A stretch of DNA of 64,000 bases from Octopus vulgaris (Eukaryota). Under the pieces are notes generated by a model. That model saw only the letters and a program-made list of their open reading frames with translations. It did no database searches and had not been told where the DNA came from. Location: NCBI GenBank assembly GCA_951406725.2, contig OX597816.1, forward strand, positions 16,616,001-16,680,000, read 5' to 3'. Shown here one piece after another: positions 1-64,000 of this stretch; the first letter of the stretch is position 1; every line of letters begins with the position of its first letter. The position numbers and the translations under genes are program-made.

Positions 1-830
1 AAATTCAATATGTAACTAGCTTTATTCATACAAAAATCAAAGAAAATAAATTGAGTTTTACTAGAAGATATATAGGCAAGCTGATAATTTTTTTGTATGA
101 AGAGTTTAATAATTGGTTCAGAGTTGTTTACTCTCAAAGATTTACTACAATATGTTTTTAACAACACTAAATAGGCAGTGTTTACATGTAAGTAAATTCT
201 GGTGGAAAAATAATTTATATTGAGATGTGGTCACAATTCCTATAATTAAACACACACAAATAGATTTTTCACTTAACTACTAAAAATATTTTGATTAACA
301 ATCTCTTCAATTATTGTGAAAATTATTTTTCTCCAGTCAATGATCTTAAGCCACAAGGAATCTCAGTTTGATTTCAATACACATTTCTTTTTATCTTAAA
401 TGAATGCCTTTTGATAAATTTTTCTAACGCAAATCTAATTAAAATCCATAATACAAGGGAACAAAAAATTCTACAGACATAAGCAGTGAATGATGGAAAA
501 AGTAATCAGTTCTTTATTGTAGTATAATTAAAGTATAATCCACAAAGACCTCTATATACTTGTCTGATTTAAAATGATTATAACAACAGAACACAAAGAG
601 TGACTGTTTAGATAGGTTGGTTTTGATGTGAAAGCGGTATTTCATTGAAGACATTAAATGATTCTTAACAAAGACAAATGCAACAGTTTTTGTGTAAGTT
701 TCATAATATATGTGGTGAGACCTAAAAAAGAGAGCTGGGTATTGTTAAACTTAGCATCGGTAAAATTATTAAGCTGTTAGTTGTAAGTGTTAGTCAACTA
801 AAATAAGGATTCACTTTTAATGGTTGCATT

Positions 831-995
831 ATAGGTGTAGGAGTGGCTGTGTGGTAAGTAGCTTGCTTACCAACCACATGCTTCCGGGTTCAGTCCCACT
901 GTGTGGCACCTTGGGCAAGTGTCTTCTACTATAGCCTTGGGCTGACCAAAGCCTTATGAGTGGATTTGGTAGATGGAAACTGAAAGAAGCTCGTC

Positions 996-1029
<34 letters not shown>

Positions 1030-1087
1030 GAATGTGTTTGTGTGTCTGTGTTTGTCCCCCCAACATTGCTTGACAACCGATGCTGGT
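831..1087 (+). mobile_element. SINE family A (tRNA-like head), 3'-truncated
   Basis: ataggtgtaggagtggctgtgtggtaag...ggttcagtccc Pol III A/B-box-like head, central (TA)n; many near-identical copies in the window. Confidence 0.85.
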
Positions 1088-1317
1088 AAAAGAGTATTAA
1101 ATGTTAATAAGTTATAACACAATAGATTTTTGAGCTTCAGCACAAGGCCAGAAATTTAGGGGCAAGTATTTATTACTTGATTCATATTTATGAAAGGATG
1201 AAAGACAAATTTGACTATTTGGGATATGAATTTAGAATGTAGAGGGATATAACTAAATATCACACTAAATTTTGTCTAGTACTGTACCAATTCTGTGATC
1301 ACATTTCCATAATAATA

Positions 1318-1712
1318 ATTCTTTCTACTATGGGCACAAGGCCTGAAATTTTGAGGAGAGGGGCCAGTTGATTACATTAACTACAGTGCTCAATTGGTAG
1401 TGTAATGTTTTGGCCCCAAAAGGATGAAAGACGAAGTTGACCTTGGCTGCATTTGAAACTGTGATGTAAAGTCAGAAAAAATACTGCTAAGTATTTTGTG
1501 TTAACAATTCTGTCAGCTCACTGCATAATAATGATAATAGCAATAATAATTTTGGTTTGAAATTTTGGCACAATGCCAGCAATTTCGGGGGAACAGTAGG
1601 ACCATTACATCGACTCCCATACTCAACTATTACTTATTTTATCAATCCCCATGAGGATGAATAGCAAAGTCAACCTCGGCAAAATTTGAACACAGAATGC
1701 AAAAACAGATGG
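1318..1712 (-). mobile_element. Two decayed SINE family B copies
   Basis: aaaggatgaaaggcaaagtcgacctcggc-like core in each. Confidence 0.7.
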
Positions 1713-3184
1713 AAATTATGATGATAATGATGATGATGTTGATGATGATGATACTACTAATAATCATTTGACACCAGTTATGTTAGCATGGCAGACAGAG
1801 AAATAGCTGAAATAATATGGAAAAATGTAAACTAGAGATTTTCATTGAATTCTTATGAAATATGATATGATAAAAAAAACTGTATTGCAATGAAATAGTC
1901 TTCAATGAGTAAACTACACAAGGATTAAAAGAATTGATAAAAGTGTAGTTTACACTTTGATATATAAAGGAAGATGTAGTTGAAAAGATCAGCGTATTGA
2001 TTATTATGGAACCAAATAATACTTGATGTGAAGAATGTAGAAGTGTAATGTGATGGTAGGAAAACAAGAAGAGTAAATTTCATAATAGAAAGCTAAAACC
2101 ATTTTGAAATAACAGAAGATCCAACATACCAGGTAGTTGGTAAGAATAAGTTAAAAGTTTAAGACAAGAAGGGAATAAATACAATTCTCTGGGAAAAAAG
2201 AAGAAAATGAGAAATTCTAGAGGAATGATAATGAAATATATTTAAAAAGAAATTAGGTATTTTAAAGTAAAATAAAAGACATGGGAATGTGGGAATATAA
2301 TAAAAGAGTTGGATAAAGAATGACAGAACAAGTGAAATAGATTCTCTTCATGCAAAATCTATTGCTAGAGAATGAAGAAGAAAGAAGAAAAAATTACAGA
2401 TAATGGAACATCTTTGTGAAGAGAACTGGTAATTCGTGAGAATCAGTTAACCAATGATGTTTTTTCAAAGAATAAACAAAACAAATTAAGCAGTGGGGTG
2501 TCTCGATAGATGGGGAAGTGGGGAAAGGGGGGAAAATAAAGAATAAAAAAATGGAAAACGAAAAACAAACAAGAAACAAAACAAAACAAAACAAAAAAAA
2601 AATACGGAAGAAAATTACACAAGTATGATAATATGTCGACAAAGTAAAGATAACATCTATCATCAAGAAACATAAGACTGCTGGCAGAAGAACAGTAATC
2701 TTTAAATTGAAAACAAAGAACTAGCTTAAAAAGTACAAGATATGTAAGATTGTGCTGAGAAAAATCTAAATTTCCCTCTATTAATTTCCTTCTTTCTATC
2801 TCGAGTGCATGCTCAGGTTTGTGACTATGTGTAGGTGTTTTTAATGAATATTCCAGGATATCACTTGGTGTTGCGAATGATTGTCAATTTAAGTAAAACC
2901 ACATATGCAACACGTTTTAATTCTCTGGCACTGGTTCAGAGCAACTATCTAATTATTGAGAGAGTTAAACTTTGGTGCAATAATATGGAATACCTGATGT
3001 TTGGAAATCCTGTCAATGTAGCTTCATTATTCCCAGCTAAAGATGTTATACTGCATGCACTTACATATGCACTCTCCTACAAACACACACACACTATCAT
3101 AATCATAAACATATATATATAAACATATATATTATGTTCAAATATAGACATATGAACATAAACATAGATATAGGCACACATATA

Positions 3185-4082
3185 CAGGGTGAGGTAAATA
3201 GACTGTCGTCTAAATTATAATTTTTTTGCAGAAATGAAAATATCACCGACATCTCATTTTAAAAGATATATATTTACCAAAATTGCATAAAAATATCTTG
3301 AAATACTAAAGAGTAAATTTGTTCAATAAAATTGTCATTGGTGTCAACCACGGCCTCCAGACGACTTCAGAATCTCCTGAAACTCTTCTGGATGGTCTCC
3401 TTGTTTGAGTTGGTGAATGCTGCCGTAATCCTTGCCCTCAGTTCATTTTTGGTGTTACAAGGAGTTTTGTTCATCTCTCGCTCAGCTGCACCCCACAAAA
3501 TAATCAAGGGTTTGCAGTCTGGAGAGTTAGGCAGCCAGATGTTAGGGGTGATGTGGTTGCAGAAATTGTCTGACAGCCATGATTGGGTTCTCCTGCTTGT
3601 GTAGCATGGTGCAGAGTCCTGTTGCCAGACATAAGGTATTCCAGCAGTCACCCTCTTCACCCAGGGCAGCACTACCACCTCCAAGGCACTTGATGTAGGC
3701 CTCCATATTGAGTATGAGATCGTGTGGCAAGATGAATGGAGGCATAACATTGCCATCACTAGTGATCTCTCCAAACACCATGATGTTGACTAGATGTTTG
3801 ATTTTTATCACTCTTGCTACATGTCCTAAGATTGCACTGTCCTCAGATTAACACCCAAACACTCTGAAATGTTTGTATTGAAGCTTCTGGCAAAGATACC
3901 AAGCAGTACAGCATGTCATTTCCAAATTTCTGACAAAGTGAATTGCGTCATGGTGCTGTTTTTCTCGCAGACAGTGCCCAACTGACCCTGCTATACTGTG
4001 TAGCCAACAAAATCAAAAACAAACAATGTATGTACATGAAATTTAAAATATAAAATGGCAACAATTTACCCATCACACCATG
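3185..4082 (-). mobile_element. Internally deleted Tc1/mariner element, DD37D (maT/Bmmar1-like), with frameshifted transposase
   Basis: Overlapping minus frames give KHLVNIMVFGEITSDGNVMPPF and YVWQQDSAPCYTSRRTQSWLSDNF...WLPNSPDCKPL[DY]; 37 residues separate QQD from the frameshifted DY. TA-flanked imperfect TIRs (cagggtgaggtaaatagactgtcgtc / revcomp catggtgtgatgggtaaattgttgcc). Confidence 0.9.
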
Positions 4083-4584
4083 TATATATACATACACACA
4101 TAAATATATACACATATTCAGACATTTATATACATACATATGTATACACCCATCCACACCCACAATATTTTATTTAGCATGTGAAAAGTTTGATCTTACA
4201 AACAAGCATGTAATATAATAATTGCAATCATTTCTAACACAGATACAATATCTGAAATTTTGAGGGCAGTGTAATTAAATAATTAAATCAACCTCATGAA
4301 CCTAGAAGAAGTATTCTTTGTAGGATTTGAACTCAGGTTAAAAGAAGTCACAACAAATTCTGCAAGGCAATTTTTCCAGCATTTTAATACTTTTGTCAAC
4401 TTATTGCTCTCAATAATTTTCAGTTTAGGCATAAGGCTAGCAATTTATGAAGATGGTTAGGCAATTAAATTGACCTTAGAGCTTCACTGGTACCTAATTT
4501 TATTGACCCCAGACGGATGAAAGGCAAAGCTGACCTTGGCAGGATTTGATCTCAGGAAGTATAGGCAATAAGAAAATATTGTAA

Positions 4585-4860
4585 GGTTGAGCAAGGTCGT
4601 TGCCAGTGCCGCTGGACTGGTTCCTGTGCAGGTGGCATGTAAAAAACACCATTTGAGCGTGGCCTGATTGGCCCTTGTGCCAGCGGCAAGGAAAAGCACC
4701 CACTACACTCTCAGAGTGGTTGGCGTTAGGAAGGGCATCCAGCTGTAGAAACTCTGCCAGATCAAGATTGGAGCCTGGTGCAGCCATCTGGTTCGCCAGT
4801 CCTCAGTCAAATCGTCCAACCCATGCTAGCATGGAAAGCAGATGTTAAATGATGATGATG
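4585..4860 (+). mobile_element. Short retroposon family C with (GAT)n tail
   Basis: ggcgttaggaagggcatccagctgtagaaac ... ccatgctagcatgg ... (gat)n; RTE-partner-like tail. Confidence 0.82.
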
Positions 4861-5050
4861 TGTGTTGACCTATGCTTTAATGAGTGTGCCAAATAATAAT
4901 AATATTGATAATGTATGCATAGATATACATTACCAACATATGTGTGATGTGTTTGCCCTCACGGACACACAGACACAGACACACAGATAATAATAGCAAA
5001 GACCACTAAATACTCTGAGTAAAAACATCCTTCACAATTGTCTTGAAATA

Positions 5051-5280
5051 AGGCAGTGAGCTGGCAGAAATGTTAGGATGCCGGGCGAAATGTTTAGCAG
5101 TATTTCATCTGCTGTTACGTTCTGAGTTAAAATTCTGCCAGGGTCAACTTTGCCTTTCATTCTTTCAGGGTCGATTAAATAAGTACCAGTGACACACTGT
5201 GGTCTATGTAATCAACTTAATCCCTTTGTCTGTTTTTGATTGTTCCCTTTATGTTTAGCTCCATTTGGGCAATAAAGAAA
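5051..5280 (+). mobile_element. SINE family B
   Basis: aaggcagtgagctggcagaa head, gagttcaaattc-like B box, ctttgcctttcatcc core. Confidence 0.85.
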
Positions 5281-5862
5281 TGGAATAGAACAGGATCAGT
5301 CATCTCAAACCCAGCAATCTCAGAATAGACAAGTTTGCAGATAAAAATGCAAAGGCCATTTTGAAAAGAGATGATTGCCATAACATCCTCCTTTTGTTAT
5401 AACAGCAACTTTTCCCTTACAATGGACTAAGTTGTGTTGTTATATAGTAATCCCAGTCAGGTTTGCTGCAACTATGATAGTAGCTCATCAAGGATTAGGA
5501 GCAAAGCCATACATTTCAGATATTTCAGAACATGGTTTAGCTGAATGGCAAAGTATAATTGACAAGGTATATTACAACCATTATTTTGTCTTCTTCAATA
5601 ACTGAAGATTAATGATGGCTGCAGGTAAAATTAAGCCCAATGGATTTGACAGTTAAGGAGAATCATTATTTCTTAGGATTCATCATTGATGATGAATCTA
5701 AACTGACTATTGTTATATTGGGCATTCAGATGTGTATATATACTCTGAATGTAATTAGATATTTGGCTTTTTGGTAGCATGTGGATTGTAGCAGACAGCA
5801 ACCATGAACGTTGGGAAGAAAGTTTGTTTACAACATTATGGGTTCAATATATATAGATGTCT

Positions 5863-6129
5863 AAAGGTGGCGAGCTAGCAGAAACATTAGCACATTGGGC
5901 AAAATGCTTAGCGGTATTTCATCTGTCGTTATGTTCTGAGTTCAAATCCCACCAAGGTTGACTTTGCCTTTCATCCTTTTGTGATCAATAAAAAAAAAAT
6001 ACAAGTTGAGCACTGGGGTTCATACAATTGACTTGGCCCCTTCCCCAAAACTGTTAGCAGACCAAAGCCTTGTGAGTGGATGTGGTAGATGGAAACTGAA
6101 AGAAGCCTGTCGTACATATGTGTATATTG

Positions 6130-6162
<33 letters not shown>

Positions 6163-6379
6163 ATGTGTGTATATGTTTCTGTGTCTGTGTTTGTCCTCTC
6201 CAACATCACTTGACAACCGATGCTGGTGTGTTCACGTCCCTGTAACTTAGCAGTTCGGCAAAACAAACTGGCAGAATAAGTATTAGGCTTACAAAGAATA
6301 AGTCCTGGGGTCGATTTGCTCGACTAAAGGCAGTGCTCCAGCATGGCCACAGTCAAATGACTGAAACAAGTAAAAGAGT
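5863..6379 (+). mobile_element. SINE B 5' part directly joined to SINE A 3' part
   Basis: B sequence to about 6050, A sequence from about 6058 to the tail. Confidence 0.8.
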
Positions 6380-6640
6380 TGTACCAAAATTTGAAACCAA
6401 TATATAAATGGTCTGTAGCTGTGGAGTGTAGGTAATCTGTGATGGTTGAGGCTCCATTGTTTTGTGAGGCTTTTTAGTGTAATTAAGTTTCACACAGTAG
6501 AGATTGAAATTCTAGACTATTCTGTTATACTTGCTTATAGAACATATGCACTGTTTGTAAACTTGACAATGCATATATATGTATATGGATGTCTATTTAT
6601 AGTCATATATTTGATTTTCTTGGCTGTGCTACACAAGCAA

Positions 6641-7325
6641 TAGTGGACTGGCGAGGTTGTCAGCTTTCCTGATGGCAAGTGGGCCCCTGTGCCAGTAGAA
6701 TCCATATATAGGGGACATGTTAGTATCTAAGGGGCCCATATCCTCAAGTTTGAGAATTTTTTATTCACTCCTGGAAGAATGGCTCTGTTTGTAGACAGTT
6801 GAAAAGAATACTTTTAAAAATAAAAGAAAAAAATTAAATGATAGGTGTAGGAGTGGCTGTGTGGATAGGCATAGGAGTGGCTGTGCAGTAAGTAATTTGC
6901 TCACCAACCACATGGTTCCGGGTTCAGTCCCACTGCATGGAACCTTGGGAAAGTGTCTTCTACTATAGCTTGGGGCTGACCAAAGCCTTATGAGTGGATT
7001 TGCTAGACGAAAACTGAAAGAAGCCCATCATGTATATGTGTATATGTTTGTGTGTCTGTGTTTGTGCCCCAACATCACTTGACAACCGATGCTGGTGTGT
7101 TTACGTCCCCGTTACCTAGCGGCTTGGCAAAAGAGGCTGATAGAATAAGTACTCGGCTTACAAAGAATAAGTCCTGGGGACGATTTGTTCAACTAAAGGC
7201 AGTGCTCCTACGTGGCCACAGTCAAATGACTGAAACAAGTAAAAGAGTAAAAGAGGTAGCATTGTAATAGCGGGTGGGCATCCTTAGTCTCCTGGCAACC
7301 AATATTTTTAGACCCAGTCCACCAT
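6641..7325. mobile_element. Possible hAT-type MITE with a SINE A inserted in it
   Basis: Ends AGTGGACTGG ... CCAGTCCACC form an inverted pair; internal GGGCCCC motifs. Confidence 0.4.
6841..7255 (+). mobile_element. SINE family A, full length, first 24 nt duplicated
   Basis: Complete from head to the gtaaaaga tail. Confidence 0.9.
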
Positions 7326-7662
7326 GGTACACAAGTGAATGAATACTTACAGTTAATAAAAGAAACTTCATACAACTGATTCTTTTACTCATGCTTAATG
7401 TTACAACCAAATCTCTTTTAGACAATTGTTTATTGTTCTCAAAACAAGAACAATATGAAAATGCTCAAAAAAACTTTGACAGGAAACTCTTAAAAGAAAC
7501 ATACTGACCATGATTAAAACAGATTTCAACCTATATAATTTTAGATTAACAGAATAAACATTAATAAAATAATAAGAATCCTTTAGAACAAGACCTGAGT
7601 TTATGGATAAAAAAAATCTAATATATTTGTTTTAATATGTGTTAAAATTCTAATAATCATAA

Positions 7663-7880
7663 TAATCCTTTCTACTGGAAGCACAAGGCCTTAAATTTAG
7701 GGGAAGGGATTAAGTTGATTATGTCGACCCCAGTGTACAACTGGTACTTATTTCATTGACCCTGAAAGGATAAAAGGCAAAGTTGACTTCAGCAGAATTT
7801 CAACTCAGAATGTAGCAACTGGCAAAATACTGCTAAGCATTTTGTTCAGCATTCTAACAATTCTGCCAGCTCACCACCTT
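7663..7880 (-). mobile_element. SINE family B
   Basis: Complete head-to-tail match. Confidence 0.82.
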
Positions 7881-7909
7881 TGTTATAATAATAATAATAA
7901 TATTAGTGA

Positions 7910-8397
7910 CTAGCACTATGACCCAGCGTTGCCAGGTCTAGTGTTAGTGCTTGTTTTTCGTTGCTGTGTCGCAGTAAAAATTTCTCACTAAATCAAGAGC
8001 TAAGTTTCTTATCACATTTCAGCCTGGGCCAATTTTGTTGTTTATGAGCTAGTTGGACCTTTTTATGAGAGTAATTAATATTCACTGGACTTTGGTTTTC
8101 ACACCTGGAACAATCATGGAAAATTAGCGGGACTGTGCACGTGCCATTAGTCGGACAAAAAATGAGGCAGAAGAAAGTGAAAAGCTTGAATTTGGCTGCA
8201 AAATAACTTATGTGCATGAGGGGTTGGTTTATCAATTTTTTTTTATGGCTTTCTGGGGTGACTGGGGAAATGAAAAGATCTTCATGACTACCCTCAGACA
8301 GTTTTGAAAGCCCATAGAAAATGCGAGCCTTTTATGTGAAAAACTGTGGATTTGTATAAAGGACACACTGACACATAGATATTTTGCCATTTATAGA
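7910..8397 (-). mobile_element. Non-autonomous Helitron
   Basis: Minus strand: A|TC start, subterminal GC hairpin, CTAG|T end. Confidence 0.65.
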
Positions 8398-8401
8398 TAT
8401 A

Positions 8402-8796
8402 CTAGCAGTATCGCCCGGCGTTGCTCGGGTTTGTAAGGGAAATAACTATATAAGCATTTTTAGAGAGTTATAGCCAAAAAATAGCAAAAAAATGCATTAA
8501 AAATTGAAAAAAAGTTAAGGTAAATTTTTTTTTAAATCGTTGACACATCGTAGATATTTTTAGAGAGTTACTTCCCTTATATAAAAGCGAAAAAAATGCA
8601 TTAAAATGGAAAAATATGATGGTAAATTTTTTTAAATCGTACACTCATCGTAGACGCACGCTAATACCCAGAAGGACTCGATATGAATCACGACTATAAG
8701 ATACCCGCTTTTGGTTAAACTGCACCGCAAAATGTGGGAGTAGTTAGGAATCTAAATCGTAAGAGACAGACACACAACTTCACTCTTATATAAAGA
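8402..8796 (-). mobile_element. Non-autonomous Helitron
   Basis: Minus strand: A|TCTTTATATA start, hairpin cccgagcaacgccggg, then CTAG|T end. Confidence 0.8.
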
Positions 8797-9439
8797 TGCT
8801 TTTTTTTTTCCAGTCATAGAGTTAGATTTATGAAGGTCTTCAGTAGAAAATCCTTCGAATTCTGACTCGCTGCTTGATATAATGAAATTCGTATCCATTT
8901 TTTGTCAGAATTAAAAATTTTGAAAACACAATAGGAACAAATTTCGGAAAAAAATCTCCCATAATTCACGGAATTAAAAATTACACTTCGATTTTTGTAC
9001 AAAACTGTAGTTGAAGTGTTTACGAAGTATAATACGTGTTTTCACGAATGTACTAAAGAGATTTGCTCTGATATTCTCATTTAAATATGAATAGGTAAAT
9101 TCGGGCGGCTTGGTAACTATATATAAGTGTCGTCTGTTTATACATAAACACTGTTTCATACTGCAATTATATATACATATATCTATATATAATATTATAT
9201 AATAAAATATATACAGAGTAAAATAAAAACCAATTTACCTTTTCTGTCCGTCCGTGTGTCTTTGCAAATGTGTTGGAATGATAAGTGAGTTGAGTTTTGG
9301 CGCCTTTTTTACTAATAACAAACACACACGTGTTTGTATGTAGTTGTATGTGTATGTATGTAGTTGTATATGTATGTGTATGCGTGTGTGTGAGGAATGA
9401 CACACACACACTCACACACGCACACATGTACATCAATGC

Positions 9440-9962
9440 TTTCGGAGTGATATGTTAAAATATTGAGTTTTCTCGAATTTTGTCTTAATTGGTGGTAAAA
9501 TTGAAAGAAATTTTTTATGGCATCACCCACTGAAGTACTCTGAAAAATCTTAGGTAAATTCTAATTGAAGAAATTGTGTGAGGAGTAAATGGTTATGTTT
9601 TTATTTGTTTCTGTTTGCTGTGTTTTTTTATTTTTTGAGTAGTGGTTTAAATACTTTCAGTTTAGTCTTCCTCAAATCACTCTGTCGCTATTTACTTTCA
9701 TTTTATTCGTTGCACACTCTGTGTGTGCGTTTGCGTGTGGTGTAAACCAGACTAAGAAAAGCATTTGACACACACACCAGAATGTGAGTTTTCTGTAAAT
9801 TTTGCTTAATTGGAGTTTAAATTTTAAAAACTGGACCTGGCACGACGCGATGCATTCTACTCTTAAAAATGCTAGGTAAATTGTAATTGAAGAAATCCTA
9901 TATTGTAGATTTCTATAACTCCCAAAGGGAGGCAGATAAAATCTGCCTTTTATAATAAGAGA
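9440..9962 (-). mobile_element. Probable 3'-truncated Helitron-like element
   Basis: A|TCTCTTATTATAAAA start like its neighbours; internally duplicated block (about 9460-9575 versus 9780-9895); no CTAG end found. Confidence 0.4.
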
Positions 9963-10017
9963 TAGAGATAATTAGAATGCAAAACAAAAAGCTTATAAAG
10001 TCAGTCTGTTTACTCAC

Positions 10018-10171
10018 CTATAATAATTGATGTGGGGTACTGTTCGAAAAAAATATGGGTACTTCTGCTTGTTGTTTAAAGAAGCAGCACCAGCACTGTA
10101 GCTGACGATTATCATATTAAAGTGTTTGCTAATGGCTGCAATTGGTTCAGCTTCATCAGTACAACCAGGAC
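10018..10171 (-). CDS. Next internal coding exon of the same VFT-domain receptor (VKR-like)
   Basis: Minus strand: tttttattgtAG, 154-nt exon, donor GTGAGT. Phase 1 to phase 2. Translates to (G)PGCTDEAEPIAAISKHFNMIIVSYSAGAASLNNKQKYPYFFRTVPHINYY, containing the GPGC, SYSA and YPYFFRT VFT motifs. Joins the 35342-35503 exon to make ILGPGC. EPIA..SKHF recalls insect VKRs (from memory). Confidence 0.95.
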
Positions 10172-11436
10172 CTACAATAAAAATATATTAGGTTACATTA
10201 TGCGCAATATACAATGAAAGCTTTACAAACATGGGTTGTATTTAACAGTTTTGTTTATGATGTCTTTGTAGAGTTAAGAACATTCAAAAAGGAAACTTCT
10301 GGAAGTGATATTTATTGTTTCCATTTTGAAGAATAGCTTTAGAAGACTATTTTTGGTAGGACATGTCATAATGGCATTTGATCAGAGAAAACACAGAATC
10401 TATTAGCTCCGTATCAATAAGTGGGTTACTTGTTGTAAATGTATTTATTTATTTATTTATTTATTCATCCAAATGTTACAAATACAAATGTCAAAGTGAT
10501 TTATTTACTTCCTGTTGCTTCTTTGCAATATCGAAGTCATGGTATTGAGTTATTCTTAAAAAAAAAAAACCAAAAAAAGAAACCACAAAAATTCCAGCAT
10601 TAAACACACAAAAGATGCCAATCTTCAAATGATCCTTTCAGCCATTTTGAATTATTTTTAAAATCACAGTCTCACTTAATGAATAATATCTGAAGACCAT
10701 GTGAAATGTTAACAGTTAAGCTCTAGCTGTTTTTCTTTATCTTTTTTTTTTTTTTTTAAATTCTTTTCTCTCAGCCTAATCTTATTAAGAATTTTCAGTT
10801 CAATGGACCTCAGAAGGAAATTGTACACCAGAGCTGTTGCTTAAATTTAGCATGCGAAGATGCATCAAAAATCTGTAAATCTGCCAAGAGTTAATGCATC
10901 AGATCCTACACTGCATATACCGTTATTAACTGGGATCTTCACGTTGAATCAACGGGCTAGTTTGTTTTCTAAATAATGCACTAACTTATATAAATACAAA
11001 GAAAAGCACTTAGGCAACCAATCTGAATAAGATACAATGCTCTACATACAGAATATTCATAATGCCTTTCTTGGCATTTACATTGTTAAACGTTAAAAAT
11101 CTATTTTGGGAGAGTCTGTGGTATATAATCAGACATGCCATTAATAACAGAATGAATGTCAGTTTTATTTTTAAGGTATTTTACTCCATCTAAGATTTAT
11201 TTAAAATTCAATATGCTCTTAATTTATTGTTTTCTTTTTGCGGTTTTAACTATTTCATTTTCGACTAATAATTACATAAAATGCAGTCATAATCCATGTT
11301 GGTTTTTCAATTTTAAAGTTTCTAAATCATTGAACTGTATGGCTACTTGCAGGTAATATCTGACACACTTTATATTAATGTTCATGTTGTTTCTCATGAA
11401 CTAGTCTTGACAGACATATAAAATGACCTTATATAT

Positions 11437-11483
<47 letters not shown>

Positions 11484-11679
11484 GTATATATATATACATT
11501 ATTTATTATATCATATACGTTTTTATTATTGTCTTTTGCAATTTACTTAATCATTGATGATGATTAACATTTTATTGTTATTTTAATTTTAATATTTCTA
11601 TTATATGTAATTTTCTAGATGGTGTAATTTAAATGTTCATTTTGAATTGATAAAAGGTGGTTTTTTTACTAATTATAAT

Positions 11680-12050
11680 CCAAACATGAAAACACAAAGA
11701 GAAAACACAACAACGCTAGGACGTGAAAGAAATATCGTATTATTAGACACTCACGAAGGAAGGGAAGAAGGAGGGTTTAACATTTCGTGCGGAGCTCTTC
11801 GTCAGAAACATAAGAAAAGGAAAGATCCAGAGAATGGAAGACGGAGGAAAAAAAATCGCCAACGGTACACACACGGTCACATCGAAGATATATATATATA
11901 TATATAACGGGAAGCTTTATGAAAATAAACAAAAGACGAAGGCAGGTGGAGCACTAACAAACAAATGTATTAGTATAGCCCTCAGGAATAGAAAATGTCT
12001 TTTGCATTTCGGGCCCATGCTCTTCGACAGAAAGATACACAGAAAAAAAC
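11680..12050 (-). mobile_element. Two Penelope-type terminal fragments, each with a degenerate minimal hammerhead motif
   Basis: Minus strand CUGACGA-A-GAGC-UCC-GCAC-GAAAUGUU (11778-11805) and CUGUCGA-A-GAGC-AUGG-GCCC-GAAAUGCA (12000-12034); embedded in (TA)n. Confidence 0.6.
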
Positions 12051-13234
12051 AAATATATATATCTTCGATTTCTCATTCCTCAAATGTGACTGATCCCCTG
12101 GTTCTTTTAAATAAATGCTGTGCTGCTTTCTTATCGCAAAATTATGTCTTAGTTACATACCCACTAACTTTTCATCTCATTTATGCAATATTCAAAAAGT
12201 TAGGAAAATATTATTAAAAATTGATTGATGAAATATTAGAGCTGTTTTGGTATTTACACTGCTTTTAATTAATCTATTCATCTCGTTTGAGTCTTTTATT
12301 CTTCTGTAAACAATACTGTACACTTAACTACACAATCTATTAGCAATATTTGTGAATAGCAATGAAGATTACATTATTCTGACTCCATTAAGTAGCAAAC
12401 ACTGTGACTAGTTCAGCAAGAAAATTTTTCACCACTAGTAATTTTGAAGAATAATATGAATTGTGTTATTAGAGCATTTTCCTTCCTTTGTTCTCCAAGA
12501 AATAACCAATATTGTTCAAGTTAAATTCATTTATGAATTTAAGTTTGTAGCAACATTATTTTTGTAATTATTTTCCCTTATGGAGAATGCATTTCTAAAA
12601 CAAGTAATAATTTTCGATTCAAAGCAACAGTGAACATTCTTAAAACTCAGCGTTGTAAAATCAGTTGTTAAATGGGGTTTAGTTAAATGGAAAATTACAT
12701 ATATAATGAATTCTATTTTAGTGATAGAGTTGTAATGCAAATATAAAATTATAAAAACATAAAAATAAGATAGAGGAACTTCAGCTATAAGAATTGGCAA
12801 TGTTAAACAATGAGGAGGATGTATTTGGTCTTTGAAGAACTGTTAATTAAATTCTATCTTTAAAGTTACAAAAGTTTATTTCTAGTCTGAAATTTGCCTC
12901 TCACATTCTGAAACTACTTTAGGGGTATTGTTAGCAGCAAAAGTCCAACTGGAGTAGAAGCAATACTCCAACTTACATAACATGGTACCATGTAACTACA
13001 AAACTCATTTATTCACAACAAAATTAAAAGAATAAACCCAAAAATCTGTTAAGAGGTAGAATTGTTAAATAACACACAGATCATTTGTACTCTTCCTTCT
13101 ATAGCTCACAAATGAAACACCAAGAAATTCCTTCCAACTTTGCAAACCTAATAACATAAACACATGCTTAGCTATCTCTGACTACAAAGAACTATAGCAC
13201 TAACACAGTCAAGAATTACTGACAAGACAATGAA

Positions 13235-13539
13235 GATTCGCCTTACTGGCACCTGTGCCGGTGGCATGACCAGCATTGCCTTACTGGCACCTGTGCCCTG
13301 TGCCGGTGGCATGTGTAAAAGATTCGAGTGAGGTCGTTGCCAGTACTGCCTGACTGGCCCTGTGCCGGTGGCATGTAAAAACACCCGCTACACTCTTGGA
13401 GTGGTTGGCGTTAGGAAGAGCATCCAGCTGTAGAAACTCTGCCAGATCATGATGAAGCCTGGTGCAGCCATCTGGTTCACCAGCCCTCAGTCAAATCATC
13501 CAACCCATGCTAGCATGGAAAGTGGACGTTAAACGATGA
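13235..13539 (+). mobile_element. Family C
   Basis: Same core with several 5' modules. Confidence 0.82.
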
Positions 13540-14689
13540 AAACAAAAAAATAACTATATGTTCAATAATTGAAACTCATTTTCACTTAGAAATCAGCTGG
13601 CCTATTCTAGTTCACAACAACACAACATCAGCTTAAAACAAATAGAACAGCTGCATACTACCTCCAGTGTTATCTAAGTACTACAAGGATTTTTTTAAGA
13701 GTTGATATAATGAGATTTGGTACATGACAAATCTTTCTGAATTTTTGACATTTAAATAAAAGGAATAGCAATAATTTTGAAAATTTTTCTTCGAGGCAGG
13801 AAAAGCTTGGAAAAATGTTAGTAAAAAAAGAATTTTCAAGAATTGTGATAATTCTTTATATTTCAATGTTTTAACGGAGTATATTCTATAAAACATTGAC
13901 AATTTTATTCATGGTATGCTGGGGGCTTGAAGTAGATAGAACCTGCGAAAGAGAGAAGCCTAAGAAGACTTGGAATTAAGTGAAGCTGAATTTCAAGAAG
14001 AGAACCATGATAGTTAGTGACATGATAACTATTTTGCTATGCTTACACAGGTGGGTGTGCACAGGTAGAGCAACCATTGTAAACACTACAAAACAATAAT
14101 TACCACTCTTTATCCTCTACTACATATAACAAGTTGTATTTTAGGTGTTACTCATTAATTATTACAATTACTCTACCTTTATTTTTTACCCATCATCATT
14201 ACCATTACTTTGTCTCTACTCACTTCCATCATGATGCCTATGGAATGAGGGCTGTCACTGAAACTGTCCCCACCCTCCACTGCTAAACATCATTCTATCC
14301 TTCATGTGACTCTTAATTCACAACCCCGTCTCTTATTGTAACAGATTTATATTGTCATCCTCTTATGCAGTTCAAGAGGATTTCTATTTACCGTTCTAAC
14401 ATTAATGAATGTGAAGCTAACTCTGCCTTTCTTACATTATTCCCTTCTCCTGCCACTCTTACCATAACCCACCTCTGTTGCTATCCATCATTCATGCCTT
14501 CTTACCAAGATACATATATACTGCTATCCCTTCATGCTTCTCAGACTGTTTTTCAATTCAATTTCCTATCAACTACCAACAACCACCACCATATAATTAC
14601 AACTCTCTATTCTCTTTTACTCCTCTACCATTCCTCATAGTCCCTATTCACACTCTTGGTCATCCCTCACTTCCTTTCCGCATGTCTTA

Positions 14690-14882
14690 ACAGTTTTGGG
14701 GAAGGGGGCAAGTCGAATGTATGAATCCCAGTGCTCAACTTGTATTTTTTATTGACCCCCGTAAGGATGAAAGGCAAGTCAACCTTGGTGGAAATTTTTA
14801 CAAAATTTTTTCTAAGTAAAAATGGATGAAATTCTGCTAAGCATTTTGCCTGATGTACTGATTCTGCCAGCTTCCCGCCTTA
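14690..14882 (-). mobile_element. SINE family B, decayed
   Basis: Core and head recognisable. Confidence 0.7.
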
Positions 14883-14984
14883 GACATCTATATATTCTTT
14901 TCTACTCTAGGCACAATAGAGAACTTCTTAGTCTTGCTAAGGACAATAGCAACCTTCCTAGTTTTGATGCCATGATAAAATATC

Positions 14985-15181
14985 TCTGCTGCAGTAGAAA
15001 GAGGTGTAGGAACCGGATGAACCATTTATCCACCTCTTTCAAGAAATTTAGCCCTTCTGTTGACCTAGCTATTTTCTCACTCCATCTAGCAGGTATCTCA
15101 TCAATTCTTGGAGCTATTAATGTTATCACAACTATTATTAATATATGATGAGAAGGAATATTAATAGAACAACTCCCCCTA
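14985..15181 (+). pseudogene. COX1: NUMT: nuclear fragment of mitochondrial cytochrome c oxidase subunit I
   Basis: In the invertebrate mitochondrial code it reads [23 protein letters not shown] / (frameshifting deletion) / [43 protein letters not shown], which is the COX1 barcode region. Confidence 0.96.
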
Positions 15182-15985
15182 CACTCTATAAAGTGACTGG
15201 TTTTTGGCGGAGACAATATGCCATAAAGAAGGCCATTTAGTTTTGTCAAGGACAGAACTCAACAAGTTCTTTAATGTTAATCACATGATAAAATGAACTC
15301 AGTACAGTTTGTAATGCATTAAGTGTTTGGAAGGGTATCCAGCACATACCAAAAAATGGAACACACAGGAGAAGTGTGGACAATTGGTATATCTATAGGA
15401 TCAGTAATTCTGGATAAAAACCTGACATGAACCAGGATGTGTGTAGGTTTTTCTATTCATGATTTCCATACTGAGTGGTGCATGGTGTTTTTGAGAAATG
15501 CACATCATTACATATTTCTCCAGTTCACTCAGCAGTAAATGAGTGACAGAATGGCATCCTGTTCAGTCACTTTTATGTCATGGAAACCAGGTGATTGCCC
15601 CTATGAGTCCTAGAACTTGAGGTAGTGATGTCCAAGGGATGATGATGATGATGATGGACCAGGATAACCCATTCAACCCATTCTAGCATGAAAAACATAA
15701 ACGACGAGAATGATGATTATAGTGCATTTGACTTGACATTTATGGGAAACACTACTCTTCAGGAAAATTCATTGCTAATTGAAAGAATATTAAAAGTAAA
15801 GAATTATTATTTTTTTTAAATTGAAAGGTAAAAAATTATGTATGATTAAATCAAAGTTGAATATTTCTTTTCCTTAAAGACAGTTGTTCTTAAAATATAG
15901 GTCAAGATCCACCAAGAGGAACATGTAAGAAAACTTTCATGGAGAAATTTGTTCAGTTTGGTTATTAGATGATGAAGATGATGAT

Positions 15986-16158
15986 GATCATCATCATTTA
16001 ACGTCCGCTTTCCATGCTAGCATGGGTTGGACGATTTGACTGAGGACTGGCAAACCAGATGGCTACACCAGGCTCCAATCTGATCAGGCAGAGTTTCTAC
16101 AGCTGGATGCCCTTCCTAATGCCAACCACTCCAAGTGTGTAGTGGGTGCTTTTACGTT
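15986..16158 (-). mobile_element. Family C, 3' part
   Basis: Reverse complement of core and tail. Confidence 0.8.
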
Positions 16159-17149
16159 TATACATAAAACAATAAACTTAAAATACACATGCAAGAAAAT
16201 TAGTCTACAAGATTTAAAATGCAAGGATGGAATTTAAACTGAATGAGAATAAAACAACAGCAAGATAGACTACCTCAGTTCAGTTCTCGTTTAGCTCTTG
16301 TTTCATCCTCGCTTTTTTTTTTTTTTGGTGCAGTAAGCATTTAATGATTGCCATATAGAAATATTTGATGTTGATGCAAATGAATATTTGCTTAGAAGAT
16401 GTTTCTATATTTTGCTATCAATGTTCATTTTTGTTGGGTGAAATGAAGTCTTGATTTTATAAAGGTTTCAACATATTTGGACATTGTGTTTGTTGTCTAA
16501 GAAAAAGAAGTGTTTTGGGAACAGAGTAAAAATGATATAGTTGTTAGTCTAGAAATATATTAAATGCAAATAGTGAGTCGTATTATTAAGTAGATGCTTT
16601 TTGAGATAATCTAATTGTGATAAGTATGTACTTTACATATAATATCCACCAATAACGAGAAAATTTCTCAATTTTCTAGGATAACTTTATGTCACATAAA
16701 AATTAATTCAATAAATATTTAAACAAAATTTTAAATGTCTTAATTTTGAATTATTACAGAATTTAAATATTCGTTAATAGAAATGCATCTTGAATAATAT
16801 ATGCTGGATACTGTTTTAAATTTTATTTTCAGAATGTTATTAGAAAGTGTACTGATGGTTGCTTCTGACTGGATCCTTTGGAGGAGGTGCCAGAGGGCTC
16901 TATCCCAAAGACCATCCCAGGAATAATGGGAAGAGAAAATGAAAGGAATGGATGGACGGAATATTAATTAACTATTTATAATGTAAAATTGAAAATACTA
17001 CTCCAAGGATAAATCATTAAATCTGTCACAGAATATGAGAGAAAAATAAAGATGAATGAGCAGAATAGTTCTTGCAGGCTCTGGAATAATTAACGGGAAT
17101 TGAAAAGCGAGTGAAACTATAGAGGGAGAACAATCCCTTGTATAAAAAA

Positions 17150-18092
17150 GAAGTGCAATGAATCTGTTTTGCAAAAGGGATTTACTTTCGTGCCTAGCTA
17201 TAAAGAATACTATCCTGTCTACTTAATTTGTAATGAATATTTAGTGACTGGAAATATGAAGCAGCAAAATCAGAAAGATATCTTCATGCTACATGTTTCC
17301 AATACAGATTAGTCTTTCAGTGTTCTTTGTTTTAAAGATTACTGAAACAGGTATTTTTGGAAAATCATACATTGGTGATTTTTTATTACTCACAAGGGGC
17401 TATACACAGAATGGGACAATACAAAACAAGAGAAACATAAACTATGGGGAACTTAAAATACAAAAGACGATGAATTAAGACAAAAAAATTAATGAAAACG
17501 AATGAAAATATGAAAAGATATAAATGAGGTGCAATGCCCACTTGACCCCTGAAGTTGAGTGGTTATGTTTCGGCAATTTTTTTGCCTTTTTTTCATAAAT
17601 GAATTTCACAAAAATTACAAAGGAATTTTTTTTTAAAGTCTCTCATAATCTATTATGGTAGGTGGGCTTTCATGTAGCCGACACCATTTCACCAATTTAA
17701 CGTTCTGTACGAAGCCCTCCATGAACCATACATTGGTTTATGCCAAATGCTTAAGAGAAACATTCATTTTTACAAGGTAAGAACTTAACAAAATAACTTG
17801 GGTTATTAATGGCAGATGGAATCACAGAAATTGCTCATGGAAAGACTGAAGAGAAATAAAGAAAATTCCACTAGCAATGTAAGTACTCTTTTACTTGTTT
17901 CAGCCATTTGACTGTGGCCATACTGGAGCACCACCTTTAGTCGAGCAAATCGACCCCAGGACTTATTCTTTGTAAGCCTAGTACTTATTCTATCGGTCTG
18001 TTTTGTCGAACTGCTAAGTTACGGGTACGTAAACACACCAGTATCTGTTGTCAAGCAATATCAGTGGGACAAACACAGACACACAAATGTAT

Positions 18093-18124
<32 letters not shown>

Positions 18125-19982
18125 TATAAATGAGGGTGAAAAATCGATATTAATTTAATAATACCATTAATTTAACACCAAGTGGCTTAGCACAAAAAAC
18201 TACGGAGAAAATACAAATTTATACATAAATTATTAGAGAGTTATCCACTATGTGGATAACTCTAGTATGTTGATTCTAGTATGATCTTCTGTGGTTGCTT
18301 CGGAGCTATTTTTAGCACTAGAGTTATCCACATAGTGGATAACTCTCTTAATTTATATATATATATATATATATATATACTAGGGCTTCTTTCAGTTTCC
18401 ATCTACCAAATCCACTCACAAGGCTTTGGTCAGCCTGAGGCTATAGTAGAAGACACTTGCCCAAGGTGCCACACAGTGGGACAGAACCCAGAACCATGTG
18501 GTTGGTAAGCAAGCTGCTTACCCCACAGCCACTCCTGCACCTATGTGTGATGCTTACAGCACCTAGGTTTCCCAAGCAATCACCCGAAAAGAACCGGTGC
18601 TTTCAACGTGATGTGGCCCTAAGTGTAGTGTAAAAGAATTACAGAAGTTAAGAATAAACAATTTCTGCAATTCATTGAAAGAATTAAAAGAACTACTAAG
18701 GTGATTAAGTTTGATGAATTGACCAACATTACAAGTGCAGCTCAACTTTTGATATTTGTCAGATTTTCATGTAAAAACAGTGTACATAAAGGATTAACTG
18801 TTTTATCGATCATCTGATGAAAAGACGCCAGGAGAAGTTTTATCAAAGGAGACTGTTTTTTTAAAGGAAGTAGATGTAGAATAAAATAACTGAGTTGGTG
18901 TATGTAGTGAGAGTACAACAAGAAAAAATATTAGGATCTTAAAGTTAAATTTGCATACAATGCATTGATAACATTTCCTGGCATGATTCATTAAATGGCA
19001 TTAGAGGCTTAAAAAGTTCTTCAGATCTAAATGTGGTAATATAAAGTAATATAAGAAGCAATTAATTATTAATTTCCTTAAAACTCCTTCATTGAATAGC
19101 TGTTTTTGTGTAAATCTAAGCCGGAATATGAGATATGAGTTCATTAAATTTTTCCTGAATTCAGAAGTGTTAAAGGGATAAAGTTTGAAACATCTAATTG
19201 ACTGAAAATAAAAATAAAAATAAAAAGAAATCTCCTCATGAAAAAAAAAACAAAAAAACAAAACAAAACAAAAAATTACCCTCAAATCTTGCAGAAATTC
19301 CTTCATGATTAGAACTGGCTGTGAAAATTACGTTATTTGTCAGACATATTTGAGAAGTTTAATGTGTACGTCTCTGAAAGGTGTGAACACAATCATTTTT
19401 ACAATGAGAGATAAAAGTGAAGTGTTAATGAGCAAACTGAACCTACATACAGTGCAAACGATAGACATGCAGTATTCATGTACTGATGATTTTATCTATG
19501 AAAGTAATTTAACTTTTAACTTGATTAAAGTCAAACATTTGCTGTATCTGAGAAGAAACAAAACAATTCTGCAAATATTTTCTACCAGACATAGACAATA
19601 GTAAATTAGATTTGATCTGAATCCATACACTGCAGCAATGGAACAAGTGAAATATTGTTCTTTAAAGGATGAAGAAAAGTTTGATGAGCGATCATGCAAT
19701 TCTTGTTTCAAACTTGATTTTTTTTTTTTTTTTGAAGTAAAGAATTTGAATGCTTCTCAGTTGAATGCGAAATCAGAATTTCCAATATCAGGATTAGTAA
19801 ATGGTAGCTTTCCACCATTTTCTTTTACGTTTTTCTGTAAATTTGCATTTTATGTTTAATGGCAAGAGATATATCACTCAACGAATACAGTAACAGAATT
19901 CCCTTAAGAATATCATTGACTAACATTATGCCATATTTTGATGTACTGTGCCAAAACAAACAGGCACATTGATCCTTACTGA
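17150..19982 (+). mobile_element. Decayed hAT transposase, Charlie/Buster (ZBED5/SCAND3-like), interrupted by younger repeats
   Basis: Collinear broken motifs: GFTF..YPVYLICNEYL..GNMK (BED-like), KIPL, VGVCSE, YLSDIFEKFN/SLKG, PFSFTFFCKFAF (dimerisation domain), terminal LRISLTNIMPYFDVLCQNKQAH. Confidence 0.8.
17885..18544 (-). mobile_element. SINE family A with an insertion in its central (TA)n
   Basis: Both halves present, separated by foreign sequence at about 18125-18355. Confidence 0.88.
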
Positions 19983-20142
19983 CACTATCTCTCTGTCTAT
20001 CTGCCTGCTTGCCTACCTACCTACCTACCTACCTACATTATCTTTCTGCTTGCCTGCCTGACTGCCTACATAACAGGAAGCTTTACGAAAATAAACAAAA
20101 GAGGAAGGCAGGTGGAGTACAAACAAACAATTGTATTAGTAT

Positions 20143-20352
20143 GTATTTCTTTATTGCCCACAAGGGGCTACACATAGAGGGGACAAGCAAGGACAGACAA
20201 ACGGATTAAGTCGATTACATCGACCCCAGTGCATAACTGGTACTTTATTTATCGACCCTGAAAGGATGAAAGGCAAAGTCGACCATGGCAGAATTTGAAC
20301 TCACAACATAGCAGCAGACAAAATACCACTAAGCATTTCGCCCGGCGTGCTA
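20143..20352 (-). mobile_element. SINE family B inserted in a Penelope-type fragment
   Basis: Splits the 20070-20490 repeat, which is contiguous at 11905-12050 and 38100-38292. Confidence 0.82.
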
Positions 20353-20380
20353 GGCGCTCAGGAATAGAAATAAAACAAGT

Positions 20381-20416
20381 CTTTTACGTTTCAAGCCTAC
20401 GCTCTTCAACAGAAAG
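20381..20416 (-). ncRNA. Minimal type I hammerhead-like motif in a Penelope-type fragment (20070-20490)
   Basis: CUUU-CUGUUGA-A-GAGC-GUAG-GCUU-GAA-ACGU-A-AAAG: stem I, stem II and a palindromic ACGU stem III. Confidence 0.55.
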
Positions 20417-20740
20417 ATACACAGAAAAGAAACACGGAGAAAAACAAGGAGAGAAAAAAAATGCGTGCAGTAGCTAACGATTCAACATGGCTTGCCTATC
20501 TATCTATCTATCTATCTATCTATATAATAAACAACATTCAAAATAACAATAACAACAGGAGGATGTGCACACGGAATGTGTTACTTTGATGCTCAGTAAA
20601 AAGAGAGAGATTTTGATGTTCACAATATAGCTCTTTGTCAGAAAGGGAAAAGTCCAAAGGAGGAAAAAAATCACCAACAACACATGTGTAGCTACATTGC
20701 TGAAACGAAAGTGCAGATATATATATAAATATATATATAT

Positions 20741-21320
20741 AGTAGTATATAATTAAAAGGGCAGGCAACAGGTTGCTCTGCCGCATACCGAAAGAATTAG
20801 AAATGGCAGTCAGAGACTGTTTATTTCCATTTTCTACAAGTGGAGGCTCCATATACGACATAACCCTCCAATTCACATACGCAAAATCGGAGTAGCAAAT
20901 AAACGATTTCTTACTCCATTACGATTATCCCGGTGGTGCGCATGGCAGAATTTTGGAGGGAGAATTTACGGTCTCAGTCGTTTACTTAGTTTTAACCTAT
21001 GCACACTTCCCCCCACTATCTGATGACGCCTGATCAGAGGTGGAGGCTGGTGGCATTTGATAAATCTAACGAAGATGGTGCTGACGAAAGAATTTAGGCA
21101 ATTTCTAGCCTACGATCTAGAAACATGTTCACCATTAATGGTAAGAGATTGTTTTCGTTTATTTGCTACTCCGATTTTGCGTATGTGAATTGCAGGGTTG
21201 TGTCGTATATGGAGCCTCCACTTGTAGAAAATGGAAATAAACAGTCTCTGACTGCCATTTCTAATTCTTTTGGTATGTGGCAGAGCAACCTGATGCCTGC
21301 CCTTTTAATTATATACTACT
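20741..21320. mobile_element. Foldback/inverted-repeat element with 166-bp arms
   Basis: 20741-20906 is the reverse complement of 21155-21320 with about 5 mismatches; 248-bp spacer; TA runs on both sides. Confidence 0.85.
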
Positions 21321-22163
21321 ATATATACTGAACTCTACAGAAGTTCCAGACGCTAAAAGTCATATTTACATACCAAAATTTACCGGTAAATAATTGTTGG
21401 TTGTCTAAAAAACCATAAAAAAAAAATATTTACCCTTTTATTATATATATATATATATATATATAGATAGATAGATAGATTGATAAAACTTACTTGGAAA
21501 AGGATGCGTGGCGTTCGATCATATAATAATATAAATAATATATAAATATATGCATATTATACATACATATATGTACATACCTACATCTATATGTATATAC
21601 ACATGCATATATGGGTACAGGACACCAAAAAAATGTAGAACACAATGAGAAACGAAAACATAAAAACAAAAACATGGAAACGAAGTATTTTTCAAACAAC
21701 AAAAAATCAGAGTACAAGACATACAACACAAGGAATATTCCCCTTCTTCAGTTGTCCCTGTTTTGTCTACTCCACGTTTCAAAGGTAAGGACAAGACGCG
21801 ACATTGTCGAAACAGTCCTTCTCGCAAAGCAAATTAAATAAAATTTGGGATTTTTTGCAGAGGGGTAAAAGTGGTAACAAGAACAGGACAGCAAGAACAA
21901 AACAAGACAGTAAAAACAATACAAGTAAAAACAGTAAAAGACAGGGCAAAGAGAATAACACAGTAAAAACAAACGATGAGGGCTGTTAAGCCAAGATGAT
22001 GGAAAAATTATTTTGAACACTTGAGGAGACAGCTTATTATGAGAGACAGGACAAACGGTCTTGTCTTGGTGAAGATAGCAGTAGGAAAGATGGCTTCCCT
22101 CTGGTCACATGTCAGTGACGAGAGAGCTGAGGAGGAGGAACAGCCCTTATCATTTGTTTTTAC

Positions 22164-22329
22164 ACGACGGGCTTCTTTCAGTTTCTGTCTACCAAATCTA
22201 CCCACAAAGTTTTGGTTAGCCTGAGGCTACCATAGAAGACACTTGGCCAAGGTGCCACAAGTGGGGATGAACGTGGAAACGTGTGGTTGGAAAGCAAACA
22301 TCTTACCACACAGCCACGCCTGCACCTAT
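22164..22329 (-). mobile_element. SINE family A head
   Basis: 5' half only. Confidence 0.75.
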
Positions 22330-22467
22330 ACATGTATATTTTACTTTGTTTTTTGTCAATTAACCACACGCACCATACATTAGTTTTCACTTCAGTTTTA
22401 TTATGGATAGAAATTCAATGAAGAAGTCACAGAATGTGTGATTAAAAATTTCAGACAAAGGACACTA

Positions 22468-22496
<29 letters not shown>

Positions 22497-22498
<2 letters not shown>

Positions 22499-22920
22499 TC
22501 CCTGTGATCACAATATAGCGGCGAAAGAATTTTACAAGATTAGTAAATATAAAGACCTGCTAATAGAAATTGAAAAAATGTGGCATCTCAGGGCGACTAC
22601 AGTACCAGTGATTGCAGGATCTCTAGGAATGATAAAAAAAGGTACTGAAACCTATTTGAAAATGATTCCAGGCTTACCATCCCTACAGGAAGTGCAAAAA
22701 ATCGTATTAACTGGAACGGCTCATGTACTGAGAAGAGTACTATCGCTGTGAAAACAACATCCATCCATGAATTTATTTATTTATTAATTTTTAAATACAT
22801 ATTTTATCTGTGAAATTGCGTGTGTAATCTGGGAATGCATACAAAGAGCATCTCTGCCCTAGGTGTATGGAAAACACTCAGCGAGAAACGGAAGAAAATT
22901 TGAAGAAAGAAGGAAAAAAC

Positions 22921-22949
<29 letters not shown>
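22497..22949 (+). mobile_element. 5'-truncated R4/Dong-clade non-LTR retrotransposon (C-terminus of the restriction-like endonuclease region, 3' UTR, TAA tail)
   Basis: Stop-free frame 22497-22751: IPCDHNIAAKEFYKISKYKDLLIEIEKMWHLRATTVPVIAGSLGMIKKG...LQEVQKIVLTGTAHVLRRVLSL*. (TAA)n on both sides (22469-22498 and 22921-22949). Confidence 0.9.
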
Positions 22950-22951
<2 letters not shown>

Positions 22952-23334
22952 AGCTGAAATGAAAATAAGTATACAGTGAATGTGGTTAATTGGCAAATGA
23001 AAAAAAGACAGAATGATGACCATCCCCAAATATAACAATATTTTGATATGGATATTAGTAAAATATTGAGTGATATCAACTTAATCTGTGTGGCACCTTG
23101 GACAAGAGTCTCATGCTATGGCCCCAGGCCAACCAACTCCAAGTGAGTGGATGCAGGAGATGGAAAATCTGCCTCAATATATTCCATCAGACCCATGTAA
23201 GCATGGAAAAATGAAGATGACGATGATGATGGTGATGATAAGGATGATGATAATGTATATGCTTTCTGACTTTTAGTTTGGTATGAGTTAACTTTCTTTG
23301 GTATAATTACAGATGGTTATAGCTTTCTGCTGTG

Positions 23335-23620
23335 AACGTGCATGGCTTAGTAGTTAGGACTTTCAGCTCATGATCCTAAGGTTGTGAGTTCGATTCCTGG
23401 TGGTGTGTTGCATCCTTGAGCAAGACACTGTATTTCACATTGTTCTAGTCCACTCAGCTGGTAGAAATGAGGTGTACTTTAATTGAAAGGGCCAGCCCTG
23501 TCACTCTCTGTGTCACACTGAATATCCCCGAGAACTACATTAACTGTCTTTAGAGTGCTCAGTCACTTAACATGTTAATTTCACGACGAGGCTCTTCTGT
23601 TGATTATATCAAGTAGAACA
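23335..23620 (+). mobile_element. tRNA-derived SINE (E-related head)
   Basis: tggcttagtagttagg...gagttcgattcc A/B boxes. Confidence 0.65.
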
Positions 23621-23927
23621 CTAACAGAGAGTCAGGAGGTGAGGGCCATATCTTTTTATTACCACTCAAATTCTATAACACTGAAAGACTATCGCAAGAA
23701 TATTTATTTGCTAAAAATGGATTGCAAGGGAAGAAAGATTAAGAAACTTAACATTTTAATTTCATGACGAGGCTCTTCTGTTGATTATATCAAGTAGAAC
23801 ACTAACAGAGAGTCAGGAGGTGAGGGCCATATCTTTTTATTACCACTCAAATTCTACAACATTGAAAGACTATCGCAAGAATATTTATTTGGTAAAAATG
23901 GATTGCAAGGGAGGAAAGATTAAGAAA
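23565..23927. repeat. Tandem duplication, two ~181-bp units
   Basis: 23565-23745 is nearly identical to 23746-23927. Confidence 0.93.
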
Positions 23928-24474
23928 CACCTATAAGAAGTGGTACCTAGATAAAGTTTGTAAGTTCAATTTCTAAGTAGGAAATATTAAAAACATCAGA
24001 GTATAGCTTGATTAAAATATAACCCAAATTTTATGAATTGAAATATGCCAGTTTAAAATAAAGTAAAAACTCAAAAAACAAACCAAAAATATTCTAAATT
24101 TTTGTTATATATTATGAATTCTGAATATATTGCTGTCAAAAGCCAGATTTTATTTCTCCATGCTGTTCATTTTATTTAAAACAAAATAGAGAAAACCTGA
24201 ATTTGGAAATGCTAATATAAATTACACTTCAGCATTTTTGCAATTCTGAAAATCAAACAAATCAAATATGATTTTTCATTATTGATTTTAAAGGTAGACA
24301 AAAAAAAAAAAAAAAGAAACGCAGGGGGAGAATATACACAAATAAATATATAGGTAAGCTAAATTCATAGCATATTTAAAAATTATATATTTGGTCTAAA
24401 AGAAGAAGCAAAACAGAACACAATGCAGAAGAAAGGAGTAAACAAGAGAAAGAATGAGGTAGATAATCAGTATG

Positions 24475-24545
24475 TGTGTATATATATATCTATATATATA
24501 TATATATATATATACATACACATATATATATACACATATATATAT

Positions 24546-24588
<43 letters not shown>

Positions 24589-24595
24589 TATACAT

Positions 24596-24646
<51 letters not shown>

Positions 24647-24670
24647 TATGTATGAATGTATATGTATGTC
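24475..24670. repeat. (TA)n/(CA)n compound microsatellite
   Basis: Direct reading. Confidence 0.95.
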
Positions 24671-25762
24671 TTAAACTGTGTATATAATATAAAGGGGAAG
24701 AGGAGAAAGGAGGTTTTTGTGAAATTTTGTTTGGTGTAAAAATTATTAATGTAGGTCAATCAAATATGAGAGAAAACTGTAGACAAAACATGAATACAGA
24801 TGAAAAATAAATATTTTTTTCTCTATTCATGAGATTAATTTTGAACGTATTGAAAAAGAAAAATGAAATCTTTTTGTCTAACTTTTACGTCAATGTATGC
24901 ATGGGCAAACAGACTTGCACACGTCTGTGTGTGTTTGTGTAGGGGGTTGTTGTTTTGTCAGAGAAACTGTACCAAGGCCACTGTAGGTCCTCTTAGGTGG
25001 TGAGAGACTGATGTGGTTAATGTTCAACTTGAACATCAACAATTTGGTGTCTTTAAGGAATATATGAACAGAGAATTACAGAGAGTGGTATACAAAGGAG
25101 GGAGAATTGAGCAAGAACCCAGTTTAGGATTTGTGGATGAGAAATAGTAGGGTTAATGAAAAAAAAAGGGGGCAGATACAGTGTCTCAGCTTGAGTGAAG
25201 GTGGTATTGAAGCTGGTTAATTCTGAAGACAGATGTTATTTAGAGTTTTGATAGAAAAACACTGAGGGAAGAAAATGCAAAACTGTAGGCTAGATTTCCT
25301 AGTCTTGGATGAATGAAGGTTTGCCAATCAATCAGATATTACAGTGACGTAACAAGGGGTCTTAGCCCCTAGGGCCAACATGATTTTAGTTTCATCACCT
25401 TAATTAAAAAGTATGATAGGCAAGAGGAAATTTTTTGAACCTCTTTACATTTGAGCCTGTGGCAATTACTGCCTCTTCATCTCCACTCTCTTGCTTTGCC
25501 TTTGATACATAATGTGAGATATTTTGTGTGCAGAAGATACTTGAACTGTACTATAATGTAGGTCATACTTGAATATTTTTAAGTGTCAACGTACATGATT
25601 GCTCAACAGGTTATTTGTAGAGTCTTGACTGTTTTATTATGGAGGGATTCAGAAATTTAGATGACAGGCAATAGAAACTTAGGATGGATTTAGGAACAAA
25701 ATGAAAGATTCATGCTGAATACACACATTCAATACTTGTTTTCAACTGAAGTACTAATTCAT

Positions 25763-25764
<2 letters not shown>

Positions 25765-25813
<49 letters not shown>

Positions 25814-25876
25814 ATTTATATATATATATGTATATTATATATATATATATATGTGTATATATATATATATATTTTT

Positions 25877-25955
<79 letters not shown>

Positions 25956-25956
25956 T

Positions 25957-26027
<71 letters not shown>

Positions 26028-26051
26028 ATATTAATCTACTACAAGTATATG

Positions 26052-26117
<66 letters not shown>
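25765..26117. repeat. Long imperfect (TA)n microsatellite
   Basis: Direct reading; source of the YI-repeat ORFs. Confidence 0.95.
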
Positions 26118-26673
26118 CCATATACCAGGCGTGCACTCTCAGGTATGCAAGGTATGCGTTGCATGCCCTGTGATTTTTTTATCCATATGATCGGAAAATT
26201 AGATAAAATAGTTACTTTGTTTCAAAGAAAATCCCTCCAGTTGTATTTTGTCTCCCCTTCCCTCTCAGTGACTCTACTTCTGCTTTTAGAAGTCATGCTT
26301 TGACAAGACCAGCATATTAGACACTCCCTCTCTGTCTCAGTTTGTTCTTCCTTCCTCCCTCTCTCTCTCTTAGTGACTGTTTAAAAGACATGCTAAGAGG
26401 ATAGGGCATTTGAAATATTTTTACCCCCTTCCTCTTTCTTTTAGTGGCTATGCTGTGGGACCTCCCTCTCTGTCTCTTAGTTTGTCCCTCCTTCCTCTCT
26501 CTCTTTTAGTGAATTGATAAAACAGATGCTAGGAGGAAAGGTTGTTCATAATATTTTGTACCCCCTTCCTCTTTCTCTCAGTGGCATGTCATGCGATGAG
26601 CTGACCGCATGATACCCACTTTCTGTATCTTTCTGTTTTGTTGAAATTGACTTACAATTTACGCTGGCGCTTC

Positions 26674-26716
<43 letters not shown>

Positions 26717-26729
26717 CTTTATAACTCTC

Positions 26730-26942
26730 TCTTTACTCTTTTACTTGTTTCAGTCATTTGACTGCGGCCATGCTGGAGCACCGCCTTTAGTCGAGCAAAT
26801 CGGCCCCGGGACTTACTCTTTGTAAGCCCAGTACTTATTCTATCGGTCTCTTTTGCCGAACCGCTAAGTGACGGGGATGTAAACACACCACCATCGGTTG
26901 TCAAGCAATGCTAGGGGGACAAACACAGACACACAAACACAT

Positions 26943-26993
<51 letters not shown>

Positions 26994-27160
26994 TACGACG
27001 GGCTTCTTTCAGTTTCCGTCTACCAAATCCACTCACAAGGCTTTCGTTGGCCCAGGGCTATAGCAGAAGACACTTGCCCAAGATGCCACGCAGCGGGACT
27101 GAAACCGGAACCATATGGCTGGTAAGCAAGCTACTTACCACACAGCCACTCCTGCACCTA
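26730..27160 (-). mobile_element. SINE family A, full length, nested in hAT element
   Basis: Complete, CpG-rich copy. Confidence 0.9.
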
Positions 27161-28033
27161 TTGTTATTTCTATTTATAACAGTGAAGGTGTGAAATGCTA
27201 GCTGCTTCTTCTTCTTCTTGTTGCAGCTATTGTATGGTTTTGCTTTTGGTTTGTCATTTGTTTTTTTGCTTATTTTTTTCCTTTTGTATTGAAGATTTCT
27301 TGTTGTCGTAGTTGTTGTTGTTGTTGTTGTTGTCGTTAACAACAGACAGTAAATGTTTTAAATAGGTTTTAAGGTAAATATTTAAGCTTTTAAAAGAAAA
27401 ATGCGGAAGATCAGCTTGTGAGTTAGTGTGTGTGTGTGTGTGTGTGTACGCGTGTGTGTATTTGTGTGAGTGTTTGTATGTGTGTGAGTGTTTGTATGTG
27501 TGTGTTTGGATATGTGTGCGTGCATGCGTGTGTGTGAGTGTGTGTTTGTATTGGTATGTGAGTGTGCGTGTGTGTCAGTATATAAGAACAGCCTTTTACG
27601 AAATGAGTGAAATGTGTTATAAACGATACTTTGAGAAATAGTTTTTCGAAAGGAGAATTCGATGGAAAATAATTAATTATATCGGTGGGAGACCAACACC
27701 GAAAAGGGCTAATGCATTAGATAACATTGTAAAAAAAGATTTCCGAAGGCTTATTATTACCACAAAGGAAAATTATCATTTCATAATCAGCCTTTTTGAG
27801 CACATCATTGAAAATCCTGAACCATGGGATGATACCACCATAAATTCAGCAATTGGATTCTTACAAACTTTAAAAGCTCCTGATTTCTTATTTTTGTTAG
27901 AAGTATTCAGTGAGATTTTTTCTTTTTTCATATTTAACATCCTCCAGAGTAAAAGTCATGACATAGTGTATTGTAAAGATCAAATAGATAAAACTAGAAC
28001 TGTACTCGAAAACAAACTTGATAATTTTTCAAT

Positions 28034-28353
28034 CTCTTTTACTTGTTTCAGTCATTTGACTGCGGCCATGCTCGAGCACCGCCTTTAATCGAGCAACTCG
28101 ACCCTGGGACTTATTCTATCGGTCTATTTTGCCGAACCGCTAAGTAACGGGGACATAAACACACCAGCATCGGTTGCCAAGCAATGCTAGGGGGACAAAC
28201 ACAGACGCACAAACACACACACGCATATATATACATATATACCACGGGCTTCTTTCAGTTTCCGTCTACCAAATCCACTCACAAGGCTTTGGTCGGCCCA
28301 AGACTATAGTAGAAGACCCTTGCCCAAGGTGCCACGCAGTGGAACTGAACCCG
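28034..28353 (-). mobile_element. SINE family A, 5'-truncated, nested in hAT element
   Basis: Matches the other copies; head missing. Confidence 0.85.
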
Positions 28354-29634
28354 GGGGAAAAATATGGAGTCGATGCAGGAATCGGAATTCAGAGATCCAA
28401 GAATATATCTATTGAGCCCCAACGACATTATAAAATGCTTTATAACAAAATTATCAGTACAATAGTTGACCAAATAAAAGCACGATATTCATCCTTAGAA
28501 GAGTTTAAATTCATGGAACTTTCGAAAGAAATTCATTGCATGCCCAGCCCCGGAAGTCACTGCACGCCACTGACATATACATATAATGTTATCACTAACT
28601 ATAAGTTAACATCCACCACAAGGTCCAGTCCTTGTTGTGATGTGGTGACCTATAAGCCCCACTGACGCTGAAACCTATGCCAGCAGAGTGTAGGCTCCAG
28701 AAACTCCTATGTTCATCATCATCATCCAGTGTTTTAAATCTGGGTTTTGTAACCATTAACAGGGGTCTTCCTCAGTGCCATAGTAACTGCCCTCACACCA
28801 TCTCGCTCAGTTTTGGACGTTTTCCTTTTTTAAACCAACCCTCCCAATCTCCTACCCCACCTGTCCCCTCCACCTTTTCCTCGGTCTATCTATGTTGGAC
28901 AAGTCTAAAGAGAGAAACCAAACCAATATGAGGTAAAAATGGGTTTGTGTAGGAATAACAATCTTAGATAAAATGCTAAGTTATAGAAGCAGTGACGACA
29001 ACTGAAAACCAACAAGACCTAGGAGAGAAGACAGACCAGAGACAAGATCTGTGGAGAAGAGTCATCAACAGTCTCTGCTCCATATATCAAAAAATGTATA
29101 TTACATATATATAGTACTATAATTACCTATAAATCAGCAAATGATAAAAAAAATATATAAACAATGTATGTAAAGTATACAAAAAAACAAAAGCAAAACA
29201 AAAACATAATATAAACACTAATTTTCCATACTAGAACTAGATTCAATGCATCAGTTGCATATAAGCCATTAATTCTCTAAAAACCAAATCACTGACAAAT
29301 CATTTCTGAAAACAGAAAACATCATCTACGTGAAAATATTTCCAATAACTATCAAACTTGGTTTTGTTTCATTATTCGTATAAGACACAATTTATAAAAA
29401 TAAGAATTTTATAATTACACATTTCAAAATTGTGCTAAATCAATAGTATACAAATCTTCCTATATCTCTTAAATATCTTCTCAAGAAAAAAAAAAAAAAT
29501 AAAGGTTTATTCTATAAATTACAAATTGCGTATAATATCTTGGGACGGTCATAATACCAATAATAAACATCTACACACTGGTTCTATTTTACTTCTTTTA
29601 TCATTATTATTACTATTGTGTCAAGTACATCAAC

Positions 29635-29928
29635 ATCAAAAAATCAAATGGAAATTGTAGTTGTGATACTTGTGCCGGTGGCACGTAAAAAGCACCACCT
29701 GTATGTGGCCGATGCCAGCGCCGCCTGGACTGGCTTCCGTGCTGGTGGCACGTAAAAAGCACTCACTACACTTATGGAGTGGTTGGCGTTAGGAAGGGCA
29801 TCCAGCTGTAGAAACATTGCCAGATCAGACTGGAGCCTGGTGCAGCCTCCTGGCTTCCCAGACCCCAGACGAACCATCCAACCCATGCTAGCATGGAAAA
29901 CGGACGTTAAACGATGATGATAATGATG
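29635..29928 (+). mobile_element. Family C
   Basis: aaatcaaat leader, 2 modules, core and tail. Confidence 0.82.
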
Positions 29929-30208
29929 AATTCATTAACATTCAACCAATTAACTAATCAGTTTGAATTAATCAACTAGATTTGTCAAACCTCTTTCATC
30001 ATCATTCCTAACCTCTTCGCTGCCTTCTTTACTGCAGTTCTGCCTGTTTCTTAGGCTGGATACAAATTTCTTGCTTTTTATTCTATTTTCAGTCATTCTT
30101 TTGTCTAAAGAATCAAACTTTTATGGCATGAAAATCTGTACAAATATAATCTATTGTATTCACTGGTAATTCGAAGCAATCTCTAAGACATATTCTAAAA
30201 GCTTTACT

Positions 30209-30827
30209 ATGTTGTTGCTGCTGTCTGTTCCTTCTCGAGCTATGCCAGGCTCATAAAGGTCAGTTTCCCAGTTTCATTGGCATACAGGTACCCCACCTGG
30301 ACGGGATGTTAGTCCATTGCAGGTGAGCTGCTAGATGCAGGAGGAAAGAATGAGAGAAAGCTGTGGCAAAAGAGTCAGCAGAAGTTTGCCATTACCTTCT
30401 GCTGGAGTCGCGTGGATCTTAGGGGTTTCACTCATAAACACACACATCACCCAGTCTGAGATTCGAACCTGTGATCCCTCAACCACGAGTCCACTTCTCT
30501 AACCACTAGGCCATGTGTTGCTGTTGTCTGTTCCTTCTTGAGCCATGCCTGGCTCATAAAGGCCAGTTTCCCGGTTTCATTGGCATATAGGTTCCCCACC
30601 TTGATGGGACACTGATCCATCGCAGGTGAGCTACTAGATGCAGGAGGAAAGAGTGAGAGAAAGTTGTGGCAAAAGAGTCAGCGGAGGTTTGCCATTACCT
30701 TCTGCCGGAGTCACGTGGATCTTAGGGGTTTCACTCATAAACACACACATTGCCCAGTCTGAGATTCGAACCTGTGATCCCTCAACCGCGAGTTCACCAC
30801 TGTAACCACTGGGCCATATGTCTCCAC
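30209..30827 (-). mobile_element. Tandem dimer of tRNA-derived SINE family E within one 12-bp TSD
   Basis: Two ~305-bp copies; aaaagctttact at 30197-30208 and 30828-30839; minus-strand head tggcccagtggtta...ggttcgaatc. Confidence 0.88.
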
Positions 30828-31349
30828 AAAAGCTTTACTGTAGTCACTATCATTGTTGCTATATTTGCTATGAGAAGCAAGTGATTATCACAACATCAAG
30901 ATACTACCATATTTATTTACAAATAATACAGATTTATATATAATATAATGAAAACCACTAATTACGAACTATCAAATGCCAGGAAAAAATATTTCTCATA
31001 TATTATGCACACTATTTGTCTTTAGTTCTATGTCTGCTAGATGTAATGTAATTGCATTGACAAGAGTTCATATATCTTCAAACAATAAACAAATTCGAAA
31101 GTGACCTTTGAACTTTTCTAGTCTAGCCTGCAAAAGTCTATCTGCCGTGAGGAGTCTATTAGCATGGAACATTATATAAAAAAAATATAATACAGAATGT
31201 AAACACTTTCATTATACTTCCATTTAAATACTTTTACCATCGAATCTATGTATTCTCTCACTATAAACATACATGGTGATGGTTTATTTTATTAATGACA
31301 ATATTTCAAGAACAAATGTTTATCTTTTTTTTTCCTGTTTATAATCACA

Positions 31350-31737
31350 GTAGCAGTATCGCCCGGCGTTGCTCAGGTTTGTAAGGGAAATAACTATAAA
31401 GCATTTTTAGAGAGTTATAGCCAAAAAATAGCAAAAAAATGGAAAAAATTATGGTAAATTTTTTTTTGAGATTTAAAAAAGGTGGAGTTGCGTCCCCTAG
31501 ACAGTTTGTGGTTTGTGTTTGTGATTCTCGACCCCATGTCGAATTTATCGATTTTTTTCAGAACTGGGGAACTTTTCAAAATTTTCACTGCGTTAGTTTT
31601 GAATTATGACATTGGGCTATGTGTGTGTCAAGTTTCATCAGAATCGGTTGAAAGCCGTGGTCAGGGTGAGGGTACTAGCAAACAGACACACAGAAACACG
31701 CACAGACAAACTGCCGTTTATATATAGAGAGAAGAGA
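31350..31737 (-). mobile_element. Non-autonomous Helitron
   Basis: About 90 bp nearly identical to 8403-8492, including the hairpin; A|TC start at the other end. Confidence 0.75.
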
Positions 31738-32014
31738 TTTCAATAATGATACTATCTTAATTGACTATTTATTCCCATATATCTCATATACTTAATTTAC
31801 CCCTTAACATTTAAACCAGCCATATTTGGCCCAGATCAGCTTTATGTTCAATCTATTCAGATCCAGCCTCTTACACTTACCCTGCAATGTCTTTCTAAAA
31901 GTAAGCATTCACACCATTGAAGTCTTGAAGCTATGAGACAATGCACAATTAGTTTAAAATAATGTGAATAAAAGGAGCATTGCACTTGACAGAGTGATAG
32001 AAGTAATTCCATAG

Positions 32015-32322
32015 AACCGGCTTCTGTGCCAGTGGCACTTAAAAGCAACATTCGAGTGTGATCATTACCAGCGTCGCCTTACTATTAAGAGCACCATCTG
32101 AGCGTGATCATTGCCAGAGTTGCTATCTGGCTTCCGTGCCTGTGGCACGTAAAAGCACCTACTACACTCTCGGAGTGGTTGGCATTAGGAAGGGCATGCA
32201 GCTGTAGAAACTCTGCCAGATCAAGATTGAAGCCTGGTGCAGCCATCTGGTTCACCAGCCCTCAGTCATTCGTCCAACCCATGCCAGCATGGAAAGTGGA
32301 TGTTAAGCGATGATGATGATGT
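32015..32322 (+). mobile_element. Family C
   Basis: Modules, core and tail. Confidence 0.8.
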
Positions 32323-32579
32323 ACCAGTTGTGCTGACTCTTTGATACATTATCGCTATCACAGAAAAAATGTAAAATACTTAATTGCGATTTTACATAAT
32401 CTTTAAGCCTTTGTAAGCTTGGACAATAGATGCAAATAACTTGTATCTGACGCTGCTATCCTGAATATGGCAATGTAGTTGATGGGGTAAAAATGTGTTA
32501 CATTTATTTTTTGAGTATAATGCACACCCCTAATCATCAACATGATCATCATTTAGCATTTACTTTCCATACTGGTAAG

Positions 32580-33103
32580 TCAAAGTCAAATCGAATCAAA
32601 TCAAAATAGATGAACATCAATGGAATTTGTATCCTTGTGGTACCAGTGCCGGTGGCACATAAGAAAACCATCCGAATGGGACCATAGCCAGTACCGCATT
32701 GACTGGCCTCCGTGCGGTGGGCACGTAACAAACACCATCCGATCGTAGCCGTTCGCCAGCCTCGTCTGGCACCTGTGTCGGTGGCACATAAGAAAACACC
32801 GAAAACACCATCCGAGCGTGGCCGTCTGCCAGCTTCGTCTGGCATCTGTGTCGGTGGCACATAAAAAAACATCATCCGAGCGTGACCGTCTGCCAGCCTC
32901 GTCTGGCACCTGTGTCGGTGGCACATAAAATCACCCACTACACTCTCGGAGTGGTTGGCGTTAGGAAGGGCATTCAGCTGTAGAAACACTGCCAGATCTG
33001 ACTGGCCTGGTGCAGCCTTCGGGCTTGCCAGACCCCAGTTGAACCATCCAACCCATGCTAGCATGGAAAGCGGACGTTAAACGATGATGATGATGATGAT
33101 GAT
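32580..33103 (+). mobile_element. Family C, long copy with five ~60-70-bp 5' modules
   Basis: Leader, tandem gtg(c/t)cggtggcac...gccag..ctggc modules, core, (gat)n. Confidence 0.88.
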
Positions 33104-33367
33104 GTATGGATTGGATGGTTTGACAGGATCCAGTGAGCTGTGTTGAGCTCCAAATCAGCTTTGGTGTGGTTTCTGCAGCTGCAGGGGCTTTCTAATGCCA
33201 ACCATTTTACAGTGTGTTCCAAGTTTTTTTCATGCCATCAACACAAATGAGGTCTGCTACGAGCTCTAATATTTATGCTTAAAAATTTAGTAAAAAAAAA
33301 TGTGTATTGTAAGCAAATATGGTAAACACACACACACACACACACACAAAAATGCCTTCATAAAGAA

Positions 33368-33758
33368 CTAGCAGTATCGCCCGGCGTTGCTCGGGTTTGT
33401 TTCGACCCTTTAGAATTGGAATTTTTGAAAAGTAAAAATTTTTGCATTATGTAGCTTGTTATTCTCTTTTTTGAACATTTTTCTGGTTGAAATACACCGA
33501 AAAATAGCGACAAAGCAGGCAAAAAATCGTAAAAAATAGGGATTTTCATAGAAAAAAAGCACCTTTTTGATGTAAATAATTTTTGGTGTTAACATGGTCC
33601 GATTTGAATTTTTCTTCTATGGAAGGAAGAGCAAGCCTTCTTCTATCATACTCTCAATTTTGGTCAACTTGCACTGCAAGGTCTCAGAGGAGATAGTGTT
33701 AGTTGAAGGCTACCAAACCTGCCATGCACAGACAACTTCAGCTTTATATATAGAGAGA
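33368..33758 (-). mobile_element. Non-autonomous Helitron
   Basis: Same terminal hairpin and CTAG as 8402; A|TCTCTCTATATATA start; different body. Confidence 0.78.
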
Positions 33759-35341
33759 TTAGTATTAGATGAGTAATCTATTCCTGATAAATGGTAACTC
33801 TGTCATATATATTAGAGTAAATTTCTCCATGAATCAGATTATCAGACTAAATATCAAAACAAAGCAAAGATCCGTTCAATAACTCATGCATGAATTTTAC
33901 AGATAAGATAAAGATATGCAAATTTTGTAGATCCCATTAACTCTCCCTCCCTCATATTTATCTGTACTTAATTTTAAAGTTGTTGCTTGTGCATACAATC
34001 TTTTTAGATAAAGGTATCTGCACATAAACTGCCAAAATTAAGTTCTTAAGAAAAGTAAACAGCATATATATCAAAACTATTGAAAAGGCTGCAAGACACA
34101 CCAAAAATTTTAGGACAATAAAAATAAGTAAAAAGTGGAAATTTTACCGGTGAGTGTGTTACATAATAAGGCAGAAAAAGAAAATGACTCTCCCCAGACA
34201 CAACAGAATATGCTTCAACACACGAACTCAAATAAAGAATCTTGCAAACCAAATCCAAAAACGAAATATATATCATACTTATTGAATAAAGAGTCACATG
34301 GCTTTAGGATCTTCTGCAACAGCTGATTATCACATACATGTAATGTGTGATGTTGCATGATAGTGAACATTGAATTCAGATGTGTAATATCAAATTGCAT
34401 GGAAGGCAGTGCTCAGATGAGCTAAGGAAGCAACTGGACATTAACGTCAGCAGTTAATGTGAGTAAGAGAAATGATTCTACTGTTATTGATATGAGGTGA
34501 AAGAATAATACCCAATGGATTAAAATGTGTTGAGGAAAGTATCTGGTTGTGCTACGGAATGGATCTGTGATGTGTACTGACAGTGATAGGAATTTGTAAG
34601 AGAAGAATACAAAGACAAGGGAAAAATTTGTGATATGAAATTTCAGGATGTTGTGCCTTACAGATACGATTGTATAAGATTAAGACAACATGAAAGTTCA
34701 TTCAACTCATGCTAGCATAGAAAAATGGATGTTAATGAAGCCCTGTTTATTTAATGTTTAATAAATAATGCAACATGTGAATATTGAAGATAGATACTTT
34801 TATCTGATAGACCTGAAATCTATTGTTCAGGATATTCCCTTTCATGAAAACCAGCAGAATTCACTTTGATATGAAGAAGATTCTGGTCTATTTGATGAAG
34901 TATTGTTCAGGTTTATATAGCATTATTGAAAACAACATAGTTTTTCTATCTTTTAAATACTTTTTTAACAGATTCAAATATATTTTTATTCAATGGATAA
35001 GCAATGATTTTTCAAAACTCATGAAGGAGAAATAAAACATTTTTATGTATTTTCTCAACTGAATAGGTAGTTTTACCAGAAGATCATAATCATCTGTTAT
35101 TCTATTATTGATTGATAAATGGGAGAATTAATATTCTCACTAAAAATATATCTGTCAGTTGTTTTTATTTGGTTTAATATTTATGTTATTATTTGAAAAT
35201 TTTGACCGAAAGAAATGATTTATCACTGGAATCCATATTAATTTTACAGTGCAGTCAGATAATTTAAAATTTTTAAAAGAAGAAGAAGCAGGCTGAAATA
35301 AAATAGAATAATTTTTATTCTGAATGACTGAAATTACTTAC

Positions 35342-35503
35342 CGAGAATACCAGCAATAGGAATAGTGGTATTTGTAGCTAAGTCGATAAATGAACGCATG
35401 GCTACATCAGTTCGACATTGAGTATCCTTTATTAAAAGCTTTAGCTCATGATTTGGCAGGACATTAGTGTCTGCATTCACCCATTCAATAGCCATTTCTG
35501 CAC
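35342..35503 (-). CDS. Internal coding exon of a Venus-flytrap (ANF-receptor) domain receptor, most likely a Venus kinase receptor (VKR)
   Basis: Minus strand: pyrimidine tract ttgttttttcttttaAG, 162-nt exon, donor GTAAGT. Phase 1 to phase 1. Translates to (G)AEMAIEWVNADTNVLPNHELKLLIKDTQCRTDVAMRSFIDLATNTTIPIAGIL(G), matching the MA.E.VN....LP...L.L...D..C pattern of GABA-B/ANF-type VFT domains. Not in the ORF track. Confidence 0.93.
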
Positions 35504-35553
35504 CTTAAAAGAAAAAACAAACAAAGGACAAGTATTAAATTTTATTTAACAAT

Positions 35554-35961
35554 ACTCTTTTACTTGTTTCAGTCATTTGACTGCGGCCATGCTGGAGCAC
35601 CGCCTTAAATCGAGCAACTCGACCCCGGGACTTATTCTTTTGTAAGCCCAGTACTTATTCTATCGGTCTCTTTTGCCGAACCGCTAAGTGAGGGGACATA
35701 AACACACCAGCATCGGTTGTCAAGCAATGCTAGAGGGACAAACACAGACACACAAACATATACATACACATACATACATATATATATATACATATATACG
35801 ACAGGCTTCTTTCAGTTTCCGTCTACCAAATCCACTCACAAGGCATTGGTCGGCCCAAGGCTATAGCAGAAGACACTTGCCCAAGATGCCACGCAGTGGG
35901 ACTGAACCCAGAACCATGTGGTTGGTAGGCAAGCTACTTACCACACAGCCACTCCTGCGCC
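35554..35961 (-). mobile_element. SINE family A, full length, with 21-bp TSD
   Basis: tattaaattttatttaacaat at 35533-35553 and 35962-35982. Confidence 0.93.
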
Positions 35962-36677
35962 TATTAAATTTTATTTAACAATGATATATTTTGAAAATAA
36001 TTATAATTTCCATCGAACGTTCTTTCAATAATAGAAAATAATGTAGCAAGGCTTTAAATACTCATCCATTTGATAAGAACTCAGCATTTCACAATAGAGT
36101 AAAATCATTCATTTATTCACTGATGCTAAATTCTGTATTCTAAGGCAACAAGCAGATAACTCAATCTATTGGATGTGATTAAAAGCTAAACAAGATGAGT
36201 TGTTTAAATTCGTAAATATATTGATTTTGAAGAAAATGAATGAGAGAAACAGAGTTTAATCATTTAAAAACGATCAATAAAACAAACTCAAAATAAGATA
36301 TACCAAAAAATAGCAAGTAACTGATAGAATCCTTTTGTCAATGAAATCTTTTTTTTTTTTTTTTTGTTCTGCCATCGGATTGAGAAATTTTCTAAAATAA
36401 AAAAATGTAACTGTAGCACTTGTTTCCAACTTTAGACTAAATAATGTGCAGCAGTCCATGAGAAATAAAACAAGAGTTTCTATTTTAAATAGATGTGCAT
36501 TTGCAGGATATTCTTTTTTTTTCCCTTTTGGATTTTGTTTGCTACAACAGGAATTATTTCTTCTTCATCTTCTCAGCACATGCAGAATATCAATGAATAT
36601 AAACACATACATGTATATCAGTATGCTCAAACACACACACATGAATAAGTGTATGTGTATGTATATATATATATATA

Positions 36678-36985
36678 GTGGAAGTGCAATGGCCCAGTGG
36701 CTAGGGCAGTGGACTCAAAGTTGGAGGATCACGGTTTCGATTCCCAGATCGGGCGTTGTGTATGTTTATTGAGCAAAAACACCTAAAGCTCCATGAGGCT
36801 CCAGCTGGGGGTCGGTGACCCCTGTTGTACTCTTTTGCCCCAACTTTCTCTCACTCTTTCTTCCTGTTTCTTGAGTAACGTTGCGATGGACTGTCGTCCC
36901 GTCCAGCTGGGGGGAACACATACGCCACAGAAACTGGGAAACCGGGCCTATGAGCCTGGCTAGGCTTGAAAAGGGTGCATAAATA
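36678..36985 (+). mobile_element. SINE family E-related copy
   Basis: tggcccagtggctagg...gtttcgattcc head; 3' part resembles the 30209-30827 copies. Confidence 0.8.
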
Positions 36986-37676
36986 AAAAAATAATAAAAT
37001 AATAAATATGTATATATGCATATTAGTTGCAGGCATGGTTGTGTGGTTAAGAAGCTTGCTTCTCAACCATGTGGTTTCAGGTTCAATCTTCTACTACAGC
37101 TACATGCAAAACAAAGCCTTGTGAATGGGTTTGGTAGAGAGAAACTGGAAGAAACCTCGTGTGTGTGTGTGTGTGTGTGTGGTACATTTAGGTGTATCCT
37201 TGTCTTGACAATGTGTGATTGTTGTGAATGAGCAGCAGTGGTTATGCAAGTGATGTTGTTCATTTGTAGTCTTCTGTGTAAAACGTGTCAGGCAATTCTG
37301 TTTGACCATGCAAGCATGGGAAAGTGGCTGTTAGGATGAGGATGAACAGGATTTATATATATGTGTGTGTGATGTTTATAGTGAATCGCAAAAATACTCA
37401 ATATATGGTGTAGAGTATAATTATATGTACCACTATTTTATGGTTCTCAAATAGTCAATATATTCTGTAATGCAAAATATATTCCAATCTAAGATGGCAA
37501 CTGGATCTCACTGTTTCACTGGTTAAAAGAGACTACATGAATCAGATGTGAAGACTGGTAAGTCACAAATGGAAAAGTTTTCAAGAAAATGACAGAAGTT
37601 CTTAACTTGATAATGTAAACCGATATTTAGCTTTAGTTTGTATTTTCTTGCTCACTACATTCAAACCTGCACACAC

Positions 37677-37679
<3 letters not shown>

Positions 37680-37739
<60 letters not shown>

Positions 37740-37772
37740 CAGAGACAGATATATATATACATACATTTATAC

Positions 37773-37826
<54 letters not shown>

Positions 37827-37849
37827 CAGATATATATATATATACATAC

Positions 37850-37916
<67 letters not shown>

Positions 37917-37979
37917 AAGAGACAGACAGATATATATATATATATACATTATATACATATATATATATATATATACATT

Positions 37980-38019
<40 letters not shown>

Positions 38020-38050
38020 CAGACAGATATATATATATATACATACATTT

Positions 38051-38095
<45 letters not shown>
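37680..38095. repeat. Higher-order compound microsatellite [(TA)n(GA)nCAGA(TA)nCAT..TTAT] x about 4
   Basis: Direct reading. Confidence 0.93.
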
Positions 38096-38096
<1 letters not shown>

Positions 38097-38099
38097 GAG

Positions 38100-38292
38100 T
38101 CAGTCGCCATGATAGATCGTTAGCCACTACACGCATTTTTTCTCTCTTTAGTTTTTCTGTGTCCCTTTCTCTAGAAGAGCATAGGCTCGAAACGTAAAAG
38201 ACTTTTTCTATTCCTGAGCATTATACTAATACATCTGTTTGTTTTGTACACCACCTGTCTTTGTCTTTTGTTTTTTTCGTAAACTCTCCCTA
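38100..38292 (+). mobile_element. Penelope-type fragment with hammerhead-like motif at 38165-38200
   Basis: CUUU-CUCUAGA-A-GAGC-AUAG-GCUC-GAAACGUA-AAAG; same family as 11905-12050 and 20070-20490. Confidence 0.6.
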
Positions 38293-38404
38293 TATATATA
38301 TGAAGTTCGAAAACACCACTATATAAGATAAATTTCAATTTTCTGAGAGATTTTACATGTTTCGGTTCTTCTTGAGAGCTACTGCCTGGTACTGCATCAG
38401 GGCC

Positions 38405-38450
<46 letters not shown>

Positions 38451-38462
38451 TCATTATTATTC

Positions 38463-38680
38463 AGGTGGTGAGCTGGCAGAATCATTAGCAGACCAGAAAA
38501 AAAAAATCTTAGGGCCATTTCATCTGTCTTTACGTTCTGAGTTCAAATTCTGCCGAGATTGACTTTATCTTTCATCCCTTTTGAGGTCAATAAAACAAGT
38601 ACCGCTTGAGCCTTGGGTTCAATGTAATCCACTCCCCACCCCAAAAATTTCAGGCCTTGTCCCTATAGCAGAAAGGATTA
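38463..38680 (+). mobile_element. SINE family B
   Basis: Head, core and (att)n tail. Confidence 0.8.
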
Positions 38681-39084
38681 TTATTATTGTTATTATTATT
38701 ATTATTGTTGTTGTTCTTGTTATTTGTTTTTTACATGTGTAAATGTTGCAGAAAATTCCAGAACTTATGGATTATTAACAAATTTTATGAAATGTAGATT
38801 TTTCACAGGAACATTGGCGCGGCTACCTCCACACAGGAAGTAGACAGAAGATATATTTTAGACATCATTTTACTTTTTCCAGAGTTTGCTATGTTTACAA
38901 TAATTTTCAATATGGCTTCATCTACTGGAAGAGCAGACATTTGAACATATGAAAACATAAAAAAAAAATAAACTATAAAAGAAATATAAATGCAATAAAA
39001 CAAACAAATATGCAAGTACAGGACAGCCAAAATTTGATATCTAGAAACATGAATTTGTATGACATAAACAAAAGCAACAATAAC

Positions 39085-39124
<40 letters not shown>

Positions 39125-39540
39125 GTTGTCAAACAAAGAAAATAGCGAAAAAGACAGCGGTTTTAGCTATACTCATGTTGCCATTAACAGGCAATTTCTA
39201 AACATGAACAAACTAGTCAAGAAAAAAATCTGCTTGGCAAAGTTTGATAACAAAGAAAGAAGTATATCTGCTGCAGTTTTTTATATTCAAGAACAAGAGA
39301 AAAAAAAGGTTAACTATTTATACATCGTCGAAACAGAGCAGGTTTCCTCAAGCTCTCAAAAGAATGGTAAGAATGATAGTAACATAATTTTTCCAAGAGG
39401 AAGAATTATGTTACTATCTGTCTGAATTTTAAAACCAAGGACAGAATGAAAAGACAAGCTGCACTGGTGCGGCACAAGCCTTCCTATACTCTAGCATTGT
39501 GATACATGGGCCAATGCAATATGACGGTCATAGGTAGAGA

Positions 39541-40205
39541 TATTCTTTTCTACTCTAGGCACAAGGCCTAAAATTTTGGGGGTGGGGGCCAATTGATTAG
39601 ATCGACCCCAGTATGCAACTGGCAGAACCGTTAGCACGCCGGGTAAAATGCTTAGAGGTATTTCGTCTGCCGTAATGCTCTGAGTTCAAATTCCGCCGAG
39701 GTCGACTTTGCCTTTCATCCTTTCTGGGTCGATAAATTAAAGTACCAGTTATGCACTGGGGTCGATGTAATCGACTTAATACCTATGTCTGTCCTTGTTT
39801 GTTCTCTCTATGTTTAGCCCCTTGTGGGTAATAAAGAAATAGATAGTTTGTCTGCCGTTACGTTCTGAGTTCAAATTCCGCCGAGGTCGACTTTGCCTTT
39901 CATCCTTTCTGGGTCGATTAAATAAGTACCAGTTATGCACTGGGGACGATATAATGGACCTAATCCGTTTGTCTGTCCTAGTTCGTCCCCTCTGTGTTTA
40001 GCCCCTTGTGGGTAGTAAATAAATAGGTACTTAATTTATTGACCCCGAAAGGATGAAAAGCAAAGTTGAGTGTGCTAATATTTCTGCCAGTTTGCCACCT
40101 TAAAAGTCGACCACGGCAAAATTTGAACACAGAATGTAAAGGTGGATAAAATGCCACTAAGCATTTTGCCCAGCTTGTTAATGATTCCACTAGCTCACTG
40201 CTTTA
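39541..40205. mobile_element. Nested SINE B complex: a plus-strand dimer inside a minus-strand copy
   Basis: Minus 3' part 39541-39622; plus dimer about 39620-40025; minus remainder 40026-40205 with an extra head fragment at 40069-40101. Confidence 0.8.
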
Positions 40206-40209
40206 AAGA

Positions 40210-40465
40210 GGCAGAGATATTGACAATGATGTTGACCTACGTCTGACAATCACCTTTGTGGAACAGTATAGGCAGGAACAACATTGTTAGATGGGCTCTG
40301 AGTGGACATGAAAATTCTGATGACCCTTTAAAATCACAAAACTATGTCAAACTGGTGCCTCAACAAGAATATAAAGGGAAAGGCCATAAGATTGATAGTG
40401 CAAGGCAGAAAGTCTAAATTGCTACACATGTGGCAGTAAAGGCCATTTGAGGGATGTCTGGTAGC
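40210..40465 (+). mobile_element. L1/Tx1-type ORF1 remnant with zinc knuckle
   Basis: RLIVQGRK / CYTCGSKGHLRDVW (C-X2-C-X4-H-X4-C with the last Cys codon now TGG) at 40420-40461. Confidence 0.6.
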
Positions 40466-40519
40466 ATTGGAGAATTGGAGAGAGAGAGAGAGATAGAGAG
40501 AGTGAGAAAGATAGATAGG

Positions 40520-40553
<34 letters not shown>

Positions 40554-42217
40554 TGTTTCTTTATTAGCCACACAGGGCTGCACACAGATGGTACAAATTA
40601 CATGGTAGAGCTTTTCTTTTTGGGGATATTAAATAAAAAAAGGGTGGTAGGTTTTCGGTTTTCGTAAAAAGGAAAGGAAAAAAAGTAAAAGAAGGGGGAA
40701 AAAAAGGAAAGAAAAAATAGATGAATAGGGATCGTGTATCACAGAGATAGATAGATAGATAGATAGAGAGAAGTGATGGTAAGTTTTTCATGCAAGACAG
40801 CAAAGACAAGCTGCTATTTGGAGAGATGGAAATAATAGACACCAACAGTAGAGTTCTGGGGAAAAAACACACAAATAAACTGGTACCCCAGCATGGCCAC
40901 AGCTTTGAGCTGAAACTAACAACACAATAAATTATCGTAACCTAAAAAAATCACTTGCTTATAATGCCGCTAAGCACATTCAATGCAGAAAAAATGCTTA
41001 CAGGTGACTTTGGGTAGACTAGATTCCAATTTAAAGAGTGGTAGGTGAACAAAAATACAGGGTACTCTGGCCAAACATAGCTAGCGGTTCCCACTCACAC
41101 ATGGGTGGATTGCTTGCTTTGTTCCCCTTGTTTTCTTAAATAATATCTTCATAGGTTATATCTGTCTTCTTATATAATCATGTTTATTTTGTGTAATCTA
41201 AAATTTTTTAACCTGACATTTATTTCCTGCATTTCTACATATTTTATGGCACCTTTGTATCTACATTATTGTATGTACAAATGGGCCATGCCAGCATTAA
41301 TAAAGAACTTGCTAGCATCAGCACCACCAGCAGCACCACCACCACCACCATCATTAACATCTTAAAACTACTCAAATTGTAAACTTAATGCACCATGGGT
41401 TTACATCATGTTCCATAAATTTTTCTGATGAAATTTGGAATTGTTATTATTATAATTGTTTAAGACATTCTTGGGAAAAAGAAGTTTTAAAGTCTGTTGC
41501 TGTCTCCCTTAATTAAGGGAGATGCAGTCATTGTCCCCGCATTCTGCAACCAGTAGACTAATTCCTCTTTTATTAAAAATGTCAACAAGTTTCACATTTG
41601 ACGGGTGAGGAATGGTAAGAGCAGTTGTGACTGTCATAGTGGCAGGAATACTAAAACTGTCATTTGCTTTGAAAATTTTGTTTTGTAAAAGCATAAAAGT
41701 GACATTTTTGAAGATTTTCTGAGAAATATAATTAAAAAAATGTTTTTGTGTTAACTCAGACAGCACTAGTAATACTTATGATGTAATACAGTAGTGACAC
41801 AGAAAATGGTACAGCCATAAGCAACAACAACAACAGCAGCAAATACCACCATAACAAACAACAGCAGGAACAACATTAATACAGGGGTAGAAGTTTCAAA
41901 AATAAGAAAGAAACTAATGAAATAAGAAAATGAAAATATAACCATGTTTATGTTTACATAAAAAAACAACAAAAAGTACAAGAATTATAGCAAAACATGA
42001 AATAAAACAAGTGACATCATCATCATCATCAACAACAGCAACAGGTAAACAGAAAATAACAACAAGGCATAAGGTGACAGCTTTGAATTGTTTAGGAAGA
42101 TGAATAATTACATATTGGTTAAGAAAATCTATGGAAAACAGAAATGACCCTTCATTTACACACTCATAAGAGTGCCAAGGAGATGGTGGGGTACCTTTTC
42201 CTCATCATCATCATCAT

Positions 42218-42634
42218 CTATTTCTTTACTACCCACAAGGGGCTAAACACAGAGAAGACAAACAAGGACAGACAAACGGATTAAGTCAATTATATCGACC
42301 CCAGTGCATAACTGGTACTTAATTTATCGACCCGGAAAGGATGAAAGGCAAAGTCGACCTCGGCGGAATTTGAACTCAGAACGTAGCGGCAGACGAAATA
42401 CCTATTTCTTTACTACCCACAATGGGATAAACACAGAGAGGACAAACAAGGACAGACAAACGGATTAAGTCGATTAAATCGACCCCAGTGCATAACTGGT
42501 ACTTAATTTATCTACCCCGAAAGGATGAAAAGCAAAGTCGACCTGGGCGGAATTTGAACTCAGAACGTAACAGCAGATGAAATACAGCTATGCATTTCGC
42601 CCGGTGTCCTAATGTTTCTACCAGCTCGCCGCCT
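42218..42634 (-). mobile_element. SINE family B tandem dimer
   Basis: Two consecutive cores with a single head. Confidence 0.88.
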
Positions 42635-43149
42635 CATCATCATCATTTAAAGTTTGTTTTCATACTGGTATGAGTTGAGTAGTTCCACATGAACTGGTAA
42701 GTCAGAAGACTACCAATGCCTGCTGTCTGCTTTGGGCATGGTTTCCATGGCTGAGTGCCCTTCCTAATGCCAATCACTTTACAGTGTGAATTGAGGGCTT
42801 TTTACATAGTACCAGCAGCAGCAGCAGTGAGGTCACCAAGTGACTTATAACACAAGACTCCTCATTGGAGTGGTGGTGTGCGGTAGTGTGGAGGAATAGA
42901 AAGAAGAGTGTTGAAATAGAGGGAAAGCATGGCTGTCTCAGGTGGGGAGAATTTGGAGAGAGGAGATGGTGATGGCAGTGAGTGGGCTGAGAATTTGAGA
43001 GAGTGAGAGCAGGAGATTGTGAAAGATGAGAGGTAGATGGAGGAGAATGTAATGAGCGGTAACAAGTAGAGGGAGGGGGTTTGGGAAAGATATGTTATGG
43101 GGGAAAAGAACAAATTATCAATAGTAACACCAATAAATGTAGCTCATTG

Positions 43150-43572
43150 GAAGGTAGGGAGGCTCCACAAGGGGTCTCAGGGAGTAGCTTCCTTGCCTTC
43201 TTGAGCTAGTTTTCCACCACATTTCTCGGGACCACTCATGTCTAGAAACTGAAGTTGGGGGTAAGCAAGGGCATGCTCCCTGTAGAAAATCCAGCTCCAA
43301 GAAAGCTTCATGATAGCAAAGGAGAATGGGCACCAATAGCCCAAAGATTTGGGTACGCTGCACCTGCCTACCTCAAAAAGGAAGGTGCATACCCTCATCC
43401 TGTGTTGCGCAAGCATGACTTGCCTTATGATGGCCAAAGGCCTGAGGAAATACCCAAAACTGGGCGAGATGGTGTGAGGGCGGTTGCTATGGCATTGAGG
43501 TAGATCTGGCCACCCCCCGTTAACAGGGACAAAATCTGGATTTAAAACCCTGGATGATGATGATGATGATGA
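43150..43572 (+). mobile_element. GC-rich short retroposon with (GAT)n tail (RTE-related)
   Basis: aagggcatgctccctgtagaaa resembles the family C core; (gat)n tail. Confidence 0.55.
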
Positions 43573-43793
43573 CTGGAAAGAACCACTTGTGCCTGGACTT
43601 TTGCTTCAATTCGTATTTGTATATATAAGGCAAATGAAAAGTCTTGGGAAGATAGCAGCTCTTTATATAAAGTCATAGGATGAGAGTTCTGGACCATTTG
43701 CTGAGAAGCATAAAATAAAAGTCAAAACAGGAGGGTAAAAGTCCCTTTTCCTACACAAGCCTGGTAAGTTGTGAGGTGTAATTTGGTGCTTAA

Positions 43794-44014
43794 CCCTTTT
43801 GTTACTGTATTTATTTTGAGATGCTCTGTGTTTCTTTCAATTACTTTAAATATAACAAAGAATTTAGTAAAATAACTTAGTTATCATTCAGCTAGTGTTA
43901 AGAACATAAATTGTGGCTAAGGTTTGGTGGAAGGTTTTAATTTAAAACTTATGTAAACAAGACATTTGTACTACAGAGTCAGAGATGGTTTCAGTCGGGT
44001 TGGTAACGAAAGGG
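43794..44014. mobile_element. piggyBac-type MITE
   Basis: TTAA|CCCTTTTGTTAC ... GTAACGAAAGGG|TTAA. Confidence 0.85.
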
Positions 44015-44339
44015 TTAAATAAAAAAGAAAGAAAAGGAAACAGAAGGGGGTCAGTGGAAGACTTGTTTCAATGTGATAATGATACCAGTGAACAGGAATG
44101 GTCACCTTTTGTGCTATGATATTTCTGCAAGTTGCCTCTTTGATTAAGCTATAGTCTTCAGTCAAGTGCAGACTAAGGTTGGTTGATTAACATGAGGTAT
44201 GTTGCCAGATGATTGCTGACCTCTACTAGCTGGACAATAAAGTAAGTGGAAAGTTAACTCACATATTCTATTGAGGGTTACTGGAAGATATGAGGCCTAA
44301 AAGCAATTCTGGACATTGTCAAGGACAGTTTAAGTAGTC

Positions 44340-44657
44340 TTTTGGCTTCTGTACTGGTGGCATGTAAAAGGGCACCATTCGGGCGTGATCATTACCAATG
44401 TCACCTTACTGGCACCTGTGCTGGTGGCATATGTAAAAAGATTCGAGCAAGGTCATTGCTAGTACCGCCTGACTGGTCCCCGTGCCAGTGGCATGTAAAA
44501 AGCACCCACTACACTCTCAGAGTGGTTGGTGTTAGGAAGGGCATCTAGTTGTAGAAACTCTGCCAGATCAAGAATGGAGCCTGGTGCAGCCATCTGGTTC
44601 ACCAGTCCTCAGTCAAAATCGTCCAACCCATGCTAGCATGGAAAGCGGACGTTAAAC

Positions 44658-44687
<30 letters not shown>
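44340..44687 (+). mobile_element. Family C
   Basis: 3 modules, core, long (gat)n. Confidence 0.85.
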
Positions 44688-44688
<1 letters not shown>

Positions 44689-45072
44689 CAGGTAAAGAAT
44701 TATAGATAATTTCAAAAAGTTCTTCGTCTAGCAGTGCTATAATCAGTTCGGAATAAACTGTACTGGTATGGCCATACTGGAGCTGTTAGTAACCAGATCT
44801 GTCTGAAATGTATGCTGATTGACTAAACCATCCAGTTTGCATTTGCTCAGCATCCATGCATTGTTAATTTAAGAGCATAATGTCCAATAGTTGAGTAGAT
44901 CTGGTTATAAGCTGAGTCTATGGCAAATATTGATCCACTGCCTTCCTCTATCAAGGAAGTGTGGGTTGTTTTCACCTGTGTGATAGCTATAAAAAAATTA
45001 AGTTGTGTGGTGGATTTATTTGAAAGGTTTCCTCTTAGACCAAACCCTTGAAGAGGCAGGTAGAAGTAGAAA

Positions 45073-45440
45073 GTTTCTTTATTAGCCACAAAGGGCTGAA
45101 CACAGATGGGACAAATTACAAAGTAGAGCTTTTCTTTTGGGGAGAAAAAATTTAAAAAAAAACTATCAATAGGGTTCGTGTATCACAGAAATGTCATGAT
45201 GTAAAGTGTAAAAGGGGAAGCAGATAAGGTTTATCCGTGGAAAGAAAAGCCTACAAAAAAGACCACGGTAACCTCGGTCAATAATGTCACATGTTAACAC
45301 ATTTATTTGCAAGTAAGTAACTCTCTGTTTTAAACTTTTCCGGGTTCATAGGGTCATGCTCAAGGTGGCTATGGGTTAACCATGATGGTAAAAAGTGGGG
45401 ACAGACACTTGCAATTGTTGCCTCATGGTAATTCAGGTTG
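45073..45440 (-). mobile_element. LINE 3'-end remnant (shorter related copy at about 40555-40745)
   Basis: Shared tttctttattagccaca..gggctg..cacagatgg..caaatt.ca..gtagagcttttctttt block. Confidence 0.55.
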
Positions 45441-45794
45441 CGTTTAGGTGTGGTGATTTGAATCACCCTAAATGTTACCCTCCAATTTTGAGGGAATTGT
45501 TCCTGTGGTTTATCTGTTATATATTACTATTGCTCTTTATTGATATTGATTTACTGATGCATCATCGTTATTTTCTGATCTCACCCTTTTACTCAACATA
45601 AACCCTCTACAATTTCTTCTGATCTTCCTTTGTTCTTTAGATTTGTATTGTCTTCAACATCAGAGGCCTCTCTGGCCAATAAATGAAATCGTTATAATTA
45701 TTACTATTATCTATCATGCATACATCATTAAAAAATTATTGTAAGACCAATTCTGATATTTTAGATTCTATTTCAACTTTCGATTCATTAACAA

Positions 45795-47686
45795 AATTTT
45801 CCTTATAATTATAACAATTCATCTAGTCTTTAATGTCCCCTGTTTAATCTTCGCTTGCCTTTTCATTAATGGAGGGAAAAATGTCAAAGTTATAGAGAAA
45901 AGAGCCAAAAACAATACATTTTATTTACTATAATCTTTTTCTTCATTTAAGAATTTAATTATTTAATTTAAGCTCATTAAAAATAACCTTACTATAATCT
46001 TTCTCACCCACCAGCAATAGTTGACAGAAATACGAAAATATAAAATATAAAAAATTCTGATTGTGAAAGTAGAAACAACAATAACACATAATGTACCAAC
46101 AGAAAGATAAAAAGAACCCCAGAATATTAACAATAATAACAACTATATTTCTAGTAGCATTGCCTACATAATAACAGCAACAGAGATAGTAGAATCAATG
46201 GAAAAATTAGAAGCTGTACAAGTACAAAGTAATTTTTGATCTCATGAAAAGGATCAAAATGAAGAAAAGAGATGGAGAAGATCAAACATCAAGCAAGTTT
46301 GGTAACTTTTAGAATGGAAAAAGGCAAAAGGGCACAAAATATTCATTCTTTAGAATATGTGTGTGTGTTAATCTATGTAGGGTGTGAAGCTATTCCTATT
46401 TAGAAGAAGAAAATTGTTTGAAAAATACTATCTCTTTTCATTGTGTACTTCACAAGTGGAGATAAGTAAAGATAGAAAAGATAACTACAATAACTGTATT
46501 TGATGACATAATAGATACAAGGACGTATTCACTGCACCCCATTTTCAGCCACACTTATTCAAGAAAAAAAAAATTGTTAGTGCATTAACCCTTTTGTTAC
46601 GGAATTTATTTTGAGGTGCTCTGTGTTTCTTTCAATTACTTTAAATATAAGAAAGAATTTAGTAAAATAACTTAGTTATCCTTCAGCTGGTGTTAGGAAC
46701 ATAAATTGTGGCTAAGGTTTGATGGAAGATTTTAATTCAAAATTTATGAAAACAAGACATTTGGACTCAGAGCCAGAGCTGGTTTCAGCAGAATTGGTAT
46801 CAAAATTGTTAAAAATATCATGGTGACTTTCACTCTTTCGTTACCATATTTCTGTTGAGATGCTCTGTGTTTCTTTCTATTACTTTAAATATAACAAAGA
46901 ATTTAGTAAAATAATTTAGTTATCATTGAGCTAGTGCTAGGAACATAAATTGTGACTAAGGTTTGGTGGAAGATTTTAACTCAAAACTTATGAAGACATT
47001 TGTACTCAGAGCCAGAGCTGGTTCCAGCTGGGTTGGTAATGAAAGGCTTAAAGCTTATGGGAGCCCAACATCACATACAGGACCCAAGTTGAGTTTTTTT
47101 GAGACATATTTTGGGAAAAATAGTGTGTCTTATAAACCATCAAAAGCAATAATTAAACCTCAGTACTCCAATAGAAGAATATCACCTAATAATACATTAT
47201 ATGAACAAAAGATGTACAACAATCAGCATTTGTGAAGTTTTAACATTCATGGAACATTGAATTCAAAAAGAAATTTGGGAAGGGTTATTGAGAAGTATTT
47301 GATCTGAGAGTCTCTCCAAAACAGAAATGGTTTGGTGTTTCAGTATCGGTTGTTGTCGACACCTGTAAAGTAACACTTGAGAACACACACTTTCAACCGT
47401 GTTTCCTTAAGAGTAAAACATAAGAGCACTGGTAGACAGTGACTGCTGGTGAGTGAGAGAGGTTATAGCAAGGTTATTTTTAATGTGCTTAAATTAAATA
47501 ATTAAATTCTTAAATGAAAACAAAATTAAAGTAAATAAAATATATTGTCTTTTTCTTTTTATATAACTCTTTTTCTTTATAACTTTGACATTTTCCTCCA
47601 TTAATGAAAATGAAAGCAAAGATTAAGCACTCAAAATACAGAGGACATTAAAGAATGGATAGAATGTTATAATTAAATGGAAAATA
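45795..47686. repeat. Diverged ~220-240-bp inverted repeat pair
   Basis: About 45795-46015 matches the reverse complement of about 47445-47686. Confidence 0.75.
46589..47051. mobile_element. Two adjacent copies of the same piggyBac-type MITE
   Basis: Two ~220-bp copies (about 46589-46808 and 46830-47051) alignable to 43794-44014. Confidence 0.8.
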
Positions 47687-47702
47687 GCGCTTAGAAAGAT
47701 TT

Positions 47703-48060
47703 ACTCTTTTACTTGTTTCAGTCATTTGATTGTGGCCATGCTAGAGCACCACCTTTAGTCGAGGAAATCAACCCCAGGACTTTTGCCGAACTGCTAAGTT
47801 ACGGAGACGTAAACACACCAGCATCGGTTGTCAAGCGTTGGAAGGAGGGGGACAAACACAACACATAAACACACACATATATATACATATATACGACGGG
47901 CTTCTTTCAGTTTCCGTCTACCAAATCCACTCACAAGGCTTTGGTCGGCCTGAGGCTATAGTAGAAGACACTTGCCCAAGGTGCCACGCAGTGGGACTGA
48001 ACTCGGAACCATGTGGTTCGTAAGCAAGCTACTTACCACACAGCCACTCCTACGCCTATA
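47703..48060 (-). mobile_element. SINE family A
   Basis: Near-complete copy with a short internal deletion. Confidence 0.88.
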
Positions 48061-48949
48061 AAGATACCAAATACAATAGCATCATCACCATCATCAAGAA
48101 CAACCACAGTAATAATACTCAGGGTTCATAATAATAGCAGCAAAAAAAAAAGAAGATAATCCATAAGAAATGTAGATGAACTAAAGAAAAATATCATAAC
48201 TGTTATTTTAGTGATATAACCAGTGACATTCTAATCTAAGAGGGGATAAACTGTAATGGGGAGACAGTTTCTCCTTCTTGCAGTAGATGGAAGAGATGGT
48301 CATCATACTTTATAAGGTCAAATAATCTCCATGAAGGATCCATCTAAGTAAAGTGATTTCCTGTATATCTAAAGAAATGGGGAGAGTAGCAAAGAGTTCA
48401 AGGGGGAAAAAAGGAAAGCTAGAAATGCTCACCATCCATTACTCAAGACTAGGAAATAGCAGGACAGAAGGGAGTGAAGCAGGTAGAGCAAGGAAAACAT
48501 TAATGACAACTCTTGACTGACAGTCTTTCCAAGTAAGTATCCACTTTTAATCCAGGTAAAGGATTATGAAAGATTGTATTCAAGACACAGCTTTTGCATA
48601 ATCTCTTATCATTTGGTTAGAATGCATTAGGCATCAGTGAAAGCAAGCTTTCCAACCCACAGTCACTGACGGTTCTACTACATGACTATGAATGTTCTGT
48701 TTATTAGGTCATTCATTCTAAGCCACATCAAATGGCCAGAGAAGGTTTGGGAAGGGATTAGAATGACAGCCAGAACAGAGATAACAGGCTGGATACAATT
48801 CAATTACGAACTGGGTCAGAATAAGTATTTCACCCAGGTAACTGCCAAAATTTCTGAGGATATACAAATGATGGGTTCATTAATGCTAGTGTGGGTATAG
48901 AATAGCTTTCAAGAAACACGTTGAAATTGTGAGGAGGTACCAGATAAAA

Positions 48950-49145
48950 CATCATCATCATCATCGTTTAATGTCCACTTTCCATGCTAGCATGGGTTGG
49001 ACAATTTTGACTGAGGGCTGGTGAACCAGATGGCTGCACCAGGCTTCAATCTTGATCTAGCAGAGATTCTACAGCTGGAAGTCCTTCCTAACGCCAACCA
49101 CTCCGTGAGTGTAGTGGGTGCTTTTTATGTGCCACTAGCACGGGG
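48950..49145 (-). mobile_element. Family C, 3' part
   Basis: Reverse complement of core. Confidence 0.8.
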
Positions 49146-49614
49146 TGAGACTAAAATGCTTCTCAATTATTCTTATGAATTATTGTTTGGCAAATAATGA
49201 ATAGGTCATTGTTGTATGCCACCATGACATGATAAAACCATAGTGAGTCAATTATGAGGCATTTAGATAAGGTGCTGATTAGTTTAAAGGTTGTCTACAC
49301 TATATACTCAGTGTTAAGGTGGTGCCAGTTGGCGTCACATATTGGAGCCAATGTCCTTCTATATGGTTGCTGGAAGTGCTAAAAGTAGCAGCGAAATATT
49401 TCTCAAATTAAACCCACCATCTTGAAAAGGAGAGAACACATTGAATAATGCAGTTCTGCACTTTAAAGAAGAGATAGTCGTGGCTGGAATGCATATGGTT
49501 GTAGGTCTGTTCAATCAGGGATGACCAGGAGGTAAACAACGAAACACTGGACACTGGTCGTCTATAAAGTGATAATGTTTCCAGACAAGTATCTTGGTTA
49601 GTGAAGTTCAATAT

Positions 49615-49815
49615 CGGGCGAAATGCGTAGCCGTATTTTGTCTGCTGTTACATTCTGAGTTCATATTCCGCCGAGGTTGACTTTGCCTTTCATCCTTTCG
49701 GGGTCGATAAATTAAGTACCAGTTATGCACTGGGGTTGATGTAATCGACTTAATCTCTTTGTCCTGTCCTTGTTTGTCCTCTCTGTGTTTAGCCCCTTGT
49801 GGGTAGTAAAGAAAT
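49615..49815 (+). mobile_element. SINE family B, 5'-truncated
   Basis: Matches family core and tail. Confidence 0.82.
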
Positions 49816-50417
49816 ATATTTCTAACAAAGAAAACAAATTTGGAAATAAGAAATTTTTCAGTAGGTAATTACCATGAAGACAAATTATGAAAATAAGAAA
49901 TGAAGAAAAAAAAAACAAGAAAAAAAAAGACCAGTCATAAAAGTCAACACCAGCAGCTTACTGCACCTCTCAAGAGAAGAATCTGTCACAGTACCAAGTT
50001 TCCAAAGGTATTTGGTATCTGTTTAAAATAATGATATATTCAAATACACCAGTTTTATGCTTGCCCAAGTGTAATGTTGACCTGGTGACATTTTTAGTCT
50101 TATGATTCAATATAGAAGTAAGAAAAGCATTTACACAAAGTACATTGGAAACCTTTTGTATGTAGTTGATATTTGTCCTAAGTAGCCTCCTTAGACACAT
50201 GCAAAATAAGGTGATTGATTAAACAGCTAAGATAACTTCCAACCAAAATGCCACATCAAGATCTACATTTTGTCGACTAAGTGAAGGGGGTTGTGCAGGA
50301 TAAACAATGGGGGAACTAATAGCTTTTCTTAAGATAACATGTTCAAGAGAGAAGCATGAATGACCACAAATCAGATTCATTTTGCATGCTTTTCATTTGA
50401 AAATTGTGTTGTCTTAA

Positions 50418-50638
50418 CCCTTTCATTACTGTATTTATTTTGAGATGCTCTGTGTTTCTTTCAATTACTTTAAGCATAACATAGAATTTAGTACAATAAC
50501 TTAGTTATCATTTAGCTAGTGTTAGGAACATAAATTGTGATTTAGGTTTGGCGGAAGATATTAATTCAAAACTTATGAAAACCAAACATTTGTACTACAG
50601 AGCCCGAACCGGTTTCAGCCGGGTTGATAATGAAAGGG
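50418..50638. mobile_element. piggyBac-type MITE
   Basis: TTAA|CCCTTTCATTA ... TAATGAAAGGG|TTAA; body matches 43794-44014. Confidence 0.85.
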
Positions 50639-50952
50639 TTAAGGAAAATCTAACTTATAGCAATGATACAGGAAAGTAGCTGCAGATCTGCAAACAATAT
50701 CATCCTTATTGTGTCAGTTAAACTTAGAAATCGGTGAAAGCATTTGGGTTAGAGGATGGTGTATTGGGATCATGATCATAGGGTCATGGGTTCAGTTCTT
50801 GGACTAGGTAGCACATCGTGTCCTTGAGCAAAGAGTTTCATTTCCTGTTGTTTTTGTCTACTTGGCTACGGAATACAAGTCTAGAGCTGGTGATGCTTCC
50901 TCTTCTACCATCTGTCACAACTTTGATATTCTGTTGGAGTCAAGGATATATA

Positions 50953-50999
<47 letters not shown>

Positions 51000-51000
<1 letters not shown>

Positions 51001-51400
51001 CGAGTGAGATCGTTGCCAGAGCAACAAGCTGGCCTTCGTGCCGATGGCATGTTAAACACACCATTCAAGTGTGATCGTTACCTGCGTCGCCTTACTAGCA
51101 CTTGTGCTGGTGGCACGTGAAAAAAAAAAAACATTTGAGCGAGGTCGTTGCCAGTGCCGCTGGACTAGCTCCTGTGCAGGTGGCACATAAAAAGCACCAT
51201 TTGAGTGTGGCTGTTTCCAGTACTACCAAACTGGCACGTAAAAGCACCCACTACATGCTCGGAGTGGTTGGCATTAGGAAGGGCATCCAGCTGTAGAAAC
51301 TCTGCCAGATCAGACTGGAGTCTGGTTCACCAGACCTCAGTCAAATCATCCAACCCATGCTAGCATGGAAAGCGGATATTAAACGATAATGATGATGATG
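51000..51400 (+). mobile_element. Family C
   Basis: About 4 modules, core and tail. Confidence 0.83.
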
Positions 51401-52099
51401 ATATATATATATATATTTGTGTATGTATGCATATTAGCTGTAATTAGTTTATGATTACAGATGTTGACTAAATAATTACTATCATTCACATTGAAATTTT
51501 CCACGCCTTGGCAATTAATCCCCAAATTCTTGTAGTATTTTTAACCAATTTTACAGCCCTAATCATTTTTCTAAACGTTTCTAAATCACAAAATAGAAAA
51601 AATTGTGTTTTGGCCTTCATACTCATTCATCAACATCTTGTTCTGACACTTCTATTAGCTGTGATAACAAGTGTGTCCATATTCTTCCAGAAACATTTTT
51701 CATTAATGATATCCCATTTCCTCTGACACACAAGATATCAATACGAGTTCACACTTCTTATTCTTTTGATGTACATCATTCACAAATCTTCTAATCTATT
51801 TTTTTTTCTTACCACCAAATAAACCTGATGAATGTTGTCATACCTAGAATCTTACGACGATGTAGTCTCTTCTAAGTTTCAAAATATTTATTTTATCTGG
51901 TTTGCGATGCTAATACATCATCTTATTAGCAACTGTCTAAATAAACCTATGAACCACATCCCTCAGAGAAAACTTGAAGAGCTTAATTCAATCATACACT
52001 GTAATGTTTGGATGTGTAAAGCAAAATCAAGAGTCAAATAAAGGCAACATTTGCTAGCTGTACTGATATACTTGCTACATATATATTGTCTGACAATGT

Positions 52100-52700
52100 T
52101 CAGTGGAATATTGAGACATAGATAAATTTACCTTTCTGAGTAGCAGCATCAGTAACCATGGTGATATTGAGACTGACGTCACTCAAGGAACTGGCAAAGC
52201 TATGGCCATACGCCAGAGAATATGTGCTCTCTGATCTTCCAACATTGTTGATTTACCTACAATGATCTGACTCAATATTATTAAAGTTCGACCTAGAGTT
52301 CTCTATGCCAGTGAGACATGGAAAAGCACCATCAAAAATCGACAGAAGCTAGATGTTTTCCACCCAAAATGCATGAGAAAGATTTTGAGAATGTACTGGC
52401 AAGACCATGTAACAATGAAGATATTCTAAAGAGAGTCAACGCAAAACCATTTTGGAAAATCATCACTAAAGGAAGATTAAAACTAGCAGGTTACATACTG
52501 TGGCTGTCAGAACAATGCCATTCTAAAATGGCTTTCAAATGGACACCAGAGGAAAGAAAAAGAGAGGAAGACTGAAAAGTATGTAGCACAGAATATTCAC
52601 AATTGACATAAGAGAGGCGAATAGCACATGACTGGATACAAAGAAAACCACGACCACCGAGAAACCAGTGCAGTTGACTTGCTGCTCAATGTGTTGGAAA
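52100..52700 (+). mobile_element. RTE-clade LINE 3' remnant
   Basis: LYASETW...LDVF...NEDILKRVNAKP..RLKLAGYIL..AFKWTPE with frameshifts. Confidence 0.8.
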
Positions 52701-53121
52701 GCACAGGAAGAATTAAACTGAAGGCTTCAGTGTTTGAATCTAGTAAAACATTCAACTGGAATCTTAATGTCTCAGAGATCTGCTTGAATAGAAGTGACAA
52801 AATCTTTAAAAGAAACAGATGCAACGACAACCAGAGCAAATACACTGAAACATGACGTATTTGGTGAGCTTCATTTTGTGAGTGGGTTCAGAAATAATTA
52901 AAATGTTTCTCTTATTTCACAGTTGTGTTTAAAAACAACTGACTGCTAAAAGTGAAAATGAAACTTCTGGCTCAAAGAAGTTGGTTATGCCTTTTAGGAT
53001 TGATATCCTTATAAACTGCATAAAATGAAAGTAGAACTTATAAAGAAGACAATGATTTTTAATTGAGAAACACTGAGCACTTTATTACCATATACTACTA
53101 CTACTACTACTACTACTACTA

Positions 53122-53445
53122 CATCATCATCATCATCATCGTCATCATCGTCATCGTCGTCGTCGTCGTTTAACGTCTGCTTTCCATGCTAGCATGGGTT
53201 GGACGAATGACTGAGGGCTGGAGAACCTGATGGCTGCACCAGGCTCCAATCTTGATCTGGCAGAGTTTCTACAGCTGGATGCCCTTCCTAATGCCAACTA
53301 CACTAAGAGTGTAGTGGGTGCTTTTACGTGCCACTGGTATGAGGGCTAGTCAGGCGGTACTGACAATGGCCATGCTCAAATGGTGTTTTTTATGTGCCAC
53401 CTGCACAAGAGCCAGTCCAGCGGCACTGGCAACGACCTTGCTCCT
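53122..53445 (-). mobile_element. Family C
   Basis: Reverse complement, with (cat)n/(cgt)n tail. Confidence 0.83.
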
Positions 53446-54329
53446 TTATTTGAATTGATTTAAAAAAAAAAAAAAGAATTTAGTAAAACTGGTGTTTGGA
53501 ACACAAATTTGTTGGAAGGTTTTAATTTAGATCCCTTTAGAACATAAAGTTTGTATCATAGTCAGAGGTGGTTTTGGGCTGATTGGCAGTAAAAAAGGTA
53601 AAGGTATGAAAGATATTCACTAAGACAAACATGTTTGCAAAAATATTTGATTATATAAACAAATAGCTGATTGTATAAACACCAGAGTATACAGCATTAC
53701 AAAAACCATGCTGATTGCTTTTTCTATCAAGTATATTTTAGATAATTATTCTTTAATGTACTTCAGAGTTGAAATTTTGAATAGCTGTGTAGTAAGTAAT
53801 TAAAAAGAAAAGAAAAGAAAAAAATCCCCTCTAATTAGATTGTTTTATTTAAACATTTTAAAACTACAATTCTGAAAGTTATATTGATGTTTTTTTTTTT
53901 ATATAGCAAAGGTTTCTAGAATAAAGAAATTTACTTTTCTTTTCTTTATAAAGTAAATAATTCTTAATTGTGATTCTCATCTCAACAATCTTATGATTGA
54001 TGAGGAACAAACTCACAGTTTTCTTTAAAACTCTTGAACTATTTTTCTTTCATCTTTTCAATACAGCTTGATATAATAATGATGACCTAATGTTTCATAT
54101 TTTATTCAATTAGAGAAACACAGCAAAATAAATTAAGCATTATAATTAATTAAACTTGCAATATATAATGAATGAAACTAATATGTAAGAGATCTAAGAT
54201 GTCTATATTAGATAATTTAGAAAATAGAAAGCTGTTTATAGAGTTTCTTAAGAGTGCTACTGAAATCTCATATGTTTAATACATGAGAGATTCAAATCTG
54301 TCTCCAACATATTCATTCTTATTGATTAA

Positions 54330-55880
54330 GGAGAGTCCTATATACTTTTGATTTATGATAGTAGCAGGTTCTTTATTTGGAATTTAACCAAGTAATGCAA
54401 CCGAATCTAATACAGAAATAAGAGAATATGTGCTGGAAGAAAATGTTTATAATCTGATGGGTAATTCACCGACAAAAAGGGAACTAGTTAATTGTAAAAG
54501 TGTACTCTAAGGAGATAGAATATAATGTAAATCAACAAAAGCTAGCTGGGAAGAGAAAGGATGGTTAGGTAGTAAGTGTCTTTCTGAAGTATGAATTATA
54601 AGCAACTTGGGAGATTGTATTTTTTGAATTGAAATACTAACATGAACAGATCTGCTCTTCAGTTCTGTGGGCTCAAGTAAAAGGAATTCTACCTCTAGCC
54701 AAGAATATAATATTCAGACATTTTCTTTAAATAACATGGAAACAAGAGAATGGTTATAAATGCCAACAAAGGATAGAAGCAGAATTGTCAAAAGCATAAA
54801 ATAAAAATGTACAATAAGAAAATAAAAATAAGAAAGGCATGTTATGCGGCAATGTCTGAGAGTGGATGGATCAGAATGGAATAAAAGAGACATAACAAAA
54901 GAAGACTATTATGTTAAAAGGGAAGTGAGGATACTGGGTTGAGAGAGAGCAAGAGAGAGAGAGAGAGGAATTGAGTTTTAGTAATGAAGAGAAGAGAAAG
55001 AAATGTGAAAGAAATAATTGTGCATAGGAGATTGAATATATTACAAAAGACCACAGAATCACAAAGTAAAATACTTAATATCTTAGATCTAATAAGTCGT
55101 GGCTATAATATGGATTTAAGAAAAACCTTTTACATCATTAGTATGCAAGAACAAAGGTAGAAATAAGATCAGCTTTATTTCTTTTTCCTAGAAATAAGCT
55201 GCAAAGGATAGAATAAAGTAGAGATACAGTATAATTTTCTATTTCTGAAGAGCAGAGATAATTATAATAGTGGTATAAACACTTTCAAGAATTGAATATT
55301 TTGCAGTAAGCAAGAGTTTGTTGATCTGGCAGTGATATTTTTGTTATTGTCTTAGATGCCAGTAATCAGAGGTGGACTGCTATTTTCGATCTAGGATCAA
55401 TCACTGTTCTGGTATGTGGATCCTAATTTTACTGTTAAAGAAATGAACATGACAACAGATGTCTGTAGGATGTGCAGTGAATAAAAGGAAACAGTTTGAT
55501 ATAAACTATCTGGGGATAAGTAAGACACTGGGAAGAGTACATGGGAAATATATGGAGGCTTTGGTGATCTTATTAGTAGCGGGGACAAAGAAAAGGAGGG
55601 ATTAGTAAGAAGAGAAAAAGAAAAAGAATTATACAGTGACATAAGACAAGTTAGGATATGAGGAACTGTAAAAGAGAAGAAGGAAAATAAATGGTGATGG
55701 AAGCTAAAACAGTACATGCTAAGAAGCCAGAAAGAGAAAATCAGATTTAATTTTAGGATGGATTATTGATATAAGCTGTTCAGAAGAGAAATAAATTCAA
55801 GGAAAGTAGAGATAAACTGGAAGCAGACCAGTATCTAACTTTTGAGATGAATAAAAGCAAGAGTGAACGTGGTAAAGATT
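54330..55880 (+). mobile_element. Highly decayed CR1/L2-like LINE ORF2
   Basis: Scattered motifs in order (NLMGNSPTKR, LGSITVLVCG, INYLGI, YKLFRR); purine-rich plus strand. Confidence 0.5.
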
Positions 55881-56177
55881 GTGCCAATAGTGATTGGCAG
55901 CATAGGTAACGAAATGGCAGAGGTTGACAGCAAGTGAGCAAGATGATTAACAGAAAGAGAAGGAAGGAAAAAAAAAAAAAAAAAAAAAAACGTTGTGGAA
56001 TTATATTAGCAGACACAGAAACATTGACGTATAAATGTGAAATGATGATGAGAAAGATATTGTTGAAAGTTGTCCAAATAGTTGAAGGGTTAACAAACAT
56101 TTTGTAATCTGGTATTGTCTGATCAATAGTGGTTAAATGATACAAGATCAATAATATTATTATTATGTCAGAAATCA

Positions 56178-56700
56178 ATCTTCTTCTTCTTCTTCTTCTT
56201 CTTCTCCTTCTTCATCTGCTTCTTCTTCTTCTTCATCCTCTCCTTCCTCTTCTTCTTCTGCTGCTGCTTCTTTTTCTTCATCCTCTCCTTCCTCTTCTTC
56301 ATCTGCTGCTGCTGCTTCTTCTTCTTCATCCTCTCCTTCCTCTTCTTCATCTGCTGCTGCTGCTTCTTCTTCTTCATCCTCTCCTTCCTCTTCTTCATCT
56401 GCTGCTACTTCTTCTTCTTCTTCTTCATCATCCTCTCCTTCCTCTTCTTCATCTGCTTCTTCTTCTTCTTTATCATCCTCTCCTTCCTCTTCTTCATCTG
56501 CTTCTTCTTCATCATCCTCTCCTTCCTCTGCTTCTTCTTCTTCTTCATCCGCTTCTTTTCCTTCTTTTTCTTTTTCTTCCTTTTCTTTTCTTCTTCTTCT
56601 TACTATTATTATTATCATTATCATTATCAGTAGCAGTAGTAGTAGTAGTAGCAGCAGCAGTAGCAGTAGCAGTAGTAGCAGTAGTAGTAGTAGTAGTCGT
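56178..56700. repeat. (CTT)n-derived ~40-45-bp minisatellite followed by (TTA)n and (GTA/GCA)n
   Basis: Unit ttcttcatcctctccttcctcttcttcatctgctgctg recurs about 7 times. Confidence 0.93.
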
Positions 56701-57104
56701 AACATCATTATATTTTTTTAACAGTTTCATGCAGTTACTGATGCACTATCAGGTATTTTTGAAACTTGTGCAGAAAATGTGTTTTGTTTTTGTGATGTGC
56801 AGTGGTGCTTTTTGTTAAATGTTTTACTTTGTTCTGAGGTTTGTTTCGTTTCGTTTTGTTTTGTTCTTTCTGATATCACTTTGTGTTTCCTCTGTTTGTT
56901 TTTCTTTTGTGTGTATGCGTTGTGTTGTTGTGTTCGTTTACAGAACAACGACTGTGTGACTTGAGCAGAAAATATATTTTGTGAGTGGTAACTCGTGAAT
57001 TGATAGTCTTTTGCATAGGATGTGGGTAGTCTGCCTGTCAGGGCTATTTCTTAGACTATTTCTAAAGGCCTTGGTATTAGATTGTGTCCAAAGGTGTAAG
57101 CATT

Positions 57105-57497
57105 ACTCCTTTACTCTTTTACTTGTTTCAGTCATTTGACTGTGGCCATGCTGGAGCGCCACCTTTAGTCAAGCAAATCGACCCCTAGTACTTATTCTAT
57201 CGGTCTCTTTGCCGAACCACTAAGTTACAGGGACGTAAACACACCAGCATCGGTTGTCAAATGATGTTGGTGGAGGGGACAAACACAGACACACAAACAT
57301 ATACACACATACATACATATATATACATACATACGACGGGCTTCTTTCAGTTTCTGTCTACCAAATCCTCTCACAAGGTTTTTGGTCGGCTCGAGACTAT
57401 AGTAGAAGACACTTGTCCAAGGTGCCACACAGTGGGACTGAACCCAGAACCATGTGGTTGGTAAGCAAGCTACTTACCACACAGCCACTCCTACGCA
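57105..57497 (-). mobile_element. SINE family A
   Basis: Near-complete copy. Confidence 0.88.
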
Positions 57498-57539
57498 TTG
57501 ATGTTGTTTCTATCATTTTTTCTTTTTTATTGCTTCCGT

Positions 57540-58040
57540 ATTTTCCAGTTAGATCTGTGGACTGTCAGGGTTGTGTTGTGACTCTCATCCATGCTATTCA
57601 GTGTCTGCATGGTCTAGATTCTTGGCTAAACGGTGGTTTGACCAAATTGTGATGCACTCATTGGTGAAACTATGATTACTGACCTGAATTTTGTTGATAA
57701 CACAGTTATTCTTACTGAGTCTCTGGATGTCTTAAGGAGTGCTTTCCTATCACTGTGTGATGAAGCAGAGTTGTTTAACCTTAGAGTTTCTTGGGTAAGA
57801 AAAAAAAAAAGATCTAATCATTTGTTGGCTTCCTTAGGGACTCCATCTCATCTGTATCTGTTGAGAGTGAGAATGTTGAAGTTGTTGATCACTTCACTTA
57901 TCTTGTCATTGTGATCCTTAACAGCATTAGCTGCGAGTCCAAAGTCTTAAAAAGACTTGGACATGCTGATGCAGTTATGGACTCACTGAACAAAAGAGTT
58001 TGGTACTGCTTATATCTGAGCAGGAGGACAAAGGTTCAAA
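57540..58040 (+). mobile_element. RTE-clade reverse transcriptase remnant
   Basis: QGCV motif and ITDLNFVDNTVILTESLDVL..L..EAE.FNLRVSW (decayed DLDFADD), then VW..LYLSRRTKVQI. Confidence 0.82.
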
Positions 58041-58212
58041 TACATTATTTACATTATTTACATTTGACCAATATTTGTCCTCATCTTTGTTGTTAACACA
58101 ACGTTTCAGCTGATATACCCTCCAGTCTTGATGTTATTATTATTACTATTATTATTCAGGTCATTGAACAACAACAACAACAACAATATATATATATAGA
58201 TATATATATATA

Positions 58213-58380
58213 TACGATGGGCTTCTTTCAGCTTCCATTTACCAAATCCACTCACAAGGCTTTGGTCGGCCCGAGGCTATAGTAGAAGTCACTTGCCCAA
58301 GGCGCCATGCAGTGGGACTGAACCTGGAATCATGTAGTTTGTAAGCAAGCTACTTACCACACAGCCACTCCTGTGCCTAT
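58213..58380 (-). mobile_element. SINE family A head
   Basis: 5' half ending in (TA)n. Confidence 0.8.
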
Positions 58381-58794
58381 ATATATAACACAATACCATG
58401 ATATATATATATATTCAGATGAATATGGTACTTAAGTTGAGGCACCAGAATTTAGTACGGTATTATCCATACAATTTCAAAATAAGGTGATTAAAATCAA
58501 AATAAGCAACAAGGATATTCAGAGGTAATGCAGTATGATTATTTCATGCAACTCCATTCAATTGAACAATGCAATCATTTCATTACATCAATTTAAAATG
58601 TAGAGCAATCTTCAGGTGCACAAAGACATAGAATTTAGTTAAATTAGAACAGATGGACACATTAGTATAAGTATACCTAAAATCTCCAAGAAGTTAAGGA
58701 GATAGACAAAGAACATGTTGTTACTACAACAGCAGAGCCGTAACTAAAATTTTCAAGAAGACACCACCTGTCACTGATTTTCTGTTTTTTTTTG

Positions 58795-58831
<37 letters not shown>

Positions 58832-59622
58832 ATGGTATTGACCAGATTATCAGAGGTTGTTATACATTGCTGGTTACAATATGCTTCATATTACTTTAGC
58901 TTTTAAATGATGCCACTCCACCGACTAGGCAAGCAGGCTGACATCCTAGCCCCCTGCTCAGAAGACTATTCCATTACAGGGTTATCTATTTACAGCTGAG
59001 TGAACTGGAACAATGTGAAATGAAGTATTCTGCTCAAAAAATACAACATACCACTTGGTCTGAAAATTGAACCCCTGATCTAGCCTAACCACAAGCCATG
59101 CATCTCCCCTCTCTCTCTCTCTCACACATACATATATATACATAGAGGGAGAGGTTGGTTATTGTGATTGTCTATGCCTGGCCTTCATAATTGGTAAGTT
59201 AATTCAGCATTTGGTTGCAATTCACATACACTTTCTTCTGTATCATTGGTTTTCAATAAATTTTCTAACTAATGGCTTTTTTCTAACTAACAGTCAAGTG
59301 ATGTGGTCAGACTTTTGTGAGATATCTACGTGAAGACATTTAATCTCATTCCTATCTTTGATGACATTGGACAGCTCTCACTTTATTAGTATTATTCTTT
59401 GTTATTGTTGTTGCTGTTGTTGTTGTTTTATTGTTCTATACTGTTATTGATATGTATTCTTAACTATTTATTAACTCTTAAAGTTCTGTTCTGCAAGTAA
59501 ATGCAACAATTACCAATTCTTGCACTTGTGTAACCACAGTTCAAATAATATTGCTGTTTGGAACCAAGAAATAGGAACTAAGCAATCTTCTATGCATGAA
59601 GAAACTTTAATTCTTTTATTTT

Positions 59623-60353
59623 TCTTTTACTTGTTTTAGTTATTTGACTGCAGCCATCCTGGAGCACTGCCTTTAGTCATAACAAATCGACCACAGGACT
59701 TATTCTTTGTAAGCCTAGTACTTATTCTATCAGGCTCTTTTGCCAAACTGCTAAATCACAGGGATGTAAATACACCAACATTGGTTGTCAAGCGATGGTG
59801 GTGGGGGTGGGGGTGCAAACACAGACATATAAATATATACATACACATACGTATATATATATATATATATGAAGGGCATCCAGCCGTAGAAACACTGCCA
59901 GATCTGACTGGGCCTGACGAAGCCTTCCAGCTTCACAGACCCCAGCATGGAAAGCGGACGCTAAACGATGATGATGATGATGATGATATATCAATATCAT
60001 CATTTAATGTCTGCCATCCATGCTAGCATGGGCTGGACGATTTTGACTGAGGGCTGGTGAACCAGATGGCTGCACCAGGCCCCAATCTTGATCTGGCAGT
60101 GTTGCTACAGCTGGATGCCCTTCTTAACATTAACCACTCTGGGTGCGTTTTACGTGCCCCTGGCACAGGTGCCAGTAAGGTGACACACAATGATGGGCTT
60201 CTTTCAGTTTCCATCTGCCAGATCCACTCACAAGGCTTTGGTTGGCCCAAGGTCATAGCTGAAGATACTTACCTAAGATGCCATGCAGTGGAACTAAACC
60301 TGGAATCAGGTGATTGAGAAACAAGCTTCTTACCACACAGCCACACCTGAGCC
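59623..60353. mobile_element. SINE cluster: A tail (-), C tail (+), C tail (-), A head (-)
   Basis: Segments about 59623-59830, 59870-59988, 59995-60175 and 60190-60353 each match the family copies elsewhere. Confidence 0.8.
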
Positions 60354-60867
60354 TTTAACCTGATTTTTCCCGCCAAAAGACTTCCCCTTTGTATCATGCA
60401 CATTTATTTTTTCTTGTTTATTGAGAAAATTTCTTCTGCTGTTTCTCTTCCTTCAGTTTTTGAGGCACATGAAGGACAATACCTTAAGCAGTGGGTTAGA
60501 ATTTGGTGATATTATTTACTAATGAATGGTTATTATTTATTAGTGATCTAATTACAGAAATATAGTTTGGAATGGGAGAAAATAATCAGTGATAGTTCAG
60601 TGCCTTGTGTTCAGTGAGGAATTTAAATATAAGGATTTATGAATTCTGAATAGCAGTTGGGTGATCATGTAGTTACTCATTGTATTGTTGCTATTATTAG
60701 TGATGTGAGCTTAACGAAACCTTTAAACTTAGAAGCAAAGCTTGTTGAGTATATTCTACAAGTTTTTCTCAAAGAAATGTTTTGTCAGGGTGAGCAATAA
60801 CACCACAAGGCATGTACCGCAACAGGCAGTGCCACCTTCATTACATCAATGGAAGAGATAAAAGCAT

Positions 60868-61096
60868 TTAACTCTTTAGTGTTTAAACTGGCCATATCAG
60901 GCCAAAATTGTCTTCCTGTTTTATTCACAAACCAGCCAGCTCTGACCTCTCACACCTACCCTACAAAGTCATTCTAAAAATTAAACAGGAACATCATCAA
61001 CATCCCAGAGTTACAAGATGCTGTACAATTGACTTAAAATAATGTAATTAAAGAGGCTTTACATTTGACAGATTAATCTGAAAGCTAAAGGGTTAA
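60868..61096. mobile_element. Related, older TTAA-flanked MITE (similar copy near 31804-32000)
   Basis: TTAA|CTCTTTAG ... CTAAAGGG|TTAA; body resembles 31804-32000. Confidence 0.6.
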
Positions 61097-62859
61097 AATG
61101 CTTTTTTCTGATGCACATCTTCTAATAAAGAGAGATTACCGAATCACAAATTCAGCTCTGAAACAGGATATTGATATCCAAGCACGTGTAATCAGTCTAT
61201 CAGTATTCAACCTACCTGGGCAGGCGACAGTGTCATGAAAACTGGTGAAAATCAACCACAGATAAAAACCCCATTCACAATATATACACCAACAATCATC
61301 TCAGGCTATCACCATGTTTCATCTGAATTTATGCAATAGTTATATTTTCATGATTTTTATAATGGATTACGCACGCATATTTTATCAAAATCTCTAGATT
61401 CTAATAGGACTGGTTGATTTACATAGAAAAAGCTCTACAGGAATTTATGAGTTAATGTGTCTTTATTGTTATTGCAGATCTTTCTTTTATTCAACGTAGA
61501 TTCCTCTACTATTTCTCGTAAGTTGTGTTTCACCTTTCTATTGTTCTCAATGTCTTCAGTTCTTGCGGTCGATATAAAAAAAAAATCATTATTGCAACTA
61601 TTAATAATAATTAGTTGGACCTATGGAGATTCTACAGTTATTGACAGCTAAGATATAACAATTAATTAGTTTTCATGAACTCTTCCTCCCATACAGTATA
61701 AATATGTACAGCATTCTCTTTGGTTCCTGTTTTCTCTTGTTCTCCACTGTTGCTCTCCATGTTTGCTTTGGCATTCATCCTCTTGTTCTTCTCTTACCCA
61801 TTCCCTATATTTTCTGGTTCTTTCTCTTCTTAGTTCATGTCATATAGTGCTGTGCATATTTTATAGAATCGAAAAAATTTACAAGTTCAGTTTTCATTAT
61901 CCAGCAGATGACAATTACATGCCCTAGGGCACACGAGTTAAATGATTGCAGATTTAAGAATAAATAGTTTAGTTCAATAAGGGAAATCTTCATTCCATGC
62001 TCTCACTTCTATACCACCATCACAACACCCACAGCCAACTTCATTAATCAATAAACCTATCTTTAAACCCACCACTTTAACAATAAACTACTATGGTTCT
62101 TAAGTGTATCCAATGTCCTTGTGTGAGTGGGAGCATGTGTGCATGCATGTCATTATATATCTCCAGCATTCCTTAATCCTCTTTACACAGAATATTTCCA
62201 CCTCTTCCGTCCATGGAATACTCATCTCTTTCTCACTCTCTTTCCTGACTGAAAGCATTCTTAAGAGTTTCATGAGCATATTAGGATCATAGATAATGAA
62301 AATAATGATTAAGTGTTACAACACATTTTTAATGATATAATCCAATGATGTGAACCCTATATATGAACACAGCATAATAGCAACAACACAATGGCAACAA
62401 ACAAAATGATTCTCCTTCAAAATTGTCGGAGTCATCATCACAACAGTGGAATGGCAGAAATGGTAAAGAATCAAATTAAGTTACATCTCGTAACATTCGG
62501 AATTCATCAAATGGTAATTAACATTATTAACTGAAGGGGAACGACAATTGGCATCATGACAATAACATTTAGGGATGATGAGCATTTCATTTCAGTTTTC
62601 TTTCTTCAAAGTTCAAATTCTATCAAGGTTCAACTTGCTTTTCATCTTTCCATCCAAAGTCAAGAACAGAATCAACTCACAGTGGAACTGATTCGCCGTC
62701 TACAGCTTTCACCCAAAATTTGCAACTTGGTGCTAACATGAGGAATCATTATTCCCCTCCTCATCCTCCACCTCTTCCTCATTGTTGTTGTCTCCACCTA
62801 TGATCCATTATGGATCATGGGTGGATCATCAGATTTGTTAGAGCAGCAGAAATGTCTTG

Positions 62860-63100
62860 TAGCATGCCTCGCAGCTTTTTATATTCAGCATTCAAATCCT
62901 GCTGAGGTCACCTATGCTTTTCATCCCTTTGGGGGTTGACAAAATAAAATACTAGTCAGGAACTGGGGTCAGTGGACTCAACAAAACCCCACCCCTGAAA
63001 ATCATTGACAAAATGCTTAGCAGCATTTCTTCCAGTTTTACATACTGAGTTTAAATTCAACTGAGGCTGACTTTGCCTTTCAAAATCTTGGGGTTGATAA
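62860..63100 (+). mobile_element. Decayed SINE B copies
   Basis: Two degenerate cores. Confidence 0.6.
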
Positions 63101-63914
63101 AATAAATTTTATAAATAAAGAGCAATTTCAAAGTGCAGGACCAGTGACATCACTAGTTGAGATTCAATGCAGATAGTAAACATTCACAATGACACACACA
63201 CACACACATATTACACACACACAATTATTTTATATGTTTTGCATTTGTTTTCACATAAGAAATTTTTAATATGTCTCAATATATTTTATTACACTTTTGC
63301 CTAATGCTTCATGTATGCACATGCACAGTCCCACATATGATGCACTTCACATTGAATGAATGGGTCTTGTTAGCAAACAATGAAAAATACTATAATTAAT
63401 ATTGAATACTGTAGCAAATGAACATCACTGTTAGAGTTCCCATGAAAATACATTTACTAGGATTGCTTAATAATGAATTTTCCCCCTTAAACAGATTTTG
63501 AAATATTTAAACAATCAACCCAATACCCAAGGTAGTGGTGGAACTTCATCCACATATTGATTTTAACCATGAATTATAATTTTGCAGAGTAAACGTTTGT
63601 ATTATCATTATCTATGATCTAAAATGGTTCTAAGAAGGAGCAGGAAAAGGTGTTTACCAAAATGGTAGTAGAAGTAGCATTCGTGATGTTAACAAACAAT
63701 AGCCCACTTTATATTTTGAAACATTAAAATTTAAATAAATAAAAAGACAATGTAAAAATTAAACTGACAAACAGAGCACACGATTACACAATGGCAAACA
63801 GTCGCATAAAAATGAAAGAACAGTATTGGAAACATTTGAATGGCAGCAGGTGGATATAGTATAAATGATATAAATAGTAATATAAATAGTATATTTAATA
63901 TAATATGAATTGTG

Positions 63915-64000
63915 AAGGTGCATGGCTCAGTGGTTAGAGCGTCGAGCTTACAATCCTGAGGTTGTGAGTTTGAATCCCAGATCAGGCTGTGTGTTGTGTT
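63915..64000 (+). mobile_element. tRNA-derived SINE head, truncated by the window edge
   Basis: tggctcagtggttagagc...gagtttgaatccc followed by a SINE-type body. Confidence 0.7.

What the first reader, a model, noticed from the sequence alone, without database searches (positions are those of the whole stretch)
10018..35503. Hidden Venus-kinase-receptor-like gene: two exons across a 25-kb intron, absent from the ORF track
Seen: two exons with canonical splice sites and matching phase, giving a continuous 106-aa VFT lobe-1 peptide with an N-T-T sequon. Established: VKRs join a class-C-GPCR-like VFT to an insulin-receptor-like tyrosine kinase. They are studied mainly in Schistosoma (oogenesis, amino-acid activation) and Aedes (ovary ecdysteroidogenic hormone receptor) and are absent from vertebrates. 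Inference: DTQCRTDVAMRSFID and EPIAAISKHF fit VKR better than GABA-B receptors or receptor guanylyl cyclases. I know of no functional study of a cephalopod VKR; a role in reproduction is speculation. The kinase is not in this window.
Basis: partly seen in the sequence, partly recalled or inferred. Interest (0 to 1): 0.75.

Follow-up and report, generated by a model that had tools for sequence, protein, structure and literature searches.

The report
Octopus Venus kinase receptor, two clamshells
These two exons are part of the octopus Venus kinase receptor, a known kind of invertebrate growth and reproduction receptor that databases list under wrong names; it carries a second, predicted clam-shaped binding domain resembling bacterial betaine binders, and its usual amino-acid pocket is altered in octopuses, so it likely senses a different or additional signal.

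Summary
Observation confirmed. Window 35342-35503 and 10018-10171 (minus strand) are coding exons 7 and 8 of 20 in a 655-kb gene. Contigs from three of four runs laid splice them exactly. The gene is not hidden: its 1360-aa product matches a public record letter for letter, named 'guanylate cyclase D-like' (Octopus vulgaris) or 'uncharacterized' (O. sinensis). It has a signal peptide, a Venus flytrap (VFT), one membrane helix and an insulin-receptor-like kinase, with no cyclase or 7TM domain, and it groups with the published Lottia VKR. Two additions. (1) Residues 49-398 form a second, predicted type II periplasmic-binding domain (TmoX/DmpX/OpuAC fold, Z 25), found in 89 of 95 homolog hits and invariant among octopods. 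Its betaine cage is remodelled (first Trp is Arg). The VKR papers I read do not mention it; this scan noted it earlier in an arthropod genome. (2) Octopods replace two VFT residues tied to arginine binding (Ser to Thr, Glu to Gly; both in the window), and cephalopods have FY for the activation-loop YY. Ligand and role are untested. New member of a known family, moderate interest.

The parts
35342..35503 (-). Coding exon 7 of 20 (P0003 residues 427/428-481): start of VFT lobe 1
   Evidence: 100% match to P0003; reached by the loose ends of spliced contigs
10172..35341 (-). Phase-1 GT-AG intron, 25,170 nt
   Evidence: skipped in contigs of X1, X5, X9
10018..10171 (-). Coding exon 8 of 20 (P0003 residues 481/482-532): VFT lobe 1 ligand-pocket segment
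10158..10160 (-). Thr485 codon, at the position of the conserved VFT serine (S66 of PMC3703292; AgVKR S505, SmVKR1 S466) whose mutation impairs or abolishes L-Arg activation
   Evidence: Ser in 69 and Thr in 12 of 83 aligned rows; Ser in the cuttlefish-like P0002, Thr in the octopod records
10089..10091 (-). Gly508 codon, at the position inferred to be the conserved pocket glutamate (E92 of PMC3703292)
   Evidence: Glu in 77 and Gly in 2 of 83 rows (octopus and Lingula); numbering inferred from the 15-residue spacing to R107/R523
10044..10046 (-). Arg523 codon (R107 of PMC3703292), retained
   Evidence: Arg in 80 of 83 rows
35364..35372 (-). N-T-T glycosylation sequon (N471) in a variable loop
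35504..64000 (-). 3' part of intron 6 (about 86.5 kb; exon 6, which ends the N-terminal domain, lies about 58 kb right of the window)
1..10017 (-). Most of intron 8 (about 10.3 kb; exon 9 begins about 245 nt left of the window; the membrane helix and kinase exons lie 93-149 kb left)

Best explanation
The two exons encode lobe 1 of the Venus flytrap of the octopus Venus kinase receptor, a single-pass receptor tyrosine kinase whose ectodomain is predicted to hold two clamshells in tandem (an N-terminal OpuAC/TmoX-type domain, then the GABA-B-like VFT) and which likely signals nutrient or hormone state to growth and gonad pathways. SHOWN here: gene model, splicing, domain order, orthology, intact catalytic motifs. 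PREDICTED: the fold of the N-terminal domain. INFERRED from schistosome and insect VKRs: ligand closes a clamshell, the receptor dimerises or re-orients, the kinase autophosphorylates its activation loop (here Y1104 and Y1109 remain, F1108 cannot be phosphorylated) and drives PI3K/Akt and MAPK. INFERRED from residues: octopod VKR is likely a weaker L-arginine sensor than the tested VKRs, and the invariant N-terminal clamshell is likely a working second input or an essential structural and dimer module. My odds: identity as VKR 0.97; N-terminal fold 0.95; N-terminal cleft binds a small ligand 0.5; reduced Arg response in octopods 0.55; main role in gonad or growth control 0.5.
For: All 1360 residues of P0003 map exactly to 20 exons on one strand of G000:C3 over 655 kb. 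One locus only for the exons searched. Spliced contigs in 3 of 4 runs laid. Pfam: ANF_receptor 427-792, PK_Tyr 944-1208, weak OpuAC 279-385. GxGxxG, VAVK, HRDLACRNCL, DFG and PVRWMSPE are present. The closest solved kinases are IGF1R, insulin receptor and SmVKR2 (7zvs), all near E 1e-81 to 1e-78; an entry labelled EGFR scores higher through two stretches. Molluscan clade with LgVKR: support 1.000 whole protein, 0.973 kinase only. N-terminal domain: model pLDDT 91, pTM 0.89; TmoX Z 25.2, DmpX 25.1, ProX 24.5, OpuAC 23.1 at rmsd 2.6-2.9 over 248-274 residues, with the first fold outside this family at Z 10.3; Foldseek E 2e-14. A sequence-only search of the domain reaches bona fide OpuAC proteins and OpuAC-7tm_3 receptors. 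The domain is present in 89 of 95 hits. It is 100% identical between P0003, O. bimaculoides and Argonauta, against 97.8% and 96.9% for the VFT, and 92.7% versus 83.4% to the cuttlefish-like P0002. A two-domain model of a cephalopod fragment matches GABA-B1 and TmoX together.
Against: No functional data: ligand, kinase activity, dimerisation and tissue are all untested. Across phyla the N-terminal domain is less conserved than the VFT (mean identity 33% vs 42%), so its importance may be lineage-dependent. Its cage keeps only two of the four Trp of TmoX/DmpX, so it may bind nothing. Ser to Thr is conservative and occurs in 12 of 83 rows, including ticks and beetles, and R523 is kept, so arginine sensing may persist. 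[quoted passage not shown] The homolog set was gathered with a query that includes the N-terminal domain, which biases the 89 of 95 count. The trees had no insulin receptor outgroup and used 28 chosen sequences.
Confidence: 0.85

Rival explanations
1. Ordinary VKR: the VFT still senses L-arginine or other amino acids as in bee, mosquito and schistosome, and the N-terminal domain is a ligand-free structural or dimerisation module.
For: R523 and T524 are kept and Thr can replace Ser chemically. The betaine cage is incomplete. Single VFT Ser mutations impair or abolish Arg activation of full-length VKRs (PMC4038586, PMC6401105), so the VFT alone explains the known pharmacology.
Against: The pocket Glu (77 of 83 rows) is Gly in octopods. 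Residues at or next to the cage positions of the N-terminal domain are highly conserved across phyla (R58 71/81, H61 68/81, E129 76/81, W131 78/81, R158 75/81, W294 64/81, K331 78/81), which suits a functional cleft.
Confidence: 0.4
2. The N-terminal domain is the docking surface for a protein hormone (neuroparsin/OEH in insects, an unknown IGFBP-like or other peptide in molluscs), while the VFT is an allosteric amino-acid site that has relaxed in octopods.
For: Mosquito VKR is activated by OEH, and reviews leave open how a VFT binds a large hormone and which hormone acts outside arthropods (PMC4522560; PMC5601475). The domain is invariant over its whole surface in octopods.
Against: Neuroparsins are described as known only in arthropods. 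No binding was modelled or measured here.
Confidence: 0.25
3. The exons belong to a receptor guanylyl cyclase (the O. vulgaris record's name) or a GABA-B-type GPCR (the best PDB match of exon 8).
For: Database name 'guanylate cyclase D-like'; GABA-B1 is the top solved-structure hit for exon 8.
Against: No Guanylate_cyc or 7tm_3 match at E 0.1; one membrane helix; kinase motifs intact; the protein ends in a low-complexity tail; orthology with named VKRs.
Confidence: 0.02

Closest known systems
Venus kinase receptors (LgVKR Lottia 109151, CtVKR Capitella 136189, SmVKR1/2, AaeVKR, AmVKR)
   Same: Signal peptide, VFT, one TM, insulin-receptor-like kinase; 47% identity to LgVKR over residues 47-1360; GYxWFLPxWL, C454-region and R107 motifs; intron-rich gene as in other lophotrochozoans; one locus found.
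   Different: 655-kb coding span against 3.8-65 kb for the genes tabulated in PMC3703292; FY instead of YY in the activation loop (all cephalopod records); Thr for the pocket Ser and Gly for the pocket Glu (octopods); Phe at Y406, as in other molluscs.
Bacterial OpuAC/ProX-family substrate-binding proteins (TmoX 4xz6, DmpX 7yle, ProX 3tmg, OpuAC 3l6h, ChoX 2reg)
   Same: Predicted fold of residues 47-401 (Z 22.9-25.2); cage positions TmoX W102 and W222 align to W131 and W294, and F220 to Y292.
   Different: 13-20% identity; TmoX W55 aligns to a conserved Arg (R58) and W177 to a variable position; a Cys-rich insertion of about 38 residues; fused into an animal receptor, not an ABC transporter.
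OpuAC-7tm_3 class C-like GPCRs of unicellular eukaryotes and fungi (architecture noted in PMC3971589)
   Same: The same domain used as an extracellular sensor; such proteins are among the nearest non-VKR sequence hits (P0132 E 4.6e-31; Blastocladiella, Hondaea records).
   Different: Seven-helix output and no kinase; mostly no VFT in tandem.
GABA-B1 receptor VFT
   Same: Best structural and sequence match for the VFT, 27-30% identity.
   Different: No 7TM; different pocket residues.
Insulin/IGF-1 receptor kinase
   Same: Closest solved kinase domains together with SmVKR2.
   Different: Unrelated ectodomain; only one Tyr of the activation-loop pair.

Membership tests
Venus kinase receptor | Extracellular VFT (Pfam ANF_receptor PF01094) | tested here: met
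   427-792, E 1.3e-53 (on P0001, 99% identical); on the window's exons
Venus kinase receptor | Single transmembrane helix between VFT and kinase | tested here: met
   only two hydrophobic runs, 1-26 (signal peptide) and 876-907
Venus kinase receptor | Intracellular tyrosine kinase close to insulin receptors, with GxGxxG, VAVK, HRD..RN, DFG, PVRWMxPE | tested here: met
Venus kinase receptor | Groups with named VKRs in a phylogeny | tested here: met
   molluscan clade with LgVKR and Biomphalaria VKR (1.000 whole protein; 0.973 kinase); outgroups were two other kinases of G000, no insulin receptor
Venus kinase receptor | Typical but not defining (exceptions named in PMC3703292): tandem YY in the activation loop | tested here: not met
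   F1108-Y1109; Tyr in 68 of 83 rows at 1108 (9 gaps)
Venus kinase receptor | Typical but not defining (absent in cestode and lepidopteran VKRs): VFT pocket Ser66; also Glu92 | tested here: not met
   Thr485 and Gly508 in octopods; Arg107 (R523) kept
Venus kinase receptor | Ligand-induced dimerisation and autophosphorylation (L-Arg, Ca2+ or OEH) | not testable with these tools
   needs expression assays
OpuAC/ProX betaine-type binding proteins (N-terminal domain) | Type II periplasmic-binding fold of this cluster | tested here: met
   (predicted model); profile-profile E 3.5e-45 against a set chosen from this query's own hits
OpuAC/ProX betaine-type binding proteins (N-terminal domain) | Aromatic cage of 3-4 Trp/Tyr for a quaternary amine or sulfonium | tested here: not met
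   two Trp plus Tyr292 kept; first Trp is Arg58, another is variable; mapped by alignment through P0239, not on coordinates
OpuAC/ProX betaine-type binding proteins (N-terminal domain) | Binds betaine, TMAO, DMSP or choline | not testable with these tools
   needs binding assays
Receptor guanylyl cyclase | C-terminal cyclase domain after a kinase-homology domain | tested here: not met
   no PF00211 at E 0.1; stop codon follows a 150-aa tail
GABA-B / class C GPCR | Seven-helix 7tm_3 domain | tested here: not met

The most novel reading that the evidence does not exclude
VKRs are two-clamshell receptors: a bacterial-type OpuAC domain with a rebuilt Arg/His/Glu/Trp cleft is an overlooked ligand site ahead of the flytrap. 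In octopods, where the flytrap has lost its arginine-binding Ser and Glu while the first domain is invariant, this site has become the main sensor for a small zwitterionic or anionic solute that gates an insulin-like kinase.
Probability: 0.3. Interest if true: 0.8.

Novelty: new member of a known kind. Interest (0 to 1): 0.5.

Why it matters
The gene itself is an expected ortholog; correcting its name gives cephalopod work a candidate link between nutrition, growth and maturation. The wider point concerns the family. VKRs are pursued as drug targets in schistosomes and as reproduction regulators in mosquitoes, and reviews leave open what activates them outside arthropods and how one flytrap could take both arginine and a protein hormone. 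A second conserved clamshell gives a defined, expressible 350-residue domain on which to test this. The octopus-versus-cuttlefish pair (93% identical in that domain, differing at two flytrap pocket residues) is a natural experiment.

Tried and rejected
Rejected: receptor guanylyl cyclase and GABA-B identity; chance ORF fragments; further VKR exons inside the window (none); a second VKR paralog among the two best other kinase hits, which have no VFT in their open frames and look like ROR and MuSK/Nrk by recalled motifs (one search used a stricter first look, so absence of paralogs is not shown). Inconclusive: a neuroparsin family search of G000 gave one weak match with three stops (E 0.035), not followed up. 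A PF04069 family search of G000 found nothing even at this gene, so it says nothing about other OpuAC-type genes. No run was listed as RNA on record; X13 gave no cover of exon 8. phmmer of the N-terminal domain against PDB sequences gave only TmoX and OpuAC at non-significant E 0.26 and 0.79. A look-up by sequence in earlier findings was blank. Paper search was swamped by general cephalopod papers and is uninformative. The A-to-G difference at 35357 could not be compared with a DNA run, so editing versus polymorphism stays open. No complex was predicted.
Full report
1. Observation. Each exon alone passes the Pfam ANF_receptor cut-off at consecutive profile positions. A profile built from 81 non-cephalopod homologs, run on all 2,820 stop-free six-frame segments of the window, finds only these two (E 1.4e-16 and 6.7e-25; next 1.9). 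Contigs of runs X1, X5 and X9 (three studies) lie on the exon 10018-10171 with no cover in the adjoining intron sequence; their loose ends match exon 35342 on one side and the next exon on the other. The fourth run, X13, gave no cover. These runs are only guessed to be RNA, but joins across two introns, with one genomic locus found, are best read as spliced transcript. The X9 contig is 7,645 nt, long enough for the whole mRNA with about 3.4 kb of 3' UTR (arithmetic).

2. What it is. Exon 8 is 100% identical to a 1360-aa O. bimaculoides protein. A member of that cluster, P0003, named 'guanylate cyclase D-like' (O. vulgaris, CAI9719031.1) and 'uncharacterized LOC115209184' (O. sinensis), matches this genome letter for letter over all 1360 residues. 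It has 20 coding exons on G000:C3, from 17,122,242 down to 16,467,065, a span of 655 kb; boundaries outside the window are good to about 2 nt. The window holds exons 7 and 8. So the gene is annotated, under wrong or empty names. Domain order: signal peptide 1-26, an RYRR site at 35-38, an N-terminal domain 49-398, VFT about 405-850, one helix 876-907, kinase 944-1208, tail. There is no cyclase and no 7TM domain.

3. Family. A search with the ectodomain gave 95 hits, among them LOTGIDRAFT_109151 and CAPTEDRAFT_136189, which are LgVKR and CtVKR in Table 1 of PMC3703292, and a Biomphalaria 'venus kinase receptor'. In FastTree trees of 28 chosen sequences the cephalopod proteins form a clade inside a molluscan clade with LgVKR (1.000 whole protein; 0.973 kinase only, rooted on two other kinases of this genome; no insulin receptor was available as outgroup). 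The nearest solved kinases are IGF1R, insulin receptor and SmVKR2; an entry labelled EGFR ranks first through two matched stretches. The defining architecture and grouping are met. Molluscan VKRs have been known since 2013, so this is a new member, not a new kind.

4. A second clamshell. The 350 residues before the VFT gave a weak OpuAC hit (E 0.005). Among 16 homologs scanned, 5 pass the OpuAC cut-off, 5 fall below it and 6 show none. I folded residues 47-401 with 80 of the 95 hits as alignment; the 15 left out were near-duplicates, partial models or not VKRs. The model is confident (pLDDT 91, pTM 0.89). It matches TmoX (Z 25.2, rmsd 2.6, 272 residues), DmpX (25.1), ProX (24.5), OpuAC (23.1) and ChoX (22.9); the first fold outside this family scores 10.3. 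Foldseek agrees. A 719-residue cephalopod fragment folds into both domains and matches GABA-B1 and TmoX. A sequence-only search of 1.84 billion representatives gave 349 hits at E 0.001. Of the 49 I scanned from the 150 listed, the set includes VKRs, plain OpuAC proteins and OpuAC fused to 7tm_3, cyclase or channel domains. OpuAC-7tm_3 receptors of distant eukaryotes are noted in PMC3971589. A profile of the domain covers at least 70% in 89 of the 95 hits. Three have part of it and three none; of those three, two start inside the VFT and one is a 7TM receptor. The query included the domain, so this count is biased upward. The domain is identical in P0003, O. bimaculoides and Argonauta (VFT 97.8% and 96.9%), and 92.7% identical to the cuttlefish-like P0002 (VFT 83.4%; P0002 matches a Sepia pharaonis fragment at 221 of 222). 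Across phyla it is less conserved than the VFT (33% vs 42%).

5. Does it bind betaine? Probably not in the usual way. Using the cage residues listed in PMC10087775 and PMC10030565 and alignments through a bacterial-type hit: TmoX W102 and W222 align to W131 (78 of 81 rows) and W294 (64 of 81), F220 to Y292, but W55 aligns to R58 (71 of 81) and W177 to a variable column. H61, E129, R158 and K331 are also conserved. This is a sequence mapping, not a measurement on coordinates. It suggests a kept but rebuilt cleft, more suited to an anionic or zwitterionic ligand (inference). I do not file the domain as a betaine binder.

6. Octopus-specific changes. Both lie in window exon 8. Thr485 stands at the Ser whose mutation lowers Arg sensitivity 1000-fold in SmVKR1 and abolishes it in SmVKR2 and Anopheles VKR; the column is Ser in 69 and Thr in 12 of 83 rows. 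Gly508 stands at the position I infer to be E92 of PMC3703292; it is Glu in 77 of 83 rows. All octopod records have Thr and Gly, the cuttlefish-like cluster has Ser and Glu. R523 is kept. In the kinase, all cephalopod records read FY at the YY pair. By recalled insulin-receptor numbering this removes the Y1162 equivalent, the self-inhibiting tyrosine, and keeps Y1158 and Y1163, which could raise basal activity (recalled, no call).

7. Mechanism. Shown: gene, splicing, architecture, orthology, catalytic motifs. Predicted: two tandem clamshells. Inferred from tested VKRs (PMC4026697, PMC4038586, PMC4522560): ligand-driven dimerisation, autophosphorylation, PI3K/Akt and MAPK output. My commitment: a working receptor kinase that reports nutrient or hormone state, with a likely weakened arginine site and a likely functional first clamshell. 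A reproductive role is about even odds. It holds in schistosomes and Aedes, was not seen on silencing in Anopheles (heading), and ant VKR acts in the brain.

8. Novelty in print. What I saw: PMC3703292 parts 1-4 of 5; PMC4026697 parts 1-2 of 5; PMC4522560 parts 1-2 of 3; passages only of PMC2680970, PMC6401105, PMC5601475, PMC4038586, PMC9661718, PMC11581030, PMC3971589, PMC10087775, PMC10030565 and PMC9114394. In that text VKR is described as VFT, one helix and kinase; no second domain is named. Searches: 'venus kinase' with 'betaine' gave 0 papers; with 'octopus' 1, both terms in its reference list only; with 'alphafold' 1, listing only; OpuAC with tyrosine kinase 2; periplasmic-domain terms 27, none of the 20 listed holding 'venus kinase'; VKR, mollusc and cephalopod terms 6, only PMC3703292 holding VKR. 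Vogel et al. 2015 was not held, subscription papers are not searched, and I read no supplements or figures, any of which could show the domain. Precomputed Pfam tables already flag PF04069 on 6 of the 95 hits.

9. Verdict. Interest 0.5: the gene alone would merit about 0.3, and the overlooked domain with the octopod pocket changes makes an open question about VKR ligands directly testable.

Noticed in passing
window 35357 (exon 7, codon Ile476): Contig loose ends of runs X1 and X5 read C for T on the + strand, that is A to G on the coding strand (Ile to Val); X9 reads as the genome. Either A-to-I recoding, common in coleoids (recalled), or a polymorphism. Not resolved.
   Followed up: partly
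window about 15030-15150 (+), inside the 25-kb intron: A short decayed fragment of mitochondrial cox1 (Pfam COX1, E 2.6e-4, below cut-off): likely a nuclear mitochondrial insertion.
   Followed up: partly
G000:C3 near 16870354, 16861468 and 16822350 (right of the window): Alternative small exons: two of about 51 nt between the signal peptide and the RYRR site, adding glycosylation sequons (isoforms P0005, P0007, P0008, P0009), and an 18-nt micro-exon in a low-confidence loop of the N-terminal domain (present in P0003, absent in P0010). If RYRR is a furin site, the first two would be clipped off (inference).
   Followed up: partly
G000:C3 17122242-16467065: The first intron is about 291 kb and the coding span 655 kb, ten times the largest vkr gene tabulated in 2013.
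   Followed up: yes
window 9800-9964: A repeat just 3' of exon 8 is covered at high depth by many short contigs in all four runs, probably a common transcribed interspersed repeat.
   Followed up: no
window 3367-3847, 22446-22751, 27642-28088, 57642-58096: Short frames that look like decayed transposase or LINE fragments (recalled resemblance); no Pfam match at E 0.01.
   Followed up: partly
P0165, P0189, P0241, P0259 (one search hits): The same N-terminal domain type is fused to ion-channel, TIR or TRP-like domains in unnamed, probably eukaryotic proteins, suggesting a mobile sensor module.
   Followed up: no
L075:3237-4994 and L076:4978-6207: Two other receptor kinases of this genome with membrane helix and kinase in one long exon; they look like ROR and MuSK/Nrk by recalled motifs. 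Used as outgroups only.
   Followed up: partly
L077 (G000:C14:33639293-33639484): Weak neuroparsin-family match with three stops inside (E 0.035); could be an IGFBP-type exon or chance.
   Followed up: no
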